The notes under the pieces: generated by a model
The model's database searches: none
What the model was told of the DNA's origin: nothing
Seen by the model: the letters and a program-made list of their open reading frames with translations, nothing else
Program-made: the position numbers and the translations under genes
Shown: one piece after another, positions 1 through 52,257 of the stretch
Layout: each line of letters opens with the position of its first letter
How positions within the stretch are numbered: position 1 is the first letter of the stretch
Assembly (NCBI GenBank): GCA_964452415.1
Contig: CAYVME010000003.1
Location: 178 to 52,434 of the forward strand
Direction: 5' to 3'
DNA from: an uncultured Bdellovibrionales bacterium
GTDB taxonomy: Bacteria; Patescibacteriota; Minisyncoccia; Moranbacterales; GWC2-37-73
DNA: 52,257 nucleotides

Positions 1-62
1 GGTGACCAGACAAATTTTTGCGTCGGCAAAAATTTAGTCGAGGTCGATTCCTGCCAAGGACA
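1..62 (+). tRNA. 3' part of a tRNA (possibly tRNA-Arg) with a 40-nt hairpin insertion in the T-loop; 5' part lies outside the window
   Basis: Removing 4-43 joins GGT to TCGATTCCTGC-CAAGGAC-A, giving a T-loop GGTTCGATTCC, T-stem 3' strand, acceptor 3' strand and discriminator. Anticodon not visible, so identity is inferred from the acceptor strand only. Confidence 0.6.
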
Positions 63-75
63 CACTGTGAAAAAA

Positions 76-125
76 TTTTATAGAAAAATGTCAGGAATAT
101 TATGTCTTGACATTTTTCTATAAAA
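76..125. terminator. 21-bp inverted repeat after the tRNA, overlapping the next -35 box
   Basis: ttttatagaaaaatgtcagga (76-96) / tcttgacatttttctataaaa (105-125), one G-T pair. Confidence 0.55.
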
Positions 126-135
126 GGAGTATAAT
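107..135 (+). promoter_or_regulatory. Consensus sigma70 promoter
   Basis: TTGACA (107-112), 17 bp, TATAAT (130-135). Confidence 0.85.
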
Positions 136-212
136 ATAAAATTGGGCAAGGATAGCTTTTTAACAATTTTCCAGGCGCTTTGCGCCATATTTTCCAAGAA
201 CAGGAGGTAAAA

Positions 213-680
213 ATGTACGAAAAACCACTATTGCCAGTAATTCCACTGGAAAGACTGACGGAACTTTCAAGCACACATATTGCCAAATTGCTGAATTTTC
301 TGACCAATGAAGAGGAATATTTGCTTCACCAAATGGTTTTTGACAAAATACCCAATGAGCCTTTGTTTGAAAATAAAGCAGTTGGCAATTCTGATGGAGG
401 TAATGAGGGTGTTGCACATAATGTCGACAACATCCATGTTCGCAACTTGCTAATCCAAAAGAATCTACAGGAAATAAGCAAGGTTCGAGAAAAAATAACA
501 AATGGAACATTCGGCATTTGCGAAGACGAAGACTGCGAAACCGGGCTGGTGGAAGCAAAGCGACTTGTAAACAGTCGCTTCATGGCCACAAAGTGCATCG
601 AATGCAAGACGAGGGAGGAAAAAGGACTGCAAAATGGCGGAAGGCTTCAAGGCCCTGCAAGGCCAAGGACAATGACATAA
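213..680 (+). CDS. TraR/DksA-family C4 zinc-finger protein
   Basis: GTFGICEDEDC...RL...ATKCIEC C-terminal zinc finger after a coiled coil; SD AGGAGGT at 202-208 supports ATG 213. Confidence 0.75.
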   Translation: MYEKPLLPVIPLERLTELSSTHIAKLLNFLTNEEEYLLHQMVFDKIPNEPLFENKAVGNSDGGNEGVAHNVDNIHVRNLLIQKNLQEISKVREKITNGTFGICEDEDCETGLVEAKRLVNSRFMATKCIECKTREEKGLQNGGRLQGPARPRTMT

Positions 681-694
681 ACAGACAACATTCG

Positions 695-740
695 CAAAAG
701 AGCAATACTATTTCAATCGAAACAGTATTGCTCTTTTTTA
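695..740 (+). terminator. Intrinsic terminator
   Basis: aaaagagcaatact...agtattgctcttttt hairpin with T run. Confidence 0.7.
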
Positions 741-801
741 TTTCTAATATATCCGTAAATTATCACTAGATATCAAATATGCAATGAGATATAATAGAAA
801 A

Positions 802-2940
802 ATGATAGATATTACTCAAAAAATTGAAACACTTCCGCGCTTCAGTGAAAAATATGTCAGCGCGCTGAATAAACTTGGAATCAAAACTGTGGAAGATTTT
901 TTGATGCACTTCCCTTTTCGCTATGAAGATTATTCTGAGCGCACCGAAATTGAAAATCTTGCCAAGGATCAAACCGTGACCATCATGGGAGAAATCATTC
1001 AGAGCAAATTGGTCAGAACTTGGAAGAAAAAAATGATGATCACCGAATGTCACATCGCCGACGAAACTGGCAGTGTGCGAGCTGTGTGGTTCAATCAACC
1101 CTATGTCAGCGATTCACTCCTTGTCGGCAAAGGTGTGCGACTTTCTGGCAAAGTTTCCGAAGACCAAAACGGCTTTTATTTTTCAAATCCCGCTTGGGAG
1201 CTTTCTTCGCGCGAACCAACCAACACTGGCAGACTTGTTCCGATATATCCCGAAACTGAGGGGCTTACTTCGAAATGGATCAGATGGCAACTGCAAAATA
1301 TTTTCAAAGCTAATTTTGAAATTCAAGACCCAATTCCAGCAGAAATTCTGAGCGAGCTTCACTTGCCGGAAATAAAAACAGCACTGAAATACATTCACTT
1401 TCCCAAAACCGAAGCTGAGTCACTTTTGGCTCAGAAAAGATTTGCCTTTCAGATAATGCTCACCATGCAGCTGACATCACTGAAAATAAAAAAATCTTGG
1501 GAAAAAGAAAAAGCTCAGAAAATTATTTTTGATAAAATTGAAATTGAGAAATTCAAATCCGCACTTCCCTTTTCACTCACTGGTGCTCAACAAAAAGCCA
1601 TCGGAGAAATTTTAAGCGACCTTGAAAAAACCATGCCGATGAATCGCCTGCTCAACGGTGATGTTGGCAGCGGAAAAACAATTGTGGCCGCCACTGCATC
1701 ACTGGCAACAGTGCTGAGTGGTTTTCAAACAGCAATCATGGCTCCAACTGAAGTTTTGGCTCTTCAACATTTTGAATCACTAACAAAACTTTTCGCAAAT
1801 CAGAACATAAACATTGGACTACTAACAAACTCATACCAGATAATTCAGTCAGAAAGTCGAAAGTCAAAAGTTGAAAGCCCAAAAAATGAGGAGAAACCAC
1901 TTTCAAAAATAAAAAACAAAGAAAATTTGTTGAAAAATTTAATTGAAGGAAAAATTGATATTCTAATCGGAACTCACGCCCTGATTCAAGAAAAGATAAA
2001 ATTCAAAAATCTTACACTTATCATTATTGATGAACAGCATCGCTTTGGAGTCAATCAACGAGCATATCTTCAACAAAAAATAACTGAAATCAATGACGGT
2101 TTGCCGGAAAAAATCCCCCGCCTTTTAACAATGACCGCAACTCCAATTCCCCGAACTCTGACTTTGGCTTTTTTTGGAAATCTCGATCTTTCAATCCTGG
2201 ATGAAATGCCAAAAAATCGAAAAGTGATCGAAACAAAAATAATTCCCAACAGCCAACGGGAAGATGTCTATGATTTTGTGCGAGCACAAATCAAAGAAGG
2301 GCGACAAGCTTTTGTGATTTTGCCACTGGTGGAAGAATCAAAAGTTTTGACTGAACTCAAGGCCGCAACCCAAGAACATGAAAGGCTTAGCAAAAAAATA
2401 TTCCCTGGTCTCAAAATTGGACTTCTTCATGGAAAACTCAAATCCAGTGAAAAAGAAGATGTGATGGAAAAATTCAAAAACAAAAAATTCGACATTCTGG
2501 TTGCAACGAGCGTGGTTGAAGTTGGAATCGATGTGCCCAACAGCACCATCATGATCATTGAAGACGCTGACCGATTTGGACTTTCTCAACTTCATCAATT
2601 CCGTGGTCGCGTTGGCCGAGGCGAGCATCAATCATACTGCTTTCTTTTCACTTCCAGCAAAAGCATCAAATCAAAAGATCGCCTTCAGGCATTGGTGAAA
2701 AATTCTGACGGATTTTCCATTGCCGAAAAAGACCTTGAACTGCGAGGTCCGGGAGAATTTTTTGGAGCTCGCCAATCAGGCATTCCAGACACTGCCATGA
2801 AACATCTTGGCAATGTGAAACTCATCGAAATCGCCAAAAAATATGCAACCGAAATTCTTGCGACTGACAACGAACTGAAAAAACATCCCCTGCTTCAAAT
2901 AGAACTGGAGAAATTCTCCCAAGGCGTGCACCTTGAATAA
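802..2940 (+). CDS. recG: ATP-dependent DNA helicase RecG
   Basis: GDVGSGKT, DEQH, MTATPIPRT, QLHQFRGRVGRG, DLELRGPGE; start moved to ATG 802 because TATAAT at 790-795 lies downstream of ATG 784. Confidence 0.95.
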   Translation: MIDITQKIETLPRFSEKYVSALNKLGIKTVEDFLMHFPFRYEDYSERTEIENLAKDQTVTIMGEIIQSKLVRTWKKKMMITECHIADETGSVRAVWFNQPYVSDSLLVGKGVRLSGKVSEDQNGFYFSNPAWELSSREPTNTGRLVPIYPETEGLTSKWIRWQLQNIFKANFEIQDPIPAEILSELHLPEIKTALKYIHFPKTEAESLLAQKRFAFQIMLTMQLTSLKIKKSWEKEKAQKIIFDKIEIEKFKSALPFSLTGAQQKAIGEILSDLEKTMPMNRLLNGDVGSGKTIVAATASLATVLSGFQTAIMAPTEVLALQHFESLTKLFANQNINIGLLTNSYQIIQSESRKSKVESPKNEEKPLSKIKNKENLLKNLIEGKIDILIGTHALIQEKIKFKNLTLIIIDEQHRFGVNQRAYLQQKITEINDGLPEKIPRLLTMTATPIPRTLTLAFFGNLDLSILDEMPKNRKVIETKIIPNSQREDVYDFVRAQIKEGRQAFVILPLVEESKVLTELKAATQEHERLSKKIFPGLKIGLLHGKLKSSEKEDVMEKFKNKKFDILVATSVVEVGIDVPNSTIMIIEDADRFGLSQLHQFRGRVGRGEHQSYCFLFTSSKSIKSKDRLQALVKNSDGFSIAEKDLELRGPGEFFGARQSGIPDTAMKHLGNVKLIEIAKKYATEILATDNELKKHPLLQIELEKFSQGVHLE

Positions 2941-2994
2941 AAATGTCTTTTTTGATAAGATAAACAAGCATTAATCTAAATAATTACAACAAAT

Positions 2995-4416
2995 ATGAAC
3001 ATCAATCCTTCCATCTTTCGTGGTTATGATCTTCGCGGTATCGTAGACCAGGATCTCAATTCTGAAATAGTTGAACACATAGGAAAGGCTCACGGCACTT
3101 ACATGAAAAGGCTTGGGATAACCAAGGCTGTTGTTGGATACGATTGTCGTGCAACATCAGAAGAGTATAGTAACGCCCTAATTAGTGGATATTCTTGGGC
3201 TGGAATAGATACTATCAATATCGGATTAAATATGGTTGGAACTTTTTATTGGTCACAATATCTTCTTAATGTAAAAGGTGGTGCTTTCGTGACAGCGTCT
3301 CACAACCCGCCCGAATACAATGGTTTTAAATTTGCAATTGATTTTTCAGAAACATTAGTAAGTGATGGAATGCAAGAACTTAGAAGAATGGTTCAAGAAG
3401 AAGATTATGAGAAAGGTGTGCAACCTGGTTCCATAGAAAAAATGGACATCTCAAAGGCATACTTTGAGGATATCAGCAAAAGACTTCCTATTACAAAAAA
3501 ATTCAAAGTTCTTATTGATTCTGGCAACACCACTGCCGGAGTTATCGTTCCCGAAATGCTTCGCAATGCTGGTTGCGAAGTCATTGAAAAAAATTGCACG
3601 ATTGATCCAACCTTCCCTCTTGGCACGCCAGACCCAACAGAAACATTAGTTGCTGAAAGAATAAAAAAAGAAGTTTTGGAGGAAGGGGCCGACATTGGCT
3701 TCACATATGATGCTGACGGAGATCGAATTGGAATTATCGATGAAAAAGGAGGGATAATTTGGAATGATGTCTTGGTTGCAATATTTGCCTCAGATGTACT
3801 GCGTGGTCATCCTGGTGCGAAAATAATGTATAACACTCTTTGCTCGAAAGTTGTTGAAGACACCATTAAGGAAAAAGGTGGCGAGCCATTCATGTGGAGA
3901 ACTGGACACTCATTCCTAAAAAAGAAAAATCAAGAAGTTGGGGCTGCCTTTATTGGTGAACTTTCTGGACATTTTTTCTTTTCTGCTGATTTTTATAATC
4001 ATGATGATGGAGTATATTCAACTTTCAGACTCTTGAATTATTTATCAGAAACAAATCAGACACTTTCTGAGGCTGTTGAAAAACTACCCAAATATATTTC
4101 TAGTCCAGAAATAAAACTTGGATGTCCTGATAATAAAAAAGTTCAATTAATAGAGAAGATGAGTGAACTTCTTAAGAAAGATTTTCCTGAAGCTGAAGTA
4201 ATAAGCGATCAAAGAGCTGGTGATGGTGTTCGCTTAAATATGAATGATTCCATGTTCGTTGTTAGATATTCGCAAAATGGACCTTACCTTACGATAAAAT
4301 TTGAAGCTCAAACCCAAGAAAAATATGAGGAGTTAAAAAAGTATCTCAACAAACTCTTGCATTCATATGAAGATGTTGACTGGAGCTTTGGGGTTAACAC
4401 GGAAGGATTAGAATAA
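2995..4416 (+). CDS. Phosphomannomutase/phosphoglucomutase
   Basis: FRGYDLRG, TASHNP, DADGDR, GELSGH motifs. Confidence 0.92.
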   Translation: MNINPSIFRGYDLRGIVDQDLNSEIVEHIGKAHGTYMKRLGITKAVVGYDCRATSEEYSNALISGYSWAGIDTINIGLNMVGTFYWSQYLLNVKGGAFVTASHNPPEYNGFKFAIDFSETLVSDGMQELRRMVQEEDYEKGVQPGSIEKMDISKAYFEDISKRLPITKKFKVLIDSGNTTAGVIVPEMLRNAGCEVIEKNCTIDPTFPLGTPDPTETLVAERIKKEVLEEGADIGFTYDADGDRIGIIDEKGGIIWNDVLVAIFASDVLRGHPGAKIMYNTLCSKVVEDTIKEKGGEPFMWRTGHSFLKKKNQEVGAAFIGELSGHFFFSADFYNHDDGVYSTFRLLNYLSETNQTLSEAVEKLPKYISSPEIKLGCPDNKKVQLIEKMSELLKKDFPEAEVISDQRAGDGVRLNMNDSMFVVRYSQNGPYLTIKFEAQTQEKYEELKKYLNKLLHSYEDVDWSFGVNTEGLE

Positions 4417-4435
4417 AAAAAGAATCTTACAATAG

Positions 4436-4464
4436 AAAATCCGACAGCGATGTCGGATTTTTTA
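4436..4464. terminator. Bidirectional intrinsic terminator
   Basis: aaaatccgaca-gcga-tgtcggatttt between convergent genes. Confidence 0.8.
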
Positions 4465-4474
4465 TATTTTTATG

Positions 4475-4553
4475 TGTCATCCTGAACTTGATTCAGGATC
4501 TACGCAGATTCCGGATCACCCGTCAAGCGAGTACAGGCAAGTCCGGAATGACA
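4475..4553. repeat. REP-like palindromic element, copy 1, with nested insert
   Basis: tgtcatcctgaacttgattcaggatc...gattccggatca[insert]agtccggaatgaca; related to 15975-16035. Confidence 0.7.
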
Positions 4554-4557
4554 AATA

Positions 4558-5694
4558 CTAGAGTTTCGGTTGAGAAAAAAGTGTTTTGAAGCTTTCAGCA
4601 ATCTTATCAATAATAGTCGATTGCGGTCTTGGGGTTCTGAGCGCATATTCTTCAGAATTTGCAATGACCCCATCGCCGTCAACTGATTTCACACTAAAAT
4701 AATAGGTTTTTCCAGCAGTTAATGTTGTCAAAACAACAGCATGTTTTGTTTTCAAATCTTGGCTAACTAAAATTTCTTTTTTCTCATTTGATCTACCCTC
4801 TTCATATGCCAGAACTGTGGTTGATGGCTTGTTTGTGATCCAGGAGATAATTGTCTGGACTTTATTTTTCGGTTGCAAATGATTTTCATTCATCACATTG
4901 GAAATTTTAAGCACTGAGTTATCATCTTCATTATCGAAATTCTCAGATGATTCCATGATTGGAATTTTGACTATTTCCTTTTTTTCATTCAAATAATTTT
5001 CATTATTATTAACATCTTCAATTTCAGGTTTTGTCTGTTGCTCGCAAGCAGAAATAAAATCTCCAACAGTAAGAAACTTTATGGGATCCTTGCCATCCCC
5101 CCATGAAGTCACACTTTCAATGTTAACTTTTTCCGATGAATCCTTGGCCGTGATACGCACATAATAAACGAGACCCTCCTGCAAAGAATCAACTTGGATT
5201 ATATGCGTGACCGCATAATCAGCTTCAGCTGATTGACGTACCATATTGGTGTAATTTTCATCACTAAAAACCTCGACGAAAGCCTTGGTTGCAAGTGGCT
5301 TATTATCATTGGCACTGTCCAAAGTTTTAAAAATAACCGTTGCTTGATTCTTGGAAATATTCCCCAAGATAATATCGCCTCGCCCATTGGGAATGTACAA
5401 TTCTGATTTGATATTTTCTGGAAATATACCCAGGACAAGAAACATTCCTGCAAATAAAGATAGCAGAATCAAAAAAATGGTCACGCCTGTTCTCTTGAGT
5501 CTTTTTTGATATTTTTTAAGTTGAGTGTATGAAGTGAATTTTCCTTTTTTCAGTTTTGAAATCCTAATTTGATTTGTTGAAGCGTCGCAAAAAAACCAAC
5601 TTGAATATTCTTTCAATGATTTCACTAGTCGTGATGAGAATTTTTTTGTTTTCCTTTTCAAAATTTCAAAAATTAGAATTAAAACTTCGCCCAT
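4558..5694 (-). CDS. Membrane-anchored FN3 (purple-acid-phosphatase-N-like) protein, short paralogue of the upstream giant protein
   Basis: N-terminal TM helix; ISWITNKPSTT...HAVVLTTL..GKTYYF FN3 module; C-terminal domain homologous to that of the 2204-aa protein; overlaps its stop by 16 nt. Confidence 0.8.
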   Translation of the reverse strand: MGEVLILIFEILKRKTKKFSSRLVKSLKEYSSWFFCDASTNQIRISKLKKGKFTSYTQLKKYQKRLKRTGVTIFLILLSLFAGMFLVLGIFPENIKSELYIPNGRGDIILGNISKNQATVIFKTLDSANDNKPLATKAFVEVFSDENYTNMVRQSAEADYAVTHIIQVDSLQEGLVYYVRITAKDSSEKVNIESVTSWGDGKDPIKFLTVGDFISACEQQTKPEIEDVNNNENYLNEKKEIVKIPIMESSENFDNEDDNSVLKISNVMNENHLQPKNKVQTIISWITNKPSTTVLAYEEGRSNEKKEILVSQDLKTKHAVVLTTLTAGKTYYFSVKSVDGDGVIANSEEYALRTPRPQSTIIDKIAESFKTLFSQPKL

Positions 5695-8600
5695 CCAAAG
5701 ATATCAGTGAAGTTTCCAATAATAATTTGGATGATATTTTCTTTTCTTCTTGGGGTAAGAAGTGCATAATCAGTTGATTTGGCTTCGTTGCCTGACGCAT
5801 CCACTGATTTGGTGTTGAAGTAATAGACAGTGCCTGGTTTGAAACTGGTGATGACTGCTACATGGTTTGTGCTCAGTGCTTCAGAAATATTGATTTCTTT
5901 AGCTTCAGCATTTCTGCCTTCTTTGTATAGGACAGAGGTGGTTGATTGTTCGTCTGTGTTCCAAGAGATGATGGCTTGGACTTTATCGTTTTGAGCCAGA
6001 GCTAGATCTGTTTTAACCATATCTATCTTAGGAGGATTTTCGTCTTTTCCTGTGGTTAGATCTTTGGCGTCTGTTTGAGATTCTGTTCCTTGTTCATCTC
6101 TAGCTTGGATTTGAATTTTAAAGGTTGCTCCTTGGGTAAGGTTTTTAATTTGGATACTATGTTTGGTAGCCATCTCGTTGTCTGCTTGGGAGCCATTGTC
6201 AGCAGGGTCAGAGATATTGGTATAGATTACGGTAGCGGTAGTTGGGATATTGGTATTGAAACTTATTGTAGCTTCATGCTCAGTGATGTCATTGATGTTG
6301 ATGTTTGATACTTGGGCAGGACTCTTTGGTTCAAAAGTTTGATCTGAAGATGAATAGAGTTTTTTATCTTTATCTTGTCCTTTGACCCTGAAGTGATATG
6401 TTACTCCTTGGTTCAGGTTGGATAGTGAGATGGAATGTTCTTTAGTAAGGGTGTTTGATTCCTTTTTTTCTCCATAGGAGGTAGTGAGGCCATATTCTAC
6501 AATTGAAGAAGTCTCACTTGAAGTATTCCAAGTGATTTGAGCTTCTCCTAGGTTTAGAGACTCAGCTTTGATTGAAGATAGTGAGGATGGGGAGGCTGTG
6601 GTGAAGGAGGATTCGGCAGAAAAACCAATATTACCAGATTTGTCAGTTGAAGAAACCCTAAATAAATACTTTGTGGAAGGAATCAGACCACTCAAAGTTA
6701 CCAAGTGGGAAGTTGCAAATTTTTCCTTATTTTCATTTACAATTTGATCATTAGCGCCATTTTCATTTGTTGCAGTAATTCCATATCCAACAGAGCTACT
6801 TCCCACTTCATCTGTATTCCAAGTGATAGTCGCGCTCTCACCTGTTGTACTGGCAACTTTCACATTATTAATCACCGGAGAATTAATATCCAGTTCATCC
6901 AATGCAAACCTTTGCTTTGTGGTTTCAAAATCGCCAATCTCTGAATAAATCCAATTTTCAAATTTATCGAATTTATCTGACTCATCTTCCATCCCCACAG
7001 TTAAGATGTTGTCGTGACAAGACACATCATAGAGATACTTTGACTCTGGAGTCAAACTAGAAACAAGAATTGAGTGTGAGGTGTTGTAATTCTTATCTTC
7101 AGTATATCCGTTTTCAAAACTTGTGACTGTCGTTGCGCTTCCCACTATGACAGCATCTGTTTCAGCATAACAAAGAGCGGGTTGATCTGTAGTGAAGGTT
7201 ATGATGGCATTTGTGTCGCGCGTATTTTCCGCAGTAACATCCATGTTTTCAATTTTTGAAAGTGGTGGATGATCAAATTCAATATTTTTTGTCGTTTTAA
7301 AGTTATATTCTGCAGTGTCATCGTTAACATTCCCATTGATATCCATGGATTCGACCTTGAAATAATAATCTTCATCAGCAGCAAGCCCAGAAAGAATGAT
7401 GTAGTGACCCCTGTTGAAAGTCACGACTTCCTGATGATCAGGATATGGACCACCTTCAGTTGTCCCATAGGAAACTTTACTGGTGGCTGGCTCGTCAGTT
7501 GTCCAAGTGATAACTCCTCCCTCATTTGAGATAACAGGAATTTCTATCAATGCAATTTCTGGTTTTTTATTATCCTCAGTGGTTGTAAGTTCATAAAAAC
7601 TTCCACCATTATTATCCACAGCCTCATTTCCATCACCATCAATCGATTTAACATAGAAATAATATGTTTCATTTGGAACCAATGGAAGATCATTATAGGT
7701 TGTGATTGTTTGTGAGTGATAATATTCACCACTTGTTGGATTTCCAACAAGTTCAGGTGTTCCAAATTCTTTTGGATTAACCAGATTTCCATTTGAAATG
7801 TCTGTTGAATAAACAACGAAACTGGAAGAGTCCGTGGTTGTTTTCCAATTTATAGTGGCTTGAGTGTTTGAGACATTTGGAATTGTCACACCTGAAATTG
7901 CCGGTCCGGGAAGAGTATTGAAAGTGAAATTTTCAATTGCAGAAGCTCCATTGTTGTCCTTATCATTTTGACCCAAATTTCCCACAACATCATATGACTT
8001 AACTCTTATGTTGTATGTTGTTCCAGGAATAAGTCCAGTGAGTGTTATTGAGTGGCCAGGCTTCGATGGGTCACCTTCAGTATATTTTTCAACCATAGCT
8101 GCAATTCCTCGCTCAGGAAGATATGGGCAAAGATTTCCAGGAGCATCATCACAATCAACTTGCGAGGAATATCCCACGCTCGAATTGGCAGGTTCATCCG
8201 TATCCCAAAGAATTGTGGCTGAAGTCGTATTTATGCTTGTTGAGCGAACATTTGAAATTGTTGGTGGAGTTTGATCAGATCCACCTTGTCCATTTGGATT
8301 ATCATCAACCGCTGATGAATATTTCGATAGGTTGCCAGCACTATCAGTGGTTAAAATTTTATAATAATAGTGCTTATTCGTATCAAGATTAAAATCATTA
8401 TAAAAATTAGTATTAGGATCAGGTATACTTTCCACTCCAAGATAATTCAAAGTTGCATTTTGATCACTTTCCAGTCTTTCAGCTCGATAGATCTCATAGC
8501 TTCCAAAGCCAGCCCCAGATTGACCAGCAGAAATAACATCCCAAGCAATGAATTCCCTATATTCACCTGAAACATCATTCGAAGTGTCATAATACACAAC

Positions 8601-11600
8601 GCTACTTGGACTGGCTGGTGTGGTAGCTGTAGCATCCATATAATTTCCTTTCACATCTCTTGCCCGCACATAAACAGTGGCGGGATCATTATCAATAATT
8701 GCAGGGTAAGTTTTTTTATTATCAACTGGATAATCTTCGAAAACAGCATCTCTAAAATCTGAATAATTTGAATATGCAACTTGATATGGCAAATCATCGC
8801 TTGGAGCAACCAATGTCAGATTGTTGGTACTTTTAGTGTGATCAATTGTAAATGAGAGATTAATTGGATCCTTAGTGTCGAACTCAAAAGCATTTGAAAT
8901 TCCATATCCGATATTATTAGCGTCCTCACTGTCATTAGCTAAGATTCTCACTTTGAAGCTTCCATTATATTGCTCATCATAATCAGACTTAGAATCCCAA
9001 ATTACAGTATACGAAGTTAATGTCAACTCCTGAACAGTCAAAATATTATTTCCCAAAATGTTATTGATTGAGTCTTTGTATGTTAGTGAGGTTGCATTGA
9101 CCCATGTTTCGCTTCCTGGGTTGGTGCAGTTTGCAGTGCAATATTGAAAACCCCCCAAAACAGTGTTTGCGGTTCTTCCAGTGCTTGTGTCCAAATCAAT
9201 GACATTGAAAGTTGTTGTGACTTTTCCATCAGATCCTTGCGAGGAGATCACATCTTGTATTTGCGGTGCGGCATTTACAACATATTTCAATGAAGCACTA
9301 TTAACTTGTGACGTACTTGCACCATCACTGTCCAAGGTAATCCTATATTGCATCCATCTGTCACTAGTAAGAGCGGCTGTTTCAGGTGTGCTTGAATCGT
9401 AAGTTGAAATTGGAACACCTGAAGGAATATCGCAAGTTACAAGCGTGCCTGTTTTTGAACATCCAAACGATGTGCTTGTAAAATATGTTGCACCATCTTG
9501 TTGCCCAGCAGGATCAATACCGACAAATCCAGTTGGAGTCCCTGGAGAGCCGGCAGAATCAGGTGCGGTTTGAACCATCATTTTAACTTGAGTCCCAGCT
9601 GGAACAGAAGCTTCATCCCAAATTACCGATTTAAAATTATTGGCTGGATCAGTTGTGTCATACCAAGATGAAATCAGATTCTGAGTTGTGGGATAAGTTG
9701 AATAAACAAAAGTTATATCACTCAAAACCGGTGTAGAGGTAACTCGAGTGGAATATTTCCAAAAAGTTGCAGTGCCATTACCCCTAATAGCATACATGCT
9801 GCCAGCAGTATCACTCGTCAAAGAAGCACCATAGGAACCATTAGCTGGTGTAGCTGCTATTTGTGTCCAAGTTGCTGATGAGATATTGTACTTATAAAAT
9901 AATGAACTTCCATTACCATTAAAAAAATATATGTTACCGCTACTATCACTTGTTAAGCCTTCTCCGATACTACCATTTAAATTTAGCGGATTCGCTAAGG
10001 CTGTCCAATTATTCAAAGTTATATTGTATTTATAGAAAGCGCTTGCGCTTAACAAATAAATATTTCCATCTCCTCCATAGGTTGTAGCATGACTTCCATA
10101 ATATAAGATACTTGGATATGATGCCAGCGATGACCAACTATTTAATGCGATATTATATCTATAAAATTCACCTGTACCAGCACCCCTGATCGCATATAAA
10201 TTACCATCCCTGCCAGCTGTCAAAGAAATTCCAGAATAAGCGCTTGAACCCATTGGCACAGGTGCTGATGTTAATTGAGTCCAACTATTTGATAAAATAT
10301 TATATTTATAAAAATCCGATGTTTGACCACCCCTGATTGCATACAAATTTCCATCATAGCCAGACGCCAAAACACCAGTCATAGTCACTGGTACTGGAGA
10401 CATAGCAGACCAAGAATTTGTAAGGGTATTATATTTCGAAAAAGCCGTAGAACTTCCGCCCGCAAGAGAATAAATGTTGCCATTGCTATCATGCACGATA
10501 TCAGCCCCTGAAGTATTATTGGCTAATGTATTCGCCTTGGCCTCCCATGTATTAACTCCACCCCCAGTCAAGAATGCTTTATACCTAGCATAGCGATGAA
10601 ATCCGAGATTTGGTGTCGCTGTTCCAGAAACTGTGAAGTATGTTGAAGCTGTTCCATCCGGTCCCACATAATTCCAAGGGCCACCGGAAGAATCCGAAGT
10701 TGCAATTTGATATTTGCTATCAGCACCATTCAAAGTGTGATTGAAATTAAGCGCAGTCAAATTTCCTTTTTGACTCAAATCAATCGTGGATGATTCAAAA
10801 ATCCCAGAGGATGCATAGTTATCATAAATTGAATACTTCCAAAAATCAGTAAAGTTATTTCCCCTCGCTGCATAAAAATTACCTTTTCCATCAAAAACCA
10901 TACCACCACCACCAGTAGTAGCACTACTAGAAACAGTTGCGGGTGCCGAAGCAATAGTTGTCCATGAATTATTTGCAATATTATACTTCCAAAAATTATC
11001 AAAACCATTCCCCCTTAACACGTAAATATTTCCAGCACCATCCGAACCAGTTCCACCAAGAAATGTGCCCAGAGGTGAAGCTGCTTTAGCCAACCAAGTA
11101 TTTGAAGCAATGTCATATCTGGAAAAACCTGTCTGACCATTACCATTAACAAGAAAGATGCCACCATTTTGATCGGAAACTAGATTACCGCCAGAAGAAT
11201 TTGTTAAACTATTTGCCATTGCCGTCCAAGAGTTTAGTGCGATGTCGTACTTATAAAAAGCATTACCATAATTAATAGCAAAAATATTTCCGTTAGCATC
11301 ATGGGCCATTGCTCCGCGGAAACTAGTCGCCAATGGAAAATCAGCTTTAGCTATCCATGTATTGGTTTCTATGTTGTATCTCCAAAAATTAGCAGTATTT
11401 CCACCCCTTAGTGCGAAAATATTTCCGCTACCATCATAAACCAAACCACTGGAATCACTATTGACAGTTGAAGGCGTGCTTGCCAGAGATGTCCAAACAT
11501 TTGATGCAATATTGTATTTCCAAAAATCCGAAGTATTACCACCTCTTAATGCAAATACATTTCCATTATTATCATAAGCTAAAAAGCTTCCCCTCATACC

Positions 11601-12293
11601 ACCAGGCATGCTTGCCATTGTGGCCCAGGAGTTCGCGGTTTCTGTTTTCTGAAGTTCAACCCCACCACCAGAAACCAATGTGTTTGTCTTGGTGCTTCCC
11701 GCGTCAAAAGTTGACTGATTTTGTCCAATTGTCTGACCTGTTTTTAAAGTCATTTGAACAGTTGTTCCTCCAGAGATATCAGCATCCTTTGAATGATAGT
11801 TTGTCCATCCAGTTTTATTATCAATATGATCAGCCTTCAAAGTTGTGCTAGCTGTGTTCCAGTCATCCTGGAAAAAAGTGAAAGTTGCTCCCTGGGAACT
11901 TCCGGTTCCAAAAAACATTTGCACTGCAACAATTGCAATTGCAACCGAAACCATGGTTGAGGAAAAAGAATAAGTAAAAAGTCTGACCTTTTTTTGATAT
12001 CTTTTAAGTTCAGAATATGAACCGAATTCGAGATTGCAAACATCTCCTTTTTTAATATTCTTGCATTCTTGAATTCGAAGATGATTTTGAGCTGCAGATT
12101 TGATGAGCAGATGCCAATGATCCTTGGATGAAATTTTTATTTTTTTGAAATTCACACTCAAAAACAATTTGAATTTCTCGAGTTTCTTTTTTAATTCAAA
12201 TTTTTCTTTCTGATTATTCTCCAAAGCAAAAACTTTCTCAGCTCGAGAAATCTTGTTTTGGTTTTGATTTTTCGCCTTGTTTCTGATGTCCAA
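5679..12293 (-). CDS. Giant surface protein (2204 aa): N-terminal TM, two Kelch-like beta-propeller blocks, tandem FN3 stalk
   Basis: Repeats like GNIFALRGGNTxxFWKYNIxxNxW; repeated ATIxWxTDE..S.V.YG...H...L.GL...T.Y.F FN3 modules. Confidence 0.85.
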   Translation of the reverse strand: MDIRNKAKNQNQNKISRAEKVFALENNQKEKFELKKKLEKFKLFLSVNFKKIKISSKDHWHLLIKSAAQNHLRIQECKNIKKGDVCNLEFGSYSELKRYQKKVRLFTYSFSSTMVSVAIAIVAVQMFFGTGSSQGATFTFFQDDWNTASTTLKADHIDNKTGWTNYHSKDADISGGTTVQMTLKTGQTIGQNQSTFDAGSTKTNTLVSGGGVELQKTETANSWATMASMPGGMRGSFLAYDNNGNVFALRGGNTSDFWKYNIASNVWTSLASTPSTVNSDSSGLVYDGSGNIFALRGGNTANFWRYNIETNTWIAKADFPLATSFRGAMAHDANGNIFAINYGNAFYKYDIALNSWTAMANSLTNSSGGNLVSDQNGGIFLVNGNGQTGFSRYDIASNTWLAKAASPLGTFLGGTGSDGAGNIYVLRGNGFDNFWKYNIANNSWTTIASAPATVSSSATTGGGGMVFDGKGNFYAARGNNFTDFWKYSIYDNYASSGIFESSTIDLSQKGNLTALNFNHTLNGADSKYQIATSDSSGGPWNYVGPDGTASTYFTVSGTATPNLGFHRYARYKAFLTGGGVNTWEAKANTLANNTSGADIVHDSNGNIYSLAGGSSTAFSKYNTLTNSWSAMSPVPVTMTGVLASGYDGNLYAIRGGQTSDFYKYNILSNSWTQLTSAPVPMGSSAYSGISLTAGRDGNLYAIRGAGTGEFYRYNIALNSWSSLASYPSILYYGSHATTYGGDGNIYLLSASAFYKYNITLNNWTALANPLNLNGSIGEGLTSDSSGNIYFFNGNGSSLFYKYNISSATWTQIAATPANGSYGASLTSDTAGSMYAIRGNGTATFWKYSTRVTSTPVLSDITFVYSTYPTTQNLISSWYDTTDPANNFKSVIWDEASVPAGTQVKMMVQTAPDSAGSPGTPTGFVGIDPAGQQDGATYFTSTSFGCSKTGTLVTCDIPSGVPISTYDSSTPETAALTSDRWMQYRITLDSDGASTSQVNSASLKYVVNAAPQIQDVISSQGSDGKVTTTFNVIDLDTSTGRTANTVLGGFQYCTANCTNPGSETWVNATSLTYKDSINNILGNNILTVQELTLTSYTVIWDSKSDYDEQYNGSFKVRILANDSEDANNIGYGISNAFEFDTKDPINLSFTIDHTKSTNNLTLVAPSDDLPYQVAYSNYSDFRDAVFEDYPVDNKKTYPAIIDNDPATVYVRARDVKGNYMDATATTPASPSSVVYYDTSNDVSGEYREFIAWDVISAGQSGAGFGSYEIYRAERLESDQNATLNYLGVESIPDPNTNFYNDFNLDTNKHYYYKILTTDSAGNLSKYSSAVDDNPNGQGGSDQTPPTISNVRSTSINTTSATILWDTDEPANSSVGYSSQVDCDDAPGNLCPYLPERGIAAMVEKYTEGDPSKPGHSITLTGLIPGTTYNIRVKSYDVVGNLGQNDKDNNGASAIENFTFNTLPGPAISGVTIPNVSNTQATINWKTTTDSSSFVVYSTDISNGNLVNPKEFGTPELVGNPTSGEYYHSQTITTYNDLPLVPNETYYFYVKSIDGDGNEAVDNNGGSFYELTTTEDNKKPEIALIEIPVISNEGGVITWTTDEPATSKVSYGTTEGGPYPDHQEVVTFNRGHYIILSGLAADEDYYFKVESMDINGNVNDDTAEYNFKTTKNIEFDHPPLSKIENMDVTAENTRDTNAIITFTTDQPALCYAETDAVIVGSATTVTSFENGYTEDKNYNTSHSILVSSLTPESKYLYDVSCHDNILTVGMEDESDKFDKFENWIYSEIGDFETTKQRFALDELDINSPVINNVKVASTTGESATITWNTDEVGSSSVGYGITATNENGANDQIVNENKEKFATSHLVTLSGLIPSTKYLFRVSSTDKSGNIGFSAESSFTTASPSSLSSIKAESLNLGEAQITWNTSSETSSIVEYGLTTSYGEKKESNTLTKEHSISLSNLNQGVTYHFRVKGQDKDKKLYSSSDQTFEPKSPAQVSNININDITEHEATISFNTNIPTTATVIYTNISDPADNGSQADNEMATKHSIQIKNLTQGATFKIQIQARDEQGTESQTDAKDLTTGKDENPPKIDMVKTDLALAQNDKVQAIISWNTDEQSTTSVLYKEGRNAEAKEINISEALSTNHVAVITSFKPGTVYYFNTKSVDASGNEAKSTDYALLTPRRKENIIQIIIGNFTDIFGWAKF

Positions 12294-12389
12294 TTTTTTA
12301 TTTTATGTTTGACTGCAGATTCTTTTTTACTTATATATTTTAACATGGAAATGGGATTTTTACAAAACACTTTTAATACAGTTTTTCAA

Positions 12390-12424
12390 CAAAAAAATCC
12401 ATCTTTTTTTGATGGATTTTTTAT
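12390..12424 (-). terminator. trpS terminator
   Basis: aaaaaatccatc...gatggatttttt inverted repeat. Confidence 0.7.
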
Positions 12425-12461
12425 TAAGATTTTTGAATTTTAAGTATTCAAGAAGGCTAAG

Positions 12462-13574
12462 TTATACAATGAAACCAATTTTCTCTTTCACCTCGTCAAG
12501 CTTCTTTTTAGCTAAAACTTTGACTTTTTTTGCGCCATCTTCCAAAATTTCCAACACTTCCTGATCAGAAATTGAGTCATATTTATCCTGAAATGATTTC
12601 AGATATTCAATCACAGCTTCAGCCAAATCAGCTTTGAAGTCTCCGTAGCCTTTTCCAGCATACGATGCCTCAATTTCCCTTGGAGATTTTCCAGAAAAAG
12701 CTGAGAAAATGTTGATCAGATTTTTGAGTGCCGGCTTGTCGTCAGCATACAAAATTTCACTTCCGCTGTCAGTCACAGCTTTCTTGATTTTTCTCCTTAT
12801 TGTTTCCTCGTCATCCAAAAGTGAGATATAATTATATTCAGAACTTGCTGATTTGCTCATCTTCTTGGTTGGATCATCAAGTCCCATGATTCGCATTCCC
12901 TCTTTTTTGATGTGAACTTCGGGCACCACAAAAGTTTCACCAAATTTTTGATTGAAACGCTTGGCCAAATCTCGAGCCAGTTCAACATGCTGTTTTTGAT
13001 CCTCACCTACCGGCACAACCTGAGTGTCATACAAAAGAATATCAGCCGCCATTAAGACTGGGTAATCAAAAAGCCCAACGCCCACTTTATTTACCGAATC
13101 AAAATATCTCCTAGCAAGAATATCCACTCTAATTTTATCCTTATTGTCAGTTCCCACATAAGACATGTCTTCCGATGCCCCACTTAATGTAAGGATATTC
13201 TCCATTTGCTCTGAATCTAATGATACTCCGGATTTATCTTTAAATTGTGTCATTCTAAATAAGTCTGACATCCTTGCAATTGTGTTCAAAATCCACATCA
13301 ACTCGGCATGCTCAGACACTTGCGATTGCACAAAAATCATTGATTTTTTAGGATCAATCCCTGAGGCCAAATATATCTTGGCAATTTCAATGGTTTTTTT
13401 TCTCAGCATTTCAGGATCTTGCGGAACCGTGATGGCATGCATGTCCACCACGCAAAAAATTGATTCGTATTTTTCTTGAAGCTTCACCCAGTTCTTGATC
13501 GCTCCCAAATAATTTCCAATATGCAGATTTCCGGAAGGTTGAACACCAGAGAAGATTCGCTTCTTATTAGTCAT
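12462..13574 (-). CDS. trpS: Tryptophan--tRNA ligase
   Basis: SGVQPSGNLHIGN (HIGH), YPVLMAADIL, VPVGEDQKQH, KMSKS; start set at MTNKKR because the upstream MDF repeats come from a 9-mer DNA repeat. Confidence 0.95.
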   Translation of the reverse strand: MTNKKRIFSGVQPSGNLHIGNYLGAIKNWVKLQEKYESIFCVVDMHAITVPQDPEMLRKKTIEIAKIYLASGIDPKKSMIFVQSQVSEHAELMWILNTIARMSDLFRMTQFKDKSGVSLDSEQMENILTLSGASEDMSYVGTDNKDKIRVDILARRYFDSVNKVGVGLFDYPVLMAADILLYDTQVVPVGEDQKQHVELARDLAKRFNQKFGETFVVPEVHIKKEGMRIMGLDDPTKKMSKSASSEYNYISLLDDEETIRRKIKKAVTDSGSEILYADDKPALKNLINIFSAFSGKSPREIEASYAGKGYGDFKADLAEAVIEYLKSFQDKYDSISDQEVLEILEDGAKKVKVLAKKKLDEVKEKIGFIV

Positions 13575-13638
13575 AAAGTCCATAAAGTCCATAAAGCTAA
13601 AAGCTCTGTGCACTATTAAATTTATTCATTACTATCTC

Positions 13639-13667
13639 ATATTAACCAAAAATCAGCATTTTTGCAA
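13639..13667 (-). promoter_or_regulatory. Putative trpS promoter
   Basis: TTGCAA-17bp-TAATAT on minus strand. Confidence 0.5.
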
Positions 13668-13685
13668 ACAAAACTCCCTGTGGTT

Positions 13686-13799
13686 TTTTTGTGAGCCTGC
13701 TTCCTTTCGAGGCAATAGTGAGCGACAGCGAGGTCTTAGCGAAGCAGTCATAGTTCCCGACTGCGAGCGTGCCAAGAAAGGAAGCAGGCGAAACAAAAA
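13686..13799. repeat. Dispersed structured element, copy 1 (ncRNA or REP/MITE-like)
   Basis: Perfect 14-bp stem gcctgcttcctttc/gaaaggaagcaggc enclosing ggca/tgcc and gcagtc/gactgc stems; homologous to 41804-41930. Confidence 0.8.
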
Positions 13800-13870
13800 C
13801 AACGCACAAACAAAAATCCGATCAATTGACCGGATCCCTGCTTTATGGACTTTCACCTTATGAACTATTC

Positions 13871-15901
13871 TTACACTTCAATCACAACCGGAAGAACCAT
13901 TGGCCTTCGCTCTGTTTTGGTAAACAGATATGACCCAACAGCTTCGCGTATATTGTTTTTCACATAATCCCAGTTCACATGAGTATCGGCAGAAGTTTTT
14001 TCTTTGACAACTTTTTCAACAACCCGCTTGGTTGCATTCACCAGGTCAAAATTTTCTTTCACAAAAATGAATCCTCGTGAAGTGATTTGCGGAGTTCCGA
14101 TGATTTTTTTGGTTTTGGAATCAATAATGACCACAATTGTGAACATTCCGTCTTTGGCCAAAAGCTGACGGTCGCGAAGCACAACTTCGCCCACATCTCC
14201 AACTCCAAGACCATCAACCATCACATAGCTCGTGTCAATCTTGTTTGGCAAAACCTTGGCCTTGTTTTCAGCAAGTTCCAATTGATGCCCATTGTCCAAC
14301 ACGAAAATATTTTCTTTTTTAATTCCAACTTTTTCACCAAGCTTGGCTGCTTCTTTCAGCATGTAATGATTGCCATACACCGGCAAGAAAAAGTCTGGCT
14401 TGATTTGGCGCAAAATTTCTTGAATGTCATGCGCATTGCTGTGACCTGAAACATGCACATCCAAAATATCAGAGTGAATCACATTGTCGCATTTTCGATA
14501 GAGATCATCCTTGAGTCGCTGCACGGTTCTTTCATTTCCAGGAATAACCGATGACGAGAAAACAACCGTGTCATCTTTTTGAATTTGAACAAAACGATGC
14601 TCATCATTAACAATTCGTGACAAAACCGCATTGCCCTCGCCTTGAGCACCAGTGCAGATAACCACAACCTTATTTCTTGGATGCTTGTGAATTTCATTTA
14701 CTGAAATCAGAGTGTTTTTGAAAGCTTTGATATATCCCAATTCCTGAGCAATTTCAATGTTCATTTTCATGGAATATCCATCGAGTGCAACTTTTTTTCC
14801 AATGCCATCAGCAATTTCGATCAACTTTCCAATTCTTTCAATTTGAGAAGAAAATGTTCCAATAACAATAAGACCCTTGGCATTAATCATCAAATCTCCA
14901 AGATTTTTATACATTTCGCTTTCAGGAGCATGAGTCGTGTTGGTGTCTGTTGCACCCAAACTTTCCAACATCAATATTCTTGGTGACGGAAGAGTCGAAA
15001 GATGGTCATAGGTAACTTTTTCATGACTGACTGGATTTTTATCCATCAACCAATCGCCAGGATGAATCACTGTTCCATCTGGAGTTCTGATGATCACACC
15101 TACAGCATCCTTAACTGAATGTTCCACTTCAAAAAATTCAATTGCAAATTTTCCAAGTCTGATTTTATCAGATACCGCATTGATTCTCAGTGTTTTCAAG
15201 GTTGAAGCGGAATTTTTTTCATAGTCTTCCATCTTTTTCTTGATAAGTGCCAAAGTTAAATCGCGTCCCACAATTGGCGGATTGCCAAGTTGACGAAGCA
15301 AAATTGGAGCAGCTCCAATGTGATCAAGATGGCCATGAGAAAAAATCACACCGCGCACATTTTTTTCTTTGCCTTTCAAATAACTGATATTTGGAACAAT
15401 ATAATCGATTCCTGGCATGTCTTCTTCTGGAAATTGAATTCCCATATCCAAAATTATGATGTCTCCACCATATTCAAACATGGTCATGTTTCGTCCAACC
15501 TCTTCATTTCCACCCATTGGTGTGATTCGAAGATGATCAGATTTTGGATTTTCTTGCATTGGTTTTGAGCGGGTTGCACTGCTCCTCTTGCTTGATTTTG
15601 CATGAGCATTGGCCCTGGAACTGCCTGCAGAGTTTTTCTTTGCTTGAGCCTTTGGTTGAATTTTCATTTGCGGTTGAGTTTGGGTTTTCATCTGAGTCTG
15701 AGCTTGAACCTGAGGCTGAGCTGAGTTATTCCCAACAGCTTTGTCGCCTTGCATTGGTTTTTTTGACGCCACAGGACTGGCACTTGTTTTCCAAGTGTTT
15801 GGTTTTTTGGCCTGATTGCTCTGACCTTGTTGTTTGATTGGCATTTTTAAATCAGCCACGATTTCGCCGACAATGTCAGCGCCTTGTTTTTTATTAAACA
15901 T
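13871..15901 (-). CDS. rnj: Ribonuclease J with ~120-aa low-complexity N-terminal extension
   Basis: GGNEEVGRNM, HGHLDHIG, HVSGH, C-terminal RRPMVLPVVIEV. Confidence 0.95.
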   Translation of the reverse strand: MFNKKQGADIVGEIVADLKMPIKQQGQSNQAKKPNTWKTSASPVASKKPMQGDKAVGNNSAQPQVQAQTQMKTQTQPQMKIQPKAQAKKNSAGSSRANAHAKSSKRSSATRSKPMQENPKSDHLRITPMGGNEEVGRNMTMFEYGGDIIILDMGIQFPEEDMPGIDYIVPNISYLKGKEKNVRGVIFSHGHLDHIGAAPILLRQLGNPPIVGRDLTLALIKKKMEDYEKNSASTLKTLRINAVSDKIRLGKFAIEFFEVEHSVKDAVGVIIRTPDGTVIHPGDWLMDKNPVSHEKVTYDHLSTLPSPRILMLESLGATDTNTTHAPESEMYKNLGDLMINAKGLIVIGTFSSQIERIGKLIEIADGIGKKVALDGYSMKMNIEIAQELGYIKAFKNTLISVNEIHKHPRNKVVVICTGAQGEGNAVLSRIVNDEHRFVQIQKDDTVVFSSSVIPGNERTVQRLKDDLYRKCDNVIHSDILDVHVSGHSNAHDIQEILRQIKPDFFLPVYGNHYMLKEAAKLGEKVGIKKENIFVLDNGHQLELAENKAKVLPNKIDTSYVMVDGLGVGDVGEVVLRDRQLLAKDGMFTIVVIIDSKTKKIIGTPQITSRGFIFVKENFDLVNATKRVVEKVVKEKTSADTHVNWDYVKNNIREAVGSYLFTKTERRPMVLPVVIEV

Positions 15902-15974
15902 TGATACTTCTAAATAAGATTTGATTTTTCAATCTAAATACAAACTTATTTTTTAATTACTTTTTAATTATTTT

Positions 15975-16035
15975 TCATCCCGAGATTCAGGATCCAGAAA
16001 ACCCACGAAGATCCCGGATCAAGTCCGGGACGACA
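15975..16035. repeat. REP-like palindromic element, copy 2
   Basis: tcatcc..gattcaggatc...gatcccggatcaagtccgggacgaca; same family as 4475-4553. Confidence 0.65.
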
Positions 16036-16290
16036 TTGCTATGTCGATTAATTTGCGTGGAAAACTGCTTATATTGAAAGTTTTTAATGACTTTGTTAGA
16101 TGTATTGCTGTTTTAAATTCACAACAGAAAAACACGCATTGTTGCGCAAAAAGCTTCTTTTTATCTATTTTACCCTATCAAAAAGGTTAATTTTGGAAGA
16201 AAAAGGCTTTATTAAAGCAAAGTTCAAGAAGTTTCAACTTGTTATATCTATAATACACCCATTTGAGTTTTTTGTCCAGGGTTCCAAAAA

Positions 16291-18168
16291 CTATTCATAG
16301 CGAAGAGCATTCAAAGCAGAAATCTTCTGTGCGCGCCGTGCTGGATAAAAACCAGTCATGAAGCCAACAGCCAGGGATATTGTCACGATTCCAAAAGCCA
16401 ACTTCCAAGGAACACTGGTCAAATTCAAAACATCAAAGCCAACTGAAACTGAATAGATTGAAATTATTCCACTAAAAGCCTTTCCCAGCGCAACGCCCAG
16501 CGCAACGCCCAAGACACCTCCCAAGAAGCTCATAATGATTGATTCGGTCAAGAAAAGATTTCTCACTTCTCCACTTCTCATTCCCATGGCTTTAAGCAAT
16601 CCAACTTCTCGAGTTCTTTCGAGCAGTGAAACTGTCAGAGTGTTGAACATTCCAAGTGATGCAATAAAAAGAGCAACCATTCCAACCAAACCAAGAATCA
16701 TTCTGGCTGTTGCAAAGAAACTATTGATCTGGTCGACAGTGTCAGAAACTGAAGTTGTGGCATAGCCACTTGTTTCGATTTGCTTTCTGATAAGTGGCAA
16801 GACTTCCTGAGATTCCCCAACCACTTTCAGTTGAGAATAATTCACAACCCCAAGACCCCTAAGATCAACAAAAGGAACATAGAAAATTGGCATTTTCCCC
16901 TCAGCAACCACACCAACTATTTTATATTGCATTTTCTGAGATTCTTTTTTCTCGACACCATCACCCAAAAGATTTCCAACCACAACAAAAGAAACATCGA
17001 ATTCTTTTCCAATTGCCGAATCCCCTGAGATTCCCAACACTTGGAGCATGGATTGATTAACTACTGCTTCTTTTGCTGAAACTGCAATTGTTTCATTTGA
17101 ACCATTTACTTGTTCGATATTCAAATTTGCATCACCATCATTATCATGATCTTCTTTAATATTAACACCTATAATAGCAATGCTGCCATTGGCCGACAAT
17201 TGGGAATTTCCCCCACCTTTTCTTGGTGAATATTCAGACTTTGAACAATCTTCTTTTGAACAATCCAACTTCTCCCAAAGAAGGAACTCTGAAACTATCC
17301 AATCTCTTTGGACACTGCCATCTTCATCGATATATTCCCCGCCGATAACCTCCTTGCCGGGTTTTAATTCATCAATGGCTTTAGTATAACCTATTATCTT
17401 GGAATTTCTGTCGCTATTTTCACGAACCTTGACCCATTGATCTGGTTTTATTGAAAACGAAATGTCCTGATCAAAACCTTCACTTTCTTCAGGCTGAACA
17501 ACTTCCGGCATCATCGCATTCGTGAGTTCATTATTCTCAAAAAACTCTCCTTGCGAAACTCTGATGTCTGAATTTTTGAGATAATCACTTGTAACGCCAT
17601 AGACCACCATGTCCGAAACGGAACTGTTATATCCAACCTTTCCCACCACTGAGATAAGCGGCAAAACATTTTTAACACCAGTGATTTCAGAAAGCGTCGT
17701 CATGGTTTGATCGTTTATTTTCATCTTGCTTCCCGCGTGAAGTGAAACTTCAGCCTGTTTCATTTGATCCAATTTAGCAACCCTAGAAACAACCAGGTCC
17801 TGAAGACCATACCCAACTGAAACCAAAAAAACAATAATGGCTATACCGATTGTCATTCCACCAATTGTCACAAAAGTTCGAGTTTTCCTCATTCGCATGT
17901 TTTTCAGTGAAAACTCAATCAAGTCGACCTGATCAATTCCGTCTTTTCTGCCGGCATTAATTTTTCTGGAAAAATTCTTCGCTTTTGAAATGATTTTTTT
18001 CTCAATTTCAAGCACAGTTTTTTTGAAAAAATGCAAACTCACCAACAACCAGCAAATCATCCTAACAACCAAGATGAAAATCAAGAAAAAAGCGAGCGTG
18101 ACAACCTGCCAGATGCCACGAGGAATTGAACTCAGAATTGAAAATATTTTTGTTATTTGGGCTTTCAT
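16291..18168 (-). CDS. ABC transporter permease, MacB/FtsX family
   Basis: RTFVTIGGMTIGIA first TM, large extracytoplasmic domain, NTLTVSLLERTREVGLLKAMG, YPARRAQKISALNALRYE. Confidence 0.92.
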   Translation of the reverse strand: MKAQITKIFSILSSIPRGIWQVVTLAFFLIFILVVRMICWLLVSLHFFKKTVLEIEKKIISKAKNFSRKINAGRKDGIDQVDLIEFSLKNMRMRKTRTFVTIGGMTIGIAIIVFLVSVGYGLQDLVVSRVAKLDQMKQAEVSLHAGSKMKINDQTMTTLSEITGVKNVLPLISVVGKVGYNSSVSDMVVYGVTSDYLKNSDIRVSQGEFFENNELTNAMMPEVVQPEESEGFDQDISFSIKPDQWVKVRENSDRNSKIIGYTKAIDELKPGKEVIGGEYIDEDGSVQRDWIVSEFLLWEKLDCSKEDCSKSEYSPRKGGGNSQLSANGSIAIIGVNIKEDHDNDGDANLNIEQVNGSNETIAVSAKEAVVNQSMLQVLGISGDSAIGKEFDVSFVVVGNLLGDGVEKKESQKMQYKIVGVVAEGKMPIFYVPFVDLRGLGVVNYSQLKVVGESQEVLPLIRKQIETSGYATTSVSDTVDQINSFFATARMILGLVGMVALFIASLGMFNTLTVSLLERTREVGLLKAMGMRSGEVRNLFLTESIIMSFLGGVLGVALGVALGKAFSGIISIYSVSVGFDVLNLTSVPWKLAFGIVTISLAVGFMTGFYPARRAQKISALNALRYE

Positions 18169-18170
18169 AT

Positions 18171-19025
18171 TTACTTTTTATTTTTATTTTTACCAGTAGG
18201 ACCTTCCGACAAATCACACTCTTCCAAAGAATCGTCCTTTTTGAATTTTTTCAAATCCTTTTTATAGGAAATGCTTTCCAAGATTTCACCTTTATTAGTT
18301 TCGTCATACATAGCAACAATTCCACCATCTCTCATTCTTAATATGTTTTTTGCATATTCAAGATATTCCAAATCGTGCGTTACCATCACAATGGTTTTTC
18401 CCATAAAACGAAGATCTCCCAACAGGTGTAGAAGTTCCCTTCCTGAATCATAATCGAGATTTCCCGTCGGCTCATCTGCAACAATAACCTCCGGATTCGT
18501 TACCAGCGCTCTGGCCACTGCAACTTTTTGCTGTTGACCACTCGAAAGCTCAGCTGGATTATACTGCGCCCAATCCTCCATTCCGACTTTTTTCAACATC
18601 TTCAATGCATATTGAGTTGATTCAAGTTCATCATTTCCAAGTAAAATTAGGGGGAGAGAAACATTTTCCAAAACAGAAAGCGACCTCACCCAGTTTGATT
18701 GCTGATACACCATTCCAATATGTTTCCTTCTAAATTCTGTTTTTCTATCCTCGCTATCATCTCGATAAATGTTCTCACCCAAAAAGACAACTTTCCCTGA
18801 AGTTGGTTCTTCCAACCCAAGAATAGAATAAAGCAAGGTTGATTTTCCACATCCTGAAGGACCAAAGATGATAAAAAAATCCTCCTGGCAAATATCAAAA
18901 GAGATACCTTTAAGAACCTCAACATTTTGGTCTCCAACAATGAAAGATTTGTGAAGATTCCTAATCTCGATAATCGCAGGCGCGCAATATCCAACCTTTT
19001 CACTTTTATTTGGACAACTAGCCAT
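18171..19025 (-). CDS. ABC transporter ATP-binding protein, LolD/MacB type
   Basis: GPSGCGKST, LSSGQQQ, VIVADEPTGNLD, VTHD. Confidence 0.95.
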   Translation of the reverse strand: MASCPNKSEKVGYCAPAIIEIRNLHKSFIVGDQNVEVLKGISFDICQEDFFIIFGPSGCGKSTLLYSILGLEEPTSGKVVFLGENIYRDDSEDRKTEFRRKHIGMVYQQSNWVRSLSVLENVSLPLILLGNDELESTQYALKMLKKVGMEDWAQYNPAELSSGQQQKVAVARALVTNPEVIVADEPTGNLDYDSGRELLHLLGDLRFMGKTIVMVTHDLEYLEYAKNILRMRDGGIVAMYDETNKGEILESISYKKDLKKFKKDDSLEECDLSEGPTGKNKNKK

Positions 19026-19105
19026 ATGAACTTATTTTTTATTTTTATTTCTGTAACTTTTTTATTATAGCACACTTTCACCAATTCAAATAACGCGCCT
19101 AAATA

Positions 19106-22100
19106 TTAATTCTGCAACCCCTTCAAGAACCCAAACGTCTCAACCAGATTTCCAACCACCAATTCAAAAGCGCTGTCCACTGCTTTGGGCGTGATGCTAA
19201 CGGTATCATGCGAAGTTGCAAGATTGCCCATTTGATCCTTGGAGATGATTCTGAGATGGTACACTTTTGAAGGTGTGAGTCCTGAGATGATTACCAGGTG
19301 GTTGTTGGTGAGGTTTGAATCTTCTTGAGTTTTTTGAGTGTATGAAGTTCCCACTCCTTCACCGAATTCCACTTGTGAGGTTGAGGCTTCGTCTGTATTC
19401 CAAGCAACTGCAAATTGAGAAAGTTTGTCTGCTTGATTTTTGGTACTGGCTCCTTCAACCACGATTTCGGAGATTTGAGGAGGTCGGGTGTCTGAAGCTG
19501 TGGTGAAGGAATAGGTGTCAGAGGTGGCTTCGTTTCCAACTCTGTCAATTCCTTTGACGGTGAGTTGATAGGTTGTCATGGGCCTGAGGTTCATGATGGT
19601 TTCTTCGTGAGAGCCTGAGACCAGATCAACTTGAACTTCAACTCTGTTATCAGTTGGATTGTTGATTGGAGCATAGGAGATGATAGATGAGATTTCAGTG
19701 TTGGTATTCCAGGTGACTCTGATTCCAGGTTGGGCTGAATCTTTGATTGCTTCAATTTCCACATTTGAGATTCTTGGTTTTGGGAGGGTTGTGAAGTCAA
19801 TTGTCGTTCCTTCGTATTCAGAATCTTCAGCATCAAAAGTGTTGATTCTATAATAATATTTTGTATTGTCAATAAGGCCCGTTAATCTGAAATCATATTC
19901 TCCCTCAGTGTCACCAATTGACAATTCCTTGGAGCCACCAAAACTTGGACTTGTGCCATAATATATCTTGGCTTTCTCTCCTCCCTTGGCTGTAAATTTG
20001 ATTGTTGCGCTTGAAATGCTAATGTCTTTAGCTACTACATCCTTGATTATTGGTGCTGGCTCAGTCTTGAAAGTTTTGTCCTCCGAAATTCCTATGTTTC
20101 CATCTTCATCCGTCCATTTAGCTTTGTAGTGATATGTTTTTCCTGGCAAGAGATGATTCAAACTTATTTCGTGAGACACAACTTGTTCGAAATTTGATGG
20201 CTCCTCTTCAAAAAAATCATCACCTTCTTTCCCATAAGCAATCTTGGAATCAGAATCTCTTTTTGTGGTCCACACTATGGTTGCCTTGCTTGTGGAGATA
20301 TTTTTAACTTCCGGTCCAGTTACCAATTCTGCCGGCTCAATGAATTTTCCTGTTGGCAGCATTGAAACCGTTGTGGAAACTGCGCCGCAATTATTGGCGC
20401 TATCACAAGCTCTGGCACAGTAATAATATTCTTTCTGGGCGAGTTCAGTATCTATAAAAGATGTGCTTGATGAAGAACCGCTTTCTTCAAAGTTTTGAAT
20501 ATTTTCACTGCAAGTGCCTCCACTTTCGCTGCGAAAAATTTTATAGAAGCTTATGCCGGCTCCAATATTTTCAGGACTTGACCAGGAAAGTATTGTTTTC
20601 CAATCACTATTAGCCTTACTGGAGATGTCAGCCACATCAAAACCCATTGGAATTCCCGGCGCTGATCCAGAATAGGAAAATTTCACACTCGCATAATCAT
20701 CATAATTAATATTCTGACCAGACTCAGTTTTATATCTCGCCGCAACAAAGAAAGTATTTTCCCCCGGCTGAGTTGCGAAAGCATCTTGGGGCAAAGTGCA
20801 GATTCCATTTGCGCCATTCTCATCAAACACACAGACATCCCTGGAGGTGTAGGCGCAAGACTGTGCTGAAGGGAGAGCATTCACAGTATAGCAATAATCC
20901 AGTTTTGAACCATTCTCCCCAATCGCTTTCCCTGGATATGTCTCCGGAATTTTCCATGAGAAAGAATAAGAATTAACAGTTGAAATTTCAGTTGAAACTG
21001 TAAGTTCTCTTGGCGCAGATGGTGCCGTTGTGTTTACCTTTATCACAGCCTTTATACTACTATTTTCATTGCAATTTCCAACTATGTCACACACCTTCAA
21101 GAAAACATAATTCAAACCCTGTCTCATTCCAGCAAAATCAGAGAGGACATTTCCATCCTCATCCAACATAGGATTCCCCTGATCATCCAAAAATTGTTTT
21201 TGCAAGACATATGAAGTTGCGTCTGCTGGAATAAGCTCGTCTGTATTCTCATCTCCGGTATGCTTAAGCCCATACCAGGTCCCTCCGTCGCCGTTTTCAT
21301 CTTCGGTTATTTTATAGAAATATCCAGCAATCCCCGAACCGACAACTCCATTTCTCAAATCATTAGCACCTTCATCAGTGCCCTGCATTGGCCAACTTAT
21401 TGAAACCGTCTCATCAAAAGAAGTTACAAAACCAGAAGGCGCAAGCACATATTTCATCATGTTTGGACTTTCCTCGTCCACGGAAAATAAAAATGAAACG
21501 GCTTCAGATGAAACATTTCCGGCGTTGTCAATCGCTTTTATGTTTACATAATTAGGTCCAAGATAAAAACCGTCATTAAATCCGTATCTATCCCAAGAAT
21601 CCACAAAATTAAAGGAGGTTCCACCCTCTCCTGAATCCTTAACAATCATATGACAACCCAACCAACCAGTATCGGTAGAAATATCAATCAATCCATCCAG
21701 AAATGGACCAAACCAACCAGTAAAATATGCCCAACCATAAGAGCCATCTCCAGGATCAGAAACCGAATCTCGAAGAAGCCCACCTGTCACAGCAGGATCA
21801 CTTGCTTCTCCGGATGCATATGGAACATTACTAACATTCAAACAATACCCAGTAACTCCCGATTCGCTGTCAGACCCGTTTTGCCAACTTATTGTATAAT
21901 TTCCACCCCATCCCCTGTCGTTGCCAAAGCCATTGTTGGATATAATTTTTCCATTATTATTTTGAGTTAGCAATATCTCAGAAACATTATTTTCCGGAGG
22001 GGTAACATCCTTCATATACTCCATGCTTATATTTTTAAGCTCAGGATTTTTATTTCCATCAGTGATGTCATCGGTCGAAAAAATTGCTTTTATCTGAGCA

Positions 22101-23482
22101 AACTTCTTTGGTTCAATTCCAAGAACTTCCAAATCCGCCTCAAAAGAAGCTCCACTTCCCGAAGCTATTCCCAGGCTTGAATATTCTGCATATGAAAGCT
22201 CCTCTTTTAAGATAGCGGTTTTTATCTCAAATTCAATTGCAGTCCCGGGAGGAGTGGAGACTTCTGCAAAAAAAGAATTTCCAACCACCCATTCCTCATT
22301 CCATGACAAATTAAGCTGATCAGACTCCCAACTTGCCGGCTGTGCTAATTTATCGACTATTGGAATCTCATACAATCCGTTACCGTCTGAATTAATAAAA
22401 AATATACTCTTATCTCCATACACCAATTGACTAGGCGTCCCGACTGAGAAATCAAGACTCACAAGCTCGCTCCAAACATTCGAGCTCATGTCATATTTCC
22501 AAAAATTACTATCTTGATTTGTATAGAAAGAATTACTGATATCATCATAAGCTAAGGATCCACCCACATTATTGCCTATATCAAAAGGAGTATTCTCAAG
22601 AGTGGTCCATGAGTCACCAGCAACATTATATTTCCAGAATTTATTAACAAAATATCCCATATTTCCAACGACTTCCATCCCGGGCAAGATAAATATATTT
22701 CCACTATTGTCATGCACCATAGCTCCATCATAAGAAGGAAATGGTGTGGAAGATATTGTTGACCATATGTTATTTGCTATATCATATCGCCAAAAAGCAT
22801 CTCCGATATACCAAGTAGAGTTAATTATATAATTTCCCTGAATTGCATAAATATAATTCCCCCCATCATACACCATACTACCATATGCACTAGCTGTTGG
22901 AGTACTGGTCATACTGGACCAGGTATTTTCAAGAATATCATATCGCCAAAAACCATTATGCACTCCGTAGCAAGGTGCATCATTAAAATCAACACAAAAT
23001 CCCTGCGTTGCATATATATAATTATCTCCATCATAAACCATCGATCCTCCTAATGACTTAGCTGGGAGATTAGCCATTTCTGCCCAGCTCTTATTGGATG
23101 TATCATATTTCCAAATTCCTGATTCACTGCTAGACGCAATGACAAAAATATTTCCATTTTTGTCATAAATTGGGTCAGTGAGTGGGATCCATATATTCCC
23201 CGTAGGAGTATCAGAAAGACTTATTGCTGTATTCTTTAGATTAGATAAATCAACTCTAGCTCCTAAACCTTCCTCCGTAACAACTGTATTAATAAGATCT
23301 GTACCTTCCCTGGAAAAATCCTCCGCGGTTCTTATTTCATACACGCTAGCTTCAAAGGCAAAAACATTTCTTATTTTTTCTGAAAAAATAAGAACACACA
23401 GACCGCTAAAAGCAACAACCAGAGTTAAAATTATGGTTGTTTTTTTGGAAATTATTCTCTTTTTGATAATATTCGCTGTCAT
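19106..23482 (-). CDS. Large surface protein (~1460 aa): N-terminal TM/signal, Kelch-like propeller, Ig/FN3 stalk
   Basis: MVYDGxNYIYAxQG..FWRYDIxxNxW repeats and FN3 modules; ATG 23482 preferred because TGTTATAAT lies between it and the TTG at 23524. Confidence 0.85.
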   Translation of the reverse strand: MTANIIKKRIISKKTTIILTLVVAFSGLCVLIFSEKIRNVFAFEASVYEIRTAEDFSREGTDLINTVVTEEGLGARVDLSNLKNTAISLSDTPTGNIWIPLTDPIYDKNGNIFVIASSSESGIWKYDTSNKSWAEMANLPAKSLGGSMVYDGDNYIYATQGFCVDFNDAPCYGVHNGFWRYDILENTWSSMTSTPTASAYGSMVYDGGNYIYAIQGNYIINSTWYIGDAFWRYDIANNIWSTISSTPFPSYDGAMVHDNSGNIFILPGMEVVGNMGYFVNKFWKYNVAGDSWTTLENTPFDIGNNVGGSLAYDDISNSFYTNQDSNFWKYDMSSNVWSELVSLDFSVGTPSQLVYGDKSIFFINSDGNGLYEIPIVDKLAQPASWESDQLNLSWNEEWVVGNSFFAEVSTPPGTAIEFEIKTAILKEELSYAEYSSLGIASGSGASFEADLEVLGIEPKKFAQIKAIFSTDDITDGNKNPELKNISMEYMKDVTPPENNVSEILLTQNNNGKIISNNGFGNDRGWGGNYTISWQNGSDSESGVTGYCLNVSNVPYASGEASDPAVTGGLLRDSVSDPGDGSYGWAYFTGWFGPFLDGLIDISTDTGWLGCHMIVKDSGEGGTSFNFVDSWDRYGFNDGFYLGPNYVNIKAIDNAGNVSSEAVSFLFSVDEESPNMMKYVLAPSGFVTSFDETVSISWPMQGTDEGANDLRNGVVGSGIAGYFYKITEDENGDGGTWYGLKHTGDENTDELIPADATSYVLQKQFLDDQGNPMLDEDGNVLSDFAGMRQGLNYVFLKVCDIVGNCNENSSIKAVIKVNTTAPSAPRELTVSTEISTVNSYSFSWKIPETYPGKAIGENGSKLDYCYTVNALPSAQSCAYTSRDVCVFDENGANGICTLPQDAFATQPGENTFFVAARYKTESGQNINYDDYASVKFSYSGSAPGIPMGFDVADISSKANSDWKTILSWSSPENIGAGISFYKIFRSESGGTCSENIQNFEESGSSSSTSFIDTELAQKEYYYCARACDSANNCGAVSTTVSMLPTGKFIEPAELVTGPEVKNISTSKATIVWTTKRDSDSKIAYGKEGDDFFEEEPSNFEQVVSHEISLNHLLPGKTYHYKAKWTDEDGNIGISEDKTFKTEPAPIIKDVVAKDISISSATIKFTAKGGEKAKIYYGTSPSFGGSKELSIGDTEGEYDFRLTGLIDNTKYYYRINTFDAEDSEYEGTTIDFTTLPKPRISNVEIEAIKDSAQPGIRVTWNTNTEISSIISYAPINNPTDNRVEVQVDLVSGSHEETIMNLRPMTTYQLTVKGIDRVGNEATSDTYSFTTASDTRPPQISEIVVEGASTKNQADKLSQFAVAWNTDEASTSQVEFGEGVGTSYTQKTQEDSNLTNNHLVIISGLTPSKVYHLRIISKDQMGNLATSHDTVSITPKAVDSAFELVVGNLVETFGFLKGLQN
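19125..19864. repeat. Direct repeat A: 3' constant region shared with 28711-29450
   Basis: ~740 bp collinear match; about 13 aa differences in ~247 residues by manual count. Confidence 0.9.
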
Positions 23483-23526
23483 TATTTTTTTACTTTCATT
23501 TTTTCCATTATAACATGCTTTCAATT

Positions 23527-26500
23527 TTAATTCCCAAAAAATCCAAACGCCTGTTGCAGATTCGCAACAACCAAAGCAAAGGCACTGTCAATTTCCTTTG
23601 GCGTAATTGAGATTGAATCAAATGAATTGCCAACATTGCCAGCCTTATCTTTCGATATGGCCCGGAGATGATAAACTCTTGACGGAGTCAAGCCTGAAAT
23701 TGCCACCATGTGATTATAAGTCAAATTTGAATCTTCCTGAGTTTTTTGCGGATAGTTTGCCTCTGTTCCCTCACCAAATTCAACCTGTGAAGTTGCCAGC
23801 TCATCAGTCGTCCAAGAAACCAATAATTGGGAAATATTTTGCTCATTTTCACTGCCATTATTAATTGCTGTATTTGATCCTTCCACTGTCAAATCACTGA
23901 TTTGCGGGGGTCTAGCATCTTCCGATGTATTGAAAACATAAGAATCAGAAATCACTTCATTACCGCTTCTGTCGGTGCCACTCACGATCCAAACATATTG
24001 CGTATCCTCCTTGAGATCACCAACAATCATTTCGTGGGAACCAGCAATGAAATCCACAGAAACTTCTTTTCGAATTTCTTCAATATTTCCCTCTGGATAA
24101 AAAGAAACCACAGACAAAACCTCAACGTTGGAATTCCAAAACACGGAAACTGTAGGGACAGCCGCATTCATAACTTGCTGAACCTTAACATCAAAAACCT
24201 TTGGACGAGGGATGGTGGTAAAATCCACAGTTGTCCCCTCATATTCCCTGCCTTCACTGTCAAAAGTGTTTATCTTGTAATAATATTTAGTATCGTCTTC
24301 AAGATCTTCCAATTGCACGTCATAAGTTCCTTCCTCTTCATTAGTAACGACCTCTTTTGATGATCCAAAGGCTGTTGTTTTGCCATAATAAATCAGGGCC
24401 TTGTTGGCATTTTCAGCTGTAAAGTGAATCAAAGAATTTGAAATTCCAACTTGAAGAGCCTTCACATCTTTCACCGAAGGAGTTGGTTTTGTCTGAAAAG
24501 ATTTCTGTTTTGCAACTCCGATATTTCCATCCTCATCCATCCATTTTGCCTCAAAATAATATTTTGTTCCAGGAGACAAATCATTCAAGACTATATTGTG
24601 GTCACTAACTTGATCCGGTTTCGAAGGCTCTTCAACGAGATATTCTCTCGACTTTGTACCGAAAGCAACTCTTGAATCCGATTCGCGATCTGTTGTCCAA
24701 TCAATGGTTGCTTTACTTGTCGAAATTTCACTTATATCAGGGCCACTCGTCAAAATTGCCGGCTCAGTGAATTTTCCAGTTGGAAATTCAGTAACCAAAC
24801 TTGAATATGCCCCACAATTATTGGCACTATCACAAGCCCTGACACAATAGTAATAATCTTTTTGCTCCAAGTCAGGATCAATATATGCCAGACCTTCAGT
24901 AAAACCAATCTCCTCAAATGAATCGCAAGAACTTCGATTCTCTCCACGGAAAATCTCATATTTGCTTACCCCAGCCCCGATCTCACTTGGCTGATTCCAA
25001 AAAATAGCCAGCTTCCAATCTTGGGCATCCTTAATGGAAACATCTGAAATATCAACACCTTCGACTATTCCAGGAGCGGATCCTGAATAATTGAAACTGA
25101 TCGAATTATAATCATTATAATCTATTATATCAACAGAATCGCTAATATATCGAGTAGCGACATAAAAAGTATTTTCCCCTGGTCTGGTTGCAAAAGCATC
25201 CGCATCAAGAGAACAAAGTCCCTCCGCACAATCACTCTTTTCAGTAAATGTGCAGGTTTGAGCAGATGGAAGCGTGTTCACAGTATAACAATATGAAAGC
25301 TCATCACCATTTGGATCATAGTTTTTTCCAGGAAAATCCTCTGGTAAACTCCACGAAAAAGAATACGCATTAGAAGTTGAGTCCGCGGGTGATACTGAGA
25401 GATTTCTCGGTCTGCCCGTGGATCCAGCTGCAATCCTCACCATGGCAGTGCTTTGACTATTATCATCGCAATTACCAGCATTATCACAAACTTTTATACG
25501 AATATAGTTTGTTCCCTCATTAAGATTTGCGAAATCAGACAAAACAATTTGCTGACCAAATTTTGCATATGAAGCATTGTCGAAAGTTGCAGCATTAGAA
25601 CTAAACCAAGCCAATGGATCCTCAAAAAAAGTTATATTACCCAAAACAATTTCCCCATCAGCATTTCCAACACTATCAACTAAGTTACCATCAAATTTCC
25701 AGTAATGCACCAAATTAGATGATCTCTGAATAACACTTTGATAAGTATCACCTTCCATATAACCTTCGACATCATATTGAGTAAAAATTTCTTCAGAAGT
25801 TAAATTCCTATTATACATCGCAATCTCATCAATAGATCCATCCCAATAACGACCAGTGTCATATTCTCCTCTCCCAACAATAAAATTTGGTATTACATTT
25901 GGCCAGCTGTAAACATCTCGAGAAAAAATTTCTTCACCGTTTAAATATCCTATTGCCAGATTTTCATCTTGATCCCAAGTGAAAGCAAGATGATGCCACG
26001 TATCAACCGACAAATCACCATCAGGGAAAAAATCAAAGCAATCACCATAGCCAGTGACATCACTCACGCAAGCATAAAAGGATCCTCCGTCCTGCTTAAA
26101 ATGAAGCTCGTTATACATATCACCATTATCCCTAGTTGAAAGAACATCATGACTGCCACTGGTTGTGTTCGTTTTCATCCAAAATTCCATCGAACCCTGG
26201 ATTGGGAATTCTCCTAAATTTCCATCCCTACCCATCATGGGATTGCCATTTTCATCCAAAAAAGCATTCTGCATCGTATAAGAAGTCTCACTTGCTGGAA
26301 AAAAATCATCTGGTGCATTTGTATGATTTGGACCATACCAAGTTACGCCATTTCTATTATCTATCCGGGTGACTATGCCATATTGATATCCAGCAACTCC
26401 GGAAATTTCAGAATACCACCAAGACACACAGCTCTCATTCTCATCATATTCCTTGCACGCGCAACCATCATCATCATAATTTCCATCATCCGACAATCCA

Positions 26501-28590
26501 TCCCAAGCACTGTTAATACAAGCAATATCATCCGCCCCATCAACACTGCCTACTTCCGGCCAAGAAATTGTAAAATCCTTTGAAGAAATAAAATCCGTTG
26601 GCGCATTAACCGAACTCATCAAGTTGGGCCTACTCTCATCAACACCGATTTCAAACTGGGCAAAATCAGTGGAAACATTATTATAATTATCAATAGCCTT
26701 AACATTTAAATAATATGGCTCGGAATCACTAGGGATACTCCAGAGATCGTTACCTTGCTGATCCCTCATTGAGTATTGCATCGCAAGCGCATACATATCA
26801 AAATCAGTTCTATCCTCACCAGAATCTTTCAATATAAATTTGCAATTTTCATTTATTTCTTGTGGGTCAATTAATTCTTGTGGCAGAGCTCCGATCCACC
26901 AACTATAATAAGGATTAGAAATCAAGCTTGATTCTTTGAGTAGACCACTATTTGAGACTGGGTCACCTGCTGGATCCGTTCCAAAATATAAACAATATCC
27001 TTTTGTGTTAAGTTCGACATCTGAAGCCTTGTCCCAAGAAAAACCAAATCGTTGAGATCCAGCAGTCCAGCCACCGTTGTTAATTTTTTTGTCATTACCT
27101 TCACCGTCCCTACCGATCATTTCCAGGTTTAAATTTTCACTGCCAATTTCAGGCGCGATTACATCAGATGACCAATACTTAAAATTGATTGAATTTATTT
27201 TTGGGGTTACAGAATAATCAGATGTTCTAAGCTCAGCCTTTATCTGAAAAAAACTGTCGTTAAGCCCAAAACCATTATTAACAAGATCCGCCGTTAAAAC
27301 TCCATCCACGCTGTTGAATGTAAACTCACCAAGTTGATTATATGTAGCAGCATTTAAATCATTAAGTGTTGTAGCGCTTTTAATATAGAAATCTACACTG
27401 GTTGAGGCAGGCAGATCCATTTGGGCAGAAAAAGAATCTCCGCTCTTCCAGCCCTCATTAGTACCAAGATTTATAATTGAAGATTCCCAAGATCCAGAGG
27501 TAGCGTAACGATCATCCAAGAGAGAAAACTGGAAAACATCAGTCGATCCATCACTGGGCATGGCATATATATAATTATTTTGACCACTCAATAATATTCC
27601 ATAATAATAATTATAGTCAGCCACGTTAGGTATTTCACCAACAGTGCTCCAACTATCAGCAACTATGTCATACTTAAGAAAGTTTTTTCCTTGATCAGGA
27701 CCACCACCACCTATAACATACATATGCCCAGCGCCATCATGGGTGGAATAAGGAGAATAAAGTGCTTCTGGCGCATCTGCAACTTTGTCCCAAGAATTTA
27801 ACGACATGTCATATTTCCAAAGATATGGAGTGCCATAACCCTCAAGAACATAGATGTTACCTTGCTCATCCACATACATCGACCTAACTGGCCAAGTTCC
27901 ACTGCCAATACCGGCATAGCTAGTTATTGCATCCCATGTATTTTGCAATATATTGTACCTTGCAATATCCCCCCATTCTCCAAGTATATATATTCCGTCA
28001 AGCCCATCATATGCCATTGCCTTAAAAGTGCTACCAGAATAATTACTAACATATTCCAAATTAAATGCTTGCGTTGTGTTAAATCTATATAAGACTCCTC
28101 CAGCTATAATATAGGCAATACCATTTTCAGAATAAATACCCCCATCCCAACTATAACCATACGGAAAATCTCCATTATAATTCCAAATATTAGAGTTAAA
28201 ATCATATTTATTAACACTGCCAGCTACTTGATAAATATCATTATTCTCAGTGGCTATAGCGCCATTAAATTGAGCAGAGGGAGGATTGCTGATTTTTTTC
28301 CAATGCTGACCAAAAATAAGCTGCACGCTTTCATCGCTTCCGGTGCCAATAACTTCAGTTGCATTATTGTTGCCTCCAGAAAAAAGAAAATTATCAGAAA
28401 CATCACTCGTTGGAATAGTTACCAAGATTTCCTGGCTTGCAGCAAAGACAACTCCATATAATTTCTCGAATTTTTCAAAATAAAAAAATGACCCTAAAAT
28501 AAGCAACGAACAAACGACCCCAAGAAGATTAGGGTGTCGCCTTATTATCGCGTTTTTTTTTCTAAAAAAAATATGCATTTTCTTTCGCAT
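23527..28590 (-). CDS. Large surface protein (~1690 aa): TM/signal, Kelch-like propeller, inserted LamG domain, FN3 stalk
   Basis: Kelch-like repeats, WHHLAFTWD...GSIDEIAMYNR LamG motif, FN3 modules; start at ATG 28590, downstream of TGCTATAAT at ~28624-28632. Confidence 0.85.
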   Translation of the reverse strand: MRKKMHIFFRKKNAIIRRHPNLLGVVCSLLILGSFFYFEKFEKLYGVVFAASQEILVTIPTSDVSDNFLFSGGNNNATEVIGTGSDESVQLIFGQHWKKISNPPSAQFNGAIATENNDIYQVAGSVNKYDFNSNIWNYNGDFPYGYSWDGGIYSENGIAYIIAGGVLYRFNTTQAFNLEYVSNYSGSTFKAMAYDGLDGIYILGEWGDIARYNILQNTWDAITSYAGIGSGTWPVRSMYVDEQGNIYVLEGYGTPYLWKYDMSLNSWDKVADAPEALYSPYSTHDGAGHMYVIGGGGPDQGKNFLKYDIVADSWSTVGEIPNVADYNYYYGILLSGQNNYIYAMPSDGSTDVFQFSLLDDRYATSGSWESSIINLGTNEGWKSGDSFSAQMDLPASTSVDFYIKSATTLNDLNAATYNQLGEFTFNSVDGVLTADLVNNGFGLNDSFFQIKAELRTSDYSVTPKINSINFKYWSSDVIAPEIGSENLNLEMIGRDGEGNDKKINNGGWTAGSQRFGFSWDKASDVELNTKGYCLYFGTDPAGDPVSNSGLLKESSLISNPYYSWWIGALPQELIDPQEINENCKFILKDSGEDRTDFDMYALAMQYSMRDQQGNDLWSIPSDSEPYYLNVKAIDNYNNVSTDFAQFEIGVDESRPNLMSSVNAPTDFISSKDFTISWPEVGSVDGADDIACINSAWDGLSDDGNYDDDGCACKEYDENESCVSWWYSEISGVAGYQYGIVTRIDNRNGVTWYGPNHTNAPDDFFPASETSYTMQNAFLDENGNPMMGRDGNLGEFPIQGSMEFWMKTNTTSGSHDVLSTRDNGDMYNELHFKQDGGSFYACVSDVTGYGDCFDFFPDGDLSVDTWHHLAFTWDQDENLAIGYLNGEEIFSRDVYSWPNVIPNFIVGRGEYDTGRYWDGSIDEIAMYNRNLTSEEIFTQYDVEGYMEGDTYQSVIQRSSNLVHYWKFDGNLVDSVGNADGEIVLGNITFFEDPLAWFSSNAATFDNASYAKFGQQIVLSDFANLNEGTNYIRIKVCDNAGNCDDNSQSTAMVRIAAGSTGRPRNLSVSPADSTSNAYSFSWSLPEDFPGKNYDPNGDELSYCYTVNTLPSAQTCTFTEKSDCAEGLCSLDADAFATRPGENTFYVATRYISDSVDIIDYNDYNSISFNYSGSAPGIVEGVDISDVSIKDAQDWKLAIFWNQPSEIGAGVSKYEIFRGENRSSCDSFEEIGFTEGLAYIDPDLEQKDYYYCVRACDSANNCGAYSSLVTEFPTGKFTEPAILTSGPDISEISTSKATIDWTTDRESDSRVAFGTKSREYLVEEPSKPDQVSDHNIVLNDLSPGTKYYFEAKWMDEDGNIGVAKQKSFQTKPTPSVKDVKALQVGISNSLIHFTAENANKALIYYGKTTAFGSSKEVVTNEEEGTYDVQLEDLEDDTKYYYKINTFDSEGREYEGTTVDFTTIPRPKVFDVKVQQVMNAAVPTVSVFWNSNVEVLSVVSFYPEGNIEEIRKEVSVDFIAGSHEMIVGDLKEDTQYVWIVSGTDRSGNEVISDSYVFNTSEDARPPQISDLTVEGSNTAINNGSENEQNISQLLVSWTTDELATSQVEFGEGTEANYPQKTQEDSNLTYNHMVAISGLTPSRVYHLRAISKDKAGNVGNSFDSISITPKEIDSAFALVVANLQQAFGFFGN

Positions 28591-28691
28591 TGGCAACTTT
28601 TTATTTTTATTGCTTGTGTCAAAATTATAGCATATTTTCCTACTTTTTGCACAACAAAAAAACACCTATTTTTTGAAGTGTTTTTTTAATT

Positions 28692-31600
28692 TTACCTATT
28701 AAAAGCACTCAAAAACCCAAACACCTCAACCAAATTTCCAACCACCAACTCAAGGGCGCTGTCCACGGCTTTTGGAGTTATGCTGACTGTGTCTTGGGAG
28801 TTTGCGATGTTTCCCATTTGATCTTTAGAGATGATTCTGAGATGATACACTTTTGAAGGTGTAAGTCCTGAGATGATGACGAGGTGGTTATTGGTAAGGT
28901 TTGAATCTTCTTGAGTTTTTTGAGTGTATGAAGTTCCCACTCCTTCTCCAAATTCCACTTGTGAAGTTGAAGCTTCATCTGTGTTCCAAGCAACTGCAAA
29001 TTGTGAGAGTTTGTCAGCTTGATTTTTGGTGCTGGCTCCTTCAACCACAATTTCAGAGATTTGAGGAGGCCGCGTGTCTGAAGCGGTAGTAAAAGAATAG
29101 GTGTCAGAACTTGCTTCATTTCCAACTCTGTCCACACCTTTGACGGTGAGCTGATAAGTTGTCATGGGTCTCAGATTCATAATAGTTGCTTCGTGGAAAC
29201 CTGAAACAAGATCAACTTGGACTTCCACTCTATTATCAGTTGGATTGTCATTTGGGGCATATGAGATAATTGAAGAAATCTCAGTGTTAGTGTTCCAAGT
29301 GACTTTGATTCCAGGTTGGGCTGAATCTTTGATTGCTTCAATTTCAACATTTGAAATTCTTGGTTTTGGGAGGGTGGTGAAGTCGATTGTCGTTCCTTCA
29401 TATTCACTTTCCTCAGCATCAAAAGTGTTGATTCTATAATAATATTTTGTTCCATCCAAAAGATCAGACAATTCGGTTGCATAAGTGGACTCAGAAGTGG
29501 AAGTTGAAATTTCTTTTGATCCTCCGAAATTGGTTGTTTGTCCATAATCTATTCTGACTTTTGTGGCACCTTTCGTTGTGAAGCTGACAATTGCAGATGA
29601 GATTCCAATATTTTTAACAGAAACATTTTTCACGCTTGGCGGATCCTCGGTTCTGAATGTTTTTTCCGTGCTCACGCCAGTGTTTCCATCCTCATCGGTC
29701 CATTTAGCTTTATAGAAATATTTTGTGTCAGGTTCGAGACCAGAAAGTCTGATGCTGTGCGAGGTTGCCTGAGCTGAATCACTTGGTTCAACTTTTTCAT
29801 ATGTTCCACTTTTTGTTCCAATCTGAATCTTGGAATCTGCAGCTCTTTTTGTGCTCCAAGAAACAAGAGCTTTCTTTGTTGTAATCTCATCAGCTATTGG
29901 CTCCGAGTCCAATTCTGGCGCAACAACCCATTTTCCAGTTGGAAAAATGCTTACTGCATTTGTTCCTGAACTCTCAGCGTTTGCGCCATCTCTGACAAAG
30001 ACCTTATAAAAATATTCTTTCGATTCTGGAGTATTGTCCACATAAGACAAGCCTGATGTTTCGCCAACTTCCTCAAAATCAATTCCGTTTTCCGATCTGG
30101 AAATCAAATAATGCAAATTTCCAGCCCCTTGATACTCAGGCGCGCCCCAAGTCAAGGTCACATTCCATTGCGCAAGCGACTTTATTGAAGAATCAGAAGC
30201 CATCAAATTGTTAACATTGTCTGGATCGGTTGAATCAAGAATGAAATTGCCTGAAATTGAGTTGCTCGGAGAATAATTCGGAGTTTCGGCATCATCAACC
30301 GCAACAACCGTGACAGTGTTTGTGCCCTTATTAACATTCGGAAGATTTCGAAGTGAAACTTGCCTGCTTGTGCCATTGTCAAAATATGTCGCAGGATTAT
30401 TTTCCAAAGTGTTCAATGAAGACGGAGTTGGTGTGTTCACCATATAATAATAATGAGAAACACTTTGACCTTCTGATGGTTGCGCCTCTGGCCATTCCAA
30501 GGCAAATGAGTTTTCCGTTGAAGTTTGCGGAGAAACTGTCACAACATCAATATCATTAAAACGCGGAGCATCTCCACCATAGGCCAAATTGCAAGTTCTG
30601 ACCGTGTTCAAGCCAGAAACATTTCCGGCATTATCAATTGCTCGAAAATACACAATATTATTGCCAGAAACAATTCCTCCCCCATCCTGATCACTAGTTA
30701 AATTGCGTGAATTCTCAATCAACGGAAAATATTGATTTATTCCTAGAATTGTTTCTGTCGTGCTTCCAAGCCAATCAGAATCTATTGAGTTAAGTTGATA
30801 TTGATAACCAAAAAGACCAGAGTGGTCATCTGAAGCCATGCCGTTTCCACTTGTCGGCCACATGAAATTCATGTCCACCACATTACTGAAACTTCCAGAG
30901 GCGCAAGAAAGATAGACCACATTGTTTGGCGGAGTGTTGTCAAAAAGGAAAGAAAAATCAATTGAAGTGTCTGAAATGTTTCCTGCCAAGTCCACAGCCT
31001 TAAGCTTGAAATAATATGGTGTATCTTCATTTTGAGTTGTAAGCCAAAGATTGCCCCTTAAGGTAGCATTAGCAAAATCAACACTGTTTCCAGGAATTAT
31101 AAATGGACAATAATCAGGCATTGCAATTGGAGAAGTTCCAAGTAAGCCTGGGGTTGTTTCTGGATCTCCGACAATGGTTTCATCTGTTCCAAGATAAGCA
31201 CAGTAACCTAAAATGCCAGATTGTCCATTATCATTCCCAATACTCCATGAAAAATACGGAGCCAAATTATTCGCCCAATCATTTTGCGCAAGCATTCTTC
31301 CACTCGAGGACAGCGCCATTCCCAAATTAGTAGCATTTGATGGAGGCGTATCATCAGAGCGATAATTTAGGACTATGGTTTCCAATTCAGGGTTAATCCC
31401 TGAATCTTGCTCCAGAGTGGCTTTGATTTGAACATAGCGATTATTTCCAGTTCCGACACCTGCCAAGTCCAGTTCCGCTTTTGTTTTCTCAAAAGTTACT
31501 CCGCCATTTGCCACACCCAGATCCGCATATGGAGCAGTTGCCAAATCCTCTTTGGTTTGGGCTGATTTAATTTGAAAAGTGATGGTGCTCTCCGCTCCCA

Positions 31601-33761
31601 CATTATTCACCGTCGCCGAAAAAGCAACACTCCCGTCGGTACCATCTCCCCAACCGCCATTCCAAATAAGATCGATGATGTTGTCATTTGTTGGCGACTC
31701 CCACATGCCCAAAAGTGGCAAGGTCGATTCTTCAGGGCTCAATGAAACTGTTTTAAAGACATATGGATAACGAATAATAACAATTCCTGAGCCACCCGTA
31801 CCACTGGCCACATTCTCTCCTCCTCCTCCACCACCACCGCCCGTATTTGGAGACCCACTTGTTGCAGCTGTTGCTCCATAACGACCATTTCCTCCACCGC
31901 CTGCACCCCCTTGAGGAATTCCTACAGTTGCACTACCATGAGAAGAACCAGCTCCACCACCAGCATAATAAGTTGAGATGCCACTGATAGAATAAGCTAC
32001 GCCACTACCACCAAAACCCCCTTCTCTGCTATTAGTTCCGTAATCATTACCACCCACAGCGCCGACTCCTCCACCACCAGCGCCACCATACCTAGGTGAA
32101 TTAGGCGCAGTACCTCCGCCATTATTCCCTTGCCCTGAAGTTCCAGTTGCAAGAGAATTGCTAGATGGATGATACTGCCCAGATCCACCACCAGAACCAC
32201 CATTGGATGGGCCATACAGACTATATGAACCGCCTCGTCCACCACCAACAGCTGTCAATGTAGAAAAAACACTATTTTGACCATTTGCACCACTTGTAGC
32301 ACCACCAGCTCCAACAGTTACTGCATAATTTCCGGAAGAAACAGAAAAATTGTTATCATACACCAAGCCACCAGCACCACCTCCACCGGCATTGCCAACA
32401 TTAGTAGCTCCACCAGCACCACCGCCAGCCACAACCAAAACCTCTACTGGCTTATCAGTATTAATATTAAAATTTCCACTTGAAGTAAAGGTGTGAATCG
32501 CGTCATTACCTGAATAAGTAATATTTCCCCCAGTAGCTGGAAGAGTAAAAGCTGTTGACCCATTCACAGCACCTGCACTACCATAATACATATTTATATT
32601 TTTTCCTGATGATGAAATCGATGGAATTCTCACCCAGATTTTGGCATTTTGTCCGACTGCAGTATATTTTTCAACCCAATATTCCAAGTCGGTGCTGTCA
32701 TTTGAATCTTTGAATCTGAAATCATCACCGTCTTCTTGAGTTTTTAGATATATCTCATCAAAAAGCGGTGAACGATTGTTATCCATGAGCTTTTGAACCT
32801 CAGCTCCAGACAAGGCTCGATTATAAACCCTGACTTCATCAATTTGACCATTAAAAAAAGACTGTGGGGTTCCCCCACTATTAACACTGGCTCCAATTTT
32901 TTCTGCAATTCCAGCTGAATTAATAACATTAACGGTTCCCGTAGCGGAATCAAGTTGACCATCAACATACATCCTGGTGTCAGCCCCGTTTATCACTCCA
33001 ACTACATGATGCCAAACACCTGGCGTTATCGGAATGGTTCCACTGAAATTACTTCCTCCATGATGTCCAATATTCATCATTCCGGTAGCTGCATTTATTT
33101 TGAGTCCATATCCATTAACGCCTGCAGTTCCCTTTGCAATGATTTGCTGTCCCAATAATGGATCAATTGCATCCACATTTATCCAAGCTGACATCGTTAC
33201 CGCATTATAACTTGGCAAATCCAAGGAACTTGAAGCTGGAATTGAAATATAATCATCAATTCCATCAAAATTTCTACTCTTGTTATATCTTCCATCAGTA
33301 ATAACCGACCCTCCAACATCCAAGCCATTATTAGAATTGCCTGAGATATCGCCAGCGCCAGAACCGGAAGTTTCATCCAAATTCCAATATCCGATCCCTC
33401 CCTCATCAATCAAAATTTGATAATTGGAAAGATCTTGTCCTGTTACATTTGAAACCTCCAAAGATCTTTTGTACAATGTTCCATCTGGTCCAACCTCACC
33501 TTCAATATGAACAACTCCACCTGCTCCCAAGCCGGAAACTGCAGTTGTGTCAAAAACACCCTGCTCAAAATCTGTCGAAGTATCCAGCACGATTGATGAA
33601 GAAGTATCAGCAGATATTCCTGGAAACAAAATTCCTGTGGCTAAAAAATAAACCCCAAAGAGACTTCCCACAGCAAAAGTCATGACCAAAATAAGGTTAA
33701 ACTGCCATTTCGCAATGGTGATTTTTTTTGTAAAGATATTCTGAATAGTACTATTCAACAT
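28692..33761 (-). CDS. Large surface protein (1689 aa): TM/signal, DUF2341-like domain with nested LamG, Gly-rich domain, FN3 stalk
   Basis: DDFRF..LEYWVE..KIWVRIP..MYYG (DUF2341-like); WHHVVGV..GQIDEVRVYNRAL (LamG); VEVLVVAGGGAGG...GGSGIVIIRY Gly-rich module. Confidence 0.85.
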   Translation of the reverse strand: MLNSTIQNIFTKKITIAKWQFNLILVMTFAVGSLFGVYFLATGILFPGISADTSSSIVLDTSTDFEQGVFDTTAVSGLGAGGVVHIEGEVGPDGTLYKRSLEVSNVTGQDLSNYQILIDEGGIGYWNLDETSGSGAGDISGNSNNGLDVGGSVITDGRYNKSRNFDGIDDYISIPASSSLDLPSYNAVTMSAWINVDAIDPLLGQQIIAKGTAGVNGYGLKINAATGMMNIGHHGGSNFSGTIPITPGVWHHVVGVINGADTRMYVDGQLDSATGTVNVINSAGIAEKIGASVNSGGTPQSFFNGQIDEVRVYNRALSGAEVQKLMDNNRSPLFDEIYLKTQEDGDDFRFKDSNDSTDLEYWVEKYTAVGQNAKIWVRIPSISSSGKNINMYYGSAGAVNGSTAFTLPATGGNITYSGNDAIHTFTSSGNFNINTDKPVEVLVVAGGGAGGATNVGNAGGGGAGGLVYDNNFSVSSGNYAVTVGAGGATSGANGQNSVFSTLTAVGGGRGGSYSLYGPSNGGSGGGSGQYHPSSNSLATGTSGQGNNGGGTAPNSPRYGGAGGGGVGAVGGNDYGTNSREGGFGGSGVAYSISGISTYYAGGGAGSSHGSATVGIPQGGAGGGGNGRYGATAATSGSPNTGGGGGGGGENVASGTGGSGIVIIRYPYVFKTVSLSPEESTLPLLGMWESPTNDNIIDLIWNGGWGDGTDGSVAFSATVNNVGAESTITFQIKSAQTKEDLATAPYADLGVANGGVTFEKTKAELDLAGVGTGNNRYVQIKATLEQDSGINPELETIVLNYRSDDTPPSNATNLGMALSSSGRMLAQNDWANNLAPYFSWSIGNDNGQSGILGYCAYLGTDETIVGDPETTPGLLGTSPIAMPDYCPFIIPGNSVDFANATLRGNLWLTTQNEDTPYYFKLKAVDLAGNISDTSIDFSFLFDNTPPNNVVYLSCASGSFSNVVDMNFMWPTSGNGMASDDHSGLFGYQYQLNSIDSDWLGSTTETILGINQYFPLIENSRNLTSDQDGGGIVSGNNIVYFRAIDNAGNVSGLNTVRTCNLAYGGDAPRFNDIDVVTVSPQTSTENSFALEWPEAQPSEGQSVSHYYYMVNTPTPSSLNTLENNPATYFDNGTSRQVSLRNLPNVNKGTNTVTVVAVDDAETPNYSPSNSISGNFILDSTDPDNVNNLMASDSSIKSLAQWNVTLTWGAPEYQGAGNLHYLISRSENGIDFEEVGETSGLSYVDNTPESKEYFYKVFVRDGANAESSGTNAVSIFPTGKWVVAPELDSEPIADEITTKKALVSWSTKRAADSKIQIGTKSGTYEKVEPSDSAQATSHSIRLSGLEPDTKYFYKAKWTDEDGNTGVSTEKTFRTEDPPSVKNVSVKNIGISSAIVSFTTKGATKVRIDYGQTTNFGGSKEISTSTSESTYATELSDLLDGTKYYYRINTFDAEESEYEGTTIDFTTLPKPRISNVEIEAIKDSAQPGIKVTWNTNTEISSIISYAPNDNPTDNRVEVQVDLVSGFHEATIMNLRPMTTYQLTVKGVDRVGNEASSDTYSFTTASDTRPPQISEIVVEGASTKNQADKLSQFAVAWNTDEASTSQVEFGEGVGTSYTQKTQEDSNLTNNHLVIISGLTPSKVYHLRIISKDQMGNIANSQDTVSITPKAVDSALELVVGNLVEVFGFLSAFNR
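28711..29450. repeat. Direct repeat B: 3' constant region shared with 19125-19864
   Basis: Collinear near-identical sequence at offset 9586 bp. Confidence 0.9.
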
Positions 33762-33799
33762 TTTTTATTTTTCTTTTAATTTCAGCAATCCGTTAATGA

Positions 33800-33828
33800 T
33801 TTATAGCACGATTTTGATCTTCTTGCAA
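33800..33828 (-). promoter_or_regulatory. Promoter of the 1689-aa surface protein gene
   Basis: TTGCAA-17bp-TATAAA with extended -10 TG on minus strand. Confidence 0.6.
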
Positions 33829-33835
33829 AACAAAA

Positions 33836-33866
33836 AAAAGCATCTCTGCTAGCCAAGAGATGCTTT
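33836..33866 (-). terminator. manC terminator
   Basis: aaagcatctct...agagatgcttt hairpin followed by T run on minus strand. Confidence 0.7.
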
Positions 33867-33899
33867 CAAAAAAACTAGCACTAATTTTATCAATAAGGA

Positions 33900-35279
33900 C
33901 TATTTCCTCCCGTAATTATCTTCATATCTAATGATGTCATCCTCTTCCAAATAATCTCCAGTTTGAACCTCGATAATCTCAAGACTAGTTTTTCCAGGAT
34001 TTGAAAGCCGATGTTTGGCCTTGGCTGGAATGTATGTGCTTTCATTTTCATGCAAGACCAATAAATTCTCACCATTAACCACTCCGGCAGTTCCCTTGAC
34101 CACCACCCAATGTTCAGCTCTTCGATTGTGGGACTGGAGACTCAATGTTGAACCAGGATGCACTGTGATTTTTTTCACTTTGTGATTTTTTTCATCAATC
34201 AAGACTTCATATTTTCCCCATGGTCTTTGCACCTCAATATTATGTTCAATTTCTTTGTAATTATTCTCCTTAAGATAACTCACAATCTTTTTAACTTCAT
34301 CACTGCGTCCTCGCTTGTGAATCAAGATGCAATCATTATTCTCCACCACCACCAAATCTTCAACTCCAATGGTTGTGACCAAGCGATTGGTTGATGAATG
34401 CACAAAAACATTTTTACTGTCCAAAAGCACATGTCTGCTTTTATTTTTTCCTTTCTGCTCAGTGACTTCAGCCAAAGCATCAAAAGATCCAATATCACTC
34501 CAACCAAAATCGCCCTCAAAAACAATTCCTTTTTTTGATTTTTCTGAAATAGCAGTATCAATCGCCTCATTATCAAGATTCTCAAAATCCTTCACAAATT
34601 TTTCAAAACTATTTTTGTATTGTGTGAACAATTTTGGCGCATGTTTTTTTAGCTCATCCGTGAAAGTTTTTGCATTGAAAATATACATTCCAGAATTCCA
34701 GACATACTCCCCACTTTTCAAATACTCCTGGGCAGTTTCGCGATCAGGTTTTTCCTTGAAAGCTTCCAGCTTCCAAAATCCAGCCTCCTTTTTGCCTTTT
34801 TTAATGTATCCAAATCCGGTTTCCGGAGCAATTGGCGTTATTCCAATTGTGCCAAGATTGTTGCCGACTTTCTTCATGGCAGATTTAACAACCTCAATAT
34901 ACGCTTCAGGCTTTCCAATATAGTGATCTGCTGGATTTATGATAATGGGTTGATCTTTTTTTATTTTGATAACATCAGTCAAATATTTCACGCCTAATGC
35001 AATTGCAGGAGCTGTGTTGAGCGATGCAGGCTCAGTAATTATCTGCTCCTTAATGATCTGAGGATAAACCTCCCTGATTTGATTGAAAACATTGAAATAA
35101 TTTTCACTGTTTGTGACAAGAAAAATATTTTTTGCCGGCACAACTTTTTTCATGCGCAAAAAAGTTTCCTGAAGCAGTGAGTTGTCAGAATACAATTTCA
35201 AAAATTGCTTTGGAAAATTTTTGCGTGAAAGTGGCCAAAGACGAGTTCCAGATCCACCACAGAGAATAATTGAATACAT
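33900..35279 (-). CDS. manC: Mannose-1-phosphate guanylyltransferase/mannose-6-phosphate isomerase
   Basis: ILCGGSGTRLWPLSR..PKQF, WNSGMY, WSDIGS, C-terminal cupin RPWG..SLQSH..RAEHW..EDDIIRYED. Confidence 0.93.
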   Translation of the reverse strand: MYSIILCGGSGTRLWPLSRKNFPKQFLKLYSDNSLLQETFLRMKKVVPAKNIFLVTNSENYFNVFNQIREVYPQIIKEQIITEPASLNTAPAIALGVKYLTDVIKIKKDQPIIINPADHYIGKPEAYIEVVKSAMKKVGNNLGTIGITPIAPETGFGYIKKGKKEAGFWKLEAFKEKPDRETAQEYLKSGEYVWNSGMYIFNAKTFTDELKKHAPKLFTQYKNSFEKFVKDFENLDNEAIDTAISEKSKKGIVFEGDFGWSDIGSFDALAEVTEQKGKNKSRHVLLDSKNVFVHSSTNRLVTTIGVEDLVVVENNDCILIHKRGRSDEVKKIVSYLKENNYKEIEHNIEVQRPWGKYEVLIDEKNHKVKKITVHPGSTLSLQSHNRRAEHWVVVKGTAGVVNGENLLVLHENESTYIPAKAKHRLSNPGKTSLEIIEVQTGDYLEEDDIIRYEDNYGRK

Positions 35280-35284
35280 ATAAC

Positions 35285-35378
35285 TAGGTTCTAGCTTTTT
35301 AGGCTTTAGCTTTTTAGGTTCAAAATTCCAGAATATAAGTAAACCGAAAAGCTGAGGAGCTAATGCCTGAGAAGCTTA
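35285..35378. repeat. Inverted tract of short AGCTTTT-type repeats
   Basis: tagctttttaggctttagctttttaggtt ... aaccgaaaagctgaggagctaatgcctgagaagct. Confidence 0.6.
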
Positions 35379-35987
35379 TTAATCTATTACTGGCAAGCCT
35401 CCCAAATCTTCTTTTGCAATTGATTTATACAATGGATTTTTTTTGAGAGCCGGTTTTCCTTCATGCTCAACCACATAGTATGCAAAGCCTCGCATTTTTT
35501 TCACCAACTCATAGTCAGCATGACCTGGAAAACTTGATGGATCGCGATCTTCAAAATCAACTGGGCTGTCATCAGCAGTTGAAAAATATGTCTGCCCAAC
35601 ATTTGCCACGAGATGCCCATAGCCAACAGGCATGAAAACTTCCTCCCCAGCCTTGACCTGAACCGCTTTAAAATCAGCAACTTGGTCAGCAATCATGTTT
35701 CCATTTTCATCTTCAACCAATTTCTGCAAAAGCGCTATGCCCTGACCATACAAAATCCAATATGTTTCGCTCAATTCTCCAACATGATAATGACCATAAG
35801 TCTTAATATATTCACCTGAAATTGTTCCAGGCTCCCAAACTGTAATATTTTTTTGATCCGAGCCACCCCGAATCATGTAATAATGCACTGCTGGACCTTC
35901 TCCGTTTGGATCCATCAAAACATCTGACATTTTTTCATGGGTTCGAGCTGCGTAATGTTTGCCCACATTTTTGAAATCGATTTCCAT
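35379..35987 (-). CDS. Cupin-type (archaeal-type) glucose-6-phosphate isomerase
   Basis: YYMIRG, EYIKTYGHYH...E.Y, P.GYGH cupin metal motifs; adjacent to manC. Confidence 0.8.
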   Translation of the reverse strand: MEIDFKNVGKHYAARTHEKMSDVLMDPNGEGPAVHYYMIRGGSDQKNITVWEPGTISGEYIKTYGHYHVGELSETYWILYGQGIALLQKLVEDENGNMIADQVADFKAVQVKAGEEVFMPVGYGHLVANVGQTYFSTADDSPVDFEDRDPSSFPGHADYELVKKMRGFAYYVVEHEGKPALKKNPLYKSIAKEDLGGLPVID

Positions 35988-36128
35988 AATCTTTATTTTT
36001 AAGATTTATCTCGTTTCTTCATTATAAATCGATATTTAAACCAGGGCAAGCTTAATCACAAAACAAAACCACCCCAAGAAAGAGGTGGCTTTGTATTTAT
36101 CTTCTATACCCTGACTGTAAACTAATTG

Positions 36129-37262
36129 CTAGTTTCCACATGCTGCTGCTGATGCTCCTCCTGCAAGAGCTTCATCAGTGAATCCTGCCGCTGGAGATGT
36201 TGCAGACAATTTAGACTCACATTCTTTCGGCGCAGTTTCAAAACCTGAGCAAATTGCTTTCAAAACGCTAGCACTGTCGCGACCAGAAGCAACTTTGGTT
36301 CCATTGATCACAAGAGTTGGAGAACCTTGAACTCCAAATTTGGCATTTTCTTCTTTATCGATATCAAAAACTTTTTCAGTCACAGTAAATTGCTCCTTTG
36401 TTGTTTTCACGCAAGATGCAACTTGAGTGGCATTTATTCCAACTGTTTTCATGCAAGCAGTTGCTGCTGCGCCAGTTGCTGCTGTCTTGCTATCCTTCCA
36501 GAAACATTGCAAATATTTGCTCAATTTTGTTGGTGCAACTTTTTGCACGCAATATTGATTTGCATTTTCATCAGCTTCTTTCTGTCCATGCAAATTATAG
36601 CTGACGAATTTCAAATTGAATTTGATTTTGCTTCCCAAGGCTTCAACTGCTGGCAAAATTCCTCTTTCCATTTGAAGACCATACGGACAATAACTCATCA
36701 CAAACAAGTCAACCACTGGAACTTCCGCCTTCACTTCAGCTTCAGTTTTTTCTGGTTCTTGTGCTTGTTTAGCAGCATCATCAGAAGGCTTATTCAAATC
36801 AATGACTGTTTGAGCTTGCATCAATTTGCTTCCATCTTTTGTCACAAAAATAGGAATTTCATTTGCGTCAACTTTGACATCAATTTTGTACACACTTCCT
36901 TCAGCCACAACCTCTCCAATTTCAACTTTTGAAGTTGCAGGCACATTTTCCCCCAAGAATTTTTCCACTTTAGCTTTAACAGCTTCACTACCAATATCAA
37001 CTTTTTCTCTGTACATTTTATATCCAAAAAATCCAATAGTCAAAATCAACAAAATGACAACCACAGAAATAACAAGTTTTTTATGCTCGCATTTGCACTC
37101 TCCATTTCTGCAACTTTTGATTTTATCCTTCAAACATCCCAATCCTTTTTTGCATTTAGCTACGATTGGATTTTCCTTGCCCTCTTTTTTTTGAGAAACC
37201 TCGACAACATCAATCTCATTCAAATCAATTTCTTTTTCTTCTTTTTTTTCCATGTTTTCCAT
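36129..37262 (-). CDS. Membrane-anchored thioredoxin-fold (DsbA/GILT-like) protein
   Basis: TM helix, FVMSYCPYG, LHGQKEADEN, GVQGSPTLVING. Confidence 0.75.
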   Translation of the reverse strand: MENMEKKEEKEIDLNEIDVVEVSQKKEGKENPIVAKCKKGLGCLKDKIKSCRNGECKCEHKKLVISVVVILLILTIGFFGYKMYREKVDIGSEAVKAKVEKFLGENVPATSKVEIGEVVAEGSVYKIDVKVDANEIPIFVTKDGSKLMQAQTVIDLNKPSDDAAKQAQEPEKTEAEVKAEVPVVDLFVMSYCPYGLQMERGILPAVEALGSKIKFNLKFVSYNLHGQKEADENANQYCVQKVAPTKLSKYLQCFWKDSKTAATGAAATACMKTVGINATQVASCVKTTKEQFTVTEKVFDIDKEENAKFGVQGSPTLVINGTKVASGRDSASVLKAICSGFETAPKECESKLSATSPAAGFTDEALAGGASAAACGN

Positions 37263-37403
37263 AGAGTATTTTATGTTAATTGCTTAATTAACTAGTCTAA
37301 CCAAAACGCTTTTTGCGCTTGTCCCCCATTTTACAAGGTTTTGAAAAAATGCACAAGAGAAGTCAAGTCACACGCTTCCGCTTAAAGAAATATTAAACAA
37401 ATT

Positions 37404-37436
37404 AAAAAAGCGTATTGAAATTCCAATACGCTTTTT
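37404..37436. terminator. Intrinsic terminator
   Basis: aaaaagcgtattg-aaattc-caatacgcttttt. Confidence 0.75.
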
Positions 37437-37755
37437 AATTTCTTTTTGGATGCCTTTTCTTTTCATCAGGGTTGAGACAGAACCATCTCTTTATCGTGCA
37501 AAATCCGTAATACGAATATCCAGTGCACCACTCAGGATAATTCCAGTTTAAGTTTGACTCTATTTTCTCGTCAACCACAATAAATCTAACAACATAGCAA
37601 CCCGAATCTTTCTGCAAGCTGGAAATTCTTACTCTTTTAATTTTCCCACCAAAACACCAATGAATAAGTTCATTATTCAAAAGAAATGGTGAGATTTCCA
37701 CAAAACATTCTCTTTCTTCTAGAATCTTTTCGTATTCTTCCCTTGTCATGGTCAT
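37435..37755 (-). CDS. Hypothetical protein (106 aa)
   Basis: SD AAGGAGGA upstream, directly after the uvrB stop, ends at a terminator. Confidence 0.6.
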   Translation of the reverse strand: MTMTREEYEKILEERECFVEISPFLLNNELIHWCFGGKIKRVRISSLQKDSGCYVVRFIVVDEKIESNLNWNYPEWCTGYSYYGFCTIKRWFCLNPDEKKRHPKRN

Positions 37756-37776
37756 GCTATCCTCCTTTTTAAAGAG

Positions 37777-39735
37777 CTATTTTATCTGCAATTTCCGAAG
37801 TTGCGAGATTTCATCTCGAATCAAGGCTGCTTTTTCAAACTGAAGTCCGCGAGCGGCATCTTTCATTTCTTTTTCTTTTTGCTTGATATATCCAGCAATA
37901 TCCTCAAGAGATTCCAGTTTTGAAAAATCAATTGAAACCTCCGGATTGATTTCATGATCAATGATTGATTTTATATTCTTTTTGATTGTGGTTGGGGTGA
38001 TGCCATGTTTTTTGTTGTATGCGCTTTGAATTTCACGTCTGCGATTCGTTTCATCAATTGCCCTTTTCATTGAACCAGTAATATTGTCAGCATACAAAAT
38101 AACACGACCACTGACATTTCGCGCTGCGCGACCAATTGTTTGAATCAGTGAGGTTTCGCTTCGAAGAAATCCTTCTTTGTCCGCATCCAAAATTGTCACC
38201 AAGGAAACTTCCGGCAAGTCCAAACCTTCCCGAAGAAGATTGACTCCAACCAAAACGTCAAAATCTCCACGCCTAAGTCCTTCCAGAATTCGTACGCGAT
38301 CCAAAGTGTCCACAGATGAATGAAGATATTCACACTTTATCCCATGTTCTTTCAGAAACTCCGACAAATCCTCAGCCATTTTCTTGGTGAGTGTAGTTAT
38401 CAACACTCTCTCATTTTTTGCCACCACTTTTTCAATTTCACTGAGCACGTCTTTCACCTGTCCTTTGGCAGACTTAATGACCAACTCAGGATCAAGCAGA
38501 CCAGTTGGCCTGATTATTTGCTCAGCAATTGCAAGAGAATTTTCTTTTTCATATTTTGAAGGCGTGGCCGTTGTAAAAATAAGCTGATTTATTCTCTCTT
38601 CGAATTCTGCAAACTTGAGCGGCCGGTTGTCAAAAGCGCTCGGCAAACGAAATCCGTTTTCAATCAAAGATTCTTTGCGCGATCGGTCGCCTGCATACAT
38701 CGCATTGAGCTGTGGAATTGTCACATGAGACTCATCAATCACCATCAAGAAATCTTTTGGGAAATAATCAATAAGAGTATAAGGTGATTCTCCAATATTG
38801 CGATCAGTGAAATAGCGGGAATAATTTTCAATTCCATTGCAATATCCAACCTCGCGCATCATTTCCAAATCCTGCTTGGTTCTTCTTTCAATTCTTTCTG
38901 CTTCCAAAAGTTTTCCCGCATCGCGAAAATGCTTCACTCTAAGCTTGGCATCATTTTCAATTTCTTCTAGCGCTTCTTGCATCACGGGTTCTGGCACGAC
39001 GAAATGTTTAGCTGGATAGATCAAAGTTTTTTCCAGATCCCCAAGTTTTTCACCGGTGAGCAAGTCGTATTCATGAATTCGTGAAATTTTTCCTCTTTCG
39101 ATTTCAATGCGCGTCACAATTTCTCGTCCCGGCGTGATCACTTCAATCGTGTCGCCAGTGACTCGAAATTTCCCGCGCTCCAAAACATCGCTTCGCGAAT
39201 ATTGCATGTCCACCATTTTGGTTATAATTTTCTCGCGAGAATTTTCTTTGCCAACTTCAACTTCAATGGTTCCCTGTTTGTAATATTCAGGTGAGCCCAA
39301 ACCATAGATGCAAGAAACACTGGCCACAATGATCACATCACGACGCGAAAGCAGTCCGCTGGTTGCAGCATGGCGAAGACGATCAATCTCTTCATTGATC
39401 TGAACTTCCTTTTCAATATATGTGTCCGATGATGCAATATATGCTTCCGGTTGATAATAGTCATAATATGAAACAAAATATTCCACTGCATTTTTGGGAA
39501 AGAAAGTGCGAAATTCCTGCACGAGCTGAGCTGCCAAAGTTTTGTTCGGCGCAATCACCAAAGTTGGTCTTTGCACTGCTTCAATAACATTGGCGATCGT
39601 GAAAGTTTTTCCAGATCCAGTCACACCCATCAAAGTTTGGAATTTTTTGCGATTTTCCAGGCCATGAACAAGAAGCTCAATTGCTTGAGGTTGGTCACCG
39701 GCAGGCTCGAATTTTGAGTCAATTTCAAATTTCAT
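37777..39735 (-). CDS. uvrB: Excinuclease ABC subunit B
   Basis: [46 protein letters not shown]-terminal UVR domain. Confidence 0.97.
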
Positions 39736-39786
39736 AGTACTTCATAATACAATATTATACGTAAATTGTCCATTCAAAAAAAAATA

Positions 39787-39815
39787 TTGACCACGATTTC
39801 GCTGGCGAGTATAAT
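39787..39815 (+). promoter_or_regulatory. csp promoter, divergent from the uvrB promoter (TGGACA-17-TATTAT, 39744-39772, minus)
   Basis: TTGACC-17bp-TATAAT. Confidence 0.7.
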
Positions 39816-39852
39816 ACTATTATATTAAATAATTTCAAGGGGGGGGGATTTT

Positions 39853-40068
39853 ATGCTTTCTGGCACCATAAAATGGTTCAGTCGCAAAAAAGGGTTTGGC
39901 ATTATCGAACATGATGATGGTGAAGATGTTTTCCTGCAGCATATGCATCATTCAAACATGATTGAAAACAAAACATTTCCAGAATCAATACAGAACAGAA
40001 GGGTAATCTTCGAAACAGAGCCCGGAATTAGGGGCTTACGAGCAATAAACGCTCAGTTATTACCATAG
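39853..40068 (+). CDS. Cold-shock domain protein (divergent)
   Basis: GTIKWF..KKGFGII (RNP1), DVFLQ (degenerate RNP2), G.RGLRA.N. Confidence 0.85.
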   Translation: MLSGTIKWFSRKKGFGIIEHDDGEDVFLQHMHHSNMIENKTFPESIQNRRVIFETEPGIRGLRAINAQLLP

Positions 40069-40086
40069 ACGCAACAAGCTACGACT

Positions 40087-40116
40087 AGAGGAATGCTAAA
40101 CATAGCATTCCTCTCT
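40087..40116 (+). terminator. Hairpin after csp
   Basis: agaggaatgcta-aaca-tagcattcctct. Confidence 0.65.
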
Positions 40117-40132
40117 CCATATGTAATTACTC

Positions 40133-40160
40133 TTGCCAAATCCCTAAAACCTGCTATAAT
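40133..40160 (+). promoter_or_regulatory. Promoter of rpsF leader
   Basis: TTGCCA-16bp-TATAAT with extended -10 TG. Confidence 0.7.
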
Positions 40161-40165
40161 CAATT

Positions 40166-40270
40166 AACAACTGAGAAAGTCCTGATCTAGCCCGCCGTTG
40201 AGCCAAAAACGGATAGGCTGGAATGCTCCACTAAAAGCAAGGATTTTCTTGTTTGGTGGATATTTTTTTG
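40166..40270 (+). ncRNA. Structured leader or small RNA upstream of rpsF (riboswitch/attenuator-like)
   Basis: Three-way junction P1 40174-83/40240-49, P2 40186-99/40208-22, P3 40224-27/40236-39; alternative terminator 40227-43/40246-60 followed by T run. Confidence 0.6.
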
Positions 40271-40274
40271 CAGA

Positions 40275-40390
40275 AATTTTGAATTTTGAAAATTGAATTT
40301 TGAATCAATTTCTAATTTTTTAATGCTTTAAACATTGAATAATTAAGATTTTACTCGAAATTTAAAATTGGAAATTCGAAATTAAAATTG
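40275..40390. repeat. AT-rich heptamer tract (aattttg) with a degenerate inverted counterpart
   Basis: aattttg aattttg aaaattg aattttg ... cgaaatt taaaatt ggaaatt cgaaatt. Confidence 0.55.
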
Positions 40391-40441
40391 CGAAAAACTT
40401 CCAATTTCCCATTAAGTTATAATTAATTAAACAAAATACGT

Positions 40442-40996
40442 ATGCAATACGAACTGTTTTACCTCGTTGGCGAACGCCAAGAAGCAAACCTCGCTTCAAT
40501 CAAAGAAGGTGTTAACGCAATCCTTGCATTGGAAAATGCAACCATGGTTGGAGAAGAATTGAGCGAAAAAAGAAAACTCGCTTATGAAATCAAGCACCAG
40601 AACAAAGGAACATACATCACCAGACGCTTTGAACTTCCTGAAATTGATTTTTGGGCAGATGAAACAAATGGAGAAAAAGAATTTGGAATCGCTGCAATCA
40701 ACAACAAGTTAAACCTGAACAACGATGTGCTTCGTCACATGATCGTGAAAACTGTTGATCTTCCAGACCTTGGAGCAAAAGATCGAAGAAAAGCTCAGGA
40801 ATTGGCAAACGACCCAAGACAAGGAGCAAAAAGACCAGCTCAAACTGATCGAAACAATTCTCGCGGAGCTCAACGTCCAACTCAACGACCAACTCAACGA
40901 CCAACAACTTCCCCAGCACCAGCAAAGAAAGTTGAAGCAGTCAAGGAAGAATCAAAGAACATTGATAAGCAACTTGATGAACTATTGAACATCTAA
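40442..40996 (+). CDS. rpsF: 30S ribosomal protein S6 with C-terminal extension
   Basis: MQYELFY, KRKLAYEIK...GTY, VLRHMIVK; rpsF-ssb-rpsR synteny. Confidence 0.9.
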   Translation: MQYELFYLVGERQEANLASIKEGVNAILALENATMVGEELSEKRKLAYEIKHQNKGTYITRRFELPEIDFWADETNGEKEFGIAAINNKLNLNNDVLRHMIVKTVDLPDLGAKDRRKAQELANDPRQGAKRPAQTDRNNSRGAQRPTQRPTQRPTTSPAPAKKVEAVKEESKNIDKQLDELLNI

Positions 40997-41066
40997 AGTT
41001 TCTTAATTTATTTTCACGATGATAAACTAGCGCCAAAAACGCGGCTTAGCATCAAAACAAAAAGCT

Positions 41067-41549
41067 ATGAATCTTAACAAAGTTCAACTCATCGGACGTC
41101 TTACAAGAGATCCTGAAATCCGAACAACTCCATCAGGACAAACTGTTGCAACTCTAAGTATTGCAACAAACAGAACTTGGAATGACAAGGCTGGTCAAAA
41201 ACAAGAGAAATCTGAATTTCACAACATTGTAATTTGGGGACGCCTCGCAGAAATTGCTGGACAATACCTAACCAAGGGACAAGAAGCATATTTCGAAGGC
41301 AGACTTGAAACTCGTTCTTACACAGGCAAAGACGGTGTTGAAAGAAGAACCACTGAAGTCGTGGCTGAAAACATGCAAATGGGTTCACGCGCACAAGGAT
41401 CTTCTGGCCCACGACCCGCACCAATGGGAATGGGAGCAGCGGCGGCCACAGCAACACGTCCACAACCTCAGCAAGTTGCTGAAGAAATTCCAACCATCAA
41501 CCTTGATGAGGAGCAAGATGAAGTTCGACTTGAAGATGTGCCATTCTAA
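41067..41549 (+). CDS. ssb: Single-stranded DNA-binding protein
   Basis: NKVQLIGRLTRDPEIR, EFHNIVIWGRLAE, acidic tail EDVPF. Confidence 0.97.
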   Translation: MNLNKVQLIGRLTRDPEIRTTPSGQTVATLSIATNRTWNDKAGQKQEKSEFHNIVIWGRLAEIAGQYLTKGQEAYFEGRLETRSYTGKDGVERRTTEVVAENMQMGSRAQGSSGPRPAPMGMGAAAATATRPQPQQVAEEIPTINLDEEQDEVRLEDVPF

Positions 41550-41579
41550 ACAATAAATTTCAATTAAACTATCAGTATT

Positions 41580-41786
41580 ATGGAAAGAAAACAATGTTAT
41601 TTCTGTGACAACAAAATGGACAAGATAGACTACAAGGATGCCTATCTGATTCGCCGTTTCATGAACTCACAAGGAAAAATCTACCCACCAAAAAGACACG
41701 GGATCTGCACCAAGCATCAAAGAACCCTTTCTCAGGCAATCAAACGAGCTCGAGTAATGGCACTTGCACCTTTCGTAGTTAAGTAA
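41580..41786 (+). CDS. rpsR: 30S ribosomal protein S18 (Zn-binding form)
   Basis: CYFC, IDYKD, GKI.P....G.C.KHQR.L..AIKRAR. Confidence 0.97.
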   Translation: MERKQCYFCDNKMDKIDYKDAYLIRRFMNSQGKIYPPKRHGICTKHQRTLSQAIKRARVMALAPFVVK

Positions 41787-41803
41787 AACACTTCGCATCA
41801 CAC

Positions 41804-41930
41804 ATTTGGATTTTGTGAGCCTGTTTTCTTTTGAGGCAATAGTGAGCGACAGTGAGCTCTTAGCGAGCAGTTATAGTTCCCAACTGCGAAGCGTGCCGAA
41901 AAAGAGAACAAGCGAAGCAAAAATCCAAAT
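41804..41930. repeat. Dispersed structured element, copy 2
   Basis: Homologous to 13686-13799 with compensatory stem changes; extended atttggatttt/aaaatccaaat base. Confidence 0.8.
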
Positions 41931-41960
41931 CAGCATAAGCAAAATTAAACAAAAGAAATT

Positions 41961-42518
41961 ATGTTAGGAATAAGCGACATTAAAGCTGGAAAAAATATTC
42001 TTTGGGAAGGTTCTCCATACGTCGTACTTTCTGCTGAGCATTCCAAGACTGGAAGAGCCGGCGCAGTGCTTCGAACAAAATTGAAGAACTTGCTCAATGG
42101 AAGCGTTTTGGAAAAAACTTTCAACGGATCAGACAAAGCTGACGAAGCTGACATGTCAAAATCCAAAGCTCAATACCTCTACGCCGAACAAGATGGTTTC
42201 GTGTTTATGGATATGAACACCTATGACCAATTCACTCTTGCAAAAGATGTGATCGGTGATTCATATTTGTATCTCTTGGAAGGAACTGAGGTGAGCGTGC
42301 TCAATTTCAATGAAATTCCAGTGAACATCGAACTTCCAATCAAGGTGACGCTGCTCGTGACTGAAGCTCCGCCAGGAGTCAAAGGCGACACATCTTCAGG
42401 CGGAGATAAAGTTGTGACACTGGAAACAGGACTCAAAGTTACAACCCCCCTTTTCGTCAACGAAGGTGACAAAATCATCATCAACACCGAAAAAGGAGCA
42501 TATGTTTCCCGCGCATAA
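41961..42518 (+). CDS. efp: Elongation factor P
   Basis: FMDMNTYDQ, PGVKGDT, LETGL.V..PLFVNEGD.I.INT. Confidence 0.95.
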   Translation: MLGISDIKAGKNILWEGSPYVVLSAEHSKTGRAGAVLRTKLKNLLNGSVLEKTFNGSDKADEADMSKSKAQYLYAEQDGFVFMDMNTYDQFTLAKDVIGDSYLYLLEGTEVSVLNFNEIPVNIELPIKVTLLVTEAPPGVKGDTSSGGDKVVTLETGLKVTTPLFVNEGDKIIINTEKGAYVSRA

Positions 42519-42544
42519 TATTTCATAAAAAATATTTGCAATAT

Positions 42545-42570
42545 AAAAACCATCCGCAAGGATGGTTTTT
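42545..42570. terminator. Bidirectional terminator
   Basis: aaaaccatcc-gcaa-ggatggtttt. Confidence 0.8.
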
Positions 42571-42603
42571 AATTTTGCAAAACAATTCCAATCAAATAAC
42601 ATT

Positions 42604-43308
42604 TTAACTATAAATTTTTTCACCAATCAATACTCTATAAAAATAAGCTGACATAAGACTAATGATAGATACTGAGACAATAATACCCACACCAAAACAC
42701 ATAACACCGAGAATAATTATTGGAATAGTTGCTAATTGCAGCAAAAATAATCTCCATTTAAAACCGTTGGTTATTTTTCCGCTCTCTTTCAACGCTTGCA
42801 CAATGCTCATATTCTTATCAATAATAAGATATCCAAAGAGACTAAACTTATACTGCCAAATAATTCCAGGTACTATAAGTAATATATAACCAGATAGTAC
42901 AATCAACACATACAAAATAACCCCACCGATAAATCGCCAAAAATATTCATAGCCATCAAGAAGTTCCGTTAGTTCAACCTCTTTCCCGCGAGATATCTTT
43001 AGGTAAAGCTGCATCATTCCTATACTTATGAGCACATTTAGCACAAAGAATATTGTTGCCAATATCATAGTCAATACAAAATTATCACTTGAAAAATTTC
43101 GCAATAATGACTCTACTACCCTTATTGATATGGATATTAATGGAATCAATAAAAGAAATTTAATGTTGTTTTTAAAAGTATTCCAACTTATGAAAATTAT
43201 TTCTTTTATTTTTATCTCCCTAGCAATCTCCTGGTCTTCAGAATTTGAAACTGATGAGTCAACAATTAATTGCAATTGTTCTTCCATGTTCACTTTTTCT
43301 TCTTCCAT
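42604..43308 (-). CDS. Integral membrane protein (DUF975-like)
   Basis: Multiple TM helices, LLIVPGII, ALKES.KIT.G.KWRLF. Confidence 0.75.
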   Translation of the reverse strand: MEEEKVNMEEQLQLIVDSSVSNSEDQEIAREIKIKEIIFISWNTFKNNIKFLLLIPLISISIRVVESLLRNFSSDNFVLTMILATIFFVLNVLISIGMMQLYLKISRGKEVELTELLDGYEYFWRFIGGVILYVLIVLSGYILLIVPGIIWQYKFSLFGYLIIDKNMSIVQALKESGKITNGFKWRLFLLQLATIPIIILGVMCFGVGIIVSVSIISLMSAYFYRVLIGEKIYS

Positions 43309-43343
43309 TTTTTTGTTTTAAAATATTAAATTAAATACAAAAT

Positions 43344-43368
43344 AAAAATCCCGCCGAAGCAGGATTTA
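43344..43368 (-). terminator. Terminator of the 46-aa ORF
   Basis: Minus strand atcctgc-ttcg-gcgggat followed by T run. Confidence 0.75.
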
Positions 43369-43376
43369 AATTTATA

Positions 43377-43517
43377 TTAGAAGAGTCCGATTTGTCCAAA
43401 AAGTGTGAAGACCATCAATGGAACCAAGGCGATCAAAACTGCAAGATTGAATTCTTCTGATTGAGCTTCTTGCTTTGCTCTTTTATGACAATGGACACAT
43501 TTGTGTGCTGTTTCCAT
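43377..43517 (-). CDS. Small membrane protein with CxxCH motif (46 aa, below the ORF-track cutoff)
   Basis: Manual translation METAHKCVHCHKRAKQEAQSEEFNLAVLIALVPLMVFTLFGQIGLF; own promoter upstream and terminator downstream. Confidence 0.7.
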   Translation of the reverse strand: METAHKCVHCHKRAKQEAQSEEFNLAVLIALVPLMVFTLFGQIGLF

Positions 43518-43626
43518 ATTTTTTTGTTTTTATGCTCCCCCGAGCAAATTAATTAATAAATTAATTGATTAATGGCTTATTTAAAGAAAAGAACCGTGGC
43601 GATAAATCACCCGGTTCTCATCTCTA

Positions 43627-43662
43627 TGTATACAGTATACACCCTTTTTGGGTAAAAGTCAA
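43627..43662 (-). promoter_or_regulatory. Promoter with overlapping palindromic operator-like site
   Basis: TTGACT-17bp-TATACT on minus strand; perfect 7-1-7 palindrome TGTATAC-T-GTATACA over the -10. Confidence 0.65.
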
Positions 43663-43715
43663 GCCTGGGTTTCAATGTTAAGTTCGGGAAACCTTATTTC
43701 ATTTTAAACCAGAAA

Positions 43716-44762
43716 TTACAGCACTGCAATTTTTGCTTTTTCAGCAATCTCCTTGAAAATCTTTTCGGAAACCTTTGGATTTTCTCTCAAGAAAGTTTTT
43801 GCACTTTCTCTTCCTGCTCCGAGTTTTGTTTCACCATATGAAAGTGAGTTTCCAGATTTTTTCACAACTTCAAATTTCACACCGGCGTCGAGCAAATCTC
43901 CAGCCATTGAAATTCCTTCGTTGTACATGATATCAAACTCGGCAGTTTTGAATGGTGGCGCAACTTTGTTTTTCACAATCTTCACCTTCACACGATTTCC
44001 AACCACATCTTCGCCCTTTTTGATCTGGGCAGCTCGCCTAACTTCAACGCGAACTGAAGAATAAAACTTGAGAGCTTGTCCTCCCGTTGTGGTTTCAGGA
44101 TTTCCAAACATCACGCCAATTTTCATTCGGATCTGATTGATGAAGATGACAGTTGTATTTGAGCGCGCGATAATTGCAGTTAGTTTTCGAAGAGCTTGCG
44201 ACATCAACCTGGCTTGTCTTCCAACATGCTGATCCCCCATCTCACCTTCAATTTCAGCCTTTGGCACAAGCGCAGCCACGGAGTCCACCACCACAACATC
44301 CACCACACCAGAGCGCACCAATGATTCCACAATGTCCAAAGCTTGCTCTCCATTGTCAGGCTGAGAAACTAGAAGGTTCTTGATATCCACTCCAATCTTC
44401 TTTGCATATTCAGGATCAAGCGCATGTTCAGCATCCACAAAGGCTGCTGTTCCACCTTGCTTTTGAGCATTGGCCACAACATGAAGTGTCAGCGTGGTTT
44501 TTCCTGAAGACTCTGGTCCATAAATTTCCACTATTCTTCCTCGTGGCATTCCGCCAATTCCAGTTGCAATATCCAAAGAAATTGAGCCTGTCGGAATGGC
44601 TTCGATATCAACTCTTTTCACATCACCCAATTTCATGAGCATTCCCTCACCAAATTTTTCCTGCATGTCATCCACCAATTTGTCTATTTCTTTTTTTCCA
44701 GCATTTTTCACTTCCTCCACTGCTTCTTTTGCTGGTTTTTTTTCTTTTGCTGCGTATGCCAT
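43716..44762 (-). CDS. recA: Recombinase A
   Basis: [53 protein letters not shown]. Confidence 0.98.
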
Positions 44763-44764
44763 AT

Positions 44765-44803
44765 GTTTAGCTTTTCAGGCTTTAGCTTTTCAGCTTTTCA
44801 GCC
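44765..44803. repeat. AGCTTTTC repeat tract directly upstream of recA ATG
   Basis: tagcttttcaggctttagcttttcagcttttcagc; near-identical to the tract before manC. Confidence 0.65.
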
Positions 44804-44815
44804 AATAAAATTATT

Positions 44816-45826
44816 TTAATTTTTATTCTCAATTTTTCCTTTCGCATTATACATAATATCTCTCACAACTCCCGATTCTTCACTTAATATTCCCATATCT
44901 TTTCCATTTATCTTGATATAGGTTTCATTTCCCTTGCCTGAAGTTATGCTGACTTTTTCTTTTGCTTCGAATTTCTGAATTGATCCAGGAAGCAAAACAC
45001 CGCTATAAACCAAGTTCCCGTCAGCTTCAACAGACATCCAAGATGGATTTGGGTTAACATATAATTCAAGAGAGATAGGATCAGAAAATGCTTTTTCACC
45101 TTCTGAATTTTGCTGCTGAGCAACTCCCGTCTGCATTTCGCCAACCTTGTTTTCAAAATCGGCATTGATCGTCACTGCCTGATTTGACTCCTTGTCGAAC
45201 TTGCTCCTGGCTTTGACATTGATAGTGTTAACACCATTTTTAAGTCCAACATCTTGTGAAAATTCTCCATTTTCACTAACCAAAACCGGTTGCTCATTGA
45301 TGAAGACCACTGCGTCTTTTTCAGCCAACCCCGTCACATGCGTCGATGAACCACTGACCGTTGCACCATCAGTTGGGGTCATGATAACCAAGCGAGGTTT
45401 GGAAACAAAGTTATTGACCTCGGCATACAAATAGCCAAAACCGGCAATAAAAACAATCAAGACCAAACTGACTATGATTATTTTTGGAGTGATGACAATG
45501 CTTGAAAAATTTATTATTTTTTTTGGATGATCATCATCAACAACTTTTTTGATGTTCTTATGAATTCCCTTTTCTCTTTCAAACTGTTTTATCAAGGAGC
45601 ATTCATTTAGGCCCATAAAAATAGCATAGCTTTTGAGAAATCCCTTCACATATACATCAGCGGGAAGTTTCAAATAAGTTCCATCTTCAAGATATCCGAG
45701 GTATTTCGCCTGAATCTTGGTACCTTTGGAAACTTCTGAGAGGCTCAATCTTCTTTCGTCTCGAAGTTTTTTCATTCGCTCACCCAAGGTCAGTGAATCA
45801 ATTTTTTTTGTCGTGAATTTGACCAT
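44816..45826 (-). CDS. RodZ-like protein (HTH, TM, Ig-like, DUF4115-like)
   Basis: LGE.MK..R...LSLSEVS..TKI...YL..LE.G.Y..LP...YVKGFLKSYA; C-terminal W.SV.ADG...GKG..T.I.ING; ftsK-rodZ-recA synteny. Confidence 0.85.
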   Translation of the reverse strand: MVKFTTKKIDSLTLGERMKKLRDERRLSLSEVSKGTKIQAKYLGYLEDGTYLKLPADVYVKGFLKSYAIFMGLNECSLIKQFEREKGIHKNIKKVVDDDHPKKIINFSSIVITPKIIIVSLVLIVFIAGFGYLYAEVNNFVSKPRLVIMTPTDGATVSGSSTHVTGLAEKDAVVFINEQPVLVSENGEFSQDVGLKNGVNTINVKARSKFDKESNQAVTINADFENKVGEMQTGVAQQQNSEGEKAFSDPISLELYVNPNPSWMSVEADGNLVYSGVLLPGSIQKFEAKEKVSITSGKGNETYIKINGKDMGILSEESGVVRDIMYNAKGKIENKN

Positions 45827-45838
45827 TTTTGAATTTCA

Positions 45839-48244
45839 TTACATTTGCCATTTATCCCTGACAACCTGATCATCTATAGGAGTTTCATACTCTGTGGAAT
45901 TTTGACCACCAACCAAAATTTCTCTTGGTTTGGCACCATCAGATGGTCCAACAACTCCTTGCTCTTCAAGAATATCAATGAGGCGTGCTGCGCGAGAATA
46001 TCCAATTCTAAGCCTTCTTTGCAACAATGAAGACGAGGCTTTTCCTGATTGAATCACAATTTTTTTAGCCTCATCATACAAAGCATCTTCTTGGTCACTT
46101 GCTTCAATGGAATCAAAATCAATCTTATCAGCATATTGAACAGTCTTCACCTCACCATTTTTATTCCCAATTTTCTCCTCTTCCAAAACTATTTCATCGT
46201 CAATTCCCTCTTCTATTTTCTCCTTTCCTTGATTTTTGATGAAATTAACCACTCGCTTTATTTCTTCTTCGGAAATGAAAACTCCTTGCACGCGCCTGAG
46301 ATCAACAGCTTCAGCAGCAGAGAAAAGCATGTCTCCATTGCCTAGCAACTTTTCAGCGCCACTTGCATCCAAGATCGTACGAGAATCCATCAATGATGGC
46401 ACACGGAAAGCGATTCGGGTTGGAATGTTTGATTTGATGAGACTGGTGATGACTGTCACGATCGGCTTTTGTGTGCTGAGAATCAAATGGATTCCAACAG
46501 CTCTGGCCATTTGTGCCAAGCGAATAATTGCACCTTCAACTTCTTTTCCGTGCGAAGCCATCAGGTCAGCCAACTCATCAATAACAATAACAATGTATGG
46601 AATTTTTTCAACTGGTTCTTCTATGATTTCACCAGTTTCGGTGTTCACATTTTTGAACATTTCTCCACTCTCAGCTTTTTTATTGAAAGATGAAATGTCT
46701 TTTGAGCCAACTTTCTGTAGGATCTTGTATCGTCGCTCCATTTCTCCAATTGCCCATTTGAGTGCGCTGAGAACTTTTCCATTTTCCACAATCACATCCG
46801 TGAGCAAATGTGGAATTCCATTATATGGAGTAAGTTCAACTCGCTTCGGATCAACCAGAATCAATTTCAAATCTTCTGGGGAATTTTGATACAACATCGA
46901 CATGAGTATTGTGTTTACGCAGACACTTTTTCCACTGCCTGTTGAACCAGCAATCAAAAGATGTGGCATTTTTTTCAAGTCTCCAAAAATGTAATTTCCG
47001 CTTACATCTTTTCCAAGTGCTAGCAATAAATTTGATTTTCGATTTTCGAACTCCAAAGCATTCAAAAGTTCTGGCAAACGAATGGTGGCATTTGTTTTGT
47101 TTGGAACTTCAATTCCAACCAATGATTTTCCAGGAATTGGAGCTTCAATGCGAACTTGTCTGGCAGCCAAACGCAGTGCCAAGTCACTACTAAGGGTTGT
47201 TATTCTGCTCAATTTCACACCCACAGCTGGACGAAAACTGTATTGAGTCACTGTTGGGCCAGTTTTTATTTCACCTAATTCAACTTCGATTCCAAAATTC
47301 ATCAAAGTGTCTTGGATGATCTTGGCATTTTTTTCCACATCGCCACCCTGCGCCTTTTCAATGGTTGACTCCAGCAAATCAATTGATGGCAATTCCCAAC
47401 TCTGCTCATTTTTTTCAGCCTGTCCGGCCAGGGCTTTTTTTGCATGCCTATCTTTTCCTTTTGGCATCCAAGCAGCTGCCTTTTTGAGCAAATTCTCCAT
47501 GCGAGCCTCAGAATCATCATCAGCATTTGGATCCTGAACAAATTCAGTTTTTTTGTCCAATGATTCTTCAACTTCCCCTGGCCGGTCAGGCAATGGAGCC
47601 ACTTCAGAAATCGGATCCCCCAAGACATCTTCGTCTTCTTCATCCTCACCTTCAGCTTCCTCTTGTTCCTCTATTGATTCTTCCTGCTCAACTTTTTCAC
47701 GAATAAACTTCTTAATGAAAGTTACCAATGAAAAATTAAAAGCTACAATAACCCCAATCAGGAAAAGAGCAACCAGGATGACACTGCCTCCGACTGTTCC
47801 AGTTAATTTCAAGAGCACAAATGCAAACACATATCCCAAGAATCCCCCGCCCAAACCATCCTTGGCAACATCAAGCATTTTTCCTGCGTCATATGCCAAA
47901 ATATGAATCAGCCCAAGAACACTGGCAAAAGCGATGAAGAGCCCTATCAATTTTGAAACATAGAACAATGTTTCTTTCCGGAAAAGCAAAATCACCCCTG
48001 CAATAATCAAGACAATTGGAGAGACATATTTTCCAACTCCAAACATCCAGCCCGCTATTGAATTCAAAAAGTCCAAAAGCCAACCTGAGCCCACAATCTT
48101 TGCATCTGCCAAGAAACCCAAAACGAAAAGCACTGCCAAAGTGAACAGAACGATTGCCACAGCGCTTCTTTTCGCATCCCCGTGCATAATAGGCTTTTCC
48201 TCAACCTCATCAACCTCCTCAACTTGCTTTTTTTTTCTTCCCAT
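45839..48244 (-). CDS. ftsK: DNA translocase FtsK
   Basis: N-terminal TMs, PHLLIAGSTGSGKS, DELADLM, GAEKLLG.GDML, gamma domain LQRRLRIGYSRAARLID. Confidence 0.96.
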   Translation of the reverse strand: MGRKKKQVEEVDEVEEKPIMHGDAKRSAVAIVLFTLAVLFVLGFLADAKIVGSGWLLDFLNSIAGWMFGVGKYVSPIVLIIAGVILLFRKETLFYVSKLIGLFIAFASVLGLIHILAYDAGKMLDVAKDGLGGGFLGYVFAFVLLKLTGTVGGSVILVALFLIGVIVAFNFSLVTFIKKFIREKVEQEESIEEQEEAEGEDEEDEDVLGDPISEVAPLPDRPGEVEESLDKKTEFVQDPNADDDSEARMENLLKKAAAWMPKGKDRHAKKALAGQAEKNEQSWELPSIDLLESTIEKAQGGDVEKNAKIIQDTLMNFGIEVELGEIKTGPTVTQYSFRPAVGVKLSRITTLSSDLALRLAARQVRIEAPIPGKSLVGIEVPNKTNATIRLPELLNALEFENRKSNLLLALGKDVSGNYIFGDLKKMPHLLIAGSTGSGKSVCVNTILMSMLYQNSPEDLKLILVDPKRVELTPYNGIPHLLTDVIVENGKVLSALKWAIGEMERRYKILQKVGSKDISSFNKKAESGEMFKNVNTETGEIIEEPVEKIPYIVIVIDELADLMASHGKEVEGAIIRLAQMARAVGIHLILSTQKPIVTVITSLIKSNIPTRIAFRVPSLMDSRTILDASGAEKLLGNGDMLFSAAEAVDLRRVQGVFISEEEIKRVVNFIKNQGKEKIEEGIDDEIVLEEEKIGNKNGEVKTVQYADKIDFDSIEASDQEDALYDEAKKIVIQSGKASSSLLQRRLRIGYSRAARLIDILEEQGVVGPSDGAKPREILVGGQNSTEYETPIDDQVVRDKWQM

Positions 48245-48306
48245 AACTAAAATTAAATAGGATTAAGACATCTCAATTTTAGCACATTATCCCATTTCTT
48301 TCTATA

Positions 48307-48597
48307 TTATTCACTTTTCAAGGTACTTTTCTTCAAAAACAACAAATTTTCAATAATAAACTGTCTATAATTCTCAATTTCTACAATAATTCGATGATAA
48401 TCATATTGAATTTTCAGCTTTTTCACATGAAGCATTGCGCCTGTGAGCCTGGAATTTTCCAATATCCTCATTTTTTCACGCATTTCGTTATAAACTCTCA
48501 CTTCTTTCATTTCATATAACCACACAGCAAACAAACCGATGCCATACAGTCCAGCAATTACAATCAATACAATCGTTATTATAGAAAAAATATTCAT
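48307..48597 (-). CDS. Hypothetical single-TM protein
   Basis: 96-aa ORF with hydrophobic N-terminus, co-oriented with neighbours. Confidence 0.6.
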   Translation of the reverse strand: MNIFSIITIVLIVIAGLYGIGLFAVWLYEMKEVRVYNEMREKMRILENSRLTGAMLHVKKLKIQYDYHRIIVEIENYRQFIIENLLFLKKSTLKSE

Positions 48598-48613
48598 GAA
48601 TTTTTAGAGTAAT

Positions 48614-48679
48614 CTGTCATCAGTGATCAGTCATCAAAATATCCAATGGATGACTGATGACTTGTTGACTGATGACTTT
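48614..48679. repeat. Inverted heptamer repeat hairpin (agtcatc/gatgact)
   Basis: tgtcatcagtgatcagtcatc ... gatgactgatgacttgttgactgatgact. Confidence 0.7.
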
Positions 48680-48731
48680 ATTCATAATTCTACTTATCAA
48701 ACCTTCAGACACATAATTAAAATATTAAACT

Positions 48732-49403
48732 CTACAAACTTATGAATTTAACCGGCAAAACTTTCTTGAAAATTCCAGCCACGAAAATTACATCAACTTC
48801 TGACAAATAAATTGGGTGATGCGTCTCATTTGTTGAGTGAGGAAAAAGTCCAATCACACCCTTGCCAACATTTTTATATCTTTTAATTGTGGCCATTCCA
48901 TTAATCACCGCCACCACAATCTTGCCTTCAAAATCATTTTGCCCCTCAGCTTTTTCGAAAATAACATAGTCTCCATCACCAATTCCCTCTTTATTCATTG
49001 AATCTCCAAGAGCTTTGACTGCAAAAAGTTTTTCCGGATCTGCTCGATGAAAAAGACTTTTTGAAAGTTGCAAGAAATCATCCGCTGAACTGTTATCATC
49101 GGCATAAGCCAGAGCTTCTCCACAAGATGCAAGTCCATAGAGCGGAACTGACAAAATGTTTTGAGCATCTCCATAGTTTTCGTTTTCCACCAAAAAAAGT
49201 TTTCGGTTCTCATCACGAGTGACTAGCTCTTTTTTCTCAAGTGATTCAATCACCTGCATGACAGACTTCATGCTCTCCTTCACGCCCTGGGAGACCAAGT
49301 GCTTGCACACGCGATAGCTGGTTGGTTTCTCGCCCTTCTGCATCGTGAGCTCACGAATCACATCCAGAATCATTTTTTGTTTTGAGGTTAGTTTCACTTC
49401 CAT
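48732..49403 (-). CDS. LexA-like repressor (winged HTH + S24 peptidase)
   Basis: LTSKQKMIL..I......G.KPT N-domain; PLYGLASCG cleavage region; GDSM Ser and TIKR Lys dyad. Confidence 0.85.
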   Translation of the reverse strand: MEVKLTSKQKMILDVIRELTMQKGEKPTSYRVCKHLVSQGVKESMKSVMQVIESLEKKELVTRDENRKLFLVENENYGDAQNILSVPLYGLASCGEALAYADDNSSADDFLQLSKSLFHRADPEKLFAVKALGDSMNKEGIGDGDYVIFEKAEGQNDFEGKIVVAVINGMATIKRYKNVGKGVIGLFPHSTNETHHPIYLSEVDVIFVAGIFKKVLPVKFISL

Positions 49404-49437
49404 AAATTTTTATTGATTAATTATTAAATTTAAATTA

Positions 49438-50001
49438 TTATTTTTTACCTTTTTTATTTTCTTTTATTTTAAATCCAATCATCTCTTTTTTTTCATTTTT
49501 CTCTTCTCCCTTATTGTTCTCAATCAAACTCTTCAATGTATCGAAGACCACCTTAAATCTTTTGTCATATTTGCTTTCAATATTTTCAATCTTAATTCTC
49601 AATTCTTTATTGCTAATTATCATTTCTCTCAATTTCACGAAAGTCCTTACTATCTGAACATTAACCTCAATTGCCCTCTTGCTCTTCAACACACCCGAAA
49701 GCATTGCTACTCCTTGTTCTGTAAATACATATGGCAATGTTCTTGCGCCACCCCAACTTGAGGTCACAAATTGTGACCTCAAGTTTAAGATATCTTCCTT
49801 GCCAAATTGAAACATAAAGTCACCTGGAAATCTTTCGCTATTTCTTTTCACTGCTTGATTCAACACTTTAGTACTAACTCCATATAGAAATGCAAGATCA
49901 CTATCAAGCATCACCTTCTTCCCCCTGATCAAATAAATTTTCTGCTCTATGACCTCAACTGGAATCGGTGCTTTTATTTTTTGTGTTTTTTCTTTTTTCA
50001 T
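49438..50001 (-). CDS. ORF6N-domain DNA-binding protein
   Basis: IYLIRGKKVMLDSDLA.LYGV.TK.LNQAVKRN.ERFP.DFMFQ, PYVFTEQGVAMLS. Confidence 0.9.
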   Translation of the reverse strand: MKKEKTQKIKAPIPVEVIEQKIYLIRGKKVMLDSDLAFLYGVSTKVLNQAVKRNSERFPGDFMFQFGKEDILNLRSQFVTSSWGGARTLPYVFTEQGVAMLSGVLKSKRAIEVNVQIVRTFVKLREMIISNKELRIKIENIESKYDKRFKVVFDTLKSLIENNKGEEKNEKKEMIGFKIKENKKGKK

Positions 50002-50044
50002 TTTATTTTTTATTAATTTCGGTCACAAGTTTTTCAATAATGCT

Positions 50045-50091
50045 ATTGTATCACTGTTACTTTATCACTGCAAGAGTGTTGGTGTGGATAA
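50045..50091 (-). promoter_or_regulatory. ORF6N-lexA promoter with 8-bp direct repeats and an upstream DnaA box
   Basis: TTGCAG-17bp-TACAAT; tatcactg at 50049-56 and 50063-70; TGTGGATAA at 50083-91. Confidence 0.6.
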
Positions 50092-50117
50092 CCCCCAGTC
50101 TTGCTTCAAACAAAACA

Positions 50118-50147
50118 AAAAACACCTCGCCAAAGCGAAGTGTTTTC
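50118..50147 (-). terminator. rpoC terminator
   Basis: aaaacacctcgc-caaa-gcgaagtgtttt inverted repeat with T run on minus strand. Confidence 0.7.
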
Positions 50148-50192
50148 CGTTTCCATACCGCTAGAGAAAGCTAGCGAACTTTACTTTTGGGC

Positions 50193-52257
50193 TTATTTTC
50201 GGTATCCTGTTCCAGCTGGAATCAATCGACCAATAATAACATTTTCTTTCAATCCTCGAAGATGATCATCTTTTCCTGTTACTGCAGCATTAATGAGGAC
50301 GCGAGCAGTTTCTTGGAAGGATGCAGCTGAAAGGAATGATTCGGTTGAAAGAGCAACCTTGGTGATTCCCATGATGAGTTGTTCACCGGTTGCGATTTCT
50401 TCCTTAGCAGCCAAGGCTTCTCGGTTTGATTCTTCAAATTGATCTTTTTCAACGATATCACCAGGCAAAAGATCAGTATCACCAGCTTCGATCACTTTCA
50501 CTCGAGAAAGCATTTGGCGAATGATAACCTCCACATGCTTGTCTTGAAGAGGTTCTCCTTGAGCAGCATAGATTTCTTTAACTTCACCGATAACATAGCG
50601 TTGAATTGCTTCTTGCCCCATGGTTTCGAAAAGTTTTTTGAGATCGATGTGTCCTTCATTGAATTGAGTTCCCTTTCCAATCAATTGTCCCTTTGAAACA
50701 ACCAATGTTGATTCGGAAGGAACTTGATATTCCACAACTTCTCCTTCAGTGGTTTCAATTTTCACAGTCACTGTTTTCTTGTTTTCGCTAACGATGTCGA
50801 TGATCTTTCCATCAACTTCAGAAATCATGGCTTCACCCTTTGGAGGACGACATTCAAAAATTTCTTCGACTCGAGGAAGACCTTGTGTGATGTCAGATCC
50901 ACCCGCAACACCTCCAGTATGGAAGGTACGCATGGTTAGCTGTGTTCCAGGCTCACCAATGGCTTGAGCGGCAACAACACCAACTGCTTGTCCGATCTTG
51001 ACCAATTCACTTCTTCCAAGATCAACACCATAGCAATGCTGACAAATTCCTCGCTTGCTTTTGCAAGTAACCACGCTTCGGATTTTAACTTTTTCAACTT
51101 TAGCTTCTTCAACAGCCAATCCATCTTCTTTATTCGCCAAAGTTCGGGCTTTCACGATAACTTTTTTGGTTGTTGGATCAATCACATCTTCAACAAGATA
51201 TCTTCCCTCAACACGAACCGCAAAACTTTGTCCAACTCGATCAGAATCTTCTCTGTACATGTATGCTCCTTCTGTATCCATGCAATCTTCCTCACGAACA
51301 ATGATGTCCTGAGAAACATCCACGAGTCTTCGAGTCAAATATCCAGCAGTCGCAGTTCGAAGAGCTGTGTCAGCCATACCTTTTCGGGCTCCATGAGTTG
51401 AAATGAAATATTCCAAAACATTGAAACCTTCTTTAAAGGAGCTTTTTACTGGCAATTCAATCGTTTCACCGGTTGGTCCAGCCACAAGTCCTTTCATACC
51501 CATCATCTGCACCACAACTGATTCAGACCCTCGAGCTTTGGAATGCACCAAAGTGTAAACGGTTCCTTCTTTGTCGAGTGAAGCTTTAACAGCATCAGCA
51601 ATTACATTTTTCGTGCGATTCCAAATTTCAATCACGCGGTTCTTTCTTTCTTCCTCAGTCAAAAGTCCCATCGCGTATTGTTGATTGATTGTCGCAACTT
51701 CAGCTTCAGCTTTAATCATCGCTTCTTTCTTCACTGGTGATTGCTTAAGATCATCCATTCCCCAACTGATTCCAGATCGTCCAGCCATTTTAAATCCGAG
51801 TGATTTGATGCGATCAATAAAAGCAGCAGTTTCTTCCTGTCCTTTCATTCGAAGAATCTGAGCTACCAATTGCTTGATTTCTTTTTGGGTCAATTCTTCA
51901 TTAACAAAACGAAGTTCAGCAGGCAAAATATCATTAAGCATGATTCTTCCGGCAGATGTTTCCAAAATTTTTCCGTCAATATCAACTTTTATTTTTGCAT
52001 TAACTGCAATATGTCCAAGTTGATATGCAATGATCGCTTCTTCTTCAGTCGCGAAAATTTTTCCTTCGCCTTTAACACCAGCTTTGATATGAGTAATAAA
52101 ATATATTCCAAGTACGATGTCTTTTGAAGGCACTGCAATCGGTTCTCCAGAAGCAGGTTTGAGCAAGTTCTTTGAAGAAAGCATGATGTTTGCGCTTTCA
52201 TCGCGAGCCTGATCAGTCAAAGGAACATGCACAGCCATTTGGTCTCCATCAAAGTCA
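50193..52257 (-). CDS. rpoC: RNA polymerase beta' subunit, C-terminal part (5' truncated)
   Basis: DFDGDQMAVHVP at the window edge, GARKG.ADTALRTA..GYLTRRLVDV, GEPGTQLTMRTFH, SAASFQET, GLKENVIIGRLIPAGTG. Confidence 0.98.
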   Translation of the reverse strand, partial: DFDGDQMAVHVPLTDQARDESANIMLSSKNLLKPASGEPIAVPSKDIVLGIYFITHIKAGVKGEGKIFATEEEAIIAYQLGHIAVNAKIKVDIDGKILETSAGRIMLNDILPAELRFVNEELTQKEIKQLVAQILRMKGQEETAAFIDRIKSLGFKMAGRSGISWGMDDLKQSPVKKEAMIKAEAEVATINQQYAMGLLTEEERKNRVIEIWNRTKNVIADAVKASLDKEGTVYTLVHSKARGSESVVVQMMGMKGLVAGPTGETIELPVKSSFKEGFNVLEYFISTHGARKGMADTALRTATAGYLTRRLVDVSQDIIVREEDCMDTEGAYMYREDSDRVGQSFAVRVEGRYLVEDVIDPTTKKVIVKARTLANKEDGLAVEEAKVEKVKIRSVVTCKSKRGICQHCYGVDLGRSELVKIGQAVGVVAAQAIGEPGTQLTMRTFHTGGVAGGSDITQGLPRVEEIFECRPPKGEAMISEVDGKIIDIVSENKKTVTVKIETTEGEVVEYQVPSESTLVVSKGQLIGKGTQFNEGHIDLKKLFETMGQEAIQRYVIGEVKEIYAAQGEPLQDKHVEVIIRQMLSRVKVIEAGDTDLLPGDIVEKDQFEESNREALAAKEEIATGEQLIMGITKVALSTESFLSAASFQETARVLINAAVTGKDDHLRGLKENVIIGRLIPAGTGYRK

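What the first reader, a model, noticed from the sequence alone, without database searches (positions are those of the whole stretch)
4558..33761. Candidate surface-display system: five FN3 proteins with a shared C-terminal amphipathic tail clustered around a MacB-type ABC transporter
Seen: C-termini TPRRKENIIQIIIGNFTDIFGWAKF (2204 aa), TPKAVDSAFELVVGNLVETFGFLKGLQN (1472), TPKEIDSAFALVVANLQQAFGFFGN (1712), TPKAVDSALELVVGNLVEVFGFLSAFNR (1689) and TPRPQSTIIDKIAESFKTLFSQPKL (378). Each directly follows the last FN3 module. All five also have an N-terminal hydrophobic segment, and the four giants have variable ligand-binding heads (Kelch-like, LamG, DUF2341, Gly-rich) on a conserved FN3 stalk. The ATPase and permease genes follow three of them on the same strand. 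Known: MacB/FtsX/LolCDE-type ABCs act by mechanotransmission on extracytoplasmic substrates. The tail is not LPXTG, PEP-CTERM or an SLH motif, and no MFP/TolC gene is adjacent. Inference: the tail is a sorting, anchoring or polymerisation signal handled by the ABC complex, displaying adhesins, perhaps for host attachment by an episymbiont.
Basis: partly seen in the sequence, partly recalled or inferred. Interest (0 to 1): 0.8.

Follow-up and report, generated by a model that had tools for sequence, protein, structure and literature searches.

The report
Giant surface proteins' ABC-linked tail
Giant surface proteins of an ultrasmall bacterium end in a short conserved helix that is inherited together with a dedicated ATP-driven membrane machine, which points to an undescribed way of mounting proteins on the cell surface.

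Summary
All five ORFs end exactly as quoted, directly after their last FN3 domain. A sixth tail protein lies on another contig.

The tail is not a local oddity. A tail-only profile hits 70 of 401 sampled Patescibacteria genomes. 65 of these also hold the permease subfamily (5 tail only, 23 permease only, 308 neither). 53 of 120 tail matches have that permease 1.1-3.7 kb downstream on the same strand.

Tail subtypes track ABC subtypes. This genome has two systems:
- **Type B (..FGF):** three giants, an ATPase and a long 625-aa permease, forming the window's operon.
- **Type A (..FGW):** the 2204-aa and 378-aa proteins and the contig-9 giant. Their cognate ABC is probably on contig 30.

- The terminal FN3 co-varies with the ABC as much as the tail does.
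- "Amphipathic" holds only for type A.
- The tail is not generally more conserved than the FN3.

A complex prediction (type A pair) gave weak support only: 0.49 against 0.00 for the controls.

The physical mechanism is inferred: the type VII ABC grips the C-terminal module. I found nothing on this in print. This scan has reported the same module at least 10 times on other DNA.

The parts
28692..33761 (-). 1689-aa type B giant. It has an N-terminal hydrophobic segment (residues 23-41), a Laminin_G_3 / DUF2341 / Gly_rich_2 head, an FN3 stalk and a type B tail.
   Evidence: tail-profile match E 4.6e-15
23527..28665 (-). 1712-aa type B giant. It has Kelch-like repeats, an internal Laminin_G_3 domain, an FN3 stalk and a type B tail. 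The first ATG is at residue 26 of the listed frame.
   Evidence: tail-profile match E 3.5e-12
19106..23524 (-). 1472-aa type B giant. It has a Kelch-like head, an FN3 stalk and a type B tail. The first ATG is at residue 15. It lies directly upstream of the ATPase (80-bp gap).
   Evidence: tail-profile match E 9.8e-15
19109..19480 (-). C-terminal module of the 1472-aa protein: the terminal FN3 plus a helix of about 20 aa ending F-G-F. The equivalent modules lie at 23530-23901 and 28695-29066.
   Evidence: A4 alignment of 21 type B modules has 62% mean column identity. In the AF2 model the FN3 has pLDDT 86-96 and the tail helix (residues 104-115) has pLDDT 50-59.
18171..19025 (-). ABC ATPase, 284 aa, of LolD/FtsE/MacB-NBD type. 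Walker A, Walker B with the catalytic Glu, and the H-loop are intact.
16291..18168 (-). Type VII (MacB/FtsX-fold) permease, 625 aa, long form. It has an extra N-terminal hydrophobic helix (25-43) and TM1 at 100-118. Its outer domain spans 119-489 and holds a beta-rich insertion at about 234-338. Three further TM helices follow.
   Evidence: Pfam FtsX 68.9 bits and MacB_PCD 54.8 bits; AF2 pLDDT 79.6; Foldseek matches MacB, LolCDE and YtrEF at E 4.5e-19 to 1.2e-16
5679..12293 (-). 2204-aa type A giant. It has a long pre-TM leader, a hydrophobic segment at 106-124, two Kelch-like propeller regions, an FN3 stalk and a type A tail ending F-G-W. It is not in the ABC operon.
   Evidence: tail-profile match E 8.4e-21
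4558..5694 (-). 378-aa short paralogue of the 2204-aa protein. It has the same pre-TM motif, a TM segment at 73-91, two FN3 domains and a degenerate tail (F-S-Q in place of F-G-W). It overlaps the giant's stop by 16 bp.
   Evidence: BLASTP against the 2204-aa protein E 2e-24 over its last two FN3 domains and tail; tail-profile match E 5.3e-12

Best explanation
These are Sec-exported surface proteins built as a conserved leader, a variable head, a conserved FN3 stalk and a conserved C-terminal module. That module is the terminal FN3 plus a hydrophobic helix of about 20 residues ending F-G-W or F-G-F.

The module is the handle by which a cognate type VII ABC machine (MacB/FtsX fold: cytoplasmic ATPase plus a permease with a large outer domain) engages the protein on the outer face of the membrane. 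The ABC does not carry the protein across the membrane.

This genome has two such systems:
- **Type B.** Three giants, an ATPase and the long permease form the window's operon.
- **Type A.** The 2204-aa and 378-aa proteins and the contig-9 giant are probably served in trans by the ABC on contig C30.

I favour a holding or mounting role. The permease dimer would keep the stalk end at the membrane while the head projects outward, and the ATP cycle would load, tension or release it. This resembles the way FtsEX holds EnvC or PcsB.

Shown: the genes, the motif, the co-occurrence, the gene order and the subtype pairing. Inferred: contact, topology, and what ATP hydrolysis does.
For: **1. Co-occurrence.**
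- In 41 relatives, 28 genomes have both tail and permease subfamily, 2 tail only, 2 permease only and 9 neither. The cut-off of 1e-38 was chosen after seeing the gap in the E-values.
- Close relatives split the same way. G025 has both and its congener G036 has neither.
- In 401 genomes of the phylum the counts are 65/5/23/308.
- Of 20 loci taken from 18 of the 23 permease-only genomes, 9 have a diverged tail that the profile missed.

**2. Gene order.**
- 53 of 120 tail matches, in 48 of 70 genomes, have the permease match 1.1-3.7 kb downstream on the same strand.
- Among the best 79 of 526 type B module loci in species-representative genomes, 59 of the 68 with at least 3 kb of downstream DNA have a long permease within 2.5 kb.

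**3. Subtype pairing.**
- All 17 loci with a readable tail whose permease is 509-986 aa long (16 of them ending ISAL[ND]ALRYE) carry a type B tail.
- ABCs with a 429-449-aa ATPase carry type A-like tails (5 of 5; also G017, G023, G002:C23 and G026:C93).
- A third subtype is adjacent to its own ABC in 4 of 4 cases.
- Tail clusters change 13 times on the permease tree against 29.6 +/- 1.4 in shuffles; 0 of 500 shuffles are as low.
- G219 and G350 each hold two systems. Their tails pair across genomes in the same way as their permeases do.

**4. Minimal unit.** Proteins of 209-223 aa with one FN3 and a tail sit beside the ABC in G027 and G038.

**5. Not a packed cap.** In the AF2 model the tail is a helix of low confidence (pLDDT 50-59) on a confident FN3 (86-96).

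**6. Working motor.** The permease has the type VII fold and the ATPase motifs are intact.

**7. No sortase.** PF04203 was not found in the genome, which is 97.9% complete.

**8. Complex prediction, weak support.**
- The job held the C30 permease in two copies plus the last 120 aa of the 2204-aa protein.
- The score was 0.49 (runs 0.50, 0.46, 0.49); the best of 3 controls scored 0.00.
- The mark was reached by 58 of 80 solved complexes and 2 of 110 mismatched pairs. At 0.60 or under it was reached by only 7 of those 80 and by both mismatches that passed.
- The runs agree in at least 74% of contacts and the partner's pLDDT is at least 71.
- I used my own alignments and a 2:1 job unlike the calibration. 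No interface was given.
Against: - No call shows contact for the window's own type B pair. That job would exceed the size limit (2 x 625 + 124 residues).
- The terminal FN3 tracks the permease better than the tail does (Spearman 0.61 against 0.47). The tail is therefore not singled out.
- The tail is not generally more conserved than the FN3. Mean identity is 0.37 against 0.42 over all pairs and 0.59 against 0.57 for type B. Only type A within the window's own family shows the tail ahead, 0.78 against 0.62.
- 67 of 120 tail matches have no listed permease within 5 kb downstream. These include three of the window's five proteins and the contig-9 giant, so service in trans has to be assumed.
- One ABC serves several giants here, which fits a catalytic role at least as well as a stoichiometric anchor.
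- Relatives share both traits by descent, so the Fisher and shuffle figures overstate independence.
- Whether the N-terminal segment is cleaved was not tested. If it stays, the protein would be tethered at both ends.
Confidence: 0.45

Rival explanations
1. Lol-like extraction. After Sec export the hydrophobic tail sits in the outer leaflet of the membrane. The ABC extracts it catalytically and hands the protein on to the wall, to an S-layer, to a partner such as the 378-aa paralogue, or to other tails (polymerisation). The tail would then be a true sorting signal and the ABC its sorting enzyme.
For: - One ABC serves several tail proteins: three in the operon, and scattered type A genes.
- The type A ABC sits in a conserved housekeeping neighbourhood (tgt - ATPase - permease - folD) in about 25 loci with no tail gene beside it, as a general sorting machine would.
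- Mean hydrophobicity of the tails is about 0.5 on the Eisenberg scale, in the membrane-seeking range.
- LolCDE-lipoprotein structures are among the best fold matches.
Against: - No acceptor or chaperone gene is conserved next to the ABC.
- A released hydrophobic helix would need a new binding site, and none was identified.
- NCBIfam LolC/E scores are far below the cut-offs (70.4 against 362.45).
Confidence: 0.25
2. Indirect link. The ABC and the giants work in one process without the tail being gripped. For example, the ABC clears or exports a small molecule or peptide at the site where the giant acts, or it senses envelope stress caused by the giant. The C-terminal module would only be the structural base of the stalk.
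For: - Conserved gene order shows a shared function, not contact.
- MacB-family pumps export small molecules and peptides (established knowledge).
- The closest solved homologue by sequence, B. subtilis YtrF (E 2.2e-27), has no known substrate. Abstracts in the listings call the operon's function enigmatic.
Against: - Tail and terminal-FN3 subtypes follow the permease clades even between two systems in one genome. This is hard to explain without specific recognition.
- The heads, which would define the process, vary freely while the C-terminal module does not.
Confidence: 0.15
3. Autonomous tail. The helix is a cap of the last FN3 or a self-sufficient in-plane membrane anchor, and the ABC is irrelevant to it.
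For: - The helix is short and hydrophobic and ends in aromatic residues, as interfacial anchors do.
- Many tail genes have no ABC beside them.
Against: - Co-occurrence, gene order and subtype pairing argue against it.
- The tail has low confidence (pLDDT 50-59) next to a confident FN3 in a model built from 21 sequences, which does not fit a packed cap.
- Internal FN3 domains of the same family carry no such helix.
Confidence: 0.1

Closest known systems
FtsEX with EnvC, PcsB, CwlO or RipC (type VII ABC plus an extracytoplasmic partner held through helices)
   Same: - The permease fold and the separate ATPase are shared.
- The partner is exported by another route and engaged outside the membrane.
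- Nothing is transported; the mode of action is mechanotransmission (established knowledge; listings).
- FtsEX structures are weak fold matches (E 6.5e-06 to 2.8e-05).
   Different: - The partner here is a 1500-2800-aa head-and-stalk protein with no hydrolase or activator domain.
- The handle is a C-terminal FN3 plus a short helix, not a coiled coil.
- The outer domain is MacB_PCD-type with an extra beta-rich insertion.
- FtsX NCBIfam models score 25-32 bits against cut-offs of 225-255.
- A separate, short FtsX-type frame exists on contig C7.
LolCDE and its lipoprotein substrates
   Same: - A type VII ABC acts on the membrane-embedded end of an already exported protein.
- One machine serves many substrates.
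- It is a top fold match (9rld, E 4.6e-18).
   Different: - The signal here is a C-terminal peptide helix, not an N-terminal lipid anchor.
- No LolA/LolB-type acceptor was seen beside the ABC.
- The lolCE model scores 70.4 against a cut-off of 362.45.
MacB (MacAB-TolC) and Gram-positive MacB-like pairs (Spr0694-0695, YknYZ, YtrEF)
   Same: - They share the Pfam domains MacB_PCD and FtsX.
- They are the best sequence and fold matches: YtrF 9o9x, MacB 5gko and 5xu1.
- Some relatives fuse the ATPase and the permease, as MacB does (L087, L108, L123).
   Different: - No membrane-fusion protein gene lies beside it in the window.
- The conserved neighbour is a giant surface protein.
- The permease has an extra N-terminal helix and an insertion in the outer domain.
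- The MacB equivalog model scores 77.9 against a cut-off of 966.
Sortase / LPXTG and the exosortase / archaeosortase CTERM signals (functional analogy only)
   Same: - A short conserved C-terminal signal is shared by many otherwise variable surface proteins.
- Signal subtypes are tied to a dedicated machine.
- Some substrate genes lie beside the machine and others are scattered.
   Different: - The tails have no LPXTG, no full-length TM segment and no basic end.
- No sortase was found.
- No NCBIfam CTERM model matches.
- The machine is an ATPase-driven ABC, not a transpeptidase.
- Cleavage of the tail is not shown.

Membership tests
Type VII ABC transporters (MacB/FtsX fold) | C-terminal FtsX-type four-helix membrane domain (PF02687) | tested here: met
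   68.9 bits against a cut-off of 25.5, residues 495-617
Type VII ABC transporters (MacB/FtsX fold) | Large extracytoplasmic domain between TM1 and TM2 (MacB_PCD, PF12704) | tested here: met
   54.8 bits against a cut-off of 27, residues 98-217. The outer domain spans 119-489 and holds an extra beta-rich insertion.
Type VII ABC transporters (MacB/FtsX fold) | Fold matches solved members | tested here: met
   Foldseek: MacB 5gko E 4.5e-19, LolCDE 9rld E 4.6e-18, 5xu1 E 1.1e-17, YtrEF 9o9x E 1.2e-16. TM-scores normalised to the target are 0.35-0.68.
Type VII ABC transporters (MacB/FtsX fold) | Cognate NBD with intact catalytic motifs | tested here: met
   ABC_tran 117 bits. Walker A GPSGCGKS, Walker B with Glu, and the H-loop are present; the signature is the variant LSSGQ, read in the printed sequence.
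MacAB-TolC tripartite efflux pump | Adjacent membrane-fusion (HlyD-type) adaptor | tested here: not met
   None of the 16 ORFs scanned around the ABC matches such a family.
MacAB-TolC tripartite efflux pump | Passes the MacB equivalog model | tested here: not met
   NF007826: 77.9 bits against a cut-off of 966
MacAB-TolC tripartite efflux pump | Outer-membrane exit duct (TolC) | not tested
   No search for TolC was run.
LolCDE | Passes the LolC/LolE models | tested here: not met
   TIGR02212: 70.4 against 362.45. LolC 43.5 against 473. LolE 28.8 against 439.
LolCDE | Substrates are lipobox lipoproteins | not tested
   No lipobox scan was run.
FtsEX with a hydrolase activator | Passes the FtsX models | tested here: not met
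   FtsX_Gpos 31.7 against 225. FtsX_Gneg 25.6 against 255.
FtsEX with a hydrolase activator | Partner carries a coiled coil plus a peptidoglycan-hydrolase or LytM-type domain | tested here: not met
   Pfam finds only Kelch, LamG, DUF2341, Gly_rich_2 and FN3-type domains in the five proteins.
Sortase-LPXTG and CTERM sorting signals | LPXTG or CTERM motif followed by a TM helix and a basic end, plus a sortase or exosortase gene | tested here: not met
   The tails as read carry no such motif. PF04203 has no match in the genome. No CTERM model appears in NCBIfam; the only hit is a weak FN3-level match to NF045522 at 21.4 bits against a cut-off of 150. Exosortase was not searched.
Type I secretion substrates | No N-terminal signal; a C-terminal signal read by a HlyB-type ABC with MFP and TolC | tested here: not met
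   All five proteins have an N-terminal hydrophobic segment. The ABC is type VII, not HlyB-type. No MFP was seen.

The most novel reading that the evidence does not exclude
Patescibacteria have their own ATP-powered system for sorting and mounting surface proteins, a functional counterpart of sortase/LPXTG. It would work through a "tail code": each class of C-terminal FN3-plus-helix module is read by its own class of type VII ABC machine. At least seven multi-member tail clusters and four singletons appear among 48 systems. The machine mounts giant host-binding fibres and may pull on or release them. The window's genome would run two such channels in parallel (types A and B).
Probability: 0.35. 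Interest if true: 0.85.

Novelty: new variant of a known kind. Interest (0 to 1): 0.7.

Why it matters
- Patescibacteria are a large share of bacterial diversity. All cultivated members live attached to other microbes (abstract of 10.1101/2024.11.25.624915, seen in the listing). How they mount their giant surface proteins is not known.
- Passages in two papers (PMC11809585; PMC13059738) list such FN3/DUF2341 giants as candidates for host binding. In those passages FtsEX appears only as a cell-division system.
- A conserved C-terminal handle paired with a dedicated type VII ABC would add a new kind of partner to the mechanotransmission ABC family.
- It would also give a sequence signature for predicting the displayed surface proteome of these organisms.
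- It would offer a concrete target (tail or ABC) for testing attachment in the few genetically tractable strains.

Tried and rejected
- **Tail more conserved than its FN3.** I expected this and it is not generally true.
- **"Amphipathic".** This is not significant for the type B tails.
- **Promoter and terminator scan, 4300-19300.** Counts were 49 sites against 39.5 +/- 6.6 in shuffles and 12 against 10.0 +/- 3.4. It gives no usable operon boundaries.
- **Named families for the tail.** Pfam and NCBIfam have no model for it.
- **RNA genes.** No tRNA and no Rfam family was found in the window.
- **Tripartite MacAB pump, LolCDE, FtsEX, sortase signal, T1SS substrate.** Each fails at least one defining feature (see the membership test).
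- **Structural cap.** This is disfavoured by the low-confidence helix but not excluded, because the tool returns no contacts.
- **Complex prediction of the window's own type B pair.** It was not run: two permease copies plus the module exceed 1000 residues and only one job is allowed. The type A pair was run instead. No interface was returned, so where the tail sits is unknown.
- **Literature.**
  - Seven searches found no description of the module.
  - Passages were read in three papers.
  - Supplementary tables were closed. They may list these genes without my seeing it.

Full report
**1. What is in the window**

The window is contig C3:178-52434 of a 984,951-bp, 53-contig genome that is 97.9% complete.

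Nine genes lie on the minus strand between 33761 and 4558:
- three giants of 1689, 1712 and 1472 aa;
- an ABC ATPase (284 aa) and a permease (625 aa);
- RNase J and a class-I Trp/Tyr-tRNA synthetase;
- a 2204-aa giant and a 378-aa protein.

The gaps within the first five genes are 26, 2, 80 and 2 bp. A gap of 389 bp then precedes RNase J. The 378-aa gene overlaps the stop of the 2204-aa gene by 16 bp.

Pfam confirms the variable heads (Kelch, Laminin_G_3, DUF2341, Gly_rich_2). It also confirms stalks of Pur_ac_phosph_N/fn3 modules that run up to the tail. Each protein has one N-terminal hydrophobic segment.

**2. The rest of the genome**

A sixth tail protein of 2770 aa lies on contig C9. Its tail is identical to that of the 2204-aa protein. 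All 24 matches to PF16656 in the genome fall in these six frames.

The genome has five FtsX-domain frames: C3 (the window), C30, two on C29, and C7. None is on C9.

The 378-aa protein is a shortened paralogue of the 2204-aa protein. It has the same pre-TM motif, the last two FN3 domains and a degenerate tail.

The 1472- and 1689-aa genes share their last 750 nt or so at 78-92% identity. The 2204-aa and C9 genes share about 1.0-1.2 kb at the 3' end at 67-93%, and also the N-terminal leader. Their middles are unrelated.

**3. The tail in relatives**

The last 124 aa of the 1472-aa protein hit 29 of 41 related genomes. Reading the C-termini of those loci showed two subtypes:
- Type A, as in the 2204-aa protein, ends ..NF..IFGW.
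- Type B, as in the three operon giants, ends ..NL...FGF.

More distant forms also exist.

An ungapped alignment of 28 tails (A1, with an invariant Phe) gave a tail-only profile. It hits 30 of the 41 genomes with 79 matches.

**4. The permease in relatives**

Full-length relatives of the 625-aa permease occur only in G006, G026 and G012. These are exactly the other genomes with type B tails, and in each the permease lies on the same contig just after the giant.

A shorter paralogue subfamily is present in 30 of 41 genomes at E <= 1e-38. I chose that cut-off after seeing that best E-values were either <= 1e-38 or >= 1e-25.

Crossing searches gives:
- both, 28;
- tail only, 2 (G011, whose congener G021 has both, and G015, which has a partial permease frame);
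- permease only, 2 (G035, G037);
- neither, 9.

G036 has neither, while its congener G025 has both.

**5. Three pairings in the 41 genomes**

I fetched 37 regions around these permeases.
- **Type B:** the giant lies directly upstream of a short ATPase and the long permease in 4 of 4 genomes.
- **A third tail subtype (..TF..RFGW.S):** it sits on giants of 2492-2646 aa, directly upstream of its own ATPase and a 419-436-aa permease, in 4 of 4 genomes (G002, G023, G007, G039).
- **Type A:**
  - Its ABC has a 436-aa ATPase with a C-terminal extension and a permease of about 405 aa ending ..ALRYK.
  - It usually sits in a conserved neighbourhood (tgt - ATPase - permease - folD). In this genome that is contig C30.
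  - A type A giant is inserted directly upstream of it in G017 and G023.
  - Tails at contig ends lie directly upstream of it in G002:C23 and G026:C93.
  - Tail proteins of 209-223 aa lie directly downstream in G027 and G038.
  - In the remaining loci, about 25, no tail gene is adjacent.

**6. Across the phylum**

In 401 genomes drawn evenly from the phylum, the tail profile hits 70 (E <= 1e-3). The C-terminal half of the window's permease hits 88 (E <= 1e-30). The cross-table is both 65, tail only 5, permease only 23, neither 308 (odds ratio 174, Fisher p 9e-49). Relatives are not independent, so this p-value overstates the case.

In the five families listed in both tallies with mixed presence (f2, f22, f28, f30, f38), the same genomes hold both traits.

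53 of 120 tail matches, in 48 of 70 genomes, have a same-strand permease match starting 1.1-3.7 kb downstream. That distance is the room needed for an ATPase and the first half of a permease.

Of 20 loci from 18 of the 23 permease-only genomes, 9 have a large ORF directly upstream that ends in a diverged tail the profile had missed. The other 11 have none.

**7. Subtype tracking across the phylum**

I fetched 52 of the adjacent pairs. 50 had a readable tail, always within a few residues of the stop codon.

- All 17 loci with a permease of 509-986 aa (16 ending ISAL[ND]ALRYE) carry type B tails. In two of them (L087, L108) the permease is fused to the ATPase. A third fused locus, L123, had no readable tail.
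- The five with a 429-449-aa ATPase carry type A-like tails.
- Further classes pair with their own ATPase and permease sizes.

Two further tails were dropped because the alignment cut them before FGW, leaving 48 systems. Tail identity correlates with permease identity (Spearman 0.47; 0 of 2000 permutations reach it). The terminal FN3 correlates better (0.61).

The tails fall into 11 clusters, which change 13 times on the permease tree (the minimum possible is 10). Shuffles give 29.6 +/- 1.4, and 0 of 500 are as low.

G219 and G350 each hold two systems. Their tails pair across the two genomes as their permeases do.

**8. Independent collection**

A search for the type B module in one genome per species confirmed 526 loci. 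The titles of the best 79 name Nomura-, Davies-, Shapiro-, Collier-, Pace-, Woese-, Roizman- and Moranbacteria, WWE3, WS6 and Saccharibacteria. Some MAGs are labelled Gammaproteobacteria or Pseudomonadales by their submitters.

77 of the 79 have a readable type B tail. Of the 68 with at least 3 kb downstream, 59 have a long permease (506-986 aa) starting within 2.5 kb. Two more have a fused gene that scored only as an ATPase.

**9. The proteins themselves**

- The permease model (pLDDT 79.6) shows extra N-terminal helices and a beta-rich insertion at about 234-338 in the outer domain. It matches MacB, LolCDE, Spr0695 and YtrEF.
- By sequence the closest solved chain is B. subtilis YtrF.
- The ATPase has intact catalytic motifs.
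- A model of the last 124 aa of the 1472-aa protein has a confident FN3 (pLDDT 86-96) and a helical tail of low confidence (50-59).
- The hydrophobic moment is significant for the type A and 378-aa tails but not for type B. Mean hydrophobicity is about 0.5.
- No sortase was found, and no NCBIfam model covers the tail.

**10. Complex prediction**

The window's own pair is too large for the tool. I therefore folded the C30 permease in two copies (alignment of 35 sequences) with the last 120 aa of the 2204-aa protein (alignment of 19 sequences).

The verdict was weak support:
- The score was 0.49 (runs 0.50, 0.46, 0.49). The best of 3 controls scored 0.00.
- The mark was reached by 58 of 80 solved complexes and 2 of 110 mismatched pairs.
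- At 0.60 or under it was reached by only 7 of those 80 and by both mismatches that passed.
- The runs agree in at least 74% of contacts, and the partner's pLDDT is at least 71.
- I used my own alignments and a 2:1 job unlike the calibration. No interface was given.

**11. Reading**

The C-terminal module (terminal FN3 plus helix) and a type VII ABC are inherited, placed and diversified together across the phylum. The simplest account is specific recognition of the module by the permease on the outer face of the membrane.

Whether the machine holds the stalk end as FtsEX holds its partner, or extracts and passes it on as LolCDE does, is not settled. Several substrates per ABC, and the housekeeping setting of the type A ABC, lean towards the second. 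The lack of any conserved acceptor leans towards the first.

The system fails the membership tests for MacAB-TolC, LolCDE, FtsEX, sortase signals and type I secretion.

**12. Earlier work**

Seven literature searches found no description of the module. Passages in PMC11809585 and PMC13059738 mention large FN3/DUF2341 proteins and FtsEX separately.

This scan has reported the same module at least ten times in other Patescibacteria genomes. I formed my reading before seeing those notes, and it agrees with them.

This report adds:
- the split of this genome's six tail proteins into two systems;
- the phylum-wide pairing of tail class with ABC class;
- the finding that the terminal FN3 co-varies as well.

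Noticed in passing
G000 contig C30:2473-3783 (outside the window; locus L070): The ATPase of the type A ABC is 436 aa. It carries a C-terminal extension of about 200 aa that is conserved in about 30 relatives and ends ..LGG.GLYKG.AEK.V.E.E.IMLLKYSA. Earlier scan notes describe it as a helical repeat domain with no known family.
   Followed up: partly
window 19106-19860 against 28692-29440; window 5679-6880 against G000:C9:5901-7100: Paralogous giants share near-identical 3' cassettes (78-92% and 67-93% nucleotide identity). The 2204-aa and C9 giants also share the N-terminal leader. The middles are unrelated. This looks like gene conversion or cassette exchange that keeps both ends constant.
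   Followed up: partly
window 12000-12293 and 5480-5694 (N-termini of the 2204- and 378-aa proteins): A long cytoplasmic leader of about 70-105 aa precedes the hydrophobic segment. It carries a shared motif, SY[ST][EQ]LK[RK]YQK[KR], that is also present in the C9 giant. It may be a special export leader. The type B giants lack it.
   Followed up: no
window 16291-18168: The type B permease has an extra N-terminal hydrophobic helix (residues 25-43), which recurs in relatives. Its outer domain has a beta-rich insertion (about 234-338) flanked by disordered loops. Its length varies from 506 to 986 aa across the phylum.
   Followed up: partly
window 13871-35987 compared with L053 (G001:C21): In G001 the cupin-type isomerase, ManC, one 246-aa ORF and RNase J are neighbours and are followed by the type A ABC. 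In the window the whole type B cluster (three giants plus the ABC) sits between ManC and RNase J. Only 2 of the 9 genomes of the genus have a type B cluster, and G006 has it at another place. The cluster therefore looks mobile or often lost.
   Followed up: partly
window 2995-4416 (+), 33900-35279 (-), 35379-35987 (-): Genes for phosphomannomutase/phosphoglucomutase, GDP-mannose pyrophosphorylase (ManC) and a cupin-type sugar-phosphate isomerase flank the surface-protein genes. They may supply sugar for glycosylating these proteins.
   Followed up: no
window 36129-37262 (-): A 377-aa protein carries a C-terminal DsbA/thioredoxin-like domain (weak Pfam matches, E 2e-06) two genes upstream of the cluster. 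It may handle disulfides in exported proteins.
   Followed up: no
L087, L108, L123, L136, L148, L155, L156, L158, L179, L194: In several other Patescibacteria the type B ATPase and permease are fused into one gene of 669-986 aa, as in MacB itself.
   Followed up: no
L126-L128, L130, L134, L138, L140-L144, L199 and others: Many public MAGs that carry the type B module are titled Gammaproteobacteria, Pseudomonadales, Omnitrophota or Bdellovibrionales. Given the gene content, these labels are probably wrong or the bins are mixed.
   Followed up: no
G008:C8:30779-30883, G002:C5:51499-51597, G004:C16:108221-108322, G006:C16:14018-14119, G001:C23:26159-26260 and others: A family of tail-bearing proteins of about 280-287 aa (E 1e-8 to 1e-4) occurs in most genomes of the genus. 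It was not found in the window's genome.
   Followed up: no
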